IMG/VR virus record: IMGVR_UViG_3300009149_000040
Coordinates: 1-55,008 of that record
Origin: a virus
Lineage: Duplodnaviria > Caudoviricetes
Length of the DNA stretch: 55,008 nucleotides
Direction: 5' to 3' (one strand)
Shown: piece after piece, positions 1-55,008 of the stretch
Numbering within the stretch: the first letter of the stretch is position 1
Layout of the letters: each line of letters begins with the position of its first letter
Made by a program: the position numbers and the translations under genes
The notes under the pieces: model-generated
The model's input: only the letters and a program-made list of their open reading frames with translations
Databases searched by the model: none
Told to the model about the DNA's origin: nothing

Positions 1-30
1 ACCGCCCGACTCGCCGCGCTCGAAGCGGCC

Positions 31-537
31 GTGGAGACGGTGTGGGTGGTTATCTGGGACAAGCCTGGGTGGCACGACGTGGAGGTGTATGCCACTGAGC
101 AGGAAGGGTACAACAGAGCCAACGCGGGCGAAAATACTGGCCATGTACAAATCCGCCGTTGCACAATTCAAGGCACCCCACCCCAGCCCAAGATCGGGCC
201 GAGTGAACTGCTGCAAAGGGCCTATGACGAGGTGCAATACGGTGATGCGGACTTGGCCCTTGGGAGGATTTTGGACTGGATCATCGCCCACGAACAGGAG
301 CACACAATAGAAGTTAGTAAAGGTGTAAAAATGTATGATCTGAGTAAGTCCCCTGTAGACTGTGGAGATTCTAGTTGTATTTGTGCCTATCCTCTAACTG
401 GGATGCGTACAAATGGAGGTTGCCGTTGCGGTAGACGTCACCCTACAGAGATGGAAAACGTTAGGGAACTCAGAAATGCTCTAATGTGGTGGAGAAAGAA
501 GTTCGAGGAAAAGAAAGATGATACAGCTAGTAGCTAG
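31..537 (+). CDS. hypothetical protein, GC-rich N-terminal half and Cys-rich C-terminal half; possibly 5'-truncated or a fusion
   Basis: ORF track; CGDSSCIC...GGCRC cluster after an internal ATG at 331. Confidence 0.55.
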   Translation: METVWVVIWDKPGWHDVEVYATEQEGYNRANAGENTGHVQIRRCTIQGTPPQPKIGPSELLQRAYDEVQYGDADLALGRILDWIIAHEQEHTIEVSKGVKMYDLSKSPVDCGDSSCICAYPLTGMRTNGGCRCGRRHPTEMENVRELRNALMWWRKKFEEKKDDTASS

Positions 538-727
538 GGTGTATTACACCGCAACGGTGAAAGAAGTACAGGTTCCAGTGGGTACGATAGATTCATATGG
601 CAACTGGAGTACGCAGTATAGGTCTATGGAGATAGCTTATGGAAGTTACACCTTTCCGACTATGCAAGAAGAAATATGTAACAACGATTCTGTAGTAACA
701 CGTGGTCCGACTAGTTTTGTTAGGTAG
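518..727 (+). CDS. small hypothetical protein
   Basis: 69 aa ORF overlapping the upstream stop. Confidence 0.45.
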   Translation: MIQLVARVYYTATVKEVQVPVGTIDSYGNWSTQYRSMEIAYGSYTFPTMQEEICNNDSVVTRGPTSFVR

Positions 728-791
728 CCTGGGCCTGCAGGGGCTGGGCTAGGTTCGGCTCGTTGGGGCTAGGAACGTCTTGGCTTGGTAA
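723..791 (+). repeat. GGY-NN pentamer array 1 (candidate guide ncRNA)
   Basis: ggta then gcctg ggcct gcagg ggctg ggcta ggttc ggctc gttgg ggcta ggaac gtctt ggctt ggtaa; strict 5-nt phase, all 13 start with G, 8/13 GGY; intergenic. Confidence 0.8.
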
Positions 792-815
792 ATTTTATAT
801 CGAGGTTTAATTACA

Positions 816-1409
816 ATGGGCAGAAAACCATTCCCAATACGTGGTACTAACTTCTCCCATGAGCGTAGAAAGTTTGCTAGCAACCGGCAACAGTTACGAA
901 ACGATGCAGCTTGGTGGGATCCTGAATCTCGTTACAATTACGACAAAGTAGAAGCAAGGTTAGAGCGAGATGACCTAGATAGAAGACTATTTGCTGAAGA
1001 AATGTATAAAGAGGCTCTTAACGAGTTTGTCGGCTCAGTAAGAGTGTCGTCAGTTACAGGATTATCAAGTGTTACGTGGTCTTATGGTGTTAGTACCGTA
1101 AAAACAAAAGATGACGATTCTCTTGTAGCAACTTATATTAGTAAAGAGGATAGGATACGAGTTTCCGTAAGTAGAATGAGTACCGCAAGTCCTTTTCCGG
1201 ATGTACTTAGAGTTAATGGTTACGGAGAAGAAATAACGGTGTACAGAAAAGAGTATTTAGATTTTTTAGATTCATCTACAGAGTGGGAACGGCGTGTAAA
1301 GTACACCTCAGATAATGAAGTAGCAAAAGATGAAGAATACAGAGATTCTAACAGTGTACGTATTGACCCTTGGAAAGCACGTCTTAAATTAGTGTTAGAG
1401 GCGCAGTAA
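816..1409 (+). CDS. hypothetical protein with two WxxR motifs
   Basis: 197 aa ORF, RBS gaggt; TEWERRV and C-terminal DPWKARLKLV. Confidence 0.7.
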   Translation: MGRKPFPIRGTNFSHERRKFASNRQQLRNDAAWWDPESRYNYDKVEARLERDDLDRRLFAEEMYKEALNEFVGSVRVSSVTGLSSVTWSYGVSTVKTKDDDSLVATYISKEDRIRVSVSRMSTASPFPDVLRVNGYGEEITVYRKEYLDFLDSSTEWERRVKYTSDNEVAKDEEYRDSNSVRIDPWKARLKLVLEAQ

Positions 1410-1436
1410 TGATAAAATAGTCTAAAGCGGGCGTAC

Positions 1437-1510
1437 GGTAGGGCAGGCTAGGCAAGGTAAGGCATAACGTGGTCCGGTGTGTCAAGGCCCGGCAGGGCGT
1501 GGCGAGCTAA
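1437..1510 (+). repeat. GGY-NN pentamer array 2 (candidate guide ncRNA)
   Basis: ggtag ggca then ggcta ggcaa ggtaa ggcat aacgt ggtcc ggtgt gtcaa ggccc ggcag ggcgt ggcga; 10/12 GGY; intergenic. Confidence 0.85.
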
Positions 1511-1517
1511 CTAATTT

Positions 1518-2096
1518 GTGTGTAACATGAAAAAACCTACTAAAACATATACAGGAAAATACTACCGTCACAAAGAACTGTATATCCTACTCAAAGTTGT
1601 TGGAGAGGTAACATTTGAGTGGAGAAACTTTGAAAGTTCTTCTGATAGTTCTGCAATATTGCCTATAGAAGGACTAATTGGATACGAACTAGGTAATACT
1701 AAAACTATCAAGTTAAGTGACCTTATTACATTGTATACACAAATAGGAACGGTGTTTACTAGAAGGGATCTTCCAGATAGTAAATCGTTACCTGAGACGT
1801 TTATTCTTATCCTGGATGAGGACCGTATTGTAACAAACTTACAGTATTCCACTAGTCCTGGTAGAGGATGGTGGCCATTAAGCGTGGCAAAACGAAAAGA
1901 ACAAGGGTTGAGACCGCGTAAAAAACCTAAGGGTAAACCCAAACTAACTAACTACGAAGAAGAGGAAGATGAAGAGTTTGAGGAAGACGAACCTGTTAGA
2001 CGTAAGCCTAAACGTAGTCCTAAGCGTGCTGTTAAAAACATGATAGAAGACAGTTGGGAAGCCAGAGTGGCTCTCATTGTAGAAGATATTGATTGA
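1518..2096 (+). CDS. hypothetical protein, basic/acidic tail with C-terminal WxxR motif
   Basis: 192 aa ORF ending DSWEARVALIVEDID. Confidence 0.7.
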   Translation: MCNMKKPTKTYTGKYYRHKELYILLKVVGEVTFEWRNFESSSDSSAILPIEGLIGYELGNTKTIKLSDLITLYTQIGTVFTRRDLPDSKSLPETFILILDEDRIVTNLQYSTSPGRGWWPLSVAKRKEQGLRPRKKPKGKPKLTNYEEEEDEEFEEDEPVRRKPKRSPKRAVKNMIEDSWEARVALIVEDID

Positions 2097-2102
2097 TATA
2101 TC

Positions 2103-2438
2103 ATGGCAATACCACCAGATGACAATAGGGTAGAAACATATTTCCCTGGTGAATACGTTGGTTTTACAAGTGATAAAAGTGGTTCTTTAACGGTAAACCC
2201 AGGGAGCTACACAGAAGATGTTGTGCTTCAAGTAGACGGAAAACTACTAATATCAGGTATACCTGAAGACTTGAAAACTACTATAGTAAATATGCAAAAA
2301 AGATTGGATAAGTTGGAACGATTTTATACGCAAGTGGTTGTAGAAGCACAAGAGGTGGTGAATGCCGCAGAACAAACAGAAAGCAAAGACGACTGGAAAG
2401 AAAGAGTATTCCAAATCGCAAGAGACCTCGGAATATAA
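2103..2438 (+). CDS. hypothetical coiled-coil protein with C-terminal WxxR motif
   Basis: ORF ending DDWKERVFQIARDLGI. Confidence 0.65.
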   Translation: MAIPPDDNRVETYFPGEYVGFTSDKSGSLTVNPGSYTEDVVLQVDGKLLISGIPEDLKTTIVNMQKRLDKLERFYTQVVVEAQEVVNAAEQTESKDDWKERVFQIARDLGI

Positions 2439-2850
2439 TTCTATCCAACAATCCTACAATGCTCTATATGATGATAGCTTAACCAGACTATTGTACTGCC
2501 CTAGCTGTTTAAGTGACGGTAGAATCAGTAGAACTATCCCAGATGGTGAGGTTTTGAATAGTAGGCGTCCTGGGTTAGTAATGCGATGTAATTCTTGTAA
2601 AGAGTTAACACCTGCACAAGATAGTATTGGGTTGGATGAACTGCTACAGGCCCTATTTAATGTAGAAAAACAAGGATACGCAAAGATGGCACTAGGAACG
2701 AAGCATTACATATTTGTTTCTTTCCGAGGTTGTAGCTCTCACGATGCTGCGATGTGGGAAGCAAAGGGTATAAACGCTCATGGTAAGAAGGTAGACCTAA
2801 TCGTGTGTTCAGGATGGCCTTTCAAGGGTGTTACAGTAAGAACAGAGTGA
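2362..2850 (+). CDS. Zn-finger hypothetical protein (start uncertain)
   Basis: CPSC...CNSC pairs. Confidence 0.55.
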   Translation: MPQNKQKAKTTGKKEYSKSQETSEYNSIQQSYNALYDDSLTRLLYCPSCLSDGRISRTIPDGEVLNSRRPGLVMRCNSCKELTPAQDSIGLDELLQALFNVEKQGYAKMALGTKHYIFVSFRGCSSHDAAMWEAKGINAHGKKVDLIVCSGWPFKGVTVRTE

Positions 2851-2865
2851 GTCAAAGAGAAGTCT

Positions 2866-3105
2866 ATGGACAGTCGTAGTTTGCTTAACCTGTGGATAGT
2901 AGGAATCGTGTTTACGCTTCTGCTACTCACATTATACACGGTTGGTAGCAGACTGATGGACAGCAAAAACAAATATATTAGGTCTATAGGTGATTGTTTT
3001 TATATCACTTCGTACATGATAGGTATATGCTTTGGCATGTCGTTTGGAATAATAGCTTTGGTGATGACTGTTGGGTGGATCATTACCACAGTAGTTGGAG
3101 TGTAA
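2866..3105 (+). CDS. small membrane protein
   Basis: two hydrophobic segments. Confidence 0.55.
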   Translation: MDSRSLLNLWIVGIVFTLLLLTLYTVGSRLMDSKNKYIRSIGDCFYITSYMIGICFGMSFGIIALVMTVGWIITTVVGV

Positions 3106-3131
3106 AATGAAAAAAGAAAAGGAAGTATAAA

Positions 3132-3557
3132 ATGTCGTCTATTACAGAAATGTCGGAAAAAGTAAAAGAGGCTAACGCTACACTGATAGCCGCTCTTGAG
3201 GATACTCGCACGTTCCTGAAGGCTAAAGAGCTGGAAGCTAGGAAAAGTGCGCGAAGTCAAGGAGCTGCTACAGGTAATGGTGCTCTCATCACTGCGGGGC
3301 ACCTCGGTAGGGCGGAAGCTTACAAGGACATCTCACAGCAACTAGATGAGAGCAGTCCCATAGTAGCTACGATAACAAAGTGGGTCAACGTAGCCTGCAC
3401 TATTGGTGTCGAGATAGACCAGCATGTGCAACGGTACGAGGAGCGAGGGGACGCACAAGTAGCAGCGTTACAGAGCATAGCTGGAAGTTTACAGATACTC
3501 GCAGATCAGAAACGAGAAGAAGATAAACCACAGTCGGATACACCTACTGAAGAATAA
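3132..3557 (+). CDS. hypothetical helical protein
   Basis: 141 aa ORF with RBS aagga. Confidence 0.65.
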   Translation: MSSITEMSEKVKEANATLIAALEDTRTFLKAKELEARKSARSQGAATGNGALITAGHLGRAEAYKDISQQLDESSPIVATITKWVNVACTIGVEIDQHVQRYEERGDAQVAALQSIAGSLQILADQKREEDKPQSDTPTEE

Positions 3558-3569
3558 GGATAACAGAAT

Positions 3570-4157
3570 ATGATAATTGGATCACGAATCCCCAAAGAGT
3601 ATGTCAGAGTAAAGGGTGCTGGACAGGCTACTTTCGGTCCTGGAATAGACCCTTGGGAAACTGCAGCTTATGATATCGCGTTACTAAATGCTGGAATAGA
3701 AAACTGTAACATTGTTGCGTACACTAGCGTAATACCTCCAGAAGCAGAAGAAATACCGTTACAGTTAGCTATTGACTCAGGATACCTGCATCACGGAATG
3801 GTGCTAGAATGCATAAAATCCCAGGTGAACGGAAACCAAGGAGATCACATCTGCGCAGGAGTAGGCACTTGTCATGTGTACCAGCGTAAGTGTTTGGGCA
3901 TTGGTACACGCTCTGAGCTGGTACACATTGGAGGATTCGCTGCAGAGTATGAAGGGCACGGAAGTCCAGAGCGTGCAAAAGACGCGCTAGAAGAGGCGCT
4001 AGACGGGATTGTTGAACGACGTTATGGGAAGAACCCTGATTACGTCATAAAAGACCATGAATATACAATCCAAGATCTTATAGTAGACGACGATTACGGT
4101 TGCGTAGTTGTAGCTCTCGGATTTGTAAGGTTTGTAGTACTAGACTACGATAAATAA
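3570..4157 (+). CDS. pdaD: pyruvoyl-dependent arginine decarboxylase (PdaD/AaxB family)
   Basis: N-terminal IPKEY...GAG, AYDIALLNAGIENCNIVAYTSVIPP with the Thr-Ser self-cleavage site, GFAAEY motif. Confidence 0.85.
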   Translation: MIIGSRIPKEYVRVKGAGQATFGPGIDPWETAAYDIALLNAGIENCNIVAYTSVIPPEAEEIPLQLAIDSGYLHHGMVLECIKSQVNGNQGDHICAGVGTCHVYQRKCLGIGTRSELVHIGGFAAEYEGHGSPERAKDALEEALDGIVERRYGKNPDYVIKDHEYTIQDLIVDDDYGCVVVALGFVRFVVLDYDK

Positions 4158-4158
4158 G

Positions 4159-4368
4159 ATGGGGTACAGTCCTTATAGAAGTTCGTTCAGACAAAGGGGA
4201 ACAGAGGGATACAAACTATTTGTCATCATTGTAGCCGTAGTTATCATTGGAGCTGTTTGGGCTGCAGTAAGCAGTGACTGCAATTTAGAAGGTGGTAACA
4301 ACGGAACAAGCGTACGCTCTGGTTCAAGAGGGCACAGCCGTAGCTACTCGCACGGCGGAAAGTATTAG
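4159..4368 (+). CDS. small membrane protein with Gly/Ser-rich tail
   Basis: one TM segment, tail SVRSGSRGHSRSYSHGGKY. Confidence 0.55.
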   Translation: MGYSPYRSSFRQRGTEGYKLFVIIVAVVIIGAVWAAVSSDCNLEGGNNGTSVRSGSRGHSRSYSHGGKY

Positions 4369-4566
4369 GTGGGAAAAATGAAAGCAACAATTGGAAAAGT
4401 AGCAGTTCGTCTTTTGAATGCGGTTACTCGTGCACAGTCGACTACCAGTAACGGTTTTATGATGGAGCTTGAGAAGGAGGTCAACGACCTTCTAGCAAGA
4501 GGGACTAAATACACACTTGTCATGAGCGACGGCAAGATATTGAAAATCAACGTGAAGGTCAGTTAG
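4369..4566 (+). CDS. small hypothetical protein
   Basis: 65 aa ORF abutting the previous stop. Confidence 0.5.
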   Translation: MGKMKATIGKVAVRLLNAVTRAQSTTSNGFMMELEKEVNDLLARGTKYTLVMSDGKILKINVKVS

Positions 4567-4620
4567 CCATGAATTGTGCTGCAGGTTCCTGTAACATAAC
4601 TGAGAGAAGAGTAACTGAAG

Positions 4621-4866
4621 ATGCGCATAGGGTCAAAGAAAAGGAATAGAATAAAACGTAGAGCAAGGGGCATTTGTCCAGATAGACCGACTCCTGTTTT
4701 CTCGCGTATATCCTCTGAAACTAACTGCGTACAATGTGGGGTAACAATCGACTACGTTAAAAGTGTTGATGGAGGTGAACCTGTAACGGTTGTCGCGTGC
4801 CCACAATGCGGTATCGTATTTAATACAGAAACAAAAAATGTCCTGTTACCACCTTATTTTAAGTGA
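4621..4866 (+). CDS. Zn-ribbon protein
   Basis: CVQCG...CPQCG. Confidence 0.6.
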   Translation: MRIGSKKRNRIKRRARGICPDRPTPVFSRISSETNCVQCGVTIDYVKSVDGGEPVTVVACPQCGIVFNTETKNVLLPPYFK

Positions 4867-4872
4867 TCTAGC

Positions 4873-4900
4873 TTGACTCCATGATATACATGGCTATATT
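4873..4900 (+). promoter_or_regulatory. sigma70-type promoter TTGACT-N16-TATATT
   Basis: intergenic near-consensus hexamers. Confidence 0.45.
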
Positions 4901-5632
4901 ATGGTTGGTGAAACTAAACCGCTAGCCTACAAAGAAACTATGTCAAATATTACAAAAACTAATAGTTCTTCAGCTGAGCTACTTGGAGCGGAAGAAGGTA
5001 CAACTGTACCAGAATGGCGTACACGAGTACGAAACATTCTGGAAGGTGAAGAACGTGAATCTGAAAGTATAGTTCTTCCAGAAGATGTATATCTTGCTCC
5101 TTGTAGAATCTGTGGAAAAACCCCAACGGGTACATTTGCAATTTCTAAGGGTATAGAAAAGTATCAGTATGAGTGTTTACGCTGCGGTAATCTAGGAGAC
5201 ATTCTTGCTACGGAGTTCGCTACACGGCGGGCGTGGAACATGGAAAATGGAGGGCAGGTAGCCACTGTACTACGTGAAATAAATGAGACATTACTATACA
5301 GTACAAATATAGTAAGAACATCTCTAGAAGAAGCCTCCTCAAAATTAGATATTATTTGTGACATAGATATTTCCTTTAATAAACTTGTTTTAATGCTAGA
5401 GGAAACCCGTCGAACTATCAGTAACATCATTGAAAATGATTACGGTAGGGATGCGAGTATAAAAGTACGAGTTGAAGGGGGAACACTATCTGGGATGCTT
5501 ACATCAGATATCCCAGAAACTATCAGTGTTATCAATGGTAGCGGTAACGAAGTGACGCGTACGATTGAAACTGGTGTTTATGACATTACATGCGCATTGG
5601 ATATGCTAGCAACAGCTATTAAGAGTAAGTAG
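4901..5632 (+). CDS. Lar-like Zn-ribbon protein with WxxR motif
   Basis: LAPCRICG...CLRCG...AWN resembles the Lar restriction-alleviation ribbon; PEWRTRVRNIL. Confidence 0.55.
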   Translation: MVGETKPLAYKETMSNITKTNSSSAELLGAEEGTTVPEWRTRVRNILEGEERESESIVLPEDVYLAPCRICGKTPTGTFAISKGIEKYQYECLRCGNLGDILATEFATRRAWNMENGGQVATVLREINETLLYSTNIVRTSLEEASSKLDIICDIDISFNKLVLMLEETRRTISNIIENDYGRDASIKVRVEGGTLSGMLTSDIPETISVINGSGNEVTRTIETGVYDITCALDMLATAIKSK

Positions 5633-5643
5633 ATAGGCAACGT

Positions 5644-5829
5644 ATGACAGACATTAGAAAACATAAAGGAGTAGAGTACCATCTTGGTCCTTTTCACAAC
5701 CTGCTTAGCAGTAGTGCTACAGAATGGGAAGAGAGACTTTTGCGTATTCTAGCTGATATTGACAGAGAAACAAGAATACAAGAATTTAACTACGACATGT
5801 ATCTGCTAGCAAAGAAAACTATACTATGA
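5644..5829 (+). CDS. small protein with WxxR motif
   Basis: TEWEERLLRILADID. Confidence 0.55.
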   Translation: MTDIRKHKGVEYHLGPFHNLLSSSATEWEERLLRILADIDRETRIQEFNYDMYLLAKKTIL

Positions 5830-6035
5830 AGCGTGATATAAACAGATCCTATGTAGTAGGTGTTATTGTTGGAATGATCACCTCTGGTGTGGGTGCCCAC
5901 GTGTATAATAAAGGAAAACTAGATAACTGGTGGAACATGTTTCTACTGCTACTAGGTATAAACATCGCTATTATTATAGGATCTGTTATCGCACAAATGA
6001 TTGCAGAAGACTCGTCGGAAGAAGAAGATGAGTAA
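5826..6035 (+). CDS. small two-TM membrane protein
   Basis: two hydrophobic helices, acidic tail, ATGA overlap. Confidence 0.6.
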   Translation: MKRDINRSYVVGVIVGMITSGVGAHVYNKGKLDNWWNMFLLLLGINIAIIIGSVIAQMIAEDSSEEEDE

Positions 6036-6239
6036 CCGTACGTCAACAGATAGGGATTTCTCCAAAAGTAGTAAAGTACCTTGGTGTCCACTTTGTGGCA
6101 ATCCTCCAATGGTCGGTTAAAAAACAGTTTACAAAAACAGACGGCGTAAATAAAAATGGCCAGAAAAATTCATTTGAGGAGATGACAGAGTGGGAAACAC
6201 GCATTAGGTTGATAGTGGGTGAAGAATAAAAATGTACGT

Positions 6240-6366
6240 GGTGAGGCAGCCAAGGCACGGCAGGGAGTGGTCTGGATAGGCGTGTACAGGCAAGCAAAGG
6301 CAGGGCAGGCAAGGCTGGGCACAGTAGGTTGCGGTGCGGCATGGTTTGGTCGGGCGCGGCAGGCAA
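6240..6366 (+). repeat. GGY-NN pentamer array 3, two units delimited by GGCA tetramers (candidate guide ncRNA)
   Basis: ggca(6245-48) + 11 pentamers (6249-6303) + ggca(6304-07) + 10 pentamers (6308-57) + ggca(6358-61); immediately upstream of the Cas7-like gene. Confidence 0.88.
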
Positions 6367-6376
6367 AACAATTTCT

Positions 6377-6412
6377 AGTGCTTCAGGTAACGGTTCAACT
6401 TGAAGTACTTTT
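6377..6412 (+). terminator. hairpin plus T-run closing array 3
   Basis: agtgcttcaggt / acttgaagtact stem (two G-U pairs) followed by ttt. Confidence 0.5.
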
Positions 6413-6447
6413 ACAAAATGAACCATTTAGAACAGGAGAATTGTAAA

Positions 6448-7020
6448 ATGAGTATCATGATTCAACGACCGAATTTGGAAGTGGCTTCCATTTCTATCAA
6501 AGGCACCTCTGCGCTAATCTGCCATAAATGGTCTGAGAAAGCCAAGAAGGAAATGCTGGACAAGCAAATGGGCAAGAACGTGGGTGCCAGGGCCAAGAAA
6601 GATCCCAAGAAGGATTACGAGGATTCTCTCTATCGAACTTCGGATGGAGGATACGGCTTTCCGGCTGTTGCGTTCAAAGCAGCTATGGTTCGAGCAGCCA
6701 AAATGATTGATGGACTGGCCATGACAGATGTCCGACAGATGGTACACGTACTGGCGGAAGACTCTGACCTTGTACGTATCAAGGGCGAGCCTCAGAGTAG
6801 GGAAGACATGGTGCGTCTGGCCAAGGGAGTAGCTGACATTCGCTACCGAGGAGAGTTCCGCTCGTGGACTGCTGATCTCAAGATCCAATACAACGCTGAT
6901 GTTATCTCCGCTGATCAAGTTGCTAACCTGCTCTACCTTGCAGGGTTCAGTGTGGGTGTTGGTGAATGGCGCATCGAAAAGGGTGGCCAATTCGGAACGT
7001 TTACGCTGGTAGAGAACTAG
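6448..7020 (+). CDS. stand-alone Cas7/RAMP-like RNA-binding protein (VIPR-like effector candidate)
   Basis: RBS aggag 6434-38; RAMP-like motifs ISIKGTSALI, GFPAVAFKAAM (cf. IPGSSLKGALR), IRYRGEF..W, C-terminal Gly loop GVGEWRIEKGGQFGTF. Confidence 0.75.
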   Translation: MSIMIQRPNLEVASISIKGTSALICHKWSEKAKKEMLDKQMGKNVGARAKKDPKKDYEDSLYRTSDGGYGFPAVAFKAAMVRAAKMIDGLAMTDVRQMVHVLAEDSDLVRIKGEPQSREDMVRLAKGVADIRYRGEFRSWTADLKIQYNADVISADQVANLLYLAGFSVGVGEWRIEKGGQFGTFTLVEN

Positions 7021-7029
7021 GGGTAACTA

Positions 7030-7533
7030 ATGAGCACTGTTGAGTATTCTTGGCGAGAAGGGTCTAGAGTTCAACTTGACCCAAATGTAGTAGGGCAAGA
7101 GATTGATCGCATCTATGACACATACGGTGCGATCACTCCAGAAACACTAGTCAAGGAGGCTGCTAAGAAAAAGTCTCCGCTTCATGACTACTTTGAGTGG
7201 GATGACTCTGTTGCTGCTGTAGAGTGGAGAAAGCAGCAAGGAAGGATTCTTCTAGGGAGTATCCAGATTAAGAAGGTTGGCGACACAACACCTAAAGTGA
7301 TGAATGTCTCCATCAAGTTGGACGACGGAAGTAGAGCATACCAAAAAGCAGACATTGCTGTGAAAAGTATTTCGCAATGGGAGTTTGTTCTACAAGAGGC
7401 AGTCACCTACCTTGAAAGTGCGCAGAGGAGACTCGATGACTTGATTGCAATCGAGACTAATGGGCGACGAAAGAAAGTAATCAAAGCACGAGATGCCGTG
7501 GCTGCAGCGGCTGCAGAAGTAAGGGGGATGTAA
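7030..7533 (+). CDS. conserved phage protein, probable partner of the Cas7-like gene
   Basis: SPLHDYFEWDDSVAAVEWRKQQGRILL motif; 9 bp after the RAMP gene. Confidence 0.7.
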   Translation: MSTVEYSWREGSRVQLDPNVVGQEIDRIYDTYGAITPETLVKEAAKKKSPLHDYFEWDDSVAAVEWRKQQGRILLGSIQIKKVGDTTPKVMNVSIKLDDGSRAYQKADIAVKSISQWEFVLQEAVTYLESAQRRLDDLIAIETNGRRKKVIKARDAVAAAAAEVRGM

Positions 7534-8288
7534 TGCCAAATGATAACTCGCTTAAAAAAGCAATGACTGACATGATCGATGCGCTGTCTGCTAAACTTCC
7601 TATGCTACAGCAGAAGCTTTACGAAAAGCAGTTAGAAGTTGAACTATTAACTAAAGAGGTTGTTCAAAAAGCAGGCGTACTTTCTGACTTTAGAAAGTCG
7701 TTAAAAGAACGCTTCGGTGAAGGTCAAGACAGTAGAAACCTAGAAACATGGAAACAGGTTGCCCTAGGATACATGAAATCATCCGAAGAGGTAACAATTA
7801 CTGAAGTATTACAAGTGGTTAAGAGTGCAAAAGGTTCTCCTGATCATGTAAACTATAAAACTATCTCAAACTTTCTATTCGCCCTCAAAAAATCAAAATA
7901 TGCTGTAGCGAAACAACGCGGAGTATACCAACTAATCGTAGATCCATCTGCAATTACTGGCGCTCTGGTTAATACGCGTAGCAGCTCTAAGACTACCAAA
8001 AAAGTTACTAAGAGGTCTGCTGCTAAAAAGAAGCGACCGAGTCGTAAAAAGTCTGATTGGATCCCAGTGGCACACAGACTTTTTCGTGACCACTCAGAGG
8101 TGGTGTGGACCAACGCCGCGCTACGTGATGCGATTAAACGTGATGCGAACGAAGAGGTATCTGCACCTAACATGCAAAACTTCCTGCAGCGTACGCTCAA
8201 AACAGGATTCATTACCCGTGTCGAAAAGGGTAAGTACACTTGGAACAGCAACGTTGACACAAGCACAAGGCAAACCAAGGAGAACTAG
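7533..8288 (+). CDS. coiled-coil plus tandem winged-helix DNA-binding protein
   Basis: two wHTH-like units ending KQRGVYQL and VEKGKYTW with a basic linker. Confidence 0.55.
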   Translation: MPNDNSLKKAMTDMIDALSAKLPMLQQKLYEKQLEVELLTKEVVQKAGVLSDFRKSLKERFGEGQDSRNLETWKQVALGYMKSSEEVTITEVLQVVKSAKGSPDHVNYKTISNFLFALKKSKYAVAKQRGVYQLIVDPSAITGALVNTRSSSKTTKKVTKRSAAKKKRPSRKKSDWIPVAHRLFRDHSEVVWTNAALRDAIKRDANEEVSAPNMQNFLQRTLKTGFITRVEKGKYTWNSNVDTSTRQTKEN

Positions 8289-8918
8289 ATGGCCCATCAA
8301 GAAAATGATCCAGGAAAACTTAGGAAGATAGCAAAATCTCTCGCAAACTCGTCCCATGAAGCACAGTTTGTACTAGGGGATACGTTATCGGTAATACACT
8401 CCACTAGATGCTTTAGGGAGTGGGGCTTCCATACGTGGAAAGATTACGTGGAGATCGAACTTCATGTTAACTCCAGTGCGTCCTACGAGTTGCTAAAGAT
8501 CTCACGATGGACACAGCTAGAGGGTCTTACCTTGAAGCAACGACGCAGCCTAGCTGAAGTTGGGCGCACAAAGGCTTACTGTATAGCTCACCTAGCTACC
8601 AAGGAGTCTTTGCAAACCTGGATAGATGTTGCAAAGAATGAAACCTGTGAGCGTATGCGTATGCGCCTGTTTGATGACTCCCCGACAGAGGCACCAAAAA
8701 CAGTATCTTATTGGCTGTATGGAGCGGAACGTAAAACCGTCCAAGAGGCACAGAAGCTTATGCTGCGCAAGGTAGGTAATAACCCTCGTGCAGGGGAGCT
8801 ACTGTACTGGATATGCAACAGCTATATAGCCTTAGAACACCAGCAAAGTAAAGACAAGCAAGCCAGAAAGAAGCTTGCTGCTAAGAAAAAGTCAAGAAGC
8901 AAAGCTAAGGCTGTCTAG
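8289..8918 (+). CDS. DUF3102-like DNA-binding protein
   Basis: LGDTL...WGFHTWKDYVEIELHVNSSASYELLKI pattern. Confidence 0.5.
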   Translation: MAHQENDPGKLRKIAKSLANSSHEAQFVLGDTLSVIHSTRCFREWGFHTWKDYVEIELHVNSSASYELLKISRWTQLEGLTLKQRRSLAEVGRTKAYCIAHLATKESLQTWIDVAKNETCERMRMRLFDDSPTEAPKTVSYWLYGAERKTVQEAQKLMLRKVGNNPRAGELLYWICNSYIALEHQQSKDKQARKKLAAKKKSRSKAKAV

Positions 8919-9139
8919 CATGCAATCAAGCAAGCAATCAAAGTCTAGACATATGATATAGACTGTACATGGTATTTTTAATGGCCATGTTACTTTCTGT
9001 ATAGCTTACGGCAACTTATCTTCAATCAATCATATATCATTCTATAGCATGCTATGATTTGATTGATAGAAAGTCTAGACTTTGATTGCATCTTGATTGA
9101 ATCTTGACTGCATAAATCAAGCAATACGAACAGGTAACT
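8919..9139. repeat. non-coding region with inverted repeats, palindromes and 11-nt tandem repeats
   Basis: gcaatcaaagtctagac 8934-8950 is inverted at 9073-9089; ttgattgcatc ttgattgaatc ttgactgcat. Confidence 0.65.
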
Positions 9140-9481
9140 ATGACAAGAAGAGACGCTCTAGCATTACTAGGAAAGCTGCGAGAAGTTGTGGAGCATCCAA
9201 ACACGGAGGCCCAAGAACGTGATGCAGCCTTAGTACGGATACGACAACTGCGCAAGAAGCATAAGATTGGGCATATAGAGACATCCCCTCCTAGAAGCCG
9301 TGGGCGTCCAAAGAAAGATCCTCTGCAGCTAAGGGACAAGATACTTCGCTTCTTGGTTAATGCAGATGAGTACACCCGCATTGTAGACAAAGCTAAGAGA
9401 CGCCGGATGTCTGTATCTGCTTATCTAAGACTTTGTGCGCTGGAAGGCAAACCTAAAGGTCTCACAAAGAAAGACAACTAA
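9140..9481 (+). CDS. DUF2786-like + AT-hook + ribbon-helix-helix (MobC/CopG-like) regulator
   Basis: SRGRPKK; RDKILRFLVNADEY...MSVSAYLRLCAL. Confidence 0.6.
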   Translation: MTRRDALALLGKLREVVEHPNTEAQERDAALVRIRQLRKKHKIGHIETSPPRSRGRPKKDPLQLRDKILRFLVNADEYTRIVDKAKRRRMSVSAYLRLCALEGKPKGLTKKDN

Positions 9482-9862
9482 GTGGAAGACGACCGTCGTG
9501 TGAAAGAGGCTTCCTTCTTACAGTTAGCTAAAGGTTTGGCTGAAAAAGAAGAAACAATCTTTAAGCTACTTCCATGTCCTGAGTGTGGCTGTGCCCCTAC
9601 TGCTGCAGGAGATAACACGATTAAATGTGGAAATCCAGAGTGTATGCTATCAGAATCACAGTTTTCTGTAGGCACATGGAACAACGAAGTAAGATCATCG
9701 GCGCAAACACTAAAAAGAGAGATACAGCGAGCAAAGCCCTTACGCACGAAGGTATCGATGCCCACTTGTAAAGTTGTAGAAGCCGTAGAAAAACTAGAAC
9801 CGGATGCGGACATAGAATGGTGGCTACGTGTGGCAGAGATTGTTGCAGAAGATGACGAATAG
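9482..9862 (+). CDS. Lar-like Zn-ribbon protein with C-terminal WxxR motif
   Basis: LLPCPECG...CGNPEC...TWN; IEWWLRVAEIV. Confidence 0.55.
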   Translation: MEDDRRVKEASFLQLAKGLAEKEETIFKLLPCPECGCAPTAAGDNTIKCGNPECMLSESQFSVGTWNNEVRSSAQTLKREIQRAKPLRTKVSMPTCKVVEAVEKLEPDADIEWWLRVAEIVAEDDE

Positions 9863-9916
9863 AGTTGTCTTCCTACGTACAGTGGTTATATTAGATTTAG
9901 GCAACCGATTAAAAAT

Positions 9917-10336
9917 GTGAGGTCTCTAATGACTAGAGGAGCTGTTATGTCAGACGACAAAGCGGAAGAAAAAAAGAAAGTAATCTCTAATAAAGAGATA
10001 AACGAAAAGCTAGATGCTGCAGAAGAACTTATTGAAAAGATCTCTAGATCATTTCTGCGTTCAGTTACTTCACAAATAAAGAGTGAGAGTAGACGGGAAA
10101 CAATCTCAAGGTTGTTCAAGACTGGGGTTAGGGCTATGGGAGTCATCGAGACTATGAACGTAGCTCGTCGTACTTCTGGGCCTAAAGAGCTTGTGTACAT
10201 CCTGTCACAAGCGGTAGAGCGGATGGCAATGTCTACGGAGGTCCTAGGACTCATGGAAGAGTTTATGGAGTTCCTGGAGATGAAACGCGCTCAGAAAGAA
10301 CTTGGTAAGAAGTTCGATACTAAGATGGCAAACTAA
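9917..10336 (+). CDS. hypothetical helical protein (likely start at ATG 9947)
   Basis: RBS gaggag ahead of MSDDK. Confidence 0.6.
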   Translation: MRSLMTRGAVMSDDKAEEKKKVISNKEINEKLDAAEELIEKISRSFLRSVTSQIKSESRRETISRLFKTGVRAMGVIETMNVARRTSGPKELVYILSQAVERMAMSTEVLGLMEEFMEFLEMKRAQKELGKKFDTKMAN

Positions 10337-10880
10337 TGTGTACAAGTTGCCTAAAAGTAGATACATAACACCCGGAACGTATTCTGGATACATAACTACA
10401 CGTGGAAAAACTTCCGCTACAGTAGAAGATGAGTGGGAACGTAGAGTATCACTTGTAGTACAGGAACCGGGAAATGCAGTTTCTAAAGGACTTGCTGAAG
10501 TAAGTTTAGGGGTTCCGTTTGATCCAAACAACCTTCAGTCTTTTCTGGACCGACTTAAAGGTCTACCATCTAGCATAGAGTACTACGCGCAAACATTTAC
10601 CAGGGCAAGTCCAGAACCTCTGTATTCAACAAGAAGTAACGTTACCGGTTTAGCTACTGAATACATATCAGGTGCACCAGATCCAACAGTTCTTACTACT
10701 ATTATACGTTGCTATGTGTGTAGACAGAGAGTAGAACTAAGAATTAACGTCGATTGGCTCAAGCCTACTGGGTACTCTTTGTACACGTTTTTTAAAGAGA
10801 TGCTAGGCCCTAAAGGATGTCCTAACTGTAGAGGTGGGAACGCAGGTACCGCAATAACGTCTGTTAAAATACTGTATTGA
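10302..10880 (+). CDS. Zn-finger protein with WxxR motif
   Basis: CYVC...CPNC; DEWERRVSLVV. Confidence 0.6.
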   Translation: MVRSSILRWQTNVYKLPKSRYITPGTYSGYITTRGKTSATVEDEWERRVSLVVQEPGNAVSKGLAEVSLGVPFDPNNLQSFLDRLKGLPSSIEYYAQTFTRASPEPLYSTRSNVTGLATEYISGAPDPTVLTTIIRCYVCRQRVELRINVDWLKPTGYSLYTFFKEMLGPKGCPNCRGGNAGTAITSVKILY

Positions 10881-11155
10881 TTGCGAAAACAAGCAGGAAG
10901 CACATGAGCCAAACAGAATGGCAACGACGAATACTACTGGTCACCGGTAGAGAAGAAGAGGTTGAGTCTCCTAAGAAGGACGACATCCCAGAGTTGTCTT
11001 CTGAAGATACTATAGATATATATCGACAGCTGTTTGGATTATCAAATGAGGGACTCATCAGTAAAAACTATGTATTAAAAATGATTTATGGGAAATCTGC
11101 AAAAGAGATAACAAAAAAAGAAGAACTTATTATGACTATGCTACCTAGATGGTGA
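10877..11155 (+). CDS. small protein with N-terminal WxxR motif
   Basis: TEWQRRILLV. Confidence 0.55.
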   Translation: MIAKTSRKHMSQTEWQRRILLVTGREEEVESPKKDDIPELSSEDTIDIYRQLFGLSNEGLISKNYVLKMIYGKSAKEITKKEELIMTMLPRW

Positions 11156-11412
11156 AAAACCAACCTCGAAGCAAGAGGAGTTGTTCTAGCGGCTACGTAT
11201 ACCTAAAACAGTTTCTATTCTTAGTATCTTCACTTACCACAGCCTATACCCTCGGAATGCTACTCGGATTTGTAGCATTTTTCTACACAGCTACTAAATT
11301 CAAAATATCATTTTGGTTTTTTCCAAAATGGTGGCTTGTAACTGTAATAAGTGTACATGCTATGTCCATAGTAGTGATGTACGTGGTGAAACCAAAAGAC
11401 AAGAAGGTATAG
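11149..11412 (+). CDS. small membrane protein
   Basis: two hydrophobic segments. Confidence 0.5.
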   Translation: MVKNQPRSKRSCSSGYVYLKQFLFLVSSLTTAYTLGMLLGFVAFFYTATKFKISFWFFPKWWLVTVISVHAMSIVVMYVVKPKDKKV

Positions 11413-11419
11413 AATAGTT

Positions 11420-11815
11420 ATGCAGACTACAAAAAAAGACACAGAAGTAATAGAGGGAGAGGATCTAAACGAGCCCCTAAGTGTTGGATTTCTAAGACTT
11501 ATACACAAAGCGGCTGTTGACAGTTCGTTAATCAAACTAGCACTTAAAGAGATGCATCCTGGTGTTAAAGAGATGCTCTCAAAACAAGGTGACCAATTTC
11601 TACTAGGGTTTGTAAATTGCGCTCAATATTTACATGACACTGCAACGGTTCTTCTTGTAGACCCAATTTCAAATAAGTATAAACCAAACGAAGAACTAAG
11701 CAAGATAGACTCCCAGACTATCCGACTCGTTTCTATCATAGATGCTTCAGCATACTACTGTGTGCAGTTGTTGGCAGATCGCGGGTATCTTACCATAGAT
11801 GACGAGACAAACTAG
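11420..11815 (+). CDS. hypothetical protein, paralog family A
   Basis: EMLSKQGDQFLLGF...RGYLTIDDE. Confidence 0.6.
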   Translation: MQTTKKDTEVIEGEDLNEPLSVGFLRLIHKAAVDSSLIKLALKEMHPGVKEMLSKQGDQFLLGFVNCAQYLHDTATVLLVDPISNKYKPNEELSKIDSQTIRLVSIIDASAYYCVQLLADRGYLTIDDETN

Positions 11816-11853
11816 TTTATATTCTTGTACATACTGTAAACTAGGGGTAAGTC

Positions 11854-12060
11854 ATGTATAATGATGACGAAATTGTTGAACTGGACGACGTAGAAGCGAT
11901 AGATGAAACGGACGAGAAACTGATGTGTCTTATTGGAGAAGTAGAAGTATGGATACCAAGAGACCACATCCTTATCTACTCAGAAGTATTGGAGCAAGGT
12001 GATGTTGGGGTGTTAGCACTTCCGAGATGGGTAGTAGACGAACTAGGATTGGTGGTGTAG
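11854..12060 (+). CDS. small acidic beta-rich protein
   Basis: ETDEKL...EVWIPR...LPRWVV. Confidence 0.6.
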   Translation: MYNDDEIVELDDVEAIDETDEKLMCLIGEVEVWIPRDHILIYSEVLEQGDVGVLALPRWVVDELGLVV

Positions 12061-12062
12061 AC

Positions 12063-12596
12063 GTGGGAATAGTACTTGGTATAGACACAGGCTTCAGCAC
12101 GATGGGGCTGTCCCTAGTAGAGCTTACAGCAACAGTAGAGAGGGTACTTGGAGTTCGCACCCTTGTAACTAAGAAGAGTGCCAAGAAGGCCGGTGTGCGT
12201 GCGTCAGACGATAACGTACGAAGGGCCAGAGAGCTTGCATCAGAGCTACGAAAGCGGTTAGAAAAATATGATGTCAAAGCGCTCTGTATGGAATCTCAAT
12301 CCTGGCCACGTAATGCAAGTTCCTCAGCTAAGATAGGAATTAGTTGGGGAATTATAGCTGCAGTTGCTGAGAGTAAAGATCTTCCTATTCTGCAGGCATC
12401 TCCACAAGCAATTAAAAAAGCGCTTGTTGGGGCTAACAACGCCAGTAAAGAAGAAGTTATCGCCGCAATTAGGAAACGATTTCCAGAAATAAAATGGCCT
12501 AATGCAAAAGGTTTGCATGAACATATTGCAGACGCTACTGGAGCAGTAGTTGCCTGTATGGATAGCGAAGTTATAAAGATGGTACGTCAAGTATAG
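12063..12596 (+). CDS. ruvC: RuvC-like Holliday junction resolvase
   Basis: VLGIDTG, MESQ, PQAIKKAL.G..NASKEEV, EHIADA catalytic motifs; GTG start at 12063 preferred. Confidence 0.88.
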   Translation: MGIVLGIDTGFSTMGLSLVELTATVERVLGVRTLVTKKSAKKAGVRASDDNVRRARELASELRKRLEKYDVKALCMESQSWPRNASSSAKIGISWGIIAAVAESKDLPILQASPQAIKKALVGANNASKEEVIAAIRKRFPEIKWPNAKGLHEHIADATGAVVACMDSEVIKMVRQV

Positions 12597-12599
12597 GTC

Positions 12600-12627
12600 T
12601 TGACCTTTTACCAACACGACATATATT
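12600..12627 (+). promoter_or_regulatory. sigma70-type promoter TTGACC-N16-TATATT
   Basis: intergenic near-consensus hexamers. Confidence 0.4.
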
Positions 12628-13008
12628 TTGAATGAGAGGTTGCCAGTGTTCAAACCGATGAAAGAAGGGGCTGTTGAACGTATCGTTGCAGACCTAGAAA
12701 ATGATGCATTTGTAAAAGAAAGTATACAGGTGGTACCAGATGAAATACTAACTATACTTTCCGAAGCAAATGATGATTTCTTACAGGGCTACCTAGCTGG
12801 AATGTCGTACAACATGAATGCTACCAGTAGGGTACACAAAGCAATGGCGGAACAAGACGTTGTTGCAGCTATGCAACTAAAACAGTTTGGAAATACAATC
12901 ATTTATTTATTGAGCAAACGGATTATGGATCCACAATTTGATTTTAAAACTCTAAAAAAAGATGTACAACCTGAACAAAGTAGGCTCATCATACCGGGGA
13001 ACAAATGA
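12628..13008 (+). CDS. hypothetical protein, paralog family A
   Basis: TILSEANDDFLQGY. Confidence 0.6.
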   Translation: MNERLPVFKPMKEGAVERIVADLENDAFVKESIQVVPDEILTILSEANDDFLQGYLAGMSYNMNATSRVHKAMAEQDVVAAMQLKQFGNTIIYLLSKRIMDPQFDFKTLKKDVQPEQSRLIIPGNK

Positions 13009-13388
13009 TAATGGCAAACCGACCAAACGAAGTCCTGCACAATTATATTGTATCTGTAGCAACTAGTCCACTAGACGATCTTACGAAGGAAGGGATAAAC
13101 AACGTCCCAGAGGATATTACAAAAACTATTGAAGAAAAAGGGTCTACTTATCTTTCTGGATTTGCAGTAGCCTTTCATGTGGCTTACCAACTATTAGACG
13201 GGCTTACAATAAATCCTCTATCAGTTGAACTTGGGAAAGTAGTGGACAATAAAATTGTACACACAGTAATGAATAACATCATTCGTACATCTGCTATCTT
13301 CAAAGCAATTGAGTACGTAACATGCAGAACTCTTTTTGAAAGAGGGTATACTATAGAGGAAGATCAAAATAGAAGATTGTTACACTAA
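13005..13388 (+). CDS. hypothetical protein, paralog family A
   Basis: KTIEEKGSTYLSGF...RGYTIEED. Confidence 0.6.
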   Translation: MIMANRPNEVLHNYIVSVATSPLDDLTKEGINNVPEDITKTIEEKGSTYLSGFAVAFHVAYQLLDGLTINPLSVELGKVVDNKIVHTVMNNIIRTSAIFKAIEYVTCRTLFERGYTIEEDQNRRLLH

Positions 13389-13401
13389 GGATATAACAGC
13401 T

Positions 13402-13614
13402 ATGTCTGAAGAACTACATGAGTTACTCGTTACGCGTAATGAAAAAGACGTGTATGAAGCCTTTAAGAAAAGTCCTAATGCTGTACTTGTATCTGTGCAG
13501 ATTAGAGATGAACAGATAGAACATTTGGGTAGCGGACTAAACAAGAGGTCTAGAAGGTTGATTCCTTTTACGCTACTCGCTAGAATGCTAAAAGAGTACG
13601 ATGCTTCTTTGTAA
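13402..13614 (+). CDS. small hypothetical protein
   Basis: RBS aagga, 70 aa. Confidence 0.55.
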   Translation: MSEELHELLVTRNEKDVYEAFKKSPNAVLVSVQIRDEQIEHLGSGLNKRSRRLIPFTLLARMLKEYDASL

Positions 13615-13963
13615 AACCTGCGGATATCCTATAAGCTACAGTGGAGAACCTTCCTCTGGTACTGTACGTTGTACTGCTCCTGGATGTAAAGTAAGCTGTA
13701 TGTTCTATGGAAAAGATGTTGATGCACGCACAAGTCAATTTGTTAGAGAAAACTGCGTAAAGTTTGACGTAGAAGACGCCTTAGATCGTACAGGTAGGAT
13801 AGAAGAATTACTTTGGTGGATAGCTGCCAGAAAATCTATACTTGAAAGTGGAATGTGCGATGGTGTTGGTGGACCTCAGCTAAAGGGGATTTCTTTAGCA
13901 ATCGACGAGGTAGTAGCGGTTAAAGCGCACGTAATAATGAAAACTCTTACAAGAGAGAAGTAG
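13601..13963 (+). CDS. Zn-finger protein
   Basis: CKTC...CTAPGC. Confidence 0.55.
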   Translation: MLLCKTCGYPISYSGEPSSGTVRCTAPGCKVSCMFYGKDVDARTSQFVRENCVKFDVEDALDRTGRIEELLWWIAARKSILESGMCDGVGGPQLKGISLAIDEVVAVKAHVIMKTLTREK

Positions 13964-13967
13964 AACT

Positions 13968-14369
13968 ATGTTTAGAAGTATAGTGAAGTTTTTATACCAT
14001 GGGTTCTTTCCGGAAACCGAAACTGAGACTGTTGACCAACAAGGAAACACAACTCAGTTTACTGTTTTACGTAAAGATATCACGCAAGTAACTTTGGTTT
14101 TGGAAAACGAAGTGGCAGGCATCCTAGAAGGTCTAGCGGCGGATATGCAGACCAACGTGCACGATGTGCTAATACGAATGATCAAGATAGCAAATATCAT
14201 CCGAACAGAAAAGCTATATGGTATCCCTTCTGTTAGTGGTAACTATCTTGGAGTCAGCAATCACAAAACAAACGAATTCTTGCGTATAAATTTGGACTGT
14301 CCTACTAAAGGGATGGAGCCCAAAGAAGAATTACCTAAAAAAATCGATACAAAGAAATGGACAAATTAA
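13968..14369 (+). CDS. hypothetical protein, possible RHH
   Basis: strand-helix-helix pattern QVTLVLENEVAGILEGLA...VHDVLIRMI. Confidence 0.5.
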   Translation: MFRSIVKFLYHGFFPETETETVDQQGNTTQFTVLRKDITQVTLVLENEVAGILEGLAADMQTNVHDVLIRMIKIANIIRTEKLYGIPSVSGNYLGVSNHKTNEFLRINLDCPTKGMEPKEELPKKIDTKKWTN

Positions 14370-14505
14370 GGTATTGACATAGGTATTACTGTACTATTTC
14401 ATGCGGTTGCACCAATCTACAAAATAACTTTCCTAGTGCAAATCAGTCTGCTATATACACAGTGTTACCGATATTATTTTGGAAGGAAAATTTTAGAGGT
14501 GTACT

Positions 14506-15063
14506 ATGCTAGATTATCCTACGCTACTACTGAACATTGGCTATGAACCTATACGTCTAGTCGACTGGAGAGATGCGATCACCAAGTGGTTCCTTGGTAA
14601 AGTGGACCTAATAGAGGTCTACCCAGATAGACCACTAAGATCAAAATACATAGATATGAACATCCCTGCAGTTGTACGTATTAAATACGGTTACCATAAG
14701 TACTGTACTGATGTGTCCTTTGACAGATACCATGTCTACGCACGCGATGTTTGGCGCTGTCAGTATTGCGGAAACAAGTTTTCCGAGAACCATCTTACGT
14801 ACGACCATGTTATACCTAAGAGTCGTGGTGGTAAGCGCGATTGGCTGAATATAGTTACTGCATGCTCATCGTGTAATAACAAAAAAGCTGATAGGACTCC
14901 AGAAGAGGCAGATATGCCACTGATAAGGAAACCTACCAGGCCAAGATGGATGCCTAACATCTTGGTAGAGGCTATTCGCAAAAGTAGTTCGATTCCAGAT
15001 CAATGGGCCACGTATGTTGATTGGATCGAACGCGCTGCCCCAAACACCACTCCAATCTTGTAA
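14506..15063 (+). CDS. HNH endonuclease (McrA-like)
   Basis: ARD..RCQYCG, LTYDHVIPKSRGG, WLNIVTACSSCNNKK. Confidence 0.9.
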   Translation: MLDYPTLLLNIGYEPIRLVDWRDAITKWFLGKVDLIEVYPDRPLRSKYIDMNIPAVVRIKYGYHKYCTDVSFDRYHVYARDVWRCQYCGNKFSENHLTYDHVIPKSRGGKRDWLNIVTACSSCNNKKADRTPEEADMPLIRKPTRPRWMPNILVEAIRKSSSIPDQWATYVDWIERAAPNTTPIL

Positions 15064-15162
15064 ACACACTTACATAAGTTGTTCTTCTACTGTACTCTAT
15101 AGAGAGACAGTATAACTTATTAGGTATCTCGTAAACTGTGGTAACCATAATAGGAAAGTTAA

Positions 15163-15498
15163 ATGCTTACTAGTTCTTCCGACCCGAAGCAGCATGAGGA
15201 TTTCATTGCAAAGTTCAAAGAACGCCTGTTCGATGTAGTAGAAAGTAATCCAAAGCTGGATTCTCTTATCGAAAACTTAGAAGAGGCTCTCAAGGAAAGT
15301 ATACCTGTAGATCTACATGCATCAGTGGCAGCTGCAGCGTTTAACTACGCATTGGATGTTACATTACAACAGGCTATTCCTGTGTTCCTTACGCTTCTAG
15401 TAGAAGAGGATATGGATTTCGTTAAAGAACTTTCCAACATTCTAGAAGTTAACTGGGTGGATACCTACAAACTTATGCGTAGAGAGTCTTTAAATTAG
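15163..15498 (+). CDS. hypothetical helical protein
   Basis: RBS agga, 111 aa. Confidence 0.6.
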   Translation: MLTSSSDPKQHEDFIAKFKERLFDVVESNPKLDSLIENLEEALKESIPVDLHASVAAAAFNYALDVTLQQAIPVFLTLLVEEDMDFVKELSNILEVNWVDTYKLMRRESLN

Positions 15499-15566
15499 TA
15501 CACCCTCTTGACTTACTCCGTAATCGTTATTATGTTTTGGATGAGACGGAAACAACGGAGGATTAA

Positions 15567-15782
15567 ATGTCAAAAGAAGCTCTCGCATACTACAACAAAT
15601 GTCCAGAATGCAACCAAGATCGAAGCCTGGTAGAATACGACTATGTAGATATGGTAAAGAAGGAACTAGGTTGTGGCGTGAAATGTGAGTCCTGCAAATC
15701 TCGTTGGAAGACTGCAAAGATTCTAGCATCTGCGCAGAGGAAATCCAAGCTGACTAGATCACACTTGGCCTTAGTGGATTAA
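15567..15782 (+). CDS. Zn-ribbon protein
   Basis: CPEC...CESC, RBS ggagg, upstream TTGACT-N17-TATGTT. Confidence 0.6.
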   Translation: MSKEALAYYNKCPECNQDRSLVEYDYVDMVKKELGCGVKCESCKSRWKTAKILASAQRKSKLTRSHLALVD

Positions 15783-16063
15783 CTTTCATCAGAACTGTCG
15801 GGTACTTCGGGAACCACTTCAGCAACTAAGACTACTTCTACCCAATCACCATCAGCTGCCCTGCCGAATCTCTCGTCACGTTTAACTTTACGTACTGCTC
15901 CACACTTCAAGCATACCTGTTCAGTGCTACTGTTACGAAAACGGTAGCTAGTGTGCTTGCAGATTTTATGTTGCTCTATACGTTGCGCGTTTAGCGTGGT
16001 GCGGGCGTTCTTCATTGAACGCTTACGTTTACGTCTTCTTGAAGGGGGAGGTAGTGTTCCCAT
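15779..16063 (-). CDS. basic Zn-finger protein
   Basis: CKH...CLKC, Arg/Lys-rich N-terminus. Confidence 0.55.
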   Translation of the reverse strand: MGTLPPPSRRRKRKRSMKNARTTLNAQRIEQHKICKHTSYRFRNSSTEQVCLKCGAVRKVKRDERFGRAADGDWVEVVLVAEVVPEVPDSSDES

Positions 16064-16068
16064 GATAA

Positions 16069-16776
16069 CTACTTTGTAGGAATCAAAAAGAACTCTTTAA
16101 GAACCGCACGTGCGTCATCCAGATATTCTCTAGTACTCGGATTATGGTTAAAGAAGGCTTTCATAACACTACGTGCTTTCAAAGAGTAGTCTTCTCTAGA
16201 CAGCATGCCTCTTGATAAACGAATCCTCAGTAACAAAGAAGTTATCAGCATTACATCGGTAGCTAGATTGCCCTCTATCCCTTGGAAATCTCCACTGCTA
16301 AACTGAGAACTTACTTGGTTAGCTGCTGGTCTTTGAGGAAGTCCTACCATTTGGATATAAGAACTCAGACTTGAAGATGGCACAACTCCATAGCTAGACA
16401 GCCAATCAGACACGTCTAAGTGCGCTGTAGGGGATAGTGGTGCATCATCTACTTCTCCTAGGTAGGAAGAAGCGTCCACACCGTACCTGAGTGCTCTATA
16501 GACCATTACAGGGAATGTAAACGACCTTCCACGAAAGGTAACCAGAGTAGTTGGCAGTTTCAGCTCAGAAAATAGAAAATTTACCAGTACTTCTTCCTCT
16601 TTCAAGGAAGATATAGTCTTTTGTGTGATTATTGTTGTATCATCTATGAGTTTCAAAATAACCACAGATACAGGTACATGTTCTACAAGGGGAGGAAATC
16701 CAGTACCTCTATAGTTGGGGGATACAGTTGCAATGTGTACTACAGTGTGTTGTAAACTAGAACTGGTTTTAGACAT
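16069..16776 (-). CDS. PolB-type 3'-5' exonuclease homologue, apparently catalytically degenerate
   Basis: LVTFRGRSFTFP..YRAL, HLDVSD, ATDV match the family scaffold; DIET is replaced by HIAT. Confidence 0.6.
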   Translation of the reverse strand: MSKTSSSLQHTVVHIATVSPNYRGTGFPPLVEHVPVSVVILKLIDDTTIITQKTISSLKEEEVLVNFLFSELKLPTTLVTFRGRSFTFPVMVYRALRYGVDASSYLGEVDDAPLSPTAHLDVSDWLSSYGVVPSSSLSSYIQMVGLPQRPAANQVSSQFSSGDFQGIEGNLATDVMLITSLLLRIRLSRGMLSREDYSLKARSVMKAFFNHNPSTREYLDDARAVLKEFFLIPTK

Positions 16777-16782
16777 GTATAG

Positions 16783-18114
16783 TTACCTTCCAATCAGATT
16801 TTTTGCTTGTCTGCTCCAAATTTTAGAAGAGGTGCTACGAAGCTCTGCTTTAATTCCTGGTTTCGTAAGCCCTAAATGGTCACATGCGGCTTTACCCAAC
16901 CTCTTCATCTCCGTAGCTGAGAACACTTTATCCGCTCGATCTGCCCACGCAGTAAAAAAATCGTTACCTTCGGGGTCTAGTATAATCTCTGCGAACTCTC
17001 GCAACTTAGGCGTAAGGTTGTTTATTATATGTTTGCTTTCGTCTGTGACGCAAGAACATTCGTCTGTTCGTGCGTCTTCATCTGGGAGCTTATGAATAAG
17101 CGGAATGCTTTCCTCATTAGCTACAGTGTCTATTGAAACACAAGTCTGTTGAAACTCATCGAAGCTAGTAGGAGAAAAGTCTATATACCTACTACGTTTG
17201 CTGTACTTTCCTTCCTTACGTAAAACTGCTGCCTCTTCTGCCTCATCCTTGGTTTCGTACAGCCGTTTACAGGGTACCAAGAAAACATTGCTAGTATCAC
17301 AATCCTGTACGAGTACGTAAAGACTATCTCCGCGTTTCACACGTAACTTTTGGTCTGGACTTACCTTGACGTTACTGATAGAAAAGTCATGAATATTCAG
17401 ATACCAAACAGCTCTGTAGGCATCTTTTTTGCTAACACGCATCAAAGATTGCCGCTTACTCCTACTAGCAGACTCGGCAATGTTAACTGCGTTATTTTGA
17501 ATACCTACAACCACGTTCTTGATCATGTGATCTTCTGTAATATTTGTTACTTCGTACTCTCTAATAATTTTTGTAGCTTGCATTCTAAGTTGGTTTATGA
17601 GGTCATCTGCTTCTAAAGGGGCATGATGGAAGATAAAAGCTAACTGACGAAACACTATGTTCCGTATTATAGGGTCAACGTGCCTGATGATATCGTCTAT
17701 TTGTTTCTTTGAATAGTTACCTAGAACAGGTGGTAGTGCGCGAAGCGTAGCTTTTTCTGCAGTGTTAAGGTATTTTTTAAGTTCTAACAAATCTTCAACT
17801 TCTAGTTTATAGATCTTTGAGGTAGCTTTTATCAGATCCATTGAGCAAACAGGCTGTATAGCTAAATGGTGTGCTGCGCGGTAGAGATCATTCTTATAGG
17901 TAGAGTAGTCGAGGTCATCCTTCAAACTCATTAGACCATTTCGGATCTTTTCACTCTTTGGGAATATCCACTTGACAGCTTTACGGTACGCTCTAGATCT
18001 TATAAACCTGCAAGCATATAGAATTATTAGTCTAGTTGTACGATCATAGGATTTGGCATCTAACTCGGTATGAGCCACTGCTCTATGCACACGAATGCAT
18101 AAAAGTTCTTGCAT
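16783..18114 (-). CDS. sigma-70-like phage transcription factor
   Basis: region 2-like PIIRNIV...ADDLINQL, region 3.2-like VSIDTVANEE..LIHKLPD, region 4-like IINNLTPKLRE; RBS aggag. Confidence 0.55.
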   Translation of the reverse strand: MQELLCIRVHRAVAHTELDAKSYDRTTRLIILYACRFIRSRAYRKAVKWIFPKSEKIRNGLMSLKDDLDYSTYKNDLYRAAHHLAIQPVCSMDLIKATSKIYKLEVEDLLELKKYLNTAEKATLRALPPVLGNYSKKQIDDIIRHVDPIIRNIVFRQLAFIFHHAPLEADDLINQLRMQATKIIREYEVTNITEDHMIKNVVVGIQNNAVNIAESASRSKRQSLMRVSKKDAYRAVWYLNIHDFSISNVKVSPDQKLRVKRGDSLYVLVQDCDTSNVFLVPCKRLYETKDEAEEAAVLRKEGKYSKRSRYIDFSPTSFDEFQQTCVSIDTVANEESIPLIHKLPDEDARTDECSCVTDESKHIINNLTPKLREFAEIILDPEGNDFFTAWADRADKVFSATEMKRLGKAACDHLGLTKPGIKAELRSTSSKIWSRQAKNLIGR

Positions 18115-18174
18115 GAACTTCTCTCCTATTCCGTTTTGTTAGTTACCCAGCCGATTGTCTTAGCATACTCAGTT

Positions 18175-18202
18175 AGTATACTGAGCTAAATCGACCTGTC
18201 AA
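18175..18202 (-). promoter_or_regulatory. sigma70-type promoter TTGACA-N16-TATACT with overlapping inverted repeat
   Basis: tgtcaa 18197-202, agtata 18175-80; ctcagt..actgag dyad over the -10. Confidence 0.6.
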
Positions 18203-18376
18203 CATTTTTATGTTTTACGTTAGTTTAACAATATCGGAGGGTTAACTAGGTGAGACAAGAATTAAATGATAAAAATATGGGGATACGGCAGATTAGAGAT
18301 CTCAAGAAAGTGTAAAATTGACGACAAACTAGGAGGGTAATGTAGTTAGATACTACATAAGTAGGTGGAATCTAAC

Positions 18377-19798
18377 TTATTTTCCAAGAGGATTCTTAAC
18401 TCCTCCACCTGCAGGTTGATCTGATTTAGTAGTGTCTTGGCTGGCTCTGTTAAGCAGTTCTAGCAACTCAACAGACACATCTTTTTGTGGTTTCCTGGTA
18501 CGGCGATCCTCTACATTTACAGCTGCTTTGTAAGCTTCCGCTAAAGTTAAATTTGAACTCAAAAGTCCCTTTGCGTTCGCTTCCGTATTAACAAGTAAGG
18601 TCTGGTTACAGATGTTCATACCAGCCTCAAGGAACTTTAGCCTACCTCCAGGCTGCTTATCAAAGATATACTGCATCTGATACGGAGCGTTTATACCGGC
18701 AACCATATGACCAGTTTTTTCATCTATTCCGTAGCGTACCTCTCCGCTATACTGCTCATGGGCTGTAAGTTGTCGAACAGCTCTTTCAATACTAGCTTTA
18801 ATAGATACTTTCTTAGGTGACTTACCAGTTGCTTCGTTTTCTATTTCTTTTATAAAATCTGTGTAGGGAACACCTTGTAGAGTTGTTAGGTAATCTATTA
18901 TCTTTTTCGATTGCGCCATATTTATATAACGGTTCTTCTGCAGCGCTTCAATCATCTGTCTAACTTGTGTGATATCTTGCCAATTTTCTATAGGCTTTTT
19001 ACTGTTCTGGTCAACTCGGTTCTCCCATATGTCAACTAATACAGCTTTTACCCAATCACGTACCACTTCTACATCTGCGCTTTCCTTAGGTATTTCAAGC
19101 CTTTTTTCTGCTCGTACGTCTGATAGACCTTTTTGAAGAAAGCTAACTGCGGATAGTAGTTCATCGTAGTGTCTAGTACTCGGTTCAGCCCCAAAGTAGT
19201 GGTCGCAGAAATCAAATATAACCTGAGATACTGCGAACCCTTTTAAGTGATACCCTAGCCCCTTGTCTATGGCATCCTTGAACCCTTCCCAGAAACTTCC
19301 CCCGGAAGACTCTCCCGCTTTTATCACGTAATCAAATATAACAGATGGATTATTAAACGCACCCTTACCTAGTTCTCCATCAGTAACTACAAAAGATAAC
19401 TCTACCCCATCAGAATCTAAAGAAACAAGAGGCTCGTTTTCTTTGTAAGTTACTTTATGCTTGTCTAGAGTCTTACGTGCATCTGCAGCTGCTTTTTCTA
19501 CGAGGTCATTGGCATCTTTAACATGCTCCGCTACAGGTAGTGGAGGCTGCGCAAAAGGGTTAGCTGCATCTTCACTTTGTGGTTCTTGTCCGCGAGTGTT
19601 AAGCTTCTCTTTAAGCTTTTGCTGCTGCTGCTCTATCTGCTTCTGTCTGGACTCAAATTCTTGTACTGTAAAAAGTGGTTTATCAACAGCTATCTTATAG
19701 ATAGCTCCACGAAACCGTATATTAGTTGGAGGATAGCCCATGGTGCTAGGCGTCTGGATACTCAGTACGGAAGGGACGTTCGGTTCTATACTCGTCAA
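18377..19798 (-). CDS. putative virion protein with hairpin tag
   Basis: PTNIRFRGAIYKIA near the likely start MGYPP. Confidence 0.65.
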   Translation of the reverse strand: MTSIEPNVPSVLSIQTPSTMGYPPTNIRFRGAIYKIAVDKPLFTVQEFESRQKQIEQQQQKLKEKLNTRGQEPQSEDAANPFAQPPLPVAEHVKDANDLVEKAAADARKTLDKHKVTYKENEPLVSLDSDGVELSFVVTDGELGKGAFNNPSVIFDYVIKAGESSGGSFWEGFKDAIDKGLGYHLKGFAVSQVIFDFCDHYFGAEPSTRHYDELLSAVSFLQKGLSDVRAEKRLEIPKESADVEVVRDWVKAVLVDIWENRVDQNSKKPIENWQDITQVRQMIEALQKNRYINMAQSKKIIDYLTTLQGVPYTDFIKEIENEATGKSPKKVSIKASIERAVRQLTAHEQYSGEVRYGIDEKTGHMVAGINAPYQMQYIFDKQPGGRLKFLEAGMNICNQTLLVNTEANAKGLLSSNLTLAEAYKAAVNVEDRRTRKPQKDVSVELLELLNRASQDTTKSDQPAGGGVKNPLGK

Positions 19799-21137
19799 GG
19801 TGATCCAAGTATAGATCCAAAGTGGATTTCTGGAAGAGACCTATCTCTGCCATGTACACAAACAGATCTACCATCTCCTTTTCGTTTAAAGGATGATTTG
19901 GATCTTTTGAGAACATATCGGCAAAGTCGGTAACACTTAGGTTAAGATGTGACGGTTTACCCATCAACTTCTTCTGCTGTTTCAAAATGTATTCACGATA
20001 AAAAGTAAGAGCTAGTTCTTCTTTCTTTTTATCGCGTTTGAAATCTTCTTCTGCAGCCTCACCTACATCATACATATGTGGTCCACTTTCGTAGGGGAGC
20101 ATATCATCAGGATGAGGAACAAAATCTGGAGTGGGGTAGTTTACATAATCTTTAGGTGGCCAATAGCTTTGTGCTCCTGGTCCCTGTTCAGGCTTATGTT
20201 CAAAAGCTGCGGATTTATCTTTTGTGTTGTTCATAGTTTCATCCGTGCTGTAGAAACGAATTGGTGTCTGCCTTACAGTAGGACGCCAAATGGTATCTGT
20301 AATACTAGATGGGTAGTTTGGGTTCCTTGGTAAGAAGGAATCAGGAAGCACCCTAATAGTATGTAAATCAGGGCTTTCCAAACGAATAGGATCATACACT
20401 GTAGGAGTAGGTATACCTAACTCCGAGTTATCGAATCCAGTATACGTGTAGGATAATGGAATATTAACTACTTTAGTAATATCAGAGTCAGGAAGGTAAA
20501 GAACTACACGGATGTTTCCACCCTCTACTGATCTATCTCCATCTTCGTTCTTTTTTACTACAACGGCGCGTTCACCATTAAGGTCGATACCTTGTAGTTC
20601 TGTAACAACCATTCCAGGCTCTAGGGTCTCTACAGTATCTGCGGTCCTGCTACCAAACTCTGCTGTGATATCTACGTAGTCTACATAAGCATCTCGTTGA
20701 AGAGAGGCGAATTCTTCTTGAACATCCACTAGCATCCTACTATCTTTTGGGATATCTTCAGTCAATGGTGGCCACAGCCTTGCGAATTCTTTACTTATTA
20801 TGGACTCCTTCTCAGAGTCTCCTAGACCCAATTTACACATGCATACTTGTATGCGCTTTGGATCTCCACTTTTAGGATCATCTAATTCTACGATTACAGC
20901 AGGGGGCTCAAGTTCAATTTTATCTCCATACTTCCCAGCATGGATAGCGATATCAACTATTTTTCCAGGACCGAGAGGTGTAGTAACCTCTTGTCCTACT
21001 TCCAGCAATGAAACTACTTCATCGCTAGACACGTCAACGTCTTCTCCTGCGTACTTGTACTCTGCGTTTACAACAGAGTCCTCAGGGGAAAGTTCGTAAA
21101 CGTGAGTTCCAACACGTATGTAAAGAGGACGCGGCAT
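19746..21137 (-). CDS. putative virion protein with N-terminal tag
   Basis: PLYIRVGTHVYELS. Confidence 0.65.
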   Translation of the reverse strand: MPRPLYIRVGTHVYELSPEDSVVNAEYKYAGEDVDVSSDEVVSLLEVGQEVTTPLGPGKIVDIAIHAGKYGDKIELEPPAVIVELDDPKSGDPKRIQVCMCKLGLGDSEKESIISKEFARLWPPLTEDIPKDSRMLVDVQEEFASLQRDAYVDYVDITAEFGSRTADTVETLEPGMVVTELQGIDLNGERAVVVKKNEDGDRSVEGGNIRVVLYLPDSDITKVVNIPLSYTYTGFDNSELGIPTPTVYDPIRLESPDLHTIRVLPDSFLPRNPNYPSSITDTIWRPTVRQTPIRFYSTDETMNNTKDKSAAFEHKPEQGPGAQSYWPPKDYVNYPTPDFVPHPDDMLPYESGPHMYDVGEAAEEDFKRDKKKEELALTFYREYILKQQKKLMGKPSHLNLSVTDFADMFSKDPNHPLNEKEMVDLFVYMAEIGLFQKSTLDLYLDHLDEYRTERPFRTEYPDA

Positions 21138-21138
21138 A

Positions 21139-21525
21139 CTATTTCCTTATAGGGCGTAACGCTGCAAGCTCAGCAATAGCGTTTTGATAGTATTTCTCTG
21201 GTCCCTTCCTTGAAAGAACGCGTATTTCTTTAGAGAAATCCGACCTTAACTGTCGTACACTAGAGAGTAACTTCCACAACGACTTCATAATCACATTAGC
21301 GTAAACTGTCTTCAAACTTGTCTTATATGGAATAGGAGATTCCATAACCAGTTGTGCCAGTGCTATTGTGCACGCAAGTACAAAGGCGCGTTTAACAGAT
21401 TCAGATGGAGTAGCAGCTGCGCGTTCCAGCTCCATCGTTAGGTCTTTTATAGACCGTCTGTATTGACGATGGACTACAGGGTTGGTCTGGATAACTTCTT
21501 GTTCTTGCTGGTCAATCTCTGGCAT
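21139..21525 (-). CDS. hypothetical protein
   Basis: 128 aa ORF in a tightly packed operon. Confidence 0.6.
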   Translation of the reverse strand: MPEIDQQEQEVIQTNPVVHRQYRRSIKDLTMELERAAATPSESVKRAFVLACTIALAQLVMESPIPYKTSLKTVYANVIMKSLWKLLSSVRQLRSDFSKEIRVLSRKGPEKYYQNAIAELAALRPIRK

Positions 21526-21532
21526 TTGGTAT

Positions 21533-21844
21533 CTAGTCTACTAGTAGGTACGTAGCCCCTTTGTATTTAAGATACTTTACAGCTTGGGATCCAGGTTCTT
21601 GTACTATCTCGTAAACAAATCCACTAACTTTAATCCGCTTAGGAGGTTGCGCTTCTCCATGCTTACGCCATTGGATTGCACGTTCTTGCTTCTTAGCTGC
21701 CTCTTCATTTGGGTGTCTACCGAGAAGTCTATGCGGTTTACTATGAGTGTACAAACAAACCTTTTGCTCGGACAAAGGACGATCTGGATCAATATCCTTT
21801 TTTCGGCAGTCTTTGATCACTGCTGTTACCAGTTTTGAGGGCAT
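21533..21844 (-). CDS. small protein with CRxKD domain and two tags
   Basis: domain shared with 28445-29536; IKVSGFVY, LKYKGATY. Confidence 0.65.
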   Translation of the reverse strand: MPSKLVTAVIKDCRKKDIDPDRPLSEQKVCLYTHSKPHRLLGRHPNEEAAKKQERAIQWRKHGEAQPPKRIKVSGFVYEIVQEPGSQAVKYLKYKGATYLLVD

Positions 21845-22747
21845 CTATTTAGAGTCCAAAATGTAGTCTACACCTTGAAACTTAATCTTTTTTGGTAGGC
21901 TACTGGACCGTTTTCTAATAGGACGACGAGTTGTGGTTGCACTCTTCCTACGCAGCTCGTTTGTTTTCTTGATGTTTGCTTTATATAGTGTACCACCAAC
22001 AGTGATATACCGTGGGAAACGTACCAGTGTACGTTTGGGATTACCATCTGCAGTCTTAGCGTGTACTTGATCTTGAAGAGCAACATAGTCAGCCGACATA
22101 GCTAGATCTGCAACTTTAGAGCCAAGGTCCTTAAGGTTCATCAACTCTTCAAGAATACTACTTAGCTCCTCTGCTTTACTGGGATCTTTTGAGGATACCT
22201 CTTTTGCTAGTCTATCCCAACCGTGTAACAGTGGAAGAATCCTTCCAAAAACATCCATAAATTCATCTAGCTTAGCTAACGCTTTACCATACGCAGCAGC
22301 TAGTTGTGATCCAATGGAACTGCTATACCGGCTGTATGGATGGTCCATGGGAACTTCATCTTCATAGTCTTCTTCTTCTCTACGTTCTGCTTCCTCTCCA
22401 GGAAGATCACGTCCGTGACCCTCTTCAAAAGGAACTTCTGAAAACTCGCCAACGAACGTACCAAGTATACCAGAGGCATCTTCCCAGAATTTCATAAAGG
22501 TCTTTAGAACTTGATCATCTTCTTTGTCAAGACCCTCTCCAGGAACGTTATCTTGCCTACGTTTCAGCAACTCGTTTGCTGGACCCATCTTAGCCTTATC
22601 AAGAATAGTTATAACTTCAGAAGCGATAGCATGGATATCCCCTGCTACTGCATTGAGCTTTGCTTTGTATTGATCCAAAGAAGTCTCAGCTAAAACATAG
22701 ATGTTTCCTCCAACACGAATAACAGGAGGTTGTGCTGTATCTTTCAT
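21845..22747 (-). CDS. putative virion protein with three tags
   Basis: IRVGGNIY, ITVGGTLY, IKFQGVDY. Confidence 0.65.
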   Translation of the reverse strand: MKDTAQPPVIRVGGNIYVLAETSLDQYKAKLNAVAGDIHAIASEVITILDKAKMGPANELLKRRQDNVPGEGLDKEDDQVLKTFMKFWEDASGILGTFVGEFSEVPFEEGHGRDLPGEEAERREEEDYEDEVPMDHPYSRYSSSIGSQLAAAYGKALAKLDEFMDVFGRILPLLHGWDRLAKEVSSKDPSKAEELSSILEELMNLKDLGSKVADLAMSADYVALQDQVHAKTADGNPKRTLVRFPRYITVGGTLYKANIKKTNELRRKSATTTRRPIRKRSSSLPKKIKFQGVDYILDSK

Positions 22748-22770
22748 ACCAGTGCTCCGTTCAAAATAGG

Positions 22771-23115
22771 TTACGACTTCAACAGGCGAAGTTCATCTTT
22801 TGCTGCTGAGTTGACCGTTCTAGAAAGTCTTTCAATCTCTTCTAGCACACTTATCCAAGGGTCAATCTCCCCTTTGCTATAAGCGTCTTTTAGTTTTTCG
22901 GCCTGATCGGATAGTTGTAACATATACTTACGGATTATGTACAACGAAGGTTTATCTCCCGCGTTAAGTTGTGAGAACTGTGTAATATCTTCTGCGTCGT
23001 CTTCTGCACGGTGCATAGACTTCAACCTAGTTCCACCAGCAGTAGGAGCCTCTGTTTCTACAAGCTCGTAAAGAACATCCCCAACACGGATCCTCTTAGC
23101 AGGAGTTTTGTACAT
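22771..23115 (-). CDS. putative virion protein with N-terminal tag
   Basis: AKRIRVGDVLYELV. Confidence 0.6.
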   Translation of the reverse strand: MYKTPAKRIRVGDVLYELVETEAPTAGGTRLKSMHRAEDDAEDITQFSQLNAGDKPSLYIIRKYMLQLSDQAEKLKDAYSKGEIDPWISVLEEIERLSRTVNSAAKDELRLLKS

Positions 23116-23714
23116 TACTTTTCTCCCTCAGATCTTTCCCAAATTTTTGGTAAAAACCCTCCACGTTGCAACCACTCGTCTAATCCCAAAAAGTATCCTG
23201 CCATCTCTACGGCGGCGTCACTTTCGTTTTCGTCATCCACAATAGAGTTAGCAAGCTCTTGTACTTTACGTAGAGCTACTTCAGGATCCATTGCTAGCTT
23301 GTAGATATGGTTCCCTACTTTTATCATTTTTGGAGGTTTAGTACTCATGGAAGCTTCTTTCTTACTAGCGTTAGCGTCCCAAAACTTGTCTGCGTTTTGC
23401 AGAGCAAGCTCCATTCTTCTACGCCCTACTGGATTAGCAGAGTGTACATTCCAAACTATACGAGGTACGGTTCCATCGAAAGCCTGACGTTCAATCCATA
23501 CTGCGACATCGTATCCAGTACCAACGTCTATACCTACATCAGATCCTTCCCCCAAATCATGATCCAGTGATACTTCGGATACTTTTCCAGATTTAAGAAG
23601 TCGGATAGCATCTTGTGCGGTTTTGACATGAACGTCAAATCCTGGGGGTGCAGGCCGAATGTCATCTAGCCATAAACGCATAATGTATCCCCGCTTAAAC
23701 TTCCTCTTCTTCAT
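23115..23714 (-). CDS. cyclic-phosphate-processing receiver-like domain fused to a tagged module
   Basis: LWLDDIRPAP, VSLDHDLG, GYDVAVWIE, VHSANPVG; then PKMIKVGNHIYKLA. Confidence 0.75.
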   Translation of the reverse strand: MKKRKFKRGYIMRLWLDDIRPAPPGFDVHVKTAQDAIRLLKSGKVSEVSLDHDLGEGSDVGIDVGTGYDVAVWIERQAFDGTVPRIVWNVHSANPVGRRRMELALQNADKFWDANASKKEASMSTKPPKMIKVGNHIYKLAMDPEVALRKVQELANSIVDDENESDAAVEMAGYFLGLDEWLQRGGFLPKIWERSEGEK

Positions 23715-24246
23715 CCTTTTTCTTAAGGCGCTCTCTAGCTATTTCTAGATTAGTTTCCTCACGAAAAGACTTCTCAAGTTCATCATCAGTAGTAACAGGA
23801 CGGAAATCCTTCGCACCGATTTTCTGTTTTTCTACATTCGCGTTGAATAACTTCTGGTCAAGAAGACCGTACTTAACAGCAATGTCAGCAGCAGCTGACA
23901 TATACTGATGTACCACTTCAACGTTTCCTAAAGCTATAGCAAGCTGCTCATTAAAAGTTGCTATCCGATCCCAAAGTTCTTCTTTGGTAAGAAGACCCTC
24001 TTCCTTAAGATCAAGGACATCACGGATACCAGTTTTCCTGAAATAAGCTAGCCCCAACGCACGTTCAATATCGCCTACAAGACCAACTGACTCATCAAGA
24101 GCAGTCAACAATGGCTTGAAACGACGAGAAGTGTATTCTTTAACGGCTTTTGACAGGTAGATACTATTAGGATCTACGTCGGCACGTACGTAATCTGCAC
24201 CACGAAATCGGATCCTGTAAGGAACCTTCTTTTTCGTCTGGGCCAT
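23695..24246 (-). CDS. putative virion protein with N-terminal tag
   Basis: PYRIRFRGADYVRA. Confidence 0.6.
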   Translation of the reverse strand: MAQTKKKVPYRIRFRGADYVRADVDPNSIYLSKAVKEYTSRRFKPLLTALDESVGLVGDIERALGLAYFRKTGIRDVLDLKEEGLLTKEELWDRIATFNEQLAIALGNVEVVHQYMSAAADIAVKYGLLDQKLFNANVEKQKIGAKDFRPVTTDDELEKSFREETNLEIARERLKKKDEEEEV

Positions 24247-24258
24247 AACGCTCTCCAG

Positions 24259-25071
24259 TTACACAGCTTTAATTAGGCCAGTGAGTTCTTCAATATGCTC
24301 AAGGGCGTCTCTTTTTAAACTGGCTTTCACGCCACCCTCTAAATCTTTTTTACCGAGTTGCTTAACAGCGATATTCAATGATATCATCTCATTTTGGATA
24401 GCTATACCATGAGCTGCCAACTTATAGATTACCCCACCAACACGAATAACTTGAGGGGGTGTGTTCTTCTTTGTCATCTTTAAGGTCTCCTTACTAACTG
24501 AGGATTGTTTTTTAGGTGTCCACACTGGACGTTCTGAACGAAGAATTTTCATAGGATCGAGGTCGAATTCCCAACGTTTGAGCATGTTCTTAATGCCTTC
24601 AACAGGGACTCCATGTACAGTCTTACTTACAAGAGTTTCTGCCAACTCTTGCAACTCTTCTTCCGACATATTGGGCTTAAAGTTATTCCACCAAGGAGAT
24701 TCAGGTTCTACAATCTCTACGTCGTAACCTTCTGTCATACCGATTACTACGTAAGGCTTGGCTTCCCAACCTTGTGTAGTTGTGTTATCAACTACAATTG
24801 GTGTGATCCCCTTATGTGCAGCATCCCATACGCGCTTCTGATTCCACTTATGTGCTTCTTGTAGCTTGGTAGGATTGAAGTTGTACTCCTCCCCTTCCAT
24901 GAAGAAGTCATCTGTGGAAAATACTTTACCAGATCCAGCTAACTGCTTAGCCTTTGTGGACTTACCGGATCCAGATACTCCACGCATGATATACATCTTC
25001 TTAGGAGCATCCGCTAAACGGTAAACTTGTCCTTTAACCTTGATATACTTTGGTAGAGATTTAGTAGTCAT
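24259..25071 (-). CDS. N4BP2-like P-loop polynucleotide kinase (AAA_33) flanked by two tags
   Basis: MRGVSGSGKST, FSTDDFF, AHKWNQ, IVVDNT, HGVP. Confidence 0.8.
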   Translation of the reverse strand: MTTKSLPKYIKVKGQVYRLADAPKKMYIMRGVSGSGKSTKAKQLAGSGKVFSTDDFFMEGEEYNFNPTKLQEAHKWNQKRVWDAAHKGITPIVVDNTTTQGWEAKPYVVIGMTEGYDVEIVEPESPWWNNFKPNMSEEELQELAETLVSKTVHGVPVEGIKNMLKRWEFDLDPMKILRSERPVWTPKKQSSVSKETLKMTKKNTPPQVIRVGGVIYKLAAHGIAIQNEMISLNIAVKQLGKKDLEGGVKASLKRDALEHIEELTGLIKAV

Positions 25072-25073
25072 GG

Positions 25074-26099
25074 TTAACGCCTAGGACTGATAATATCAAG
25101 TTCTTTTAAGAAAAGGCTAACAGCGTTGCCTTGACTTACACCAACAGAATCTAGGTTTTGTTTTTGTACTTCCTTAATAGCATCCAAAATACTAGAAAGA
25201 GACGTCGACTTACCTAAAAATACCTCACGTACGAATTTTTCACCACTAGGCCCGGCTCTAAGTGCTTCTAGTACTGTGTGTATTAGTTCACTGGGTGCGA
25301 TATCTTTTCCACGAACAGCAGGATCTTTTCTGGGATACGGCTTGCCATCCTCAGCGTAACCTATGTCCGGAAACTCTAAACCAGTATCTTCATCTAGATT
25401 ATAGCCCGCTGCACGTCTGTACAGATGGCCTTTAACCTTGATATACTTTGGTTTTACAGAAGCACCATAGTAAAGAGGCTCTTCCGGTTCGTCTTCCTTG
25501 GGCCTAAATTCTTCAGGTTCCTCTTTAGAAATAAACTGTAGAAACTCAACAAGATTTTTAAATGATTCTACAGCATATTCTACCTTGCCAGCAATCTGGC
25601 TGGGTAGATCGTGGATAGGTAGCTCATCTTTAATCTCGTTTGCACGGACTACCTCGTGTTTCAGATCCGCTAGTACATTATGTACTAGTTCTTGTACCAC
25701 TCTTTTATCTTCTGGATTAATTGCGGGGTACTCATCCAGTGATAGATTACCTGCTGCAACGCCCCTCTGCTGTCGGAGTATTGGAGGTGTAACAGAGACA
25801 GGACGCTTAGCGTCCTGGCGACCAGGCCGTTCTTTTCCTACAGCGTTTTTAAGCTCTACCCAAGAACGGTGTGCAGCTTCCCATAAACTACGAAGCATAC
25901 TTTCTAATTCTGTTGGAAGGTTATTTCCTATATTTTGTACGGCATCAGCAACAAAGTTTAGAGTGTCCCCTATTTCTCTAGAAGCATACCATAGTTCGTA
26001 AATAAACTTATCTTTATCTTTGAGGTAGTCTTCTTTACGATCTGCAATTTTATAAACACGTCCATTGACCTTGATGCGTGCAGGAAGATTTCCCATCAT
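25074..26099 (-). CDS. putative virion protein with two tags
   Basis: PARIKVNGRVYKIA, PKYIKVKGHLYRRA. Confidence 0.65.
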   Translation of the reverse strand: MMGNLPARIKVNGRVYKIADRKEDYLKDKDKFIYELWYASREIGDTLNFVADAVQNIGNNLPTELESMLRSLWEAAHRSWVELKNAVGKERPGRQDAKRPVSVTPPILRQQRGVAAGNLSLDEYPAINPEDKRVVQELVHNVLADLKHEVVRANEIKDELPIHDLPSQIAGKVEYAVESFKNLVEFLQFISKEEPEEFRPKEDEPEEPLYYGASVKPKYIKVKGHLYRRAAGYNLDEDTGLEFPDIGYAEDGKPYPRKDPAVRGKDIAPSELIHTVLEALRAGPSGEKFVREVFLGKSTSLSSILDAIKEVQKQNLDSVGVSQGNAVSLFLKELDIISPRR

Positions 26100-26177
26100 A
26101 ATTCTCCAGAATGCTTAGTAAAATTGGATTGTTAAATCAGATCCCAACAGAAGCTGGTTAAACGATCCAAGGCAGAG

Positions 26178-26209
26178 AAAACCCCCGGAGGGATGTCCCT
26201 CCGGGGGTT
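26178..26209 (-). terminator. intrinsic terminator after major capsid gene
   Basis: perfect aacccccggaggga/tccctccgggggtt hairpin with T-run on the - strand. Confidence 0.85.
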
Positions 26210-26224
26210 GGGTTATACGCTCAA

Positions 26225-27385
26225 CTAGGAGAGTCGAATACCCTTGGAAACGCCACGGGAGTTGGCAATCACCGTTGCTTGACGCAAGAAGATGAACCAA
26301 CCGCGAGCGGCGCGGCCCAGCATGCGCTGGTCGACCACACTGGAGTTCAGTGCGATCATGTTTGCTTTGACACCCAGGGTTGCAGGGGAGGAGAGGAAAT
26401 AAACCTCTCCAGGCTGCAGAACCTGCAACGTGTCATAGCGGAATCCGTCAGTCACCAACTCGATGTCGGCTAGACGGCCCAGCTTACCCTCTACTGCCAA
26501 TTCATGCTTCTCGATTGGAGAGTACCACTTGCTCCACTCGTCGTTGGAGAAGAGGTCATCCCACAGGTCGATTGCAAGAAGGCAATGAGGGACCGGGAGG
26601 CTCCACTGCCAAACCTGGTTACGCAAGGTAACCAGAACGTTTGGAGTGAACGCGTTGAATGCGATAACATCATTGCTGGTCGCGGCAGCTTGATCCAAGA
26701 GGAACTTGGTGATGTTATCATCACGAACCATGGTGGACTCCAGAGCATCGTTGTATTTCTCTTCGATGATCTGTGCACCAGCTTCGTGAATCTCGTCTTC
26801 GCCCATCATCACGAGGGTCTCAATGTTGTAACCCTTGGGATAGATGTATTTTTGGCGAATCAAAGACTCAACTGTGTGGCCATCAGACAGCATCAACCAA
26901 GAAGTAACGTCCTTCTGGCGAATGCGGACACGAGCGGTTCCACCTTCGGCAACATCCTGCTGAGCAAGGATCTTGTTGGTGAAGCCCATGCGTCCCATGG
27001 TCTCAGAAATGCTGTCGGTGAAGACTTCACCAAGAACCTGGAAAGGACCGGAAGCTGTAGGAGACTTCTCTGCGAGAGCCGCCTGCACCAAGTGTCCCTC
27101 CTGGTTCCAACTGGCAACGTCGTCCATCGGGAATCCGCCTGGATCCTGATGAATTTCACCAGCGCGAGCAAGCTTAACCAGACCGTCAACGATCTCCATC
27201 AGGTCACGCTTGCTAGCAGCATTATACTCACCACCAGCACCAACTAGGTTGGTATTGGCGGAATGAACTACACTCCCCGTACGGGGGTTCGCCTTGAATG
27301 CACGCCCATTAGCGATGTCATTCCCTTGACGATCCCGGAGAGAAGCTTTTTTGAATACCTTAGACATATCAAATTCTCCTTTCAC
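26225..27385 (-). CDS. major capsid protein (HK97 fold)
   Basis: ~380 aa, distinct GC-richer codon usage, GKLGRLADIELVTDG...PGEVYF pattern, strong terminator, position after protease/scaffold/decoration genes. Confidence 0.75.
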   Translation of the reverse strand: MKGEFDMSKVFKKASLRDRQGNDIANGRAFKANPRTGSVVHSANTNLVGAGGEYNAASKRDLMEIVDGLVKLARAGEIHQDPGGFPMDDVASWNQEGHLVQAALAEKSPTASGPFQVLGEVFTDSISETMGRMGFTNKILAQQDVAEGGTARVRIRQKDVTSWLMLSDGHTVESLIRQKYIYPKGYNIETLVMMGEDEIHEAGAQIIEEKYNDALESTMVRDDNITKFLLDQAAATSNDVIAFNAFTPNVLVTLRNQVWQWSLPVPHCLLAIDLWDDLFSNDEWSKWYSPIEKHELAVEGKLGRLADIELVTDGFRYDTLQVLQPGEVYFLSSPATLGVKANMIALNSSVVDQRMLGRAARGWFIFLRQATVIANSRGVSKGIRLS

Positions 27386-27393
27386 GTTAAGGG

Positions 27394-28152
27394 TTACGCC
27401 GGGGTGATGTACTCAACACCCAGGTAGGGATCGCCTGCGGTCGGCAGAGAGATCACTTCGCCAAAAGCTGTTGCGCCAGCTTTAGAGAACACACCGTTGG
27501 CATCGAGTGTAAGCGCATCGCCAACAGCATACTGCGTAAAGCCGTCATACATGGTCGTGTAAACCACGCAATGACCCTGAGCAACAGTGATAAGACCAAA
27601 CTGATCCTCAGCACCACGGTTTACGTGGGACTGATGAAGAAGCTCATCACGCTCAATGGCGGTCAAGATGTAACGGTATACTACGCGAACCTTGTCGCCA
27701 GCATTACCAACGTCGAAGGTAAGCAGGCCAGGCAGAGTCGCGCCAACTGTACCAGCAGCAGGAAGCGCAGCAACAGTCAGATACGCAGGAACACCAAGGG
27801 TGTAATCCCACGCAGCTAGTTCAGGCACGCCACCAAGATGGTCGACCAAAGTGGTCTTCTTCAACTGAACTGTGTAAGGAGCTGCGGAGGGTACCGTAAT
27901 CTCTTCCACACCAGTGAAGGTTACCGCAGAAATGCGGGATTGCAGGGAAATTCCTGCTGGGCGAAGAGCCGCAGCAGCGGTGCTTGGCTGCACAACTTCT
28001 CCCAACCCAGAGGCGTCCGGTACACGAATAAGTACGGTACCTTCCTCTAGGAGATTGACGGTCGGTGCAACCGAAAATTGTCGCTTCCACTCGAAACGGG
28101 AACGAGTGATGTCGACTTTTGTCTTTACAGACGCATTCGGAAGGATTGACAT
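27394..28152 (-). CDS. head decoration/cement protein
   Basis: Ala/Gly/Thr/Val-rich, directly upstream of MCP, same codon bias, RBS ggagg. Confidence 0.55.
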   Translation of the reverse strand: MSILPNASVKTKVDITRSRFEWKRQFSVAPTVNLLEEGTVLIRVPDASGLGEVVQPSTAAAALRPAGISLQSRISAVTFTGVEEITVPSAAPYTVQLKKTTLVDHLGGVPELAAWDYTLGVPAYLTVAALPAAGTVGATLPGLLTFDVGNAGDKVRVVYRYILTAIERDELLHQSHVNRGAEDQFGLITVAQGHCVVYTTMYDGFTQYAVGDALTLDANGVFSKAGATAFGEVISLPTAGDPYLGVEYITPA

Positions 28153-28444
28153 TTTATGTCCTCCATCTAGTCGAGTTTCGTTTCAGGTTAACTACACAAA
28201 AAATATTGGGCTATAACTGAGGCTAAAAATGCTAATATTGTTTCCTCAATCCGAATGCTGTATTCAACTACCACCATTGATAATCTTGGTTAGACAATGG
28301 TGAAAGGTGTTTACAGAATTCCAAATGCCCGAAACTAATGTTACTGAATGCGCCGTGGGGATAATGTTGCGTAATAATTTTGATGACGCTTATTTTTGCT
28401 ACTATAGTATAAGTAGATTTTTGACTTAGCGTAACAAATATTAA

Positions 28445-29536
28445 CTATTTGTTGCTTGGCTTGTCTTTTCTGTTTTTACCAGAACCTTGCCAATAACGAT
28501 TGATCATCATTACTTTGTGTTGAAGAGCTTTTTTCTTAGTAGGAAACCTGCCCCTAAGCCTGCCTTTACCGCCGCCCTTCTTGCTCTCGTACACACAATA
28601 CTTCTGTTCTGTGATGTCTTTTTTAGGATCTATATCCTTCTCACGACAGATATCTACACCATCCATATTTTCTGGAAGGTCATAGGCCAGTACTTCTTTT
28701 ACAGCAGAGTCTACAGGAGTGTATACTACTCCAGCAAACACTACATGTCCTTCTACTTTAGAAGACAATTCCAACTCCTGTAGGTGACTGTGTAACAAGT
28801 TTATTAAGTCTGTTACTGCACCAAGGTTGCTACCCCTTCCAGAAGGACCGTATAAATAAAGTTTTGAAACTTCCGGATGAGAGGTATAGTTTTGAATAGC
28901 TAGCTGTATATCTTTATTTTCAATGCCACAACGAGTTAACCCGTCGTAAGCATGCTCCATTAAAATAAGGTTTCTCTCTCCACCAAATTCAATGTCTACT
29001 CTTCGCAGGTCATGAAGAGCGTCTCTAATACATCGTACAGAAGAGGTGTTTTCATTCTGTGTATAGGCAGATTTTTCTTTACGGTAATGATCTTTTAACT
29101 TTTCCACTTCTTCTGGATCTGCGTAGAACATCAGACCAAACTGCCTACCATTCCATCCAACAGTGTAAGAGCCGCCTAGTTTGGTCAGTTTGCTTGCACG
29201 GTTTAAAGGACCAGTAACTGAAGAAGAAAGTACAGAAGTTATCTTGTCAAAAACATCATCTACTTTTTTGTACTTATCTTTCAGCTTACTCAGATCACCA
29301 ACGTCATCTTGTAACTCAAACCTTTTAACTAAACTAGTTGCCGCCTCAAAAGTAGGTGCAGTTGCCCAACGACGTAGAAAAAGAGTAACTCCTCCTTGGC
29401 TATCCAAGACACGACTTTTTTTACGGCTTGTTCTAGATTCAAAACGTTTAAACACTTCTTCAACAGCATGGTCGAAGTCCTGTACATCTGGAACTAGATC
29501 AGGAAGTGGCATTGTGCTACCTAGAAGAGAATCCAA
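28445..29536 (-). CDS. putative virion protein with C-terminal CRxKD domain
   Basis: CREKDIDP...QKYCVY...GRFPTKKKA; tag-like VVFAGVVY. Confidence 0.6.
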   Translation of the reverse strand: MDSLLGSTMPLPDLVPDVQDFDHAVEEVFKRFESRTSRKKSRVLDSQGGVTLFLRRWATAPTFEAATSLVKRFELQDDVGDLSKLKDKYKKVDDVFDKITSVLSSSVTGPLNRASKLTKLGGSYTVGWNGRQFGLMFYADPEEVEKLKDHYRKEKSAYTQNENTSSVRCIRDALHDLRRVDIEFGGERNLILMEHAYDGLTRCGIENKDIQLAIQNYTSHPEVSKLYLYGPSGRGSNLGAVTDLINLLHSHLQELELSSKVEGHVVFAGVVYTPVDSAVKEVLAYDLPENMDGVDICREKDIDPKKDITEQKYCVYESKKGGGKGRLRGRFPTKKKALQHKVMMINRYWQGSGKNRKDKPSNK

Positions 29537-30473
29537 TAGCTTTAATCAAACGTGAAGAATAAATAACGCTTGGACTTTTAGACCCTTTTTGCCTATCGAT
29601 GTAATCCAAAGCTTTTTGTTTTTGCCTATCGATGTAATCCAAAGCTTTTTGTACGGAATCAACAGCACCAGTAGGATTTTTATCCCTCCAGTGCCATCCA
29701 ACCTGCGATACAGAGTAGTACCAAAGCTCTCCCTTTTCCTTAGCTTTCTCAGCTTCAACTTTTTGTGCAGGAGTTAACTTTGAATCGATATCCTCAGGGA
29801 TTGAACGACCTACCTTTTTAGATCCTGCAGGCAACTCTTCCCCTGTTCTACTCTTGGTAAGAATGACTATATCAAATTCAACAGCGTCACCCTTGTAAAA
29901 CTGATCATCAAAACGGTCATCCGCTTTAATCGCAGGAGCGCCCTTATTAGGACGCTTACCACGGCGTTTCTTCTTCCTAGCTGCAGTGATTTCTTCAGCT
30001 GCGGCCAGACGGTAGCGTTCTCCGTTAACTTTGATGAATTTTGGTAGACTTGTCATATCTAATCTCCTCCGTGTTAGCTGTCCCGTCTTTGGAGCAGCCA
30101 CGGGATTTTTTCGGATTGCGTTACGTAATCCTATTAAACTTTGTGCATCAAGGTATTTTAATATATTACCTGCTGGGTCAATAATATCATGAGAAGATGA
30201 GCTATCAACTTCTGCGGTAAGTCGGTAACGTCGTTCAGATAAATCAAAATCAAACGTCCACAGTATACGAATAGCTATAGGAGAAAGAATCCACTTCCCG
30301 CTACGAAATCTTTTCCCTGTTAGCGTAGTAGTACCGGTTCTTTTCTGAACTACTCCACTATCCTTCTCATCGTCAAACTCTATATCTATAGACCAGTCAA
30401 TACGATCCATATCTTGCAAGCGCAACTTAGTACTTGGACCTATTAATACTCCAATAGTTTCCATGACTAACAC
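29517..30473 (-). CDS. hypothetical fusion with internal RBS/start at 30056 and tag
   Basis: ggaggag before MTSLPKFIKVNGERYRLA. Confidence 0.6.
   Translation of the reverse strand: MLVMETIGVLIGPSTKLRLQDMDRIDWSIDIEFDDEKDSGVVQKRTGTTTLTGKRFRSGKWILSPIAIRILWTFDFDLSERRYRLTAEVDSSSSHDIIDPAGNILKYLDAQSLIGLRNAIRKNPVAAPKTGQLTRRRLDMTSLPKFIKVNGERYRLAAAEEITAARKKKRRGKRPNKGAPAIKADDRFDDQFYKGDAVEFDIVILTKSRTGEELPAGSKKVGRSIPEDIDSKLTPAQKVEAEKAKEKGELWYYSVSQVGWHWRDKNPTGAVDSVQKALDYIDRQKQKALDYIDRQKGSKSPSVIYSSRLIKAIGFSSR
29586..29651. repeat. exact 33-bp in-frame tandem duplication
   Basis: tttttgcctatcgatgtaatccaaagctttttg x2, encoding QKALDYIDRQK x2. Confidence 0.95.
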
Positions 30474-31024
30474 GCTGGGAGAGGGGCACCGCAGCCCCTA
30501 CAGTTTGATTCATCTCCCTTAGGGGGAGTTCCACAGTAAACACAGTCGCACAGTGTTTCTCTGTCCAACGTAATCGGAATGTTTTTTGTGTCGACTACGA
30601 TGTTCATATGTAAAAAATGTGGACTTCCACGGTGACGCATTCTACGAACCGTATTAACATGTGCTGTTGTGTCTATACCGTTTAGTGCTATAGGTATAGT
30701 AGCTCCAGGACGTATTTTTAAAGTTGAATAGCGGCTAGATGGACCAGTATCAAAGTGGTGTTGGTACTTCCAAGGAGTGGCATAAGATCGGGCTAATCTC
30801 TCACCGGCAGCCACCAATCTAGCAGAAGTAACATTTGTATCCACAACCACGCAGTTCCTAGGAAAACTACCTTTTTTATGTAGCCAAACACTTCCATGGT
30901 TCTTTCTTAGTATGGTAGACAAACGTAAAGAGCTAGAAACACACCAGTGCCCATCTTTAGGCCATAAAGCCGAAAGTTCTGGAAGAAGTATCCCAAACTT
31001 ATTTCTTTGAATTGCTAAGAGCAT
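30467..31024 (-). CDS. protein with C-terminal double Zn ribbon
   Basis: CVYCG...CRGCGAPL. Confidence 0.55.
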   Translation of the reverse strand: MLLAIQRNKFGILLPELSALWPKDGHWCVSSSLRLSTILRKNHGSVWLHKKGSFPRNCVVVDTNVTSARLVAAGERLARSYATPWKYQHHFDTGPSSRYSTLKIRPGATIPIALNGIDTTAHVNTVRRMRHRGSPHFLHMNIVVDTKNIPITLDRETLCDCVYCGTPPKGDESNCRGCGAPLPAC

Positions 31025-31736
31025 TCAACTCAGATATTCTCTGCGCAGCAGCTGTACGAAGATTATACAGTTGTTTTGAACGTGCAAATACGCTTTGAAC
31101 CTGCTTCTTGGGATGGAATTTCCTAGAGAGTCTAGTAGTAGCTGCCGTTGCTTCTGCCTCTTCTCCAAGAGTTACTTCTGCTTCTTCTTCTTCCTCTGGA
31201 GCAGCAGCATCTTCTTCGTTTTCGATATCAGTAACTTCTTCCACTTCATCCATAGGAATCTCTGGAATCTCAGATCCCAATAAGTCTCCACTACCCGGAA
31301 CATCTTCTTCAGTATATTGTACAGAAAGTGTACTTACTAAGCCGTCCAAAGAGTTTAGAACCTCTTCCATACCTGGTCCAAAGATGTCGTGAACAACATC
31401 TTTCATCCAAGGACGAAAGTGGTCTACTGACTCCTCGTATCCATATTCACCAAGCTTCTGCTTGATTACCTCACCAAGTTCACCTATCCCATCCTCAAAT
31501 ATCTGAGTTAGAGAAGCCTGAATACTGGCTACAGACTTGTCAAACATCTCAACTCCTTTTTCGGAGAAGATGTCTGCAAGTGGATCAAGCATGCGACGAC
31601 GCAATTTTGGAGAAGTCTCACCAGGCCTGCGCTCAGCAGGTGTAGATTCTTCCTTTTTATCTTTCTTTTTACGTGCAGCTTCTGAGAAGATCCCTTGTCG
31701 TTCTATTGTTGCTGGACGATACTTGTCAGATGGCAT
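30999..31736 (-). CDS. acidic putative head-core protein
   Basis: Glu-rich, RBS aggag, ends LRTAAA. Confidence 0.55.
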   Translation of the reverse strand: MPSDKYRPATIERQGIFSEAARKKKDKKEESTPAERRPGETSPKLRRRMLDPLADIFSEKGVEMFDKSVASIQASLTQIFEDGIGELGEVIKQKLGEYGYEESVDHFRPWMKDVVHDIFGPGMEEVLNSLDGLVSTLSVQYTEEDVPGSGDLLGSEIPEIPMDEVEEVTDIENEEDAAAPEEEEEAEVTLGEEAEATAATTRLSRKFHPKKQVQSVFARSKQLYNLRTAAAQRISELNALSNSKK

Positions 31737-31753
31737 CTCGATTCTCCCTATAA

Positions 31754-32605
31754 CTACTCTTTTGAGGTATCTTCTTTAATATCCCCACCAGTTTCACGTA
31801 CTTCTTCTAGGTGGGATCTAAGTTTTTCACCAAGACTACTAGAACCTGTAACAAGAGGACCTGATTTGTATTCTTCGTATACTTTACGCCAAGTATTATA
31901 TACTAAATCATCTAGCATGGCCGTTACAGGACGAACTTCCCTTACACCATTAAATGCGAAAACTCCTCCCAAGCATCCACCAGAAGGAGCACGCTTCAAA
32001 GAGATGTCTACACTGTTTAAATGTGGGTATTCTATTAAGATAATATCTGTAAGTTTTCCTACAAACTCGTGCGCTACTTCATCAGGAACGTCATACTTCC
32101 AACCAATAACATCAAAGTTAGGTGGATAGCAGAATCCTCCACGAACAGTATCAACACTTTCTCTTAGTTTCTCATCTCTAATAGACAAAACAGCTGCAGA
32201 TCTTCTGCCAGTGTACAGCATAGGTTTGTACGAAGAGGTACGTTCAGGTAATGCTTTAGGAGACCATATCTGCCGTGCCTGCTCAGTTGAGATTTTAGGT
32301 ATGCCCGCAGCACGTAAAAGCTCTAAGAAGAACTTCTTTGCGTCTTCTTTCGTTAGCTCTAAAACGTTATCTCCGGATTTACCAGAAAACTTGGCAAAGA
32401 AACTTCCATATATTGGATCAAGGTATAGTGCACGAGTTTCTTCTGGATAGTCTACTGAGATAAGAAGTTCACCTTCTAGAGGGTTCCCTTCTTCAGACAA
32501 TAAAGTTAAATCATGCCCTTTTCGTATACGTGGCTTTATCTCTGCTAGTCTATACTTACAACCATTGTACGTTATATACCTAGGTGGTGTTTTGTTAGAA
32601 GTCAT
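31754..32605 (-). CDS. putative virion protein with N-terminal tag
   Basis: PRYITYNGCKYRLA, RBS aaggag. Confidence 0.6.
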   Translation of the reverse strand: MTSNKTPPRYITYNGCKYRLAEIKPRIRKGHDLTLLSEEGNPLEGELLISVDYPEETRALYLDPIYGSFFAKFSGKSGDNVLELTKEDAKKFFLELLRAAGIPKISTEQARQIWSPKALPERTSSYKPMLYTGRRSAAVLSIRDEKLRESVDTVRGGFCYPPNFDVIGWKYDVPDEVAHEFVGKLTDIILIEYPHLNSVDISLKRAPSGGCLGGVFAFNGVREVRPVTAMLDDLVYNTWRKVYEEYKSGPLVTGSSSLGEKLRSHLEEVRETGGDIKEDTSKE

Positions 32606-32614
32606 ATGGTCTCC

Positions 32615-33427
32615 TTAGACTCCCCAAATTCTATCAGAAAGTGCTATCGGGTAAGCGGGGTCTTCTACACTAGATGACTCAACAAAGTAGTAATCAAGCA
32701 TACTTTCGTATGTTAGATGCCCACGCTCGATAGTACCTTTTCCGGCACCATTTCTGATATGATCACAAGTTATTCTTCCATCTGAATGAAACTTGCACCA
32801 TGGGAGACTGCACTCAGTACGTTCTACCAGAGCCCCCATACTATGACCGATTCTATCTTTTTTCTGCACGAGATTGGAAAGTCGAGAGTCTTTGCTTCTG
32901 TCGAATCCTTTTAATATTTTGGTGTGCCACACACCCCTAAACGGTACTAGTGTGGCATCAAATATAATACCCTTAGCCCGTGTCGGATCTGAGTTATCAT
33001 GATCCATATGTACGGGTTTTCCTGTAAATGTTTGATACGCTGGTCTACCAATAATTGGTCTAAAGGTGGTAAGCTGATCGTAGTTGAACGCATCCATATT
33101 TCTATTAGGATAATCTGCTACTACAATGGGAACATCAACAAGAACGTAGTCAGAAATACTTGCACTTGTATGGTAAGCTGCAGCAGCTAGGGGTAGCCAA
33201 GAGATATCTAGAAAACCGCAGGCACAATTGGTTATTTTATCAATGTTTTTACCAGCTACTCGGAGTCTTCCTCCAGAAGTGCTAACATCTAAAGTATGAC
33301 CTTCAATAATTACTGGTTCATTGTAGTAACGATCCTTGGTCCACCGTCTAGAGAAGAACGTATCCCCTACATGGATGCCTCTACCTGCAGTAACAATATT
33401 TTCAGAAGAGAGGTCAAATAGGCTCAT
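32615..33427 (-). CDS. prohead maturation protease
   Basis: PNRNMDAF, TFTGKPVHMDHDN, KGIIFDA, SMGALV..TECS with Zn finger, FVESSSVEDPA; start moved to MSLFD, below the terminator. Confidence 0.75.
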   Translation of the reverse strand: MSLFDLSSENIVTAGRGIHVGDTFFSRRWTKDRYYNEPVIIEGHTLDVSTSGGRLRVAGKNIDKITNCACGFLDISWLPLAAAAYHTSASISDYVLVDVPIVVADYPNRNMDAFNYDQLTTFRPIIGRPAYQTFTGKPVHMDHDNSDPTRAKGIIFDATLVPFRGVWHTKILKGFDRSKDSRLSNLVQKKDRIGHSMGALVERTECSLPWCKFHSDGRITCDHIRNGAGKGTIERGHLTYESMLDYYFVESSSVEDPAYPIALSDRIWGV

Positions 33428-33464
33428 GGATAAAATCCCTGTGCAGCGAGTTGGTAATAAGAAA

Positions 33465-33503
33465 TTAATGTGTGGGGGAGGTATTCCCTCCCCCACACAT
33501 TAA
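33465..33503 (-). terminator. strong hairpin after scaffold gene
   Basis: 17-bp perfect inverted repeat ttaatgtgtgggggagg/cctcccccacacattaa. Confidence 0.8.
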
Positions 33504-33512
33504 GATTTGTCG

Positions 33513-35387
33513 CTACTTCTTACTTTTGAAACTGGCCAAAGACTGGTTCATGTGTCTTCCAGTCAGATTCATCTGCTTCTTCCAGTAGTCTTTGTCACCA
33601 TGGAAACCTGCTCCAGTAGGAGAAGGTGCAGCGGTACGGAGAGGTACGTTAGAGGGAACCTGCATAGCAGCTACCTTCTCACGAATGGGGCTCTCGGAGA
33701 TAACATCATCATATTCAGGAATTTCATCGCTAGCAGCGCGGTAACCAGGATGACGATAGCTCATTCCTGTGATCTCCTTGATATGATGGTCCATTACCTC
33801 TTTCGGAGCACCGAGCCACTCCTCAGCCTTGTTCAGCATAGCAGTTACGTAATCAACTGCGGCTTCACGCCAGGCATCCTCAATAAGATCAACAGCAGTG
33901 TTCTCATCTACGGAAACTCTAGCCATCTGGCGGATAAGAGCATCTTTCAATGGATTATCTGTGATGTAGTTCTTCATAGAACCTTCTATGACAACCGCTG
34001 CTGTGCTGATGAGGTGATCCTTAAGATCGGACATCGCTACTTTACGTGACTCTTCCATATCGGTAGCAGCTGCTTCACGCATCTTTACCGCAACGTCGCT
34101 CTTTAGAGCAGATGCAGCATAGTAACGCGCATGAACGCTGTTCAGGGTCTCAGAGAGGCCAAAGCTCTCAATTCCCTCCAAGATAAATTCAGGATAATTC
34201 TCATCCAAGAACATACCTAAATGCTCAGGGGGAAGCTGCTGATCCGCCAGCGCGATCTTTGCAACAGGGTCACCATCCACCAACACTACGTAGTGGGGGT
34301 TCTCGCCATCTTCTCCATGGAGAAAGAGGGTCACATCATTAACGTCCGCACCAGCAGACACTTTATCTAAAGAAATGGTTTCATAGATCATAGCGTTCTC
34401 CTCGGGCTCCACTACTTCGGCCTCTTTTAGCTCCTCTTCCTCAACAACGTCATCCATTACTTCTTCCTCTGTTGGTTCATCAAAGGTAGGAGCAGGAACA
34501 CAACCAGTAGGGCACTCCGAAACAGGCTCAACCTCTTCCTCAGAAACCTCTACGATCTCTTCATCGTCATCCATGTCTGCCTCTTCTTCAGCATCTGCAG
34601 CTTCATGCTCACGAGTGGCATACTCACGCCCACGAACAGGAGGACCTTGCTTGTCACAAGACTCACGAGCACGCTCGTCGTCCTCATCGTCCTCATCGTC
34701 ATCTATGAACTCGACGTCATCTTCAGAGACTTCCATGGCAGATTCAGGCTCGTCGTCGTCATCTTCTTCGTAAACTTCTACGTCTTTTGCATCTACTTCC
34801 ATGGTGTCATCCTCTTCTGCTTCTTCTTCAAGAGCTTCTTCGTAGTCTTCTGCTTCTGGAGCAATATCGTCTACTAGTTCAATGATAGAAATGTCCTCTG
34901 GATCAACATCCACAATTGGAAATTCTGGTTCTTGGTCCAGGTAGGCATCAGCCTCGTCACGCTGAAATCCAATTTCCTTAGGGGGCTTAGCTTCGTGGCC
35001 ACGACCACTCCCTAAGTTCATTTTTTCTCTAAGTCCTGACATTGTCGTAAACTCCTTAGAAGGTGATGCTTCAACAGGCCCTCCTGATCCACCACCAGTC
35101 TCTGATATAACATCGCCACCTATGCTGTCGTCGTTAAGTAATCCAGGTAAACCCTTCATTACTTTTTTACAGGATTTACTTTTTCCTTTGTAAGGACAAC
35201 TAGGTGGTCCGTGTGGGTACTCGTCAAGGAATTCTTTTGCGAACTCTTTGACATGCTTCTTCACTTCAGGGGGTTCTAACTCAATATTTAACGCTTCTTT
35301 ACCACGGTCCCCTTCAGTGTCTCCCGTAACTAAAGGCCCGTCACGCGAGTTGGTCTGAAGACGCAACTTCCTTGAAAATACCGACAT
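33513..35387 (-). CDS. acidic scaffold/prohead core protein
   Basis: long D/E tracts, located between portal and protease, RBS aggagg. Confidence 0.55.
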   Translation of the reverse strand: MSVFSRKLRLQTNSRDGPLVTGDTEGDRGKEALNIELEPPEVKKHVKEFAKEFLDEYPHGPPSCPYKGKSKSCKKVMKGLPGLLNDDSIGGDVISETGGGSGGPVEASPSKEFTTMSGLREKMNLGSGRGHEAKPPKEIGFQRDEADAYLDQEPEFPIVDVDPEDISIIELVDDIAPEAEDYEEALEEEAEEDDTMEVDAKDVEVYEEDDDDEPESAMEVSEDDVEFIDDDEDDEDDERARESCDKQGPPVRGREYATREHEAADAEEEADMDDDEEIVEVSEEEVEPVSECPTGCVPAPTFDEPTEEEVMDDVVEEEELKEAEVVEPEENAMIYETISLDKVSAGADVNDVTLFLHGEDGENPHYVVLVDGDPVAKIALADQQLPPEHLGMFLDENYPEFILEGIESFGLSETLNSVHARYYAASALKSDVAVKMREAAATDMEESRKVAMSDLKDHLISTAAVVIEGSMKNYITDNPLKDALIRQMARVSVDENTAVDLIEDAWREAAVDYVTAMLNKAEEWLGAPKEVMDHHIKEITGMSYRHPGYRAASDEIPEYDDVISESPIREKVAAMQVPSNVPLRTAAPSPTGAGFHGDKDYWKKQMNLTGRHMNQSLASFKSKK

Positions 35388-35463
35388 ACTAGCCTCCTAA
35401 TGTTGCTGTAAGCTCGTCTGTGTTTGTTAGTAATGTCGCGTAATGACGAGCGTAAATATTAGA

Positions 35464-35730
35464 TTAGCGAATGCCAATCTGTTGTGCGTAAAACCTAATC
35501 TTTTCCCAAAGATCTATACCTATTTGCTGTTTTTCATATGAAGAAATTTTATCAGAATTTGCAGTATCAGATAATCTCTTTACAAGTGCTCCAAATTCCT
35601 TCCACATTACAGCTTCTTGTGGCGCAGAATGGGCACGTCGGTAGGTGTGTCCTTTATATAATAACTTATTCGGTGTATTCTTTGGCATATTTAGTAACAA
35701 CTTTTCTAAGTAAGCTGTGAAGCAAGCCAA
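35464..35730 (-). CDS. small tagged protein (likely start MPKNT)
   Basis: PNKLLYKGHTYRRA. Confidence 0.55.
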   Translation of the reverse strand: MACFTAYLEKLLLNMPKNTPNKLLYKGHTYRRAHSAPQEAVMWKEFGALVKRLSDTANSDKISSYEKQQIGIDLWEKIRFYAQQIGIR

Positions 35731-36128
35731 TCAACTAGCTGCCACAAGTCGTTAAAGCCAGAAGAACCAGTCCTATCCCTACGTTTGTAAGAGTACGAAC
35801 AGCTTACTGGATATCCAGTGTACCCTTGCGGTCTTAGAATTACAGTAACTACATCAAGCTTCCGTTTACCTAAACGAATATCGAAGTAGTAATCAGAATT
35901 AGTAGGGGATCTAACTATAAGCTGATCTGCACCAAGACGGTTCTTAAGCTCTTCGGCTACTATATTAAACACTTGAGCGTAAGTTGTAATATTAGCAGGG
36001 AATTGACTTAACAGCGTACTGCTGGAAGAACTTCCATCAACTGTAAAATTGTAACAAGATAATGGACAAGAGGTTGCAAGCATGTCGCTCGTCCCAATTC
36101 CAAAAACTCTACTCCAATTAGATGGCAT
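35706..36128 (-). CDS. hypothetical protein
   Basis: 140 aa ORF, RBS aagga. Confidence 0.55.
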   Translation of the reverse strand: MPSNWSRVFGIGTSDMLATSCPLSCYNFTVDGSSSSSTLLSQFPANITTYAQVFNIVAEELKNRLGADQLIVRSPTNSDYYFDIRLGKRKLDVVTVILRPQGYTGYPVSCSYSYKRRDRTGSSGFNDLWQLVDWLASQLT

Positions 36129-36167
36129 TAATAGTATCCTTTTAAGAAAAGATCTAATATAGAATAA

Positions 36168-36581
36168 CTAAGATGATACGGTATCGGTAAATATTTCTAT
36201 AGGTTGAATAAGTTTACCTGTAGGACTAACGTAAGCTTGGAACCTAACAGGAACATCCCCAAAGTCTTCTAGGATGGCTGGTGGAGTTCCTTGAGGAAAT
36301 TCTACAAAACCTATGATGTTAAAACCGAACTGAGGAGAAGAATACGTATTTGAAACTTCTGGGTTGATAAGACTTACTTGCACATTACCTAGTTGTGCTC
36401 GAATAATACGAATAATTGGCTGTAAGTAGTCTTCCCAATGTGATACAGGTTCGTCTTCTATATCCTTTACCATCTCCGCTTCGTCAGGTATCTCCGTGTC
36501 TTCTATAGAATCTACCGTAGGATCCGCCTCTTCGGCAGCTACGTACACTCGTCCCTTGTATAAAACGCTACGCGCTTTCAT
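36168..36581 (-). CDS. putative virion protein with N-terminal tag
   Basis: ARSVLYKGRVYVAA. Confidence 0.6.
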   Translation of the reverse strand: MKARSVLYKGRVYVAAEEADPTVDSIEDTEIPDEAEMVKDIEDEPVSHWEDYLQPIIRIIRAQLGNVQVSLINPEVSNTYSSPQFGFNIIGFVEFPQGTPPAILEDFGDVPVRFQAYVSPTGKLIQPIEIFTDTVSS

Positions 36582-36589
36582 GAAATCAC

Positions 36590-38944
36590 CTATCCTTTTT
36601 TAAATGGACTGTCGTTAGGAAGGATACCAGTAAGAGTTTGGTTATCCGGAAGCGACTGCTCGAACCTAGGAATCAATTTGGAGAGTGCAGCTGCAGAAGA
36701 TCCAAAATTTCGTTTTCGTCCACAAGCTTCAGAGATACGAGATACCACGCGTACCTCATTGGAAAGTTTTTTGTCTAGACCATTACCGTTAATGCGATCT
36801 AAAATATACTTAACCATAGGCTCAAAGAATGTATCTGGTAGATCTACCGGAGGAACTATCCCTAAACGTGTTGCAATGTACTGAGTAGCTTCTGCTTGTC
36901 GCCTACTCAATCCTTCTTTGCTTTCTAATTCATGCATAAGGTGCTGAGCAACACGTGATCTACGATTGCTATCTGGATCACTACGGTTTATACGATCGAG
37001 TATCTTGGCCATCCTACGTTGAGGAATCCCAAAGATGGTTTTATCCTCATCCCACAATGGGATACTGTCTAGTTCTTCGATTAGGTTTCGTACAGTACCA
37101 TCACGGACACCGGCAAGAACCTTCTTAAGATGTGGTCTATTTATTTTGAATCTACTATTTTCTAACCCAGCACCAAATCCCTCTCCTGCAGCAGGAGCTG
37201 CAGGAGCTGCAGGTGGAGCCTCTTCTCCTCCTCCTGCGGGCTCTCCTAAACCAACGTCAGTACCTCCTCCTTCTCCTCCCTCCAAATCTGCGTCGGTACC
37301 AAAATCTGAACCTAGCTCGCCAAAGTCCCCCATACCCCCACCTTCTCCAAAAGATGTCTCTCCTGTAGCAACACCGCTTTCATCAATTCCATACTGATTA
37401 CGTAGCTCAGTCAAAGCTACTTGCTGTTCGTAGATTCTTTTCTTTGTTTCTAAATCTGCATCAAATGAGTCTAACGCTTTATCGATATCAAAACCTGCAA
37501 CTTGAGAGCGCATACGAATTGGAATAGGTATTCCCTTAGCTTCCAATCCATCTAATATTTCTAGAAAGTTTTGATCGGCTACCGGAGAAAGTGGTTTATC
37601 CCACTCAATTATAGGTAAAATGTATGATGGCTCATTGCGCCGTCCTCCAGGACCTCCTTTAGGACCACCAGTACGTACTCTATGGGATATCTCAGCTTTT
37701 GTGCGTTTAACAAAGCCATGCTGTCTTGCAAGCTGTGTACACATCTTTTCTACTAATATTTTTTGTGTAAAATAATGACGTACTGCTCTAACCTTTTCTA
37801 GGAAAGTAGATAAAATTACTTCCATAGAATTCCAGTTAGCCTCACCCGACATGAAGTTCTCGCTTATTCCGAGAGCCCTCATTTTAGCTTCAGACAAGAA
37901 CGACCATTCATCTGATAGCTTCCAAAAATCAGAAGCTCCTCCCCCAACAGGAGTTACTACAACTCCTTCACGAGTTACAACCTTTCCTCCAATTGGGTCT
38001 TCTTCTGCCGCAAAAAACAGGTCTAACACCTCGGACATCTCATCGTCCGTAGCATCTGGCCATACAGTAATATGCCACAGAGGACCTGCTCGTCTACGTG
38101 CTCCAGAGATACTAGCATCTAAGAGAGCCTTCTCGTAGATCTTGAATGGCATTATTCTTGTAAGATAACTTGTACCATAGTAGTCAGTAGCAAATGTCAT
38201 CCGTGGTAAGAACATTGTGTTCTCAGGAGCCAACGGAATAGGCTGACCTGCGGCCATCAGGTTTATTAGTACAGGGTCTAGCGTAGTACGTTGTTCTATT
38301 ATACGCGGATCTGAAGAAGTTGCCCAAGTACGCTGATCTTCTGTAGGTTGTAAATCTATTAATGGATCCAAGCTGGGTACTGGGGATACTGTAATAGAAA
38401 CGTAATCCAAATCATGCGGGATAGTTTCTGTCCAGTATCCTTTAGATTCATCCATTAGTTGGTGGTATACAAATTTACCAAAAGTTAGATAATCACTTAG
38501 TAGCATTGGCATCATTGGAATGACACCACTAGCGTAAAGTGCATCTTGATAAAACTGCATTATTTTTGGATCGTTTACGCCAGATAGAATAACATTCTGT
38601 GAGAATGCAAGGTCCCTCCAGTACTCTGTAGCAGGACCAGCAATAGCATCAAACATCATCAAGTTTCTAAATATTTTATTTTGTGTTTGGGGATCTGCTG
38701 GCAGAAAATCCTCTGCTAAAGTTGGATCTTCTGCTCTCTCCCAAACAGGAGAGTACCTCTGGTTCATACCAGCCCCAGCAGACATGGGGGCGGTAACGTT
38801 GGTCATCGCAGTACCGTATCTAGTACGAGACCTTGAAGAGGTGCTATGGGTACGAGATACTGCAGCAGTACGATTTACTACCCTCCGTTGTATTTTACCC
38901 TCAGTAAGATCGTATCTGAATTTGAACATATGGTGCCTCAGCAA
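36590..38944 (-). CDS. portal protein
   Basis: next large gene after terminase; DYYGTSYL, ALGISENFMSGEANWNS portal-like motifs; Gly/acidic linker. Confidence 0.7.
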   Translation of the reverse strand: MLRHHMFKFRYDLTEGKIQRRVVNRTAAVSRTHSTSSRSRTRYGTAMTNVTAPMSAGAGMNQRYSPVWERAEDPTLAEDFLPADPQTQNKIFRNLMMFDAIAGPATEYWRDLAFSQNVILSGVNDPKIMQFYQDALYASGVIPMMPMLLSDYLTFGKFVYHQLMDESKGYWTETIPHDLDYVSITVSPVPSLDPLIDLQPTEDQRTWATSSDPRIIEQRTTLDPVLINLMAAGQPIPLAPENTMFLPRMTFATDYYGTSYLTRIMPFKIYEKALLDASISGARRRAGPLWHITVWPDATDDEMSEVLDLFFAAEEDPIGGKVVTREGVVVTPVGGGASDFWKLSDEWSFLSEAKMRALGISENFMSGEANWNSMEVILSTFLEKVRAVRHYFTQKILVEKMCTQLARQHGFVKRTKAEISHRVRTGGPKGGPGGRRNEPSYILPIIEWDKPLSPVADQNFLEILDGLEAKGIPIPIRMRSQVAGFDIDKALDSFDADLETKKRIYEQQVALTELRNQYGIDESGVATGETSFGEGGGMGDFGELGSDFGTDADLEGGEGGGTDVGLGEPAGGGEEAPPAAPAAPAAGEGFGAGLENSRFKINRPHLKKVLAGVRDGTVRNLIEELDSIPLWDEDKTIFGIPQRRMAKILDRINRSDPDSNRRSRVAQHLMHELESKEGLSRRQAEATQYIATRLGIVPPVDLPDTFFEPMVKYILDRINGNGLDKKLSNEVRVVSRISEACGRKRNFGSSAAALSKLIPRFEQSLPDNQTLTGILPNDSPFKKG

Positions 38945-38998
38945 CAGAGTGCCGTCTGGATACTAGTGTAAAATCTGCAGTACTTATACGTATGTATG

Positions 38999-39427
38999 CT
39001 AATTCTTCCATACGGTGGTTCGGCAACCAGGACAGAAATTAGCTACTTGGTACTTGCACAGCTTAACCGGTGACATACTTGTTTTACAGCGTGGACATAG
39101 TCCTTTTTTCATTAGTGCTTCTATTTCTAAAAATTTATCTGTAGTACCGCTATCAGCTGCAACAACTGTGGTAGATTCAGATCTGCTTGCAGCTGTCTTT
39201 ACCAAGCTAGTATCGATGCGCTTCGTATAACGTGGTACTAGTGTGCGCAAGATACCACATGCGGTAGAATGGTCCTCTACAGACGAAATAGGGTCTGAGA
39301 ATCCAGAAACACGAAGATTGCCTACCATGCGTTCCACAATAGAGGTTTCATCTATAGAAGTGGCCATATCAGTAGGAAACTCTGCCAGAACATCCCGTGC
39401 TAAGTTATGAAGACTCTTTTGGATCAT
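38999..39427 (-). CDS. protein with C-terminal Zn ribbon
   Basis: CPRC...CPGC. Confidence 0.6.
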   Translation of the reverse strand: MIQKSLHNLARDVLAEFPTDMATSIDETSIVERMVGNLRVSGFSDPISSVEDHSTACGILRTLVPRYTKRIDTSLVKTAASRSESTTVVAADSGTTDKFLEIEALMKKGLCPRCKTSMSPVKLCKYQVANFCPGCRTTVWKN

Positions 39428-39438
39428 CCTTCTGCTCC

Positions 39439-41763
39439 TTATCTTCTACCAGACCTGTAAGCCCCTGCAGATTTCTCCGAAGTTGAACCGGTATTCCCCA
39501 TGAAGCTGCCCATCCTACCGCCACCTCTTCCGCCACGGCTAGCTCCCCTAAAGATACCAACAGATCCAGCTGTTCCAGACTTACGTCTGGATATATGTGC
39601 ACTCTGTTTTTGATACTCTTTTTTGTATCGTTGTATGAAACTGTGTGCTAAAGCACCAACTCTAAACAGATCGTCGTTACCGTTATCGGGTTTGTATAGT
39701 TTATTACCAAACTGATTAACCGTAGTAAGCTGTAATTGAAAATGTGCTCGTGGAAACTCTGCCCTACGTGACAAGTCACGTATCTGTAACAGGTCATCCG
39801 GTGGGCACTCTGGAGCTGGCAACCACACCTTCATTCCTCGAAGTTCATCCCTAAACTGAGTAAAATCTTTCCACTTTAAACTATAACGTTGTGCATCTAC
39901 TTTTAATGAAGGATTCGTACGTAAATCGTGTACAGCGTACGCACTGTTCCATCTATCGAAACCAACATGTAAAAAGTTGAAAGAATTTACTAAAGGAACG
40001 ATAAATTTGTCATAACACCAAGCAAGGTCTACATTACTTCCCTGAACTGGAGCCACTTCTACAAACTCTTCAAATAGTATACCATCTATATCTGGAAGGT
40101 ACCTCCCAACACATAATGCGAATGAGTTAGTTGTTTCTCCATTATCAATAGCTAATACGCGTGGGTTGAAAGGATCGTAAGATATATCTCCTAGTATCGG
40201 CCTAACCCAACGTAACCCGTCTTCGTCTTCTTGCCGTTCAATATGATATTTGAACAGCTGTTCTTCTCCTGCGGAATGTAGAAGATCTTGAACAAGGCGG
40301 TGTTCTGGAAGAAAAGGACTTAAGGCACGAGGAGGGATAGCACAGAAATCGCGCATAAACGATTCCATGTCTCCAGCCTTCTGTTCCCTGATTACATACT
40401 CTTTTTCTTTTGGGTTAACTTCCCATGTTTTATAATGAGTATAGAACATCCTTGGCGCACGAGTCGCCACTGCGGCACGTTGCATAATAGGGTCACTGAT
40501 AGAAGAGGGACTAGAGATATTAAACATGTAAGCATCGAGACTATTGTAGTCGCCTAGTGATTCTCTACGGTAGTCTGCTTGTGTACGAATAGTAGTAAGA
40601 CTATTAGATAATGCATTAAATACTTCAGTACCATCCTTAGTACCTGCACGACGTTTTCCATCTTCGTTCGTATTAAACCAACCTAATTCGTCTTGCGCAG
40701 CAAAAATTCGCGTTCCTCCGCGAAGTCCACTACTACTAGCAGCAAGTATATGCACAGCTAAACGTTTACTAGGGAATGCTAAAAATGTACTACCAGAATG
40801 ATATAGCTGCACTCCAGTACGTTTACCTTCACTTACAAGGTATTTCCTAAACTCCCTAAACCATGGTGAAGAGTCGTAAACCTCTCTAAAAGGTCCCCAC
40901 ATATACTTATTAATCTGATGTAACGTAGGTGCTACAAACGCAGCTTCAAATACAACATTGTTCGGCTGATTAAAGTATCTAGTGGGACTTGGAAGAGAAA
41001 GATACCTATGTAAAATGTACGGAGCGGCGAATGTAGCTACAGAGTACGACTTACCAGATCTCTGTCCCCATACACCAACAAATTCATTCGGAGGTACTGG
41101 ACGGATGTTTACATTATTATCAAACTCATGGTGGTCCCAAAATCTACTATCGCGTTGCCACTCAGTAAGCAGTTCTGTTCGATTACGTTTACATTTAGGG
41201 CATACTCCATATTGCAACAGAGTAAAACGATCTAACACATCTCCCATAGAAGCATCTACTGGAACATCATGTATATAATCAGTGTCACTGCAAAAGTGGC
41301 ATACATCAGAAAAAAAGTGCACGAGTACTTGTAGCTGCTTTGGGAACATCTCTCCGGTATACCCCAAAAACTCAGGGTTTCTACACCACTCCACAATATT
41401 TGGAGCTACATCAAAAGAGCGTTCAGTAAAAATAGAAGGGTCCAGATCAGCTGAAATTGCCCTATCAATCATGGCTACCGGGTCGGGTAGTCCATCAATA
41501 TCATCTAAGTTATCTCCAAATGAAGACAGTCTTGAATAAATGTCACCGGAATCATCAGGGTCATCTGGATAGGGTAAAGGAGCTTCGGAAGTTCTACTAA
41601 TAGACACACTTACAGTAGCAGTATCTATAGTATCTGGAACAACTGGTTTATCTTTAGTAACAGGTGCATCTTTAGGAACAGACTTAGCGGATCTAATGTC
41701 GTTCAACAACGACATAGCTTTACGCTTCTTTGGCTTAAACTTTTTATCAGATGCTTTTTTCAC
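39439..41763 (-). CDS. terL: terminase large subunit
   Basis: Walker A WGQRSGKS, Walker B FAAQDE, ISSP coupling motif, nuclease LAIDNG / FDRWN / NDDLF. Confidence 0.85.
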   Translation of the reverse strand: MKKASDKKFKPKKRKAMSLLNDIRSAKSVPKDAPVTKDKPVVPDTIDTATVSVSISRTSEAPLPYPDDPDDSGDIYSRLSSFGDNLDDIDGLPDPVAMIDRAISADLDPSIFTERSFDVAPNIVEWCRNPEFLGYTGEMFPKQLQVLVHFFSDVCHFCSDTDYIHDVPVDASMGDVLDRFTLLQYGVCPKCKRNRTELLTEWQRDSRFWDHHEFDNNVNIRPVPPNEFVGVWGQRSGKSYSVATFAAPYILHRYLSLPSPTRYFNQPNNVVFEAAFVAPTLHQINKYMWGPFREVYDSSPWFREFRKYLVSEGKRTGVQLYHSGSTFLAFPSKRLAVHILAASSSGLRGGTRIFAAQDELGWFNTNEDGKRRAGTKDGTEVFNALSNSLTTIRTQADYRRESLGDYNSLDAYMFNISSPSSISDPIMQRAAVATRAPRMFYTHYKTWEVNPKEKEYVIREQKAGDMESFMRDFCAIPPRALSPFLPEHRLVQDLLHSAGEEQLFKYHIERQEDEDGLRWVRPILGDISYDPFNPRVLAIDNGETTNSFALCVGRYLPDIDGILFEEFVEVAPVQGSNVDLAWCYDKFIVPLVNSFNFLHVGFDRWNSAYAVHDLRTNPSLKVDAQRYSLKWKDFTQFRDELRGMKVWLPAPECPPDDLLQIRDLSRRAEFPRAHFQLQLTTVNQFGNKLYKPDNGNDDLFRVGALAHSFIQRYKKEYQKQSAHISRRKSGTAGSVGIFRGASRGGRGGGRMGSFMGNTGSTSEKSAGAYRSGRR

Positions 41764-41777
41764 AAGAATACCCTAGA

Positions 41778-42074
41778 CTATTTTCCACCTTCTCCTTGAG
41801 GAGAATCTATCATATCTGAAAGCATAGCTTGTACACGTTTTCCTAAACGCAAAACCAAAGAATCTTGTCTGCGCAATTCAACTTCTGCTAAAGCAGCTCT
41901 ACAAATAAACATATCTTCAGTGGGACCTTCTTCAATATCTACGTCTACATCCGTAATTTCATCAAATATGTCTAGAGTGCTATCAAATCCTTCGTAAGTT
42001 TCTGTTTCTTCAGAAGGTTTGCAAAGACTACAATGTTTAACACAGGGGTCATCGTTAAGACTTTGTTCTGGCAT
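41778..42074 (-). CDS. small acidic protein
   Basis: 98 aa ORF with RBS. Confidence 0.5.
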   Translation of the reverse strand: MPEQSLNDDPCVKHCSLCKPSEETETYEGFDSTLDIFDEITDVDVDIEEGPTEDMFICRAALAEVELRRQDSLVLRLGKRVQAMLSDMIDSPQGEGGK

Positions 42075-42091
42075 TAGTAGCTCTCCCCTAC

Positions 42092-42547
42092 CTATCTACT
42101 GGTTGTACTGATCATTACCCCAAGAGCGGACACATCTGCTTGTAGTTTATCTACTACCTGAATCAGCTTTGCTAATGTAGTGTTATACTGGTCAAATCGA
42201 TTTACTACTTTATCAATTAAATCAACTAATCTGGTAACTCTTTCTGATAAAGACTTAATATGCGTACGCAAACCAACACTGAAATACCAGATTTTACCAG
42301 AAGGGTCATCTGGATCTAGTACGTTGTGCATATCGAATATTCTCTCAACAAACTTAGCGGTAGACTCTGTAGTTTTGGTTAGGTTTTTAAGATCTACCTC
42401 AATCCACTCTTTAAATTTTGCAAATCGCTCATCTAGAGAAGATAGTGTTTTACCAGAGCCTAAAGTCTTATCTAGAACGTAGGCAACAACTGCGGCGGCT
42501 GCGCCACCTCCTAAGCCAAAACCGGCTCCACCTAATCCATCTGGCAT
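42092..42547 (-). CDS. membrane-anchored coiled-coil protein (possibly lysis-related)
   Basis: N-terminal Gly/Ala hydrophobic helix, heptad C-terminus. Confidence 0.5.
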   Translation of the reverse strand: MPDGLGGAGFGLGGGAAAAVVAYVLDKTLGSGKTLSSLDERFAKFKEWIEVDLKNLTKTTESTAKFVERIFDMHNVLDPDDPSGKIWYFSVGLRTHIKSLSERVTRLVDLIDKVVNRFDQYNTTLAKLIQVVDKLQADVSALGVMISTTSR

Positions 42548-42582
42548 AAGTCACCTCTCACTATGCAAAGGACAAACGCCAT

Positions 42583-43263
42583 CTATTTCACTCTATCCCC
42601 ACCGAAGTCTTTATTTGTAGCCATCTCTACAAAGTCCACTAGGTAGCGTTCCGCTGATTCGTTTAAGTTACCACCCTCCAGTAACATTTTACCCATAGAA
42701 TATATAAAATCAGCTGTAAGGTCTTTTTCTACAACAGTTGATTTATCTGGAGACCCATTGGATGAAAGATCGGATAAGAGGTAACTGAACACTGTACCAA
42801 GAGCAAACCCGGTGCTTGGAAGATCCCCCATCAATACTTTTCCGTTTTTTAAAACAGAGAACGTAACACCATCATCAGTTGTAATGGAGTACACGTCATC
42901 GGAAACATTTATAGACACATAAGGTAGGCTACTAGGAATTGGATCCCCAGTATCAGAAGTGCGAAGTTTGTTGTCGTATGTAAGAGTAATGGTTGTAGAT
43001 TTTAGCTGATTTGTTGAAGAAGTAATCATCTGGTAAGTCAATGCGTTGTCTTTAGCATACGCTTGCGCCGTTCGACGGATTATACTTTTTATATCTATAG
43101 AGGTGTTGTCGGGCCATCTGAACTGGATTACTGAAGTTGGAAACAGCTCCTGCTCTACTAATAACTGTTCTTTAAGCTTAGCAGTTGCGTGTAGCTCACA
43201 ATTTTCTGGTACCTGTAGAAGTATCAGATCTTTGAGTTCATTACTATGATGGTAAATCCGCAT
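42583..43263 (-). CDS. hypothetical protein
   Basis: RBS gagga before MRIYH. Confidence 0.6.
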   Translation of the reverse strand: MRIYHHSNELKDLILLQVPENCELHATAKLKEQLLVEQELFPTSVIQFRWPDNTSIDIKSIIRRTAQAYAKDNALTYQMITSSTNQLKSTTITLTYDNKLRTSDTGDPIPSSLPYVSINVSDDVYSITTDDGVTFSVLKNGKVLMGDLPSTGFALGTVFSYLLSDLSSNGSPDKSTVVEKDLTADFIYSMGKMLLEGGNLNESAERYLVDFVEMATNKDFGGDRVK

Positions 43264-43284
43264 AGTCCTCACGAACGCAGTAGT

Positions 43285-43312
43285 ACCTTCTGGATAATTT
43301 TATCCAGAAGGT
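43285..43312. terminator. perfect 13-bp inverted repeat (terminator or operator)
   Basis: accttctggataa tt ttatccagaaggt, intergenic. Confidence 0.6.
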
Positions 43313-43377
43313 TAATTATATAGGACACCTACATAAGAAAGATCAATCTAACATGATCTCTCTAGTATAGAGTAACC

Positions 43378-44451
43378 TTAATTAGATGTTTTGTTGTGGG
43401 ATTTAAGGGAGGAAGGAGCAGCGGACACTTTGTTGTCCAAAGCTATCTTTACAGAAGGGGAGGTATCTTTATAGAAGCGCCTCTTAATTTGAGGGATACT
43501 GTAACAATACCTACAGTTCCTTTTTGATCTAAGCTTTCGTCGTGCACCGTACTCAAAGCAGGACACCATCTGCCAGTAAGCTGCACGCCCACGACATTTT
43601 CTGTGTTTTGGCCTACAACGATTGTACACCTTTTGCTTAGCTTCTCGCGTCATGTCTGTTCGGTCGAAGATTTTACTGCAAGGGTACTGACGTTTGCACC
43701 TAGCTGCTGTTTTGTAAAATGGACCCATGTTGTACCGATTAAGAACACACCTTCTGATAGGTCGGTTATACTTGGCATGCGTCGGGTATGTACACCAGAT
43801 GATATGCCTTGAGATCTCTTGGGCACTCTTAAGAAAGGACAACTTAGGATCTTTCTTCAACTGGTTACACTTCCGATAAACATAACGTCTGTTGCCACGT
43901 ACATGGTGCTGCGTCATTCCGCAGTCAGCCCAACAACGATTGCTTCTACGCTGTTTACACGCAGGATTTACTAGAATTAGTCCTCTGAAATCAGATTCCA
44001 TTCTAGCTAAAGCAATTAGAAAAGTTGCGTCTACCCCTGTGCGTTCCTCAGCGTAAAGAGCAGCCGTAGCAATCATCTCTCTTCGTTGAGGTGTCATTCG
44101 ATGCGCGTAATAGGTACTACGCTGCGCATTGTTTGGATCCTCAACAGCCCACACAGATTTTGCTAGATCCTTAATACGCAACTTGTACCTTTGTAGGTAA
44201 ACAGATGTTTTTCTAGTGGAATCTACTACTATAGGCTTCAGCACCATTAGTGGATCTGGATAAGATACAGATCCTTTTGACTGAAGATAGAATTTTAGAT
44301 CCCCTGAAATGGCTTTGTTTAGTGTTTCGTCCCTAGAAGGAACAGCGATAGACCCTACAGGGTCACCAGTAACAGGAACAGGATTTTTTGCAAAAGCAAT
44401 AGTCCCAAACAGTAGTACGGATACCGTTACAAATTGCAATAGTTTTTTCAT
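43378..44451 (-). CDS. secreted SLT-type lytic transglycosylase (endolysin candidate)
   Basis: signal peptide ending AFA; GVDATFLIALARMESDF (catalytic Glu), DCGMTQ, RYNMGP; many Cys. Confidence 0.75.
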   Translation of the reverse strand: MKKLLQFVTVSVLLFGTIAFAKNPVPVTGDPVGSIAVPSRDETLNKAISGDLKFYLQSKGSVSYPDPLMVLKPIVVDSTRKTSVYLQRYKLRIKDLAKSVWAVEDPNNAQRSTYYAHRMTPQRREMIATAALYAEERTGVDATFLIALARMESDFRGLILVNPACKQRRSNRCWADCGMTQHHVRGNRRYVYRKCNQLKKDPKLSFLKSAQEISRHIIWCTYPTHAKYNRPIRRCVLNRYNMGPFYKTAARCKRQYPCSKIFDRTDMTREAKQKVYNRCRPKHRKCRGRAAYWQMVSCFEYGARRKLRSKRNCRYCYSIPQIKRRFYKDTSPSVKIALDNKVSAAPSSLKSHNKTSN

Positions 44452-44633
44452 AGTAAACTCCTTTTCGTTGTTTCAAAATGGCGTATATTGCACCAGAACA
44501 AAGTTTTATTGTGCAATTTACGCATACTACGTACGGTTACAATGTTATAGAAAGAAAATAGACCTAGTTTGTTGTGGTCTGTTGAAAGATCAGGAGGGAG
44601 TTATGGAGGTGGAAGATTAGCATAATCCTATCT

Positions 44634-45281
44634 CTAGTTTATTTTTTCGTCTGAGATAGGGGTATCAGTACTCGGATTGTCATCGCTATCCTCTAAGCCA
44701 ACCCGATCATCTACGTTGAGGAGCCTTTGCAGTTTTGGAACTAGCTCAGAAGTATCTTTACGTAGTCTGCTAGCCATTCTTTTCAAATACTGCTTTACAG
44801 ATCGATCCACCTTACGAACGTTAGAAGGATCGACAAAGGATTGGATATCCTCACGTAGTCTGTTACTCTCCTCTATTGAGATCACTACACACTGATTTAC
44901 TAAAGGGCGTAGGATCTTTTGGATTATTTCGCGCACCATCTCTTCAGATGGGCGCAATTTTTCACGAGCCAGAATGGTAGCTCGTGCCTCACGCATCAAC
45001 GAGATGTATTGGTCCATCGCGTCTGAGTTTAAAGGATTATCTTTGTACTCTGTGTTACGTTCTTCTGCAGCACGATTTAAATCTTGCAGCATTTGATCTA
45101 GAAGCTCATAACCTGTACCAGCTACTCGATCAACACATGCTACAGAATGCTCATCTATAGCTGCAGCAGACGCGCCGTAAGACGCAGCTAGCTGCGCTAA
45201 CGACTGCTCACCAGTTCGGATATCGGAATCCAACTGACGCACAGTACGCAACGGCAAATTGCTACAAAGTGGGCACGTCAT
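44634..45281 (-). CDS. Zn/HTH protein, possible small terminase
   Basis: CPLC + SLAQLAASYGASAAAIDEH HTH-like segment, near terL. Confidence 0.4.
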   Translation of the reverse strand: MTCPLCSNLPLRTVRQLDSDIRTGEQSLAQLAASYGASAAAIDEHSVACVDRVAGTGYELLDQMLQDLNRAAEERNTEYKDNPLNSDAMDQYISLMREARATILAREKLRPSEEMVREIIQKILRPLVNQCVVISIEESNRLREDIQSFVDPSNVRKVDRSVKQYLKRMASRLRKDTSELVPKLQRLLNVDDRVGLEDSDDNPSTDTPISDEKIN

Positions 45282-45286
45282 ATTAG

Positions 45287-45925
45287 CTACCTAGAAAACT
45301 CAGAAAGTGCATCAAACCTTGGTGCACAACATCCAACAGAGGCCTCTATAAACACTAGGCTTTCCGGAGATGGAGGAATCATATCATAGGTAGAAAAATC
45401 ATCTTCTGTGGCTGGACGTAGTCCAAACTTGGCAGCTTCTGAAGAAGACATCACTTCCCTGATAGGTAGGTCTCCATTTGCAGAATGGAACTCAAGATCT
45501 ATCATTTGGATTTCATCCAGGTCGTTAGTTCCAATCTTACCTCTTCCAGTGTCATCATTTACTTTTTCAATTCTAGCGTCACGTATTAGTACAAATGGAA
45601 AGTCCTCTTCGATATTGTCAGCAAAGTACCACTTTCCAGGCTGCAAGTTAAGCTTAAAAGCTTTCTTTACTTCCTTCTGAACCTGTACTAAAAACGTTCT
45701 TTCTCCATAAGGAGAAACAGTCATCTTATGGGCATCAGCTAGTTTTACAATATCAGGAAGACGGTTTTCTCTTACGTCCTGCAATAGAATCGTAGTAGAA
45801 GTAGACTCTACTACACGTTCGCCTATTACTTCTAACGTACGAGCTACCGTTTCGATAGCAGAAGTTGGTCCTAGCAGAAGAACCGCTGCATAACCTTTTT
45901 CGTGCCCTACGTTCATGTTCTTCAT
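45287..45925 (-). CDS. hypothetical protein
   Basis: 212 aa ORF, RBS ggag. Confidence 0.6.
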   Translation of the reverse strand: MKNMNVGHEKGYAAVLLLGPTSAIETVARTLEVIGERVVESTSTTILLQDVRENRLPDIVKLADAHKMTVSPYGERTFLVQVQKEVKKAFKLNLQPGKWYFADNIEEDFPFVLIRDARIEKVNDDTGRGKIGTNDLDEIQMIDLEFHSANGDLPIREVMSSSEAAKFGLRPATEDDFSTYDMIPPSPESLVFIEASVGCCAPRFDALSEFSR

Positions 45926-45943
45926 TATGCTCTCCAGTGATAC

Positions 45944-47086
45944 TTATGAAACATCTGTATCGTCATCGATATGCCGATAGAATTTACGATACAGTCTCAT
46001 TACAATTCTACGTTGACGTGCACCAGTTTGCACATAACGATTCTTTTCCAAGATAAAGCTAAATAGTTTAAATATTGTGTCAAGTGCATGACCGTATCCA
46101 CCAGAATGGATAACAATTAAATCGGTTAGTGCATTCAAGCGTTCCCATAAGAACCTTGAAGAGGCTTCTCCCGCCATCTTGTAAAGATGCTCCCCAACCC
46201 TAATAACCTTAGGAGGAGAATCCTCTTTAGAACTTCCAACAACGTTGAACACTGGAGCCTTTTCTCTATCTTTTACCATTCTAGCATCTCGTAACTTTCT
46301 AGATAGGTCTTCCAGCTCAAATAACAGGTCAGCATAACGAAACTTGTTCAGTATAGACTTTATAATAGGTACAGGAAGTTTTTCCTCTTCCATATACTCT
46401 GCCAAAAAGAAATCGTTAGGGTCCTCTTCCAACTGCTCGTCGAAAATTGAGGCTTCCTTCCATACTTCTTTCTTATTATATGCTTTTACAACATTACGTA
46501 CATTTTTTCTAAGATCGAGCACATGCTTACGAAGCTCGAATAGGATACCTTCCCTATCTTCTTCCTCTATCTCCGAAAAAGCAGTTTTAAGTATAGTCCA
46601 TTTATACGGAAATAACTCTGTAGACCATTTAGCTTTATAGAGCTGCCAACGAGCGCACTGTAAGATAGCTTCAGGTCGTGCCATCTCTGTTATATCTGTT
46701 ACACGGCGTCCATGCCAAACACCTGTAGTAACATTATAAATAGTGCCAAACCTACTAGCTAGTGCGTCTGGACTAACACTTTCTGGAACCAAATAAAAAC
46801 GAACTGGATGATTGGTGTTAGAAAGGAAATACCCAGAAACAATCTGGGTATCTTTTCTGTATTCTTCCATATCTGCATCAGCAGTATGAATAAGTACATC
46901 AAGATCTGACTGTTCATCATAGTAATGACCAACCAAGGCACCGACTAAATACACTGCTTTTGCGTTAGGAAACCTACGTGATATTTGGTGCTGAAGCTGA
47001 AGACGCGCAGCTGGAGCAAGATTCATCTCATCTGAGTTCCAGATGTCTCGATCCATCAAGCGTCTATGATAATCTAGTATATGCAT
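45944..47086 (-). CDS. Pol-beta superfamily nucleotidyltransferase with tag
   Basis: VYLVGALVGHYYDEQSDLDVLI (hG-x-DxD); PKVIRVGEHLYKMA. Confidence 0.7.
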   Translation of the reverse strand: MHILDYHRRLMDRDIWNSDEMNLAPAARLQLQHQISRRFPNAKAVYLVGALVGHYYDEQSDLDVLIHTADADMEEYRKDTQIVSGYFLSNTNHPVRFYLVPESVSPDALASRFGTIYNVTTGVWHGRRVTDITEMARPEAILQCARWQLYKAKWSTELFPYKWTILKTAFSEIEEEDREGILFELRKHVLDLRKNVRNVVKAYNKKEVWKEASIFDEQLEEDPNDFFLAEYMEEEKLPVPIIKSILNKFRYADLLFELEDLSRKLRDARMVKDREKAPVFNVVGSSKEDSPPKVIRVGEHLYKMAGEASSRFLWERLNALTDLIVIHSGGYGHALDTIFKLFSFILEKNRYVQTGARQRRIVMRLYRKFYRHIDDDTDVS

Positions 47087-47087
47087 G

Positions 47088-48086
47088 TTATCGTTGCCTA
47101 GTATACCGGTAACCTTTGTACTCTATAACATCTGCTACAACACTAGACACTTTTTTTGCCTTTGGTCCGCCAGGAACTGTAGCATTAGCATCCTCATCAA
47201 TTGCGTTAGTAGGAGAATCGTCTCTAACCTGCTTTTTAGTAGGAAGCTCTTGCGTCTCAACATCATCACGCTTAGAAGGAGTTGAAACTGGGGTGTCATC
47301 TACTTTTTTCAGTTTACCTTCTTGTTTCAATTTAATCAACTGCTGTGCATTGGCTGAAACCGCATCCTCCATTGCTCCTTGTAACACATCATAGATAGTC
47401 CCATTCCAATTACGAAGAGCGTGTTCACCAATAGATTTAGCTACTAAGGTGGGGGTTTCACTGAATATAATCATAAGGTCAGTGAGTTCTAATTCGTTGA
47501 AATCAGGACTATACTTCTGTATTAAACTACTTATAGGAGTATTTGGATCTTTTTGTAGAAGTGGTTGAAGCAGTTTGATGTACCCAATTGTTTCTCTAAG
47601 TAGTCTGTCCCCTTTATAAGGAAGGTCTACGTCAGAAAGAACTGCGGCTTCTTTAGCGGTATAAAAGGGCATTACGCCAAGAAACTTATACCAATTTGCT
47701 GTAACAGATGCGGCTTTACTTGGAGAGCGTTCTTGCTTCCACCACCTCTCGGCTTCTGTCATCAGAATTTTGTCAACAGCTGCACTGATTATGTTCATAA
47801 GGGACAAATTTTCTGATATTTGTCCCTTATTATCAAAAATCTCATTTATATGTGAGTATCCGATAGATGGATTATGTAGAAGTAACCGATGTATAAGATC
47901 TAAATCAGCGTAGTCAAACCTAAATGAGGTAAGCTCTTCGCGTATATCTTTTGCTGGATCTTTAGCATTCGCAGGAATATCAGAAACACGTGTCTTGATG
48001 AACTTCTCAATTAGCTTACGTAGATCACCACTGTAACTAAGTGACTTTCCTCTACCAGATTCTTTAATTCGAGTACTAACAGCCAT
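47088..48086 (-). CDS. putative virion protein with C-terminal tag
   Basis: DVIEYKGYRYTRQR; start moved below the hairpin. Confidence 0.6.
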   Translation of the reverse strand: MAVSTRIKESGRGKSLSYSGDLRKLIEKFIKTRVSDIPANAKDPAKDIREELTSFRFDYADLDLIHRLLLHNPSIGYSHINEIFDNKGQISENLSLMNIISAAVDKILMTEAERWWKQERSPSKAASVTANWYKFLGVMPFYTAKEAAVLSDVDLPYKGDRLLRETIGYIKLLQPLLQKDPNTPISSLIQKYSPDFNELELTDLMIIFSETPTLVAKSIGEHALRNWNGTIYDVLQGAMEDAVSANAQQLIKLKQEGKLKKVDDTPVSTPSKRDDVETQELPTKKQVRDDSPTNAIDEDANATVPGGPKAKKVSSVVADVIEYKGYRYTRQR

Positions 48087-48115
48087 GTTACAGAATCCTA
48101 AAACAAAGTGTATGA

Positions 48116-48152
48116 GTACAGGGTGGTATAGGTTATCTGTACCACCCTGTAC
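48116..48152 (-). terminator. hairpin/terminator
   Basis: gtacagggtggta...taccaccctgtac perfect 13-bp stem. Confidence 0.65.
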
Positions 48153-48197
48153 CATACACAGGATTTACGCTGTATCCCAGGTGTCTACAGTAGACTA

Positions 48198-48626
48198 CTA
48201 TACCCAAGCTCGTGCGCCTGCAGCGCCGATAGCTGTTTCGCGTGCTAAAGTAGTAGTGTTATAAATAGTGAATCCCTCGGGTACATCGTTTGCATCTGGG
48301 CGTGTTCCACCAGGTCCACTAGTGTACACTGGAATAACTCCCAAAGACATTGCAGTAGGTGCTTCAATTGCTGCAAAGTAGTTAGGATCAGTGATACCTA
48401 GTGCAACATAACCCAAATCTGGGTTGTTAAACGAAACAGAGATCATACCTAAACCAAGCAGCGCTTTAACTTCCTCTGCGCGATCTACACTACTAGACAG
48501 ATAGCTAAGCGGGAAACTCTTTTGCTGCCCATTTTTTAGGAATACGGGACCGACTACCAAAGGGTAAGCTGATCTATTTGTGATAGTGATCTGCGCTCCA
48601 GGTGAGTTAACAATTCTTGTTGCCAT
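48198..48626 (-). CDS. putative minor structural protein
   Basis: beta-rich, TRPD...EGFTIYNTT fibre-like motif, RBS aggag. Confidence 0.5.
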   Translation of the reverse strand: MATRIVNSPGAQITITNRSAYPLVVGPVFLKNGQQKSFPLSYLSSSVDRAEEVKALLGLGMISVSFNNPDLGYVALGITDPNYFAAIEAPTAMSLGVIPVYTSGPGGTRPDANDVPEGFTIYNTTTLARETAIGAAGARAWV

Positions 48627-48804
48627 TTTCGTTCGCTCCTAAATGATGGGTTCTATTACCCACGCTAAAAAAGACGCAAGTATGACACCAGGGTTAAACT
48701 ACACTATATAGTAACAATAATTTAGGAGTGATGGAGAAAAGAAAACGAATGCAGATTTTTGAAAGATCTTCGGACAGAAAATCTTAATAGAAAGGAACTA
48801 TGTG

Positions 48805-49836
48805 CTAGATATCGAAAGACTTTGCCAACTTCCAACCTCTCTTCTCGTCCCAGCCCTCGTTTACTACCAAGGATACGTATAGAACCTTCTCAGAAGACTG
48901 GTCTACCGCTACCTGTCCAAAAAATTGGTCGTTTTTTAAAGTCTTAAGCGACGTACGCTCTTTTGTCTCAACCGCTTCCGCAACAAAATCATCCTCAAGC
49001 AACTCGCGTACTTGCGCCTTAGCAATAGTATCCTGCTCCAAATCTGATTTTGCCAAAGCAGTACACAAAGAATCCATGTCAGACAAGTCAACTAGCTGCA
49101 GCGGTGCCCGAGTCTTCATGACATTCTTAGTGTTCAAACGCATCTTGGATGCCATAATTGCAGCAGAACCATAGCATACACGCACCAAAGGTTCCCAAAT
49201 TGTACGCCAATACTCAGCAGAAGGTGCACGTTCAACACCTACTACAGTACCATTGATTAAGACTATTGCCCCAACCTGGTTATCGATAAGCTCGAACTCA
49301 GCAATAAACTCATCCAATTGACGTTCATAATTCTGCAGGTAGTTAACCAAGTTACGATCTGTTCCAAGACCATTCTCATTAGAAAGTTTACCAATGGACC
49401 CCCATAGTTTGTTGTAACTACGATTACCGCGCATCTCTAACGCAGGACGTCTAAGGGCTAAGGGAAGAATCAAAAGCTTATGAGCATCTTCTGAAATTGC
49501 CCCAGGCTGTGTGGCTTGAATACACATAGCGTCATCAAACTTACGACGGCTCTTCCCCGGAACGATTGCCGCAGTAGTCATAGCATGATCCTGTGCAGAC
49601 TGCTTTACTACGTAACCAACGTTAGTTGGTATCAAAACCGGCTTAGAATCGGGGTTTGAAAAATTCATCACCCCATAATCGCTAGTACCAACACGAACGA
49701 TATCAGGGTTAGCAAACCGGTAGTCCTGCAGTTCATCTTCCATAATTAGTGGAATTACCTGCATAGACCCTACAGTCTGAATACGGCCAACTTCGCAACC
49801 ACGAAGAATTTCACGAATTGTTGTTTTCATAGTCAC
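48805..49836 (-). CDS. ARPP-1/DUF6569-like protein
   Basis: MQVIPL, AQDHAM, AMCIQATQPG, EFE...NQVGAIVLING.VVGVE. Confidence 0.6.
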   Translation of the reverse strand: MTMKTTIREILRGCEVGRIQTVGSMQVIPLIMEDELQDYRFANPDIVRVGTSDYGVMNFSNPDSKPVLIPTNVGYVVKQSAQDHAMTTAAIVPGKSRRKFDDAMCIQATQPGAISEDAHKLLILPLALRRPALEMRGNRSYNKLWGSIGKLSNENGLGTDRNLVNYLQNYERQLDEFIAEFELIDNQVGAIVLINGTVVGVERAPSAEYWRTIWEPLVRVCYGSAAIMASKMRLNTKNVMKTRAPLQLVDLSDMDSLCTALAKSDLEQDTIAKAQVRELLEDDFVAEAVETKERTSLKTLKNDQFFGQVAVDQSSEKVLYVSLVVNEGWDEKRGWKLAKSFDI

Positions 49837-49841
49837 ACCTC

Positions 49842-51983
49842 CTACCTAGACAGAATAGTGGCTGTCTGACGCCCAATATCCGTATGCTTAACAAAGTCTG
49901 CCCCAGCAACTTTTACAAGACCACGTCTGCCTAGCGCACTGACGGTACTTTCATTTATAATACCATGGAACTTAACAAGACCACGTTTGTCCGGAGTGGC
50001 TCTGTAAAGCTCAATCATCGCAGTGGCCATTGGAGGAGAAAGCACCTTTGCAGCCTCCGCTGCTGCTTTAGATGGTTTACCACCAGTGGACAACTTACGT
50101 GGAGTGGTAGCCTCCTGAAGCGCCTTTTTACCAGTAAGTGCATCTAGCATCAAAGCACGTGCTTGCTTAAGCAGCGCACGAACCCCTGCCAGGGGATCCT
50201 GTTCCATAGCCTCACGTAGCAAAGAAGCTCCAAAGGCACTTGGATTCTGAACAGGCATCGTAGGTACGATACCTGGAGCAAGTTGCCTAACGGAAGCGGT
50301 CTCTGCCGCTGCAACAGGGTTAAGGTGATAAATCGGAATAGTAATCCCAATTTTTCTAACTGCCCTAACCGTCTCTGCAAATCTCCCCGCAGGAGTATTC
50401 TCGTAACCATCCGAGATTACGTACACCGCAGTTGGATTGTGGTCCCGAATTGCTTTTGCAAAGGGGAGTGCCAAAGACGTATCCCCAGATGGAAATACCA
50501 TCCTACCTTTTCCCTTACCTCCGACGATTACTGCCTTAGCACCTGCGGCAATAAACATATCGCGCATCGCCAAAGCAGTAGCCATTGGACGCAGCTTCTG
50601 CGTCTGGTCACCAAACATAGACCTAGAAGCATCTACTAGAACAACAGCACCGTCACAATCAATAGGCAGTTGTGCTGCAGATTTACGTGCTTTCTCGTCC
50701 AAAGCTTTACGAATGTTATCGTCTAGTTTACGCTCAAAAGCATATAGGTACAGACGAGTAGCATCGTAGCTGTTTGGATCAAAGGTAATAGTTACTCCAG
50801 CTTTCTCAGCACGAGTTTGTACTTGGATCTTCTGCTTCGCGGTCATTGACCCCGATTTTGCAGAGATCTTTACAATCTCTTCCTTCTTCGTACCTTTGTG
50901 GTAAACAGAACGAATACCTTCCAGTACTTCTGGAGGAAGAGTTTTTCCAGCAGCCAAATCTGTTCTAGCCGCAATATACGACTGAAACAGTGGACGCGAC
51001 CACTCTTCTTTAGAAGACCCTCTAGAGATAACAAAAGCTACACATTCGCAAACGGTTGCCAAATCGTTTGCTCCCAAGTAGGGTACTACCTGAGTCTGTA
51101 AAATTTGTTTTTCTTTTGGTCCTAAAACGGTGTTTGCTCCGTTATCTGCAAATCTACGTCCAAGTGTATGAATGGTACTTGCAAGACGCTTTCCCCACGC
51201 GTGCTTCAATGCACGTTGCATCTTACGTCGATATTTTACCGACCACCATTCAATGTTAGGAGAGCTTAGAATAGCGCTCAACATAACACGTCTAGTACGG
51301 CTGTTGTTACATCCACTATCCAATAGCATCTCAAAGAGCTGGAACATTCTTGGAACAGTAATACTCTGTACTAGAGCCTTTACCAGCTCTCGTTCCCCTT
51401 CCAGCTCTGTCTGGGTTGGAGTTCCGTTATCCGGCCACTCCAACAGAAACCAGCAGACAAGCTTCCGCGCATTATCTGTTAGTCCTGAAAGACACGACAG
51501 AATTCCGTAAGTCTGGCGGTCTACGTTAAACATGGCAGCATGTGCCAAGCGTTCAGCTTTGATCTGGTCTTCTTTGGTATTATAGTGCGTTCCACGCCCC
51601 ATACCGGTTGTAGCAATATCCAGGAAGCTAGATACTACTCTACCGATAATGCGCTGCTCACGCATGTTTAAACCAAGGTCCTCCTTACGAAGAAGACGAG
51701 TGGCCAACTTAGGCACAGAAGGGATGCTATACTGCTCACAGTAAACTCCCTGCTTGTCTGCTGCAGCCACTAGCGAGTCAACCGCCTCGGTATCTGTGAC
51801 CACATACCCGTCAAGTACCTTCCCATCAGGACCAGGAACTGAGTTAAGCCCAGGTTCCACAGAAATACCGATCTGCAGTCCAAGCTTAACTCCCTTATCG
51901 GTGTTTTCAAGGAAGATTACTTGCGAGATGGCACGGGTGCCCATCAGCCTACGCAGCTCTGTTGTTTGTAGTCCCTTACGCAT
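49842..51983 (-). CDS. TROVE/Ro60-like helical + vWA protein
   Basis: long helical domain followed by vWA MIDAS (VLVDASRSM, GDTSL, VISDGYEN); RBS ggagg before MRKGL at 51983; adjacent tRNA-mimic RNAs. Confidence 0.65.
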   Translation of the reverse strand: MRKGLQTTELRRLMGTRAISQVIFLENTDKGVKLGLQIGISVEPGLNSVPGPDGKVLDGYVVTDTEAVDSLVAAADKQGVYCEQYSIPSVPKLATRLLRKEDLGLNMREQRIIGRVVSSFLDIATTGMGRGTHYNTKEDQIKAERLAHAAMFNVDRQTYGILSCLSGLTDNARKLVCWFLLEWPDNGTPTQTELEGERELVKALVQSITVPRMFQLFEMLLDSGCNNSRTRRVMLSAILSSPNIEWWSVKYRRKMQRALKHAWGKRLASTIHTLGRRFADNGANTVLGPKEKQILQTQVVPYLGANDLATVCECVAFVISRGSSKEEWSRPLFQSYIAARTDLAAGKTLPPEVLEGIRSVYHKGTKKEEIVKISAKSGSMTAKQKIQVQTRAEKAGVTITFDPNSYDATRLYLYAFERKLDDNIRKALDEKARKSAAQLPIDCDGAVVLVDASRSMFGDQTQKLRPMATALAMRDMFIAAGAKAVIVGGKGKGRMVFPSGDTSLALPFAKAIRDHNPTAVYVISDGYENTPAGRFAETVRAVRKIGITIPIYHLNPVAAAETASVRQLAPGIVPTMPVQNPSAFGASLLREAMEQDPLAGVRALLKQARALMLDALTGKKALQEATTPRKLSTGGKPSKAAAEAAKVLSPPMATAMIELYRATPDKRGLVKFHGIINESTVSALGRRGLVKVAGADFVKHTDIGRQTATILSR

Positions 51984-52015
51984 TTTAGAGGCCTCCATTT
52001 GTAGATACAAAAATA

Positions 52016-52037
52016 AAGGGCTCACGGAGGAGCCCTT
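52016..52037 (-). terminator. hairpin + T-run between the RNA cluster and the TROVE-like gene
   Basis: aagggctc/gagccctt followed by tattttt on the - strand. Confidence 0.6.
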
Positions 52038-52060
52038 ATCCGAAATAATCAAAAAAAGAA

Positions 52061-52184
52061 TACGAGGAAATTTGAAGGTCAGTAAAGTTGTGAAATACGG
52101 GACTTGAACCCGCAACCTCTTCATTATGGGTGAAGCGCTCTAACCAAGTGAGCTAATTTCTGTAACGACCTTACCGTCCTCGTA
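52061..52184 (-). ncRNA. Y-RNA-like tRNA mimic (CAT anticodon loop)
   Basis: terminal stem tacgagga/tcctcgta, inner aaggtc/gacctt, enclosing D arm, cttca-cccataa-tgaag and gcggg-ttcaagt-cccgt; no CCA end. Confidence 0.7.
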
Positions 52185-52197
52185 CATTGATATTAAA

Positions 52198-52346
52198 TTT
52201 GAGGAAATGTGAGAGCAAAGAGTTGACATTTTTTAAATGCCGGATCTATATTCCGGTGCCTTAACCATTTGGCTACTTCCCCGTATATGGGGAAGCTAGG
52301 ATTCGAACCTAGATATTTGTTCTGTACTTGCTCTGCAGTCCTCAAA
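52198..52346 (-). ncRNA. Y-RNA-like circularly permuted tRNA mimic
   Basis: same outer stems enclosing T arm (ctagg ttcgaat cctag), loop-closed acceptor stem cttcccc-atatac-ggggaag, D arm, anticodon arm. Confidence 0.75.
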
Positions 52347-52374
52347 ATCTTGTGTTCTATCAAAAACTAAAAAA

Positions 52375-52515
52375 TGAATAAAGGAAATGCGGAAGTAAAG
52401 TGATGAAGTTACAAGGAGCAGGATTTGAACCCGCGACCTTCGGTGTGCAATACCGACGCTCAACCAACTGAGCTATCATTGTGTTTTCTGTACTTACTTC
52501 ACCGTCCTCTATTCA
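52375..52515 (-). ncRNA. Y-RNA-like tRNA mimic (TGC anticodon loop)
   Basis: tgaatagagga/tcctttattca stem, gaagtaa/ttacttc, enclosing tagctcagttggttgagc, tcggt-attgcac-accga, gcggg-ttcaaat-cctgc. Confidence 0.7.
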
Positions 52516-52542
52516 AATCGTGATTCCTTGTTGTCTGCTCCT

Positions 52543-52570
52543 ATTATAAGCATCTATAGCCTACTGTCAA
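52543..52570 (-). promoter_or_regulatory. consensus sigma70 promoter TTGACA-N16-TATAAT
   Basis: tgtcaa 52565-70 and attata 52543-48, ~25 nt upstream of the first RNA unit. Confidence 0.75.
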
Positions 52571-52616
52571 TACCTTTTTAGGGGCTCTAACACTATTTTC
52601 TGCTTACCAAGTCTAC

Positions 52617-52829
52617 CTAAAGAGGAGTGTCTGTTTTATCTTCTGTCAACGCAGAAAGCCACTCTTTAGCCTCTGCAATGCTTGCCTTTAAACCACGTAC
52701 ATCCCTTCTAGCGCGTACCACAACTGCTTTAGCTTTAGTTACGCGAGCTTCTGCTTTGCGGAGGTCTCCTTCTAGACCTTTGAGTAGCGTAGTTTGCTCA
52801 GTAATCTTCTTTTCCTTAACTGACATCAA
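52617..52829 (-). CDS. small coiled-coil protein
   Basis: RBS aggagg, heptads. Confidence 0.55.
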   Translation of the reverse strand: MMSVKEKKITEQTTLLKGLEGDLRKAEARVTKAKAVVVRARRDVRGLKASIAEAKEWLSALTEDKTDTPL

Positions 52830-53104
52830 ATCCTCCTAACGAGTCCTTTGCAGAGTTCTAGTAGGCTTCCCAACATACTCTGTGTATCCTGCTTAAACGG
52901 TATACTCAATTGTGCATAAAAAACTTCTACACGTATACCCAAACGCTCTGATTTTTCATTCGCGGCAGCTAGTGCCTCGTCGTAATCTAGGAAAACTGCT
53001 GGAGCATTTCCATTATCCGCCATAGCCCTATCTATAGGTGGGGCGTTTCCCATGTGACGTAGACCAATAAAAAATACTGTATGCTCCCAACTTCCGTTTT
53101 CCAT
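52826..53104 (-). CDS. hypothetical protein
   Basis: 92 aa ORF overlapping the next start. Confidence 0.5.
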   Translation of the reverse strand: MENGSWEHTVFFIGLRHMGNAPPIDRAMADNGNAPAVFLDYDEALAAANEKSERLGIRVEVFYAQLSIPFKQDTQSMLGSLLELCKGLVRRI

Positions 53105-53134
53105 TTGGCCCCGTCTATAACTTAGATAAAAGGT

Positions 53135-53467
53135 CTAAGATGGTAACAGTTTGTATACACTTCCTTTATACTCAATATAAGTAGCTGGTGCCACACTGGC
53201 CTCTTTCTCTTTTACAGTTTCCTTAGCTTCTTTTTCCATTGTTGCCAGGCGGTCATAATAATCTGCAAATTCGTTTAGATGTGCTAGAGCGATCTTTGCG
53301 GTCGTGACAGGGTCATCATCGGTGACGTTGGTATCTTTGCTACGGGTACCATGCTCAAGCTCAACGTCCATACCCTTAGCTAGATCGGAGGAAGAGAACT
53401 TCAATTTGTCCCAATCCAACCCTAGTTCTTCTGCTACTGCTTCGGCGTCTTTTTTAGAAAATCCCAT
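53135..53467 (-). CDS. DUF5661-like protein with C-terminal tag
   Basis: KGMDVELEH...AKIALAHLNE..DYYDRL; TYIEYKGSVYKLL. Confidence 0.7.
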   Translation of the reverse strand: MGFSKKDAEAVAEELGLDWDKLKFSSSDLAKGMDVELEHGTRSKDTNVTDDDPVTTAKIALAHLNEFADYYDRLATMEKEAKETVKEKEASVAPATYIEYKGSVYKLLPS

Positions 53468-53572
53468 AGTAGGTCTCCAAGTTTGTGAATGGTTGTAGTG
53501 CTATATAGTAGTAACATACTACTAATCTTTACAACTTTCAACTTGGTTGTAGACCAAACTACTTGTAGAATA

Positions 53573-53647
53573 TAGCTACGAGTGGATTCGAACCACCAAC
53601 ATTACGCCCCTCAAGCGTACGCCTCTAGCCAATTGGGCCACGTAGCC
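53573..53647 (-). tRNA. tRNA-Leu(GAG), short variable loop, no encoded CCA
   Basis: ggctacg/cgtagct acceptor, tacgc-ttgaggg-gcgta, ggtgg-ttcgaat-ccact, A73. Confidence 0.8.
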
Positions 53648-53651
53648 ATAA

Positions 53652-53725
53652 TGCCCTCGCTGAGATTTGAACTCAGAAATCACGGCTCTGAACCGTGCAC
53701 CTTTAGCCAGTTAGGTCACGAGGGC
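53652..53725 (-). tRNA. tRNA-Leu(CAG), short variable loop, no encoded CCA
   Basis: gccctcg/cgagggc acceptor, cacgg-ttcagag-ccgtg, ctgag-ttcaaat-ctcag, A73. Confidence 0.85.
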
Positions 53726-53795
53726 CTGATGAATCCAGTAGATGACACAAAATATTTATCTGTCAAGAAGAAGCTAAGCTTAGTTACTATATTAC

Positions 53796-54434
53796 ATGAA
53801 AACACGAACAATAAAATACAATGGTAGTTTGTATACTCGGGTAGCATATACTAACGAAGATTTGTTAACCTATGAGCAAATACGTATGAGAGGGGCAGTA
53901 GAAATAGGTGACGCCTATGGTCCAGATAATAAATGGAACCCAGGATGGGCAGACATAGATGGCAAAAAATTTGCTCATGTAGACGCTTTAGATGAAAGTA
54001 TGCGGCCAATACAGCAATTTCTTCGAGTGGACAATTTAGAAGGGTGGAGATGGGAATGGATGGAAGGGCACACACAAGAAGATGTAATCGAGATGTTCGA
54101 AAGTTATAACGAAGCTAAGCGTAGGCAGAAAAATGGTAGTACATATACGCTTGCAGAAGATACCAGTAATACTAATCTCGTTGTCAAATATATAATACGT
54201 GAATCTGGATGGATGCACGATCTCCTAGAAGAAGCTAAAAGTCAAAACAGCCGCTTCAGGGACATACTAAAAGAAGTAGTAACAGAAGATCTCTTGAGGA
54301 AGGTTCCAAAAGTTAGCGGAGCTGCTGAAGAACTGATGAACAGATCTTTGAAAGACCTGTTAAAGTATGTTAATTGGAATGTGGTGGCCAAAAGAGCAAA
54401 AGCAATAGCAGAAGAAGATTACGGGATGGTCTGA
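53796..54434 (+). CDS. putative virion protein with N-terminal tag
   Basis: TRTIKYNGSLYTRVA. Confidence 0.6.
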   Translation: MKTRTIKYNGSLYTRVAYTNEDLLTYEQIRMRGAVEIGDAYGPDNKWNPGWADIDGKKFAHVDALDESMRPIQQFLRVDNLEGWRWEWMEGHTQEDVIEMFESYNEAKRRQKNGSTYTLAEDTSNTNLVVKYIIRESGWMHDLLEEAKSQNSRFRDILKEVVTEDLLRKVPKVSGAAEELMNRSLKDLLKYVNWNVVAKRAKAIAEEDYGMV

Positions 54435-54436
54435 GA

Positions 54437-54898
54437 TTAGATCACAGGTCCCCTTCCAACACCCGGCTCTACCGCCTGCCAAAACCCCGCAAACCTAACT
54501 GGTATCGTTTCCATTTCAAGCTCTTTCGCAATCCAGAGACGATGGTTCCCTTCTCCCAGCTTGGCGACACCGTTTTTGCCAAAGATCATCAAAGCGGGCT
54601 CATCCTCATCCCACCCCCACACCTTCATACTTTTACTAAGCTCCGCCCATTGTTCGTCTGTCTTCATACTATCCTTATCAGGAACACGATCATACTCACG
54701 GTACTTCCAAACTTCTTCAAGTGGATACTCAACCGTAAAAGAGCCCCACCGATCAGGACGTTCATCGTCAAGTGCCCATTTCTTAGCCACTTCTTCGATG
54801 GAGAGAGGGTTCTCAGTATCGAAATCGTAGTGGTCGTAGAAAGCACGTACGTACAGTTGGCCTCTATGTTTAACGTATTTTCCATACATCTTAGGCAC
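54437..54898 (-). CDS. ParB/Srx-like domain protein with N-terminal tag
   Basis: LGEGNHRLWIAKELEMETIPV; GKYVKHRGQLYVRA. Confidence 0.7.
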   Translation of the reverse strand: MPKMYGKYVKHRGQLYVRAFYDHYDFDTENPLSIEEVAKKWALDDERPDRWGSFTVEYPLEEVWKYREYDRVPDKDSMKTDEQWAELSKSMKVWGWDEDEPALMIFGKNGVAKLGEGNHRLWIAKELEMETIPVRFAGFWQAVEPGVGRGPVI

Positions 54899-55008
54899 GC
54901 TTGCATAGGTTAACTGATCAAACGTAGAAATGCGTTCAACATTAGCAGCTTTCTCAGAAGCAATCCCTTTAATGTAATCTACGTAGTACTGATAAAAACG
55001 CTGTTTTA

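Follow-up and report, generated by a model that had tools for sequence, protein, structure and literature searches.

A peptide of about 14 residues, with the consensus [P]-P-x-x-I-[KR]-[VYF]-x-G-x-x-Y-x-[LR]-A, is the only feature common to 17 unrelated proteins encoded in the window, that is, the whole stretch of 55,008 nucleotides analysed here, a 55-kb fragment of an uncultured phage of ~350 kb. The tag is genuine: chance does not account for it, selection acts on it as a peptide, and it characterizes an entire clade of uncultured phages of ~350 kb. Most likely it serves as a common docking label, by which variable cargo may be loaded into the virus head. Of the readings considered, capsid targeting is the best, on circumstantial evidence, and we give it a probability of about 0.45.

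A short peptide repeated in unrelated proteins

The preliminary description of this DNA reported a ~14-residue tag occurring about 24 times in 19 unrelated proteins. The repetition is borne out by regular-expression and profile searches with shuffle controls, which recover all nine of the peptides quoted at the time. A strict regular expression for the earlier consensus has 12 matches in the six-frame translation of the window, all on the minus strand, whereas shuffling the products of the 85 called ORFs 500 times gives 0.028 matches on average and never more than 1. A profile of these 12 copies adds nine others at i-E<0.1 (mean 0.03, maximum 1 in 30 shuffles). The profile search that had been proposed for the proteome, run on the window and iterated, lists 22 clear copies in 17 ORFs, the next matches having E values of at least 0.14; the iterated profile is trained on the same copies that it lists, and the independent support is the 30-shuffle test of the 12-copy profile. 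The remainder of the earlier count survives only as three weaker look-alikes, at the C-terminus of ORF 47088-48155, at a second site in ORF 53796-54434 and at a site in ORF 16783-18114, which together with the 22 copies would account for the ~24 in 19. Twelve copies are N-terminal, three C-terminal and seven internal, and the proteins carry one copy (13), two (3) or three (1), in agreement with the placement first described, at termini or junctions in 1-3 copies per protein. The copies are as follows.

26028..26093, minus: N-terminus (aa 3-24) of ORF 25074-26099
25395..25460, minus: internal (aa 214-235) in ORF 25074-26099
24997..25062, minus: N-terminus of ORF 24259-25071 (polynucleotide-kinase-like); modelled hairpin strands 9-12 and 15-18
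24400..24465, minus: aa 203-224 of ORF 24259-25071; modelled hairpin (208-211, 214-217), pLDDT <50
24166..24231, minus: N-terminus of ORF 23695-24246
23277..23342, minus: aa 125-146 of ORF 23115-23714, after a cREC_REC domain (aa 12-106)
23044..23109, minus: N-terminus of ORF 22771-23115
22673..22738, minus: N-terminus of ORF 21845-22747 (three tags)
21959..22024, minus: aa 242-263 of ORF 21845-22747
21848..21904, minus: C-terminus of ORF 21845-22747
21587..21652, minus: aa 65-86 of ORF 21533-21844 (tandem pair, first)
21536..21589, minus: C-terminus of ORF 21533-21844 (tandem pair, second)
21072..21137, minus: N-terminus of ORF 19746-21137
19673..19738, minus: aa 21-42 of ORF 18377-19798, as called from the longest start
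29988..30053, minus: internal (aa 141-162) in ORF 29517-30473
32528..32593, minus: N-terminus of ORF 31754-32605, the gene directly downstream of the prohead protease
35617..35682, minus: near the N-terminus of the small ORF 35464-35730, between the portal and protease genes
36516..36581, minus: N-terminus of the acidic ORF 36168-36581, directly downstream of the portal gene
46157..46222, minus: aa 289-310 of ORF 45944-47086 (MTPAP-like nucleotidyltransferase, below the Pfam cut-off)
53138..53194, minus: C-terminus of ORF 53135-53467 (DUF5661); modelled hairpin strands 97-100 and 103-106
53796..53861, plus: N-terminus of ORF 53796-54434, the sole plus-strand copy
54827..54892, minus: N-terminus of ORF 54437-54898

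Outside the tag, pairwise comparison of the 17 tagged proteins found no pair with similarity at E<1e-3. Within the 17 of 22 copies examined at the nucleotide level, the 42-nt core has a median pairwise identity of 48% and nearly free third codon positions; the 24 identical nucleotides seen earlier in two copies (25031-25054 and 25429-25452) are confirmed. Tags occur in 17 of the 49 ORFs above 15.4 kb and in 0 of the 36 below it, which lie on the plus strand (Fisher p=2e-5), so that the near-absence from the presumed early block holds.

A portable tag, modelled as a hairpin, that marks a clade

The earlier structural guess of a hairpin is supported by AlphaFold2, which folds the three tags given to it (3/3) as two-stranded beta-hairpins turning at [KN]-G, outside the folded domains. 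In the model of the kinase-like protein (ORF 24259-25071) the N-terminal tag block has a pLDDT of 69-79 and the second tag <50, and the core matching solved polynucleotide kinases begins at residue 22, after the tag; the tag of the DUF5661 protein (ORF 53135-53467) reaches 66-71. On these models the tag would form, or fold on binding into, a two-stranded beta-hairpin in which the strands x-I-[KR]-[VYF] and x-x-Y-x-[LR]-A, in this order, are joined by a [KN]-G turn of two residues, with one hydrophobic face (I, V/Y, Y, L) and the other mixed and basic. The best match of the tag among 177,635 distinct PDB sequences is a single one at E 3.4. Choline-binding and clostridial CROP repeats are short hairpins, sometimes in tandem, with an aromatic residue three positions after the turn glycine, and the tag has these same features. 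Choline-binding and CROP domains, however, form long regular arrays on cell-surface proteins, whereas single copies predominate here, and the tagged proteins matched no Pfam repeat family.

The idea of a portable tag that has spread onto unrelated proteins is strengthened by the lack of similarity outside it, by orthologues that gain and lose it, and by internal copies that derive from fusions of N-tagged ORFs. The C-terminal part of ORF 25074-26099 matches a stand-alone, N-tagged ORF of 153 aa in the related loci L008/L009, and the shorter orthologues of ORF 29517-30473 in L003/L004/L013 start at the tag. The tag is retained in the orthologues of ORF 31754-32605, and its residues are invariant in 5/5 aligned orthologues of ORF 35464-35730. 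It is missing in 8/9 orthologous loci of ORF 36168-36581 (L012 being the only keeper), in the orthologues of ORF 19746-21137 at 7/7 loci and of ORF 18377-19798 at 5/5 loci, and in the one orthologue (1/1, in the complete relative G001) of the nucleotidyltransferase, ORF 45944-47086. For ORFs 24259, 23695, 22771 and 21845 the related loci yield no homologue. The relatives carry their own tagged genes downstream of the capsid gene, in an array that differs strongly between them, and cREC and DUF5661 domains have recombined between relatives beside tags.

In G001 (349,793 bp), 21-26 of the 514 ORFs are tagged, and 99 representative tagged proteins were found in a library of 1.84 billion proteins; the tag is absent from the six cultured distant relatives tested (6/6). 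Untagged in G001 are the DNA polymerase, helicases, primase, topoisomerase II, ribonucleotide reductase, clamp loader, UvsX-like recombinase, SbcCD, ligase and tail sheath. The peptide is conserved between lineages with a difference of ~20% in their capsid proteins and of ~40% in their kinase homologues, which argues for selection on a specific function.

The head module and the case for capsid targeting

The genes of the head module in the window are themselves untagged.

26225..27385, minus: major capsid protein (HK97-like), candidate receptor; phrog_2522, E 1.2e-44; PDB 6wkk_A, E 1.2e-6
27394..28152, minus: beta-rich 'virion structural protein', directly upstream of the capsid gene; phrog_16710
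32615..33496, minus: prohead maturation protease; phrog_18299, E 4e-48
33513..35387, minus: very acidic protein of 624 aa (pI 4.2, 25% D+E)
36590..38944, minus: portal protein; phrog_16240, E 6e-85
39439..41763, minus: large terminase

The acidic 624-aa protein appears scaffold-like by composition and position, and a phrog_16710-type gene occupies the same position next to the capsid gene in cultured relatives. Tagged genes fill 9/10 positions directly downstream of the capsid gene and 4/11 between the portal and capsid genes; those near the capsid and portal genes share the orientation of the head genes and lie closely packed among them, and many tagged proteins have an acidic overall charge. 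In the capsid-gene neighbourhoods of two cultured distant relatives, the capsid gene is followed by three small genes and then by tail genes, which suggests that the tagged array is a clade-specific expansion. The concentration around head genes described at first is found in the window. In G001, only ~11/26 tagged ORFs fall within the head region (276-293 kb), and more than half are in islands at 5-9, 174-181, 219-221, 259-261 and 345-349 kb, which adjoin DNA-metabolism genes or genes of unknown function.

The head-packaging reading put forward earlier keeps the circumstantial support of three observations: the tagged genes occupy the head module and its flanks, their set downstream of the capsid gene differs greatly from one relative to another, mirroring the T-even internal proteins, and replication and tail-sheath proteins are untagged. 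It is also favoured by the recurrent tagged domain DUF5661, which among cultured phages has one match, at the N-terminus of a prohead protease (Peptidase_S78) whose gene lies between those for portal and capsid. A further argument comes from a protease-type motif that is mildly enriched directly after the tag: [AGS]-x-E occurs in tag columns 16-22 of 15/87 tags, compared with 6.5% of background 7-mers, and L-x-E at columns 16-18 of 14/87. In SPN3US, A-X-E is the prohead-protease site, and the short propeptides of that phage have 20 and 24 residues (PMC10052503). Against head packaging stand the small proportion of tags that this motif follows and the 10/22 window copies that are internal or C-terminal, unlike the T4 signal. 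The tag-less orthologues also weigh against it, and packaging would be dispensable or lineage-specific for ORFs 19746, 18377, 36168 and 45944, as do the many G001 tagged genes far from the head genes.

The capsid targeting sequence of T4 is N-terminal and cleaved, and the cargo-loading peptides of encapsulins bind the inside of an HK97-fold shell. T-even internal proteins are diverse and have only the targeting sequence in common (PMC3012670). Like this sequence in IPI-III and Alt (PMC3012670, PMC9024508), the tag is a short peptide common to otherwise diverse, fast-evolving proteins, is mainly N-terminal (12/22 copies), belongs to genes expressed alongside or near the head genes (known here from gene positions), is often followed by acidic or protease-type motifs and sits on cargo with a plausible role when the next infection begins. 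It differs in having no sequence resemblance, in being ~14 residues long and modelled as a beta-hairpin, in occurring also at C-termini, internally and in up to five copies per protein, and in being often missing from orthologues, its packaging and cleavage being putative. The anti-defence enzyme DarB of P1 is loaded into the head via an N-terminal signal, the first 30 residues sufficing to load a reporter (PMC9024508); the tag is similar in its N-terminal position and putative head loading, but the P1 signal is known from one protein, not as a family-wide motif, and no sequence or predicted hairpin is known to be common to both. Encapsulin cargo-loading peptides are short terminal peptides on unrelated enzymes (PMC10960027, PMC8346489, PMC11866011), resembling the tag in their length, in the unrelated enzymes that carry them and in their position at either protein end; they address cargo to the interior of an HK97-fold shell, and the phage capsid protein here is also HK97-like. 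Their consensus is different, there are no encapsulin operons here, and the tag marks dozens of cargo species per genome plus multi-tag proteins, its binding to the capsid protein being putative.

Alternative partners and the proposed docking

The tagged cargo in the window includes the polynucleotide-kinase-like enzyme (Z 14.3 to 4gp7), a cREC domain and a nucleotidyltransferase; a metagenomic relative has a sigma factor with five tags, and a topoisomerase-IB-like protein with a weak tag is among the tagged proteins of relatives. Such proteins would fit a DNA- or transcription-centred hub equally well, which counts against head packaging. We consider it unlikely that the tag docks proteins on a non-capsid hub (examples would be the transcription machinery of host or phage, an AAA+ unfoldase or chaperone, and a phage compartment inside the cell), the closeness to head genes only reflecting where accessory late genes gather. 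The G001 islands and the free gain and loss of the tag would agree with such a hub. However, the core replication, recombination and nucleotide-metabolism proteins of G001 would need the same hub or compartment and are untagged, conserved small proteins within the portal-protease-capsid module are tagged, and DUF5661 is linked to a prohead protease elsewhere.

It is less probable still that the hairpins bind each other, so that multi-tag proteins and one-tag clients form a multivalent network or condensate (for example an inner body or viral factory) with no separate receptor. Many relatives have proteins with 2-5 tags, spread over both termini and the middle with low-complexity linkers between, and tandem tags only three residues apart, a layout also seen in ORFs 21845 (three tags) and 21533 (tandem pair), and an amphipathic hairpin could extend a sheet edge to edge. 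Nevertheless, 13/17 window proteins and 20/21 G001 proteins (strict threshold) carry a single copy, and a fixed pocket would explain as well as self-pairing does why I, G and Y are so strictly conserved across lineages. A small nucleic-acid-binding element, which would tether enzymes as well as basic proteins to the DNA or RNA of the phage, is improbable: the K/R-rich hairpin face, the tagged proteins that act on nucleic acids and the long lysine-rich tracts of multi-tag relatives would suit it, but the invariant residues (I, G, Y) are hydrophobic or turn residues rather than basic, the PDB search offers no solved-structure match in sequence, replication proteins are untagged and many tagged proteins are acidic. 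Most improbable is a tag without a common partner, as a neutral or stabilising terminal cap or a conserved junction promoting module shuffling by recombination, since the internal tags at fusion points of formerly separate ORFs, the one pair with 24 identical nucleotides and the domains recombined beside tags are outweighed by a nucleotide divergence that leaves little DNA homology for recombination and by the upkeep of the peptide across diverged lineages.

For docking in the prohead, we infer a common binding partner for the tag, located in the prohead, and removal of some N-terminal tags by the prohead protease. The motif would be a portable docking peptide that the clade attaches, mainly at N-termini, to many unrelated, fast-turning-over proteins, and that docks them on one conserved receptor of the assembling prohead, for which the capsid protein, the scaffold or core, or a clade-specific head-module protein are candidates. 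Enzymes with a single tag would then be clients; avid binding or cross-linking may fall to the proteins with 2-5 tags. The docked proteins would be enclosed in the head and delivered with the DNA, and the tagged cargo would fit proteins of this kind, made beforehand and injected.

The tag and its placement in the window

The tag, a peptide of about 14 residues, is a real feature of the translated sequence. A regular expression of the consensus proposed in the preliminary description returned 12 matches in the six-frame translation, all in minus-strand frames, compared with a mean of 0.028 and a maximum of 1 in 500 shuffles of the ORF products. A profile built from these 12 copies added 9 more at i-E<0.1 (30 shuffles averaged 0.03), and the iterated profile retrieved 22 copies in 17 of the 85 called ORFs, with a clear gap before the next matches at E of at least 0.14. 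The original estimate of about 24 copies in 19 proteins is thus reduced to 22 clear copies in 17, the rest being reached only by adding three weak look-alikes. Across 91 non-redundant copies from the window and its relatives, the consensus is [PLA]-P-x-x-I-[RK]-[VYF]-[KNR]-G-x-x-Y-x-[LR]-[AV], in which the tyrosine is invariant, the glycine occurs in 87/91 and the isoleucine in 72/91; the positions just after it are weakly enriched in A, E and D. Sub-clades have their own variants of the consensus, namely I-K-V-N-G, I-x-Y-K-G and F-I-R-V-N-G. Outside the tag, whose flanks are of low complexity, no similarity was detected between any two of the 17 proteins. Copies have a median nucleotide identity of 48% to one another, and the codons of the conserved residues are almost devoid of information at their third positions (17 of the 22 copies examined), which argues that selection acts on the peptide and not on the DNA; with synonymous positions free to vary, a role of the repeat as DNA was rejected. 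The 24-nt identity between 25031-25054 and 25429-25452 is correct, this pair being an exception among the copies. In the window proteins the tag falls outside every Pfam and PHROG match, profile libraries being weak on 14-residue motifs, and the sole match of the tag profile to PDB sequences had an E of 3.4. No description of the tag was found in full-text literature searches or in a term look-up of a comparative jumbo-phage survey (PMC7824862).

As an entire virus record of 55,008 bases with an estimated completeness of 16%, the window implies a full genome of about 350 kb. Its first 15.4 kb hold plus-strand genes, among them those for RuvC, an HNH endonuclease, a NikA-like protein and a pyruvoyl-dependent arginine decarboxylase (3570-4157 (+), PF01862, E 2e-25). 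The remainder is nearly all minus-strand and contains the head module:

39439-41763, large terminase
36590-38944, portal
32615-33496, prohead protease
27394-28152, beta-rich 'virion structural protein'
26225-27385, major capsid protein

Among PDB entries, 6wkk_A ('Gp27 major capsid protein'), which we take to be the capsid of phage G, is matched by the profile of the capsid protein (E 1.2e-6), and relatives of the terminase and the capsid protein, 27-30% identical, occur in 95 cultured jumbo-phage records that include PaBG, Lu11, Motura, BcepSauron and Erwinia phages. PDB sequence searches with the acidic 624-aa protein (33513-35387), the beta-rich protein and the protease gave no match, NCBIfam gave nothing useful among 12 head-region proteins, and a Protein Atlas look-up of 31757-32605 gave no usable match. 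Promoter and terminator scans over 17.5-37 kb yielded no excess over shuffles and left the transcription units undefined. A 17-bp perfect stem-loop with a T-rich tail (33465-33503 (-)) separates the genes of the acidic 624-aa protein and the protease; since it overlaps the longest possible protease start, the protease probably begins further downstream. Downstream of a tagged nucleotidyltransferase gene (45944-47086) are genes for an ARPP-1 domain protein (48805-49836 (-), PF20208, E 5e-30) and, adjoining it, a 760-aa basic protein with a weak VWA_CoxE match (49842-52124 (-)). Four tRNA genes (Met-CAT, Ala-TGC, Leu-GAG and Leu-CAG) are located at 52090-53725 (-), and the called ORF 53582-53827 (+), which overlaps both tRNA-Leu genes, is probably not a gene.

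The near-absence of the tag from the early block was noted at the outset and is borne out by the counts, with 0/36 ORFs tagged in the first 15.4 kb vs 17/49 beyond (p=2e-5). Nine of the ten genes immediately downstream of the capsid gene are tagged, the exception being 21139-21525, as are 4 of the 11 genes between the portal and capsid genes. The remaining four tagged ORFs are as follows:

45944-47086, nucleotidyltransferase
53135-53467, DUF5661 protein
53796-54434, tagged ORF
54437-54898, tagged ORF

The tagged share is 20% of the called ORFs in the window and about 4-5% in a complete genome of ~350 kb. Within the proteins, 12 of the 22 copies are N-terminal, 3 C-terminal and 7 internal, and two of the internal copies mark fusion points of N-tagged ORFs: shorter orthologues of ORF 29517-30473 start at its internal tag, and the C-terminal part of 25074-26099 is a separate N-tagged 153-aa ORF in relatives.

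Range of the tag among relatives

Capsid proteins with 77-100% identity to that of the window are encoded in twelve IMG/VR loci, which hold 90 tag matches among them; L008 is nearly a duplicate of L009, and L010 of L011. One of the twelve belongs to G001, a complete relative of 349,793 bp with terminal repeats, where 33 tag matches fall in 26 of the 514 called ORFs (22 copies in 21 ORFs at a stricter threshold). The matches cluster at 5-9, 174-181, 219-221, 259-261, 276-293 (the head module) and 345-349 kb, and a single weak match lies at 10-170 kb, where the scan covered 80 proteins of at least 200 aa, four crossing a locus boundary being left out. This region encodes DNA polymerase, helicases, primase, topoisomerase II, ribonucleotide reductase and clamp loader, as well as a UvsX-like recombinase, SbcCD, the tail sheath and the largest proteins. 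Since no replication protein is tagged, a clamp- or replisome-binding motif was rejected and a nuclear-import-type signal was judged unlikely. Elsewhere in G001, a weakly tagged protein (N-terminal tag, i-E 0.027) matches the eukaryotic-type topoisomerase I catalytic core (220491-221996, L026:491-1993; PF01028, E 3e-12), and two distant capsid-protein paralogues, of 26% and 23% identity, are encoded far from the head module, at 201946-203028 (L025:1946-3028) and 232243-233223 (L026:12243-13223).

The tag was found in 0 of the 6 cultured distant relatives tested; in the two cultured relatives examined at the capsid gene, three small genes come next, then tail genes. Degenerate DNA patterns for two tag variants, searched over IMG/VR, retrieved only contigs of this clade and one match in an unrelated 72-kb viral contig, which was attributed to chance because that record holds no other copies. 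Against 1.84 billion representative proteins, the tag profile gave 99 matches at E<=0.001, of which 10 reached E<=1e-10. One tag alone is too little to become significant in this search, and most matches therefore carry 2-5 tags. No Pfam family was assigned to 90 of the 98 matches scanned and no PHROG match to 31 of the 33 submitted, and all ten that were looked up come from metagenomes. DUF5661 proteins are among the matches, as is a sigma factor bearing five tags (P0060); some five of the 99 are probably false positives (the MucBP surface proteins P0061, P0091 and P0092, and the odd P0070 and P0084).

Tagged proteins, predicted hairpins and portability

The kinase-like protein 24259-25071, which carries two tags, contains a P-loop kinase domain (Pfam AAA_33, PF13671, E 2.7e-9, 37.9 bits vs a cut-off of 27). 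Residues 22-177 of its AlphaFold2 model (mean pLDDT 83.8) align to the C. thermocellum polynucleotide kinase 4gp7 with a Z of 14.3 and an rmsd of 2.6 Å over 139 aligned residues, and to T4 PNK with a Z of 12.9 and an rmsd of 2.6 Å over 134; the model places it in the polynucleotide 5'-kinase fold as a predicted kinase. The tags lie outside the range aligned to solved kinases in nearly all alignments. Both are modelled as two-stranded hairpins, the first with strands 9-12 and 15-18 (block pLDDT 69-79) and the second with strands 208-211 and 214-217 (pLDDT below 50). In the AlphaFold2 model of the DUF5661 protein 53135-53467 (mean pLDDT 84.5), which had no PDB match in Foldseek at E<=0.001, a four-helix domain leads into a hairpin formed by strands 97-100 and 103-106 (pLDDT 66-71). 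The hairpin shape first suggested from the sequence is thus reproduced in the predictions for all three modelled tags, the turn in each being the [KN]-G pair.

Two other Pfam assignments are well above the cut-off of 27 bits: cREC_REC in 23115-23714 (PF20274, 88.8 bits) and DUF5661 in 53135-53467 (PF18905, 60.7 bits). In the related loci L003 and L004, a single tagged protein combines both domains, which the window has on two different proteins. After its tag, 23115-23714 (-) matches PHROG 865 (E 6e-14) and PHROG 5411 (E 3e-10) at aa 142-196, both labelled 'HNH endonuclease', with no Pfam HNH domain reported in that region. DUF5661 has a tblastn match, 42% identical (E 2e-4), in Faecalibacterium phage Roos, where the rest of the ORF is Peptidase_S78; a Pfam search of the Roos protein did not call DUF5661 at E<=0.01. 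The module C-R-x-K-D-I-D-P...E-Q-K-x-C-x-Y is shared by the N-terminal 60 aa of the tagged 21533-21844, by aa 297-316, near the C-terminus, of 28445-29536, an untagged head-module protein conserved in the clade, and by a 606-aa tagged G001 protein (288800-290620; blastp E 2.7e-5 and 1.4e-7). A further module, 'KGW...C...IDDPGAFC...WR.EPRKK', follows long lysine-rich tracts. No copy of this module turned up in the window; it is found repeatedly in proteins with several tags, in proteins that combine DUF5661 with the tag and are encoded right after the capsid gene, and in the orthologue that L003 has of the acidic 624-aa protein. Its sites are:

G001 286991-287968 (L029:6991-7965)
Related loci L003, L005, L008, L009 and L013
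Library proteins P0064, P0068, P0083, P0090 and P0106

A tblastn search of cultured phages with the lysine-rich C-terminal module of a G001 tagged protein gave no match.

The tag is mostly missing in orthologues of 19746-21137, 18377-19798, 36168-36581 and the nucleotidyltransferase 45944-47086, and is kept in those of 35464-35730, 31754-32605 and 29517-30473. The ten closest distinct metagenomic homologues of the kinase inspected (P0003-P0010, P0012 and P0014; 53-72% identity to the window protein) have an N-terminal tag at a distance of 3-6 residues from the P-loop strand that follows; most homologues of <=55% identity are without it. In the untagged homologues P0019, P0025, P0028, P0031 and P0034, a short W-Y-K / W-x-x-[FY]-like peptide stands at the start instead, immediately ahead of the P-loop strand, and may be a different leader in other phage lineages. 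Gained or lost among orthologues and borne by otherwise dissimilar proteins, the tag is portable, in agreement with the preliminary description.

Capsid targeting and competing readings

The tag is an undescribed, clade-wide, portable peptide, predicted to form a hairpin. Its occurrence on either end of unrelated proteins, its low-complexity flanks and its conserved I, G and Y are best accounted for by docking onto a single conserved partner. The initial interpretation, capsid targeting with the partner in the prohead, is partly supported. The strongest points in its favour are the conserved tags on small proteins within the portal-protease-capsid module, the variable tagged array beside the capsid gene, the lack of the tag on replication and tail-sheath proteins, and the link of DUF5661 to the prohead protease of Faecalibacterium phage Roos. 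It is weakened by the many orthologues that have lost the tag, by the tagged islands of G001 far from the head genes, and by the C-terminal and internal copies, for which reason we put capsid targeting at about 0.45. Complex predictions of the tag (residues 1-34 of 35467-35688) with the capsid protein, the prohead protease and the beta-rich structural protein, run without controls, gave scores of 0.21 and 0.00 against a mark of 0.32, which speak neither for nor against binding. Further candidate receptors are the portal, the acidic 624-aa protein (with a C-terminal domain at about residues 345-560), the scaffold-like 30999-31736, and three conserved, clade-specific proteins of the head module, 28445-29536, 30467-31024 and 35706-36128.

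The distant islands would also suit docking onto another, non-capsid hub, which we consider possible but rather unlikely beside the head-module context. Self-association of the tags, for which proteins with 2-5 copies might be invoked, appears distinctly unlikely. Binding to nucleic acid, conceivable beside lysine-rich tracts, is improbable for a peptide absent from replication proteins, and a tag without any common partner is very improbable in view of the conserved residues.

Returning to capsid targeting, protease-type motifs directly follow some tags: [AGS]-x-E follows 15/87, vs a background of 6.5%, and L-x-E follows 14/87. A-x-E or L-x-E is thereby about 2.6-fold enriched at this place, but only a minority of tags has either. 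The prohead-protease site of SPN3US is A-X-E, with propeptides of 20 and 24 residues (PMC10052503). The closest parallels to the tag are the T4 capsid targeting sequence, the P1 DarB signal (PMC9024508) and encapsulin cargo-loading peptides. The T4-type sequence is, like the tag, a peptide common to unrelated proteins of one phage, but it is strictly N-terminal, unlike the tag. The two are also not known to resemble each other in sequence. Encapsulin cargo genes share with the shell gene an operon that has no phage morphogenesis genes, whereas the shell (capsid) gene of the window belongs to a complete head module that also encodes portal, protease and terminase. Because it is not strictly N-terminal, accompanies a full head module and matches no family in Pfam or PHROGs and no sequence in the PDB, the tag was not filed under any of these systems; it is probably a further form of the capsid-targeting idea. 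The tagged array by the capsid gene mirrors the T-even internal proteins, described as diverse, with the capsid targeting sequence as their only common feature (PMC3012670).

It can be surmised, as a doubtful extension, that the hairpin is one letter of a huge-phage protein-sorting code read by a single conserved prohead receptor. Evolution could paste the 14-residue tag onto either end of any protein, allowing a swappable payload of about 20-30 injected proteins, including a sigma factor, RNA-end-repair enzymes and cyclic-phosphate-processing enzymes, and proteins with 3-5 tags and lysine-rich tracts would form an internal matrix holding this payload. If so, the tag with its receptor would offer an off-the-shelf system, defined by its sequence, for loading very large capsids. 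Outside T4 and P1, little is known of how giant phages choose the dozens of proteins to be enclosed and injected. The tag provides a directly testable list of candidate injected proteins (the polynucleotide-kinase-like enzyme, cREC, the nucleotidyltransferase and the sigma factor) and a minimal peptide for reporter-loading experiments. Regardless of mechanism, it can serve in practice to find accessory proteins that evolve fast, and that may have anti-defence roles, in uncultured jumbo phages.
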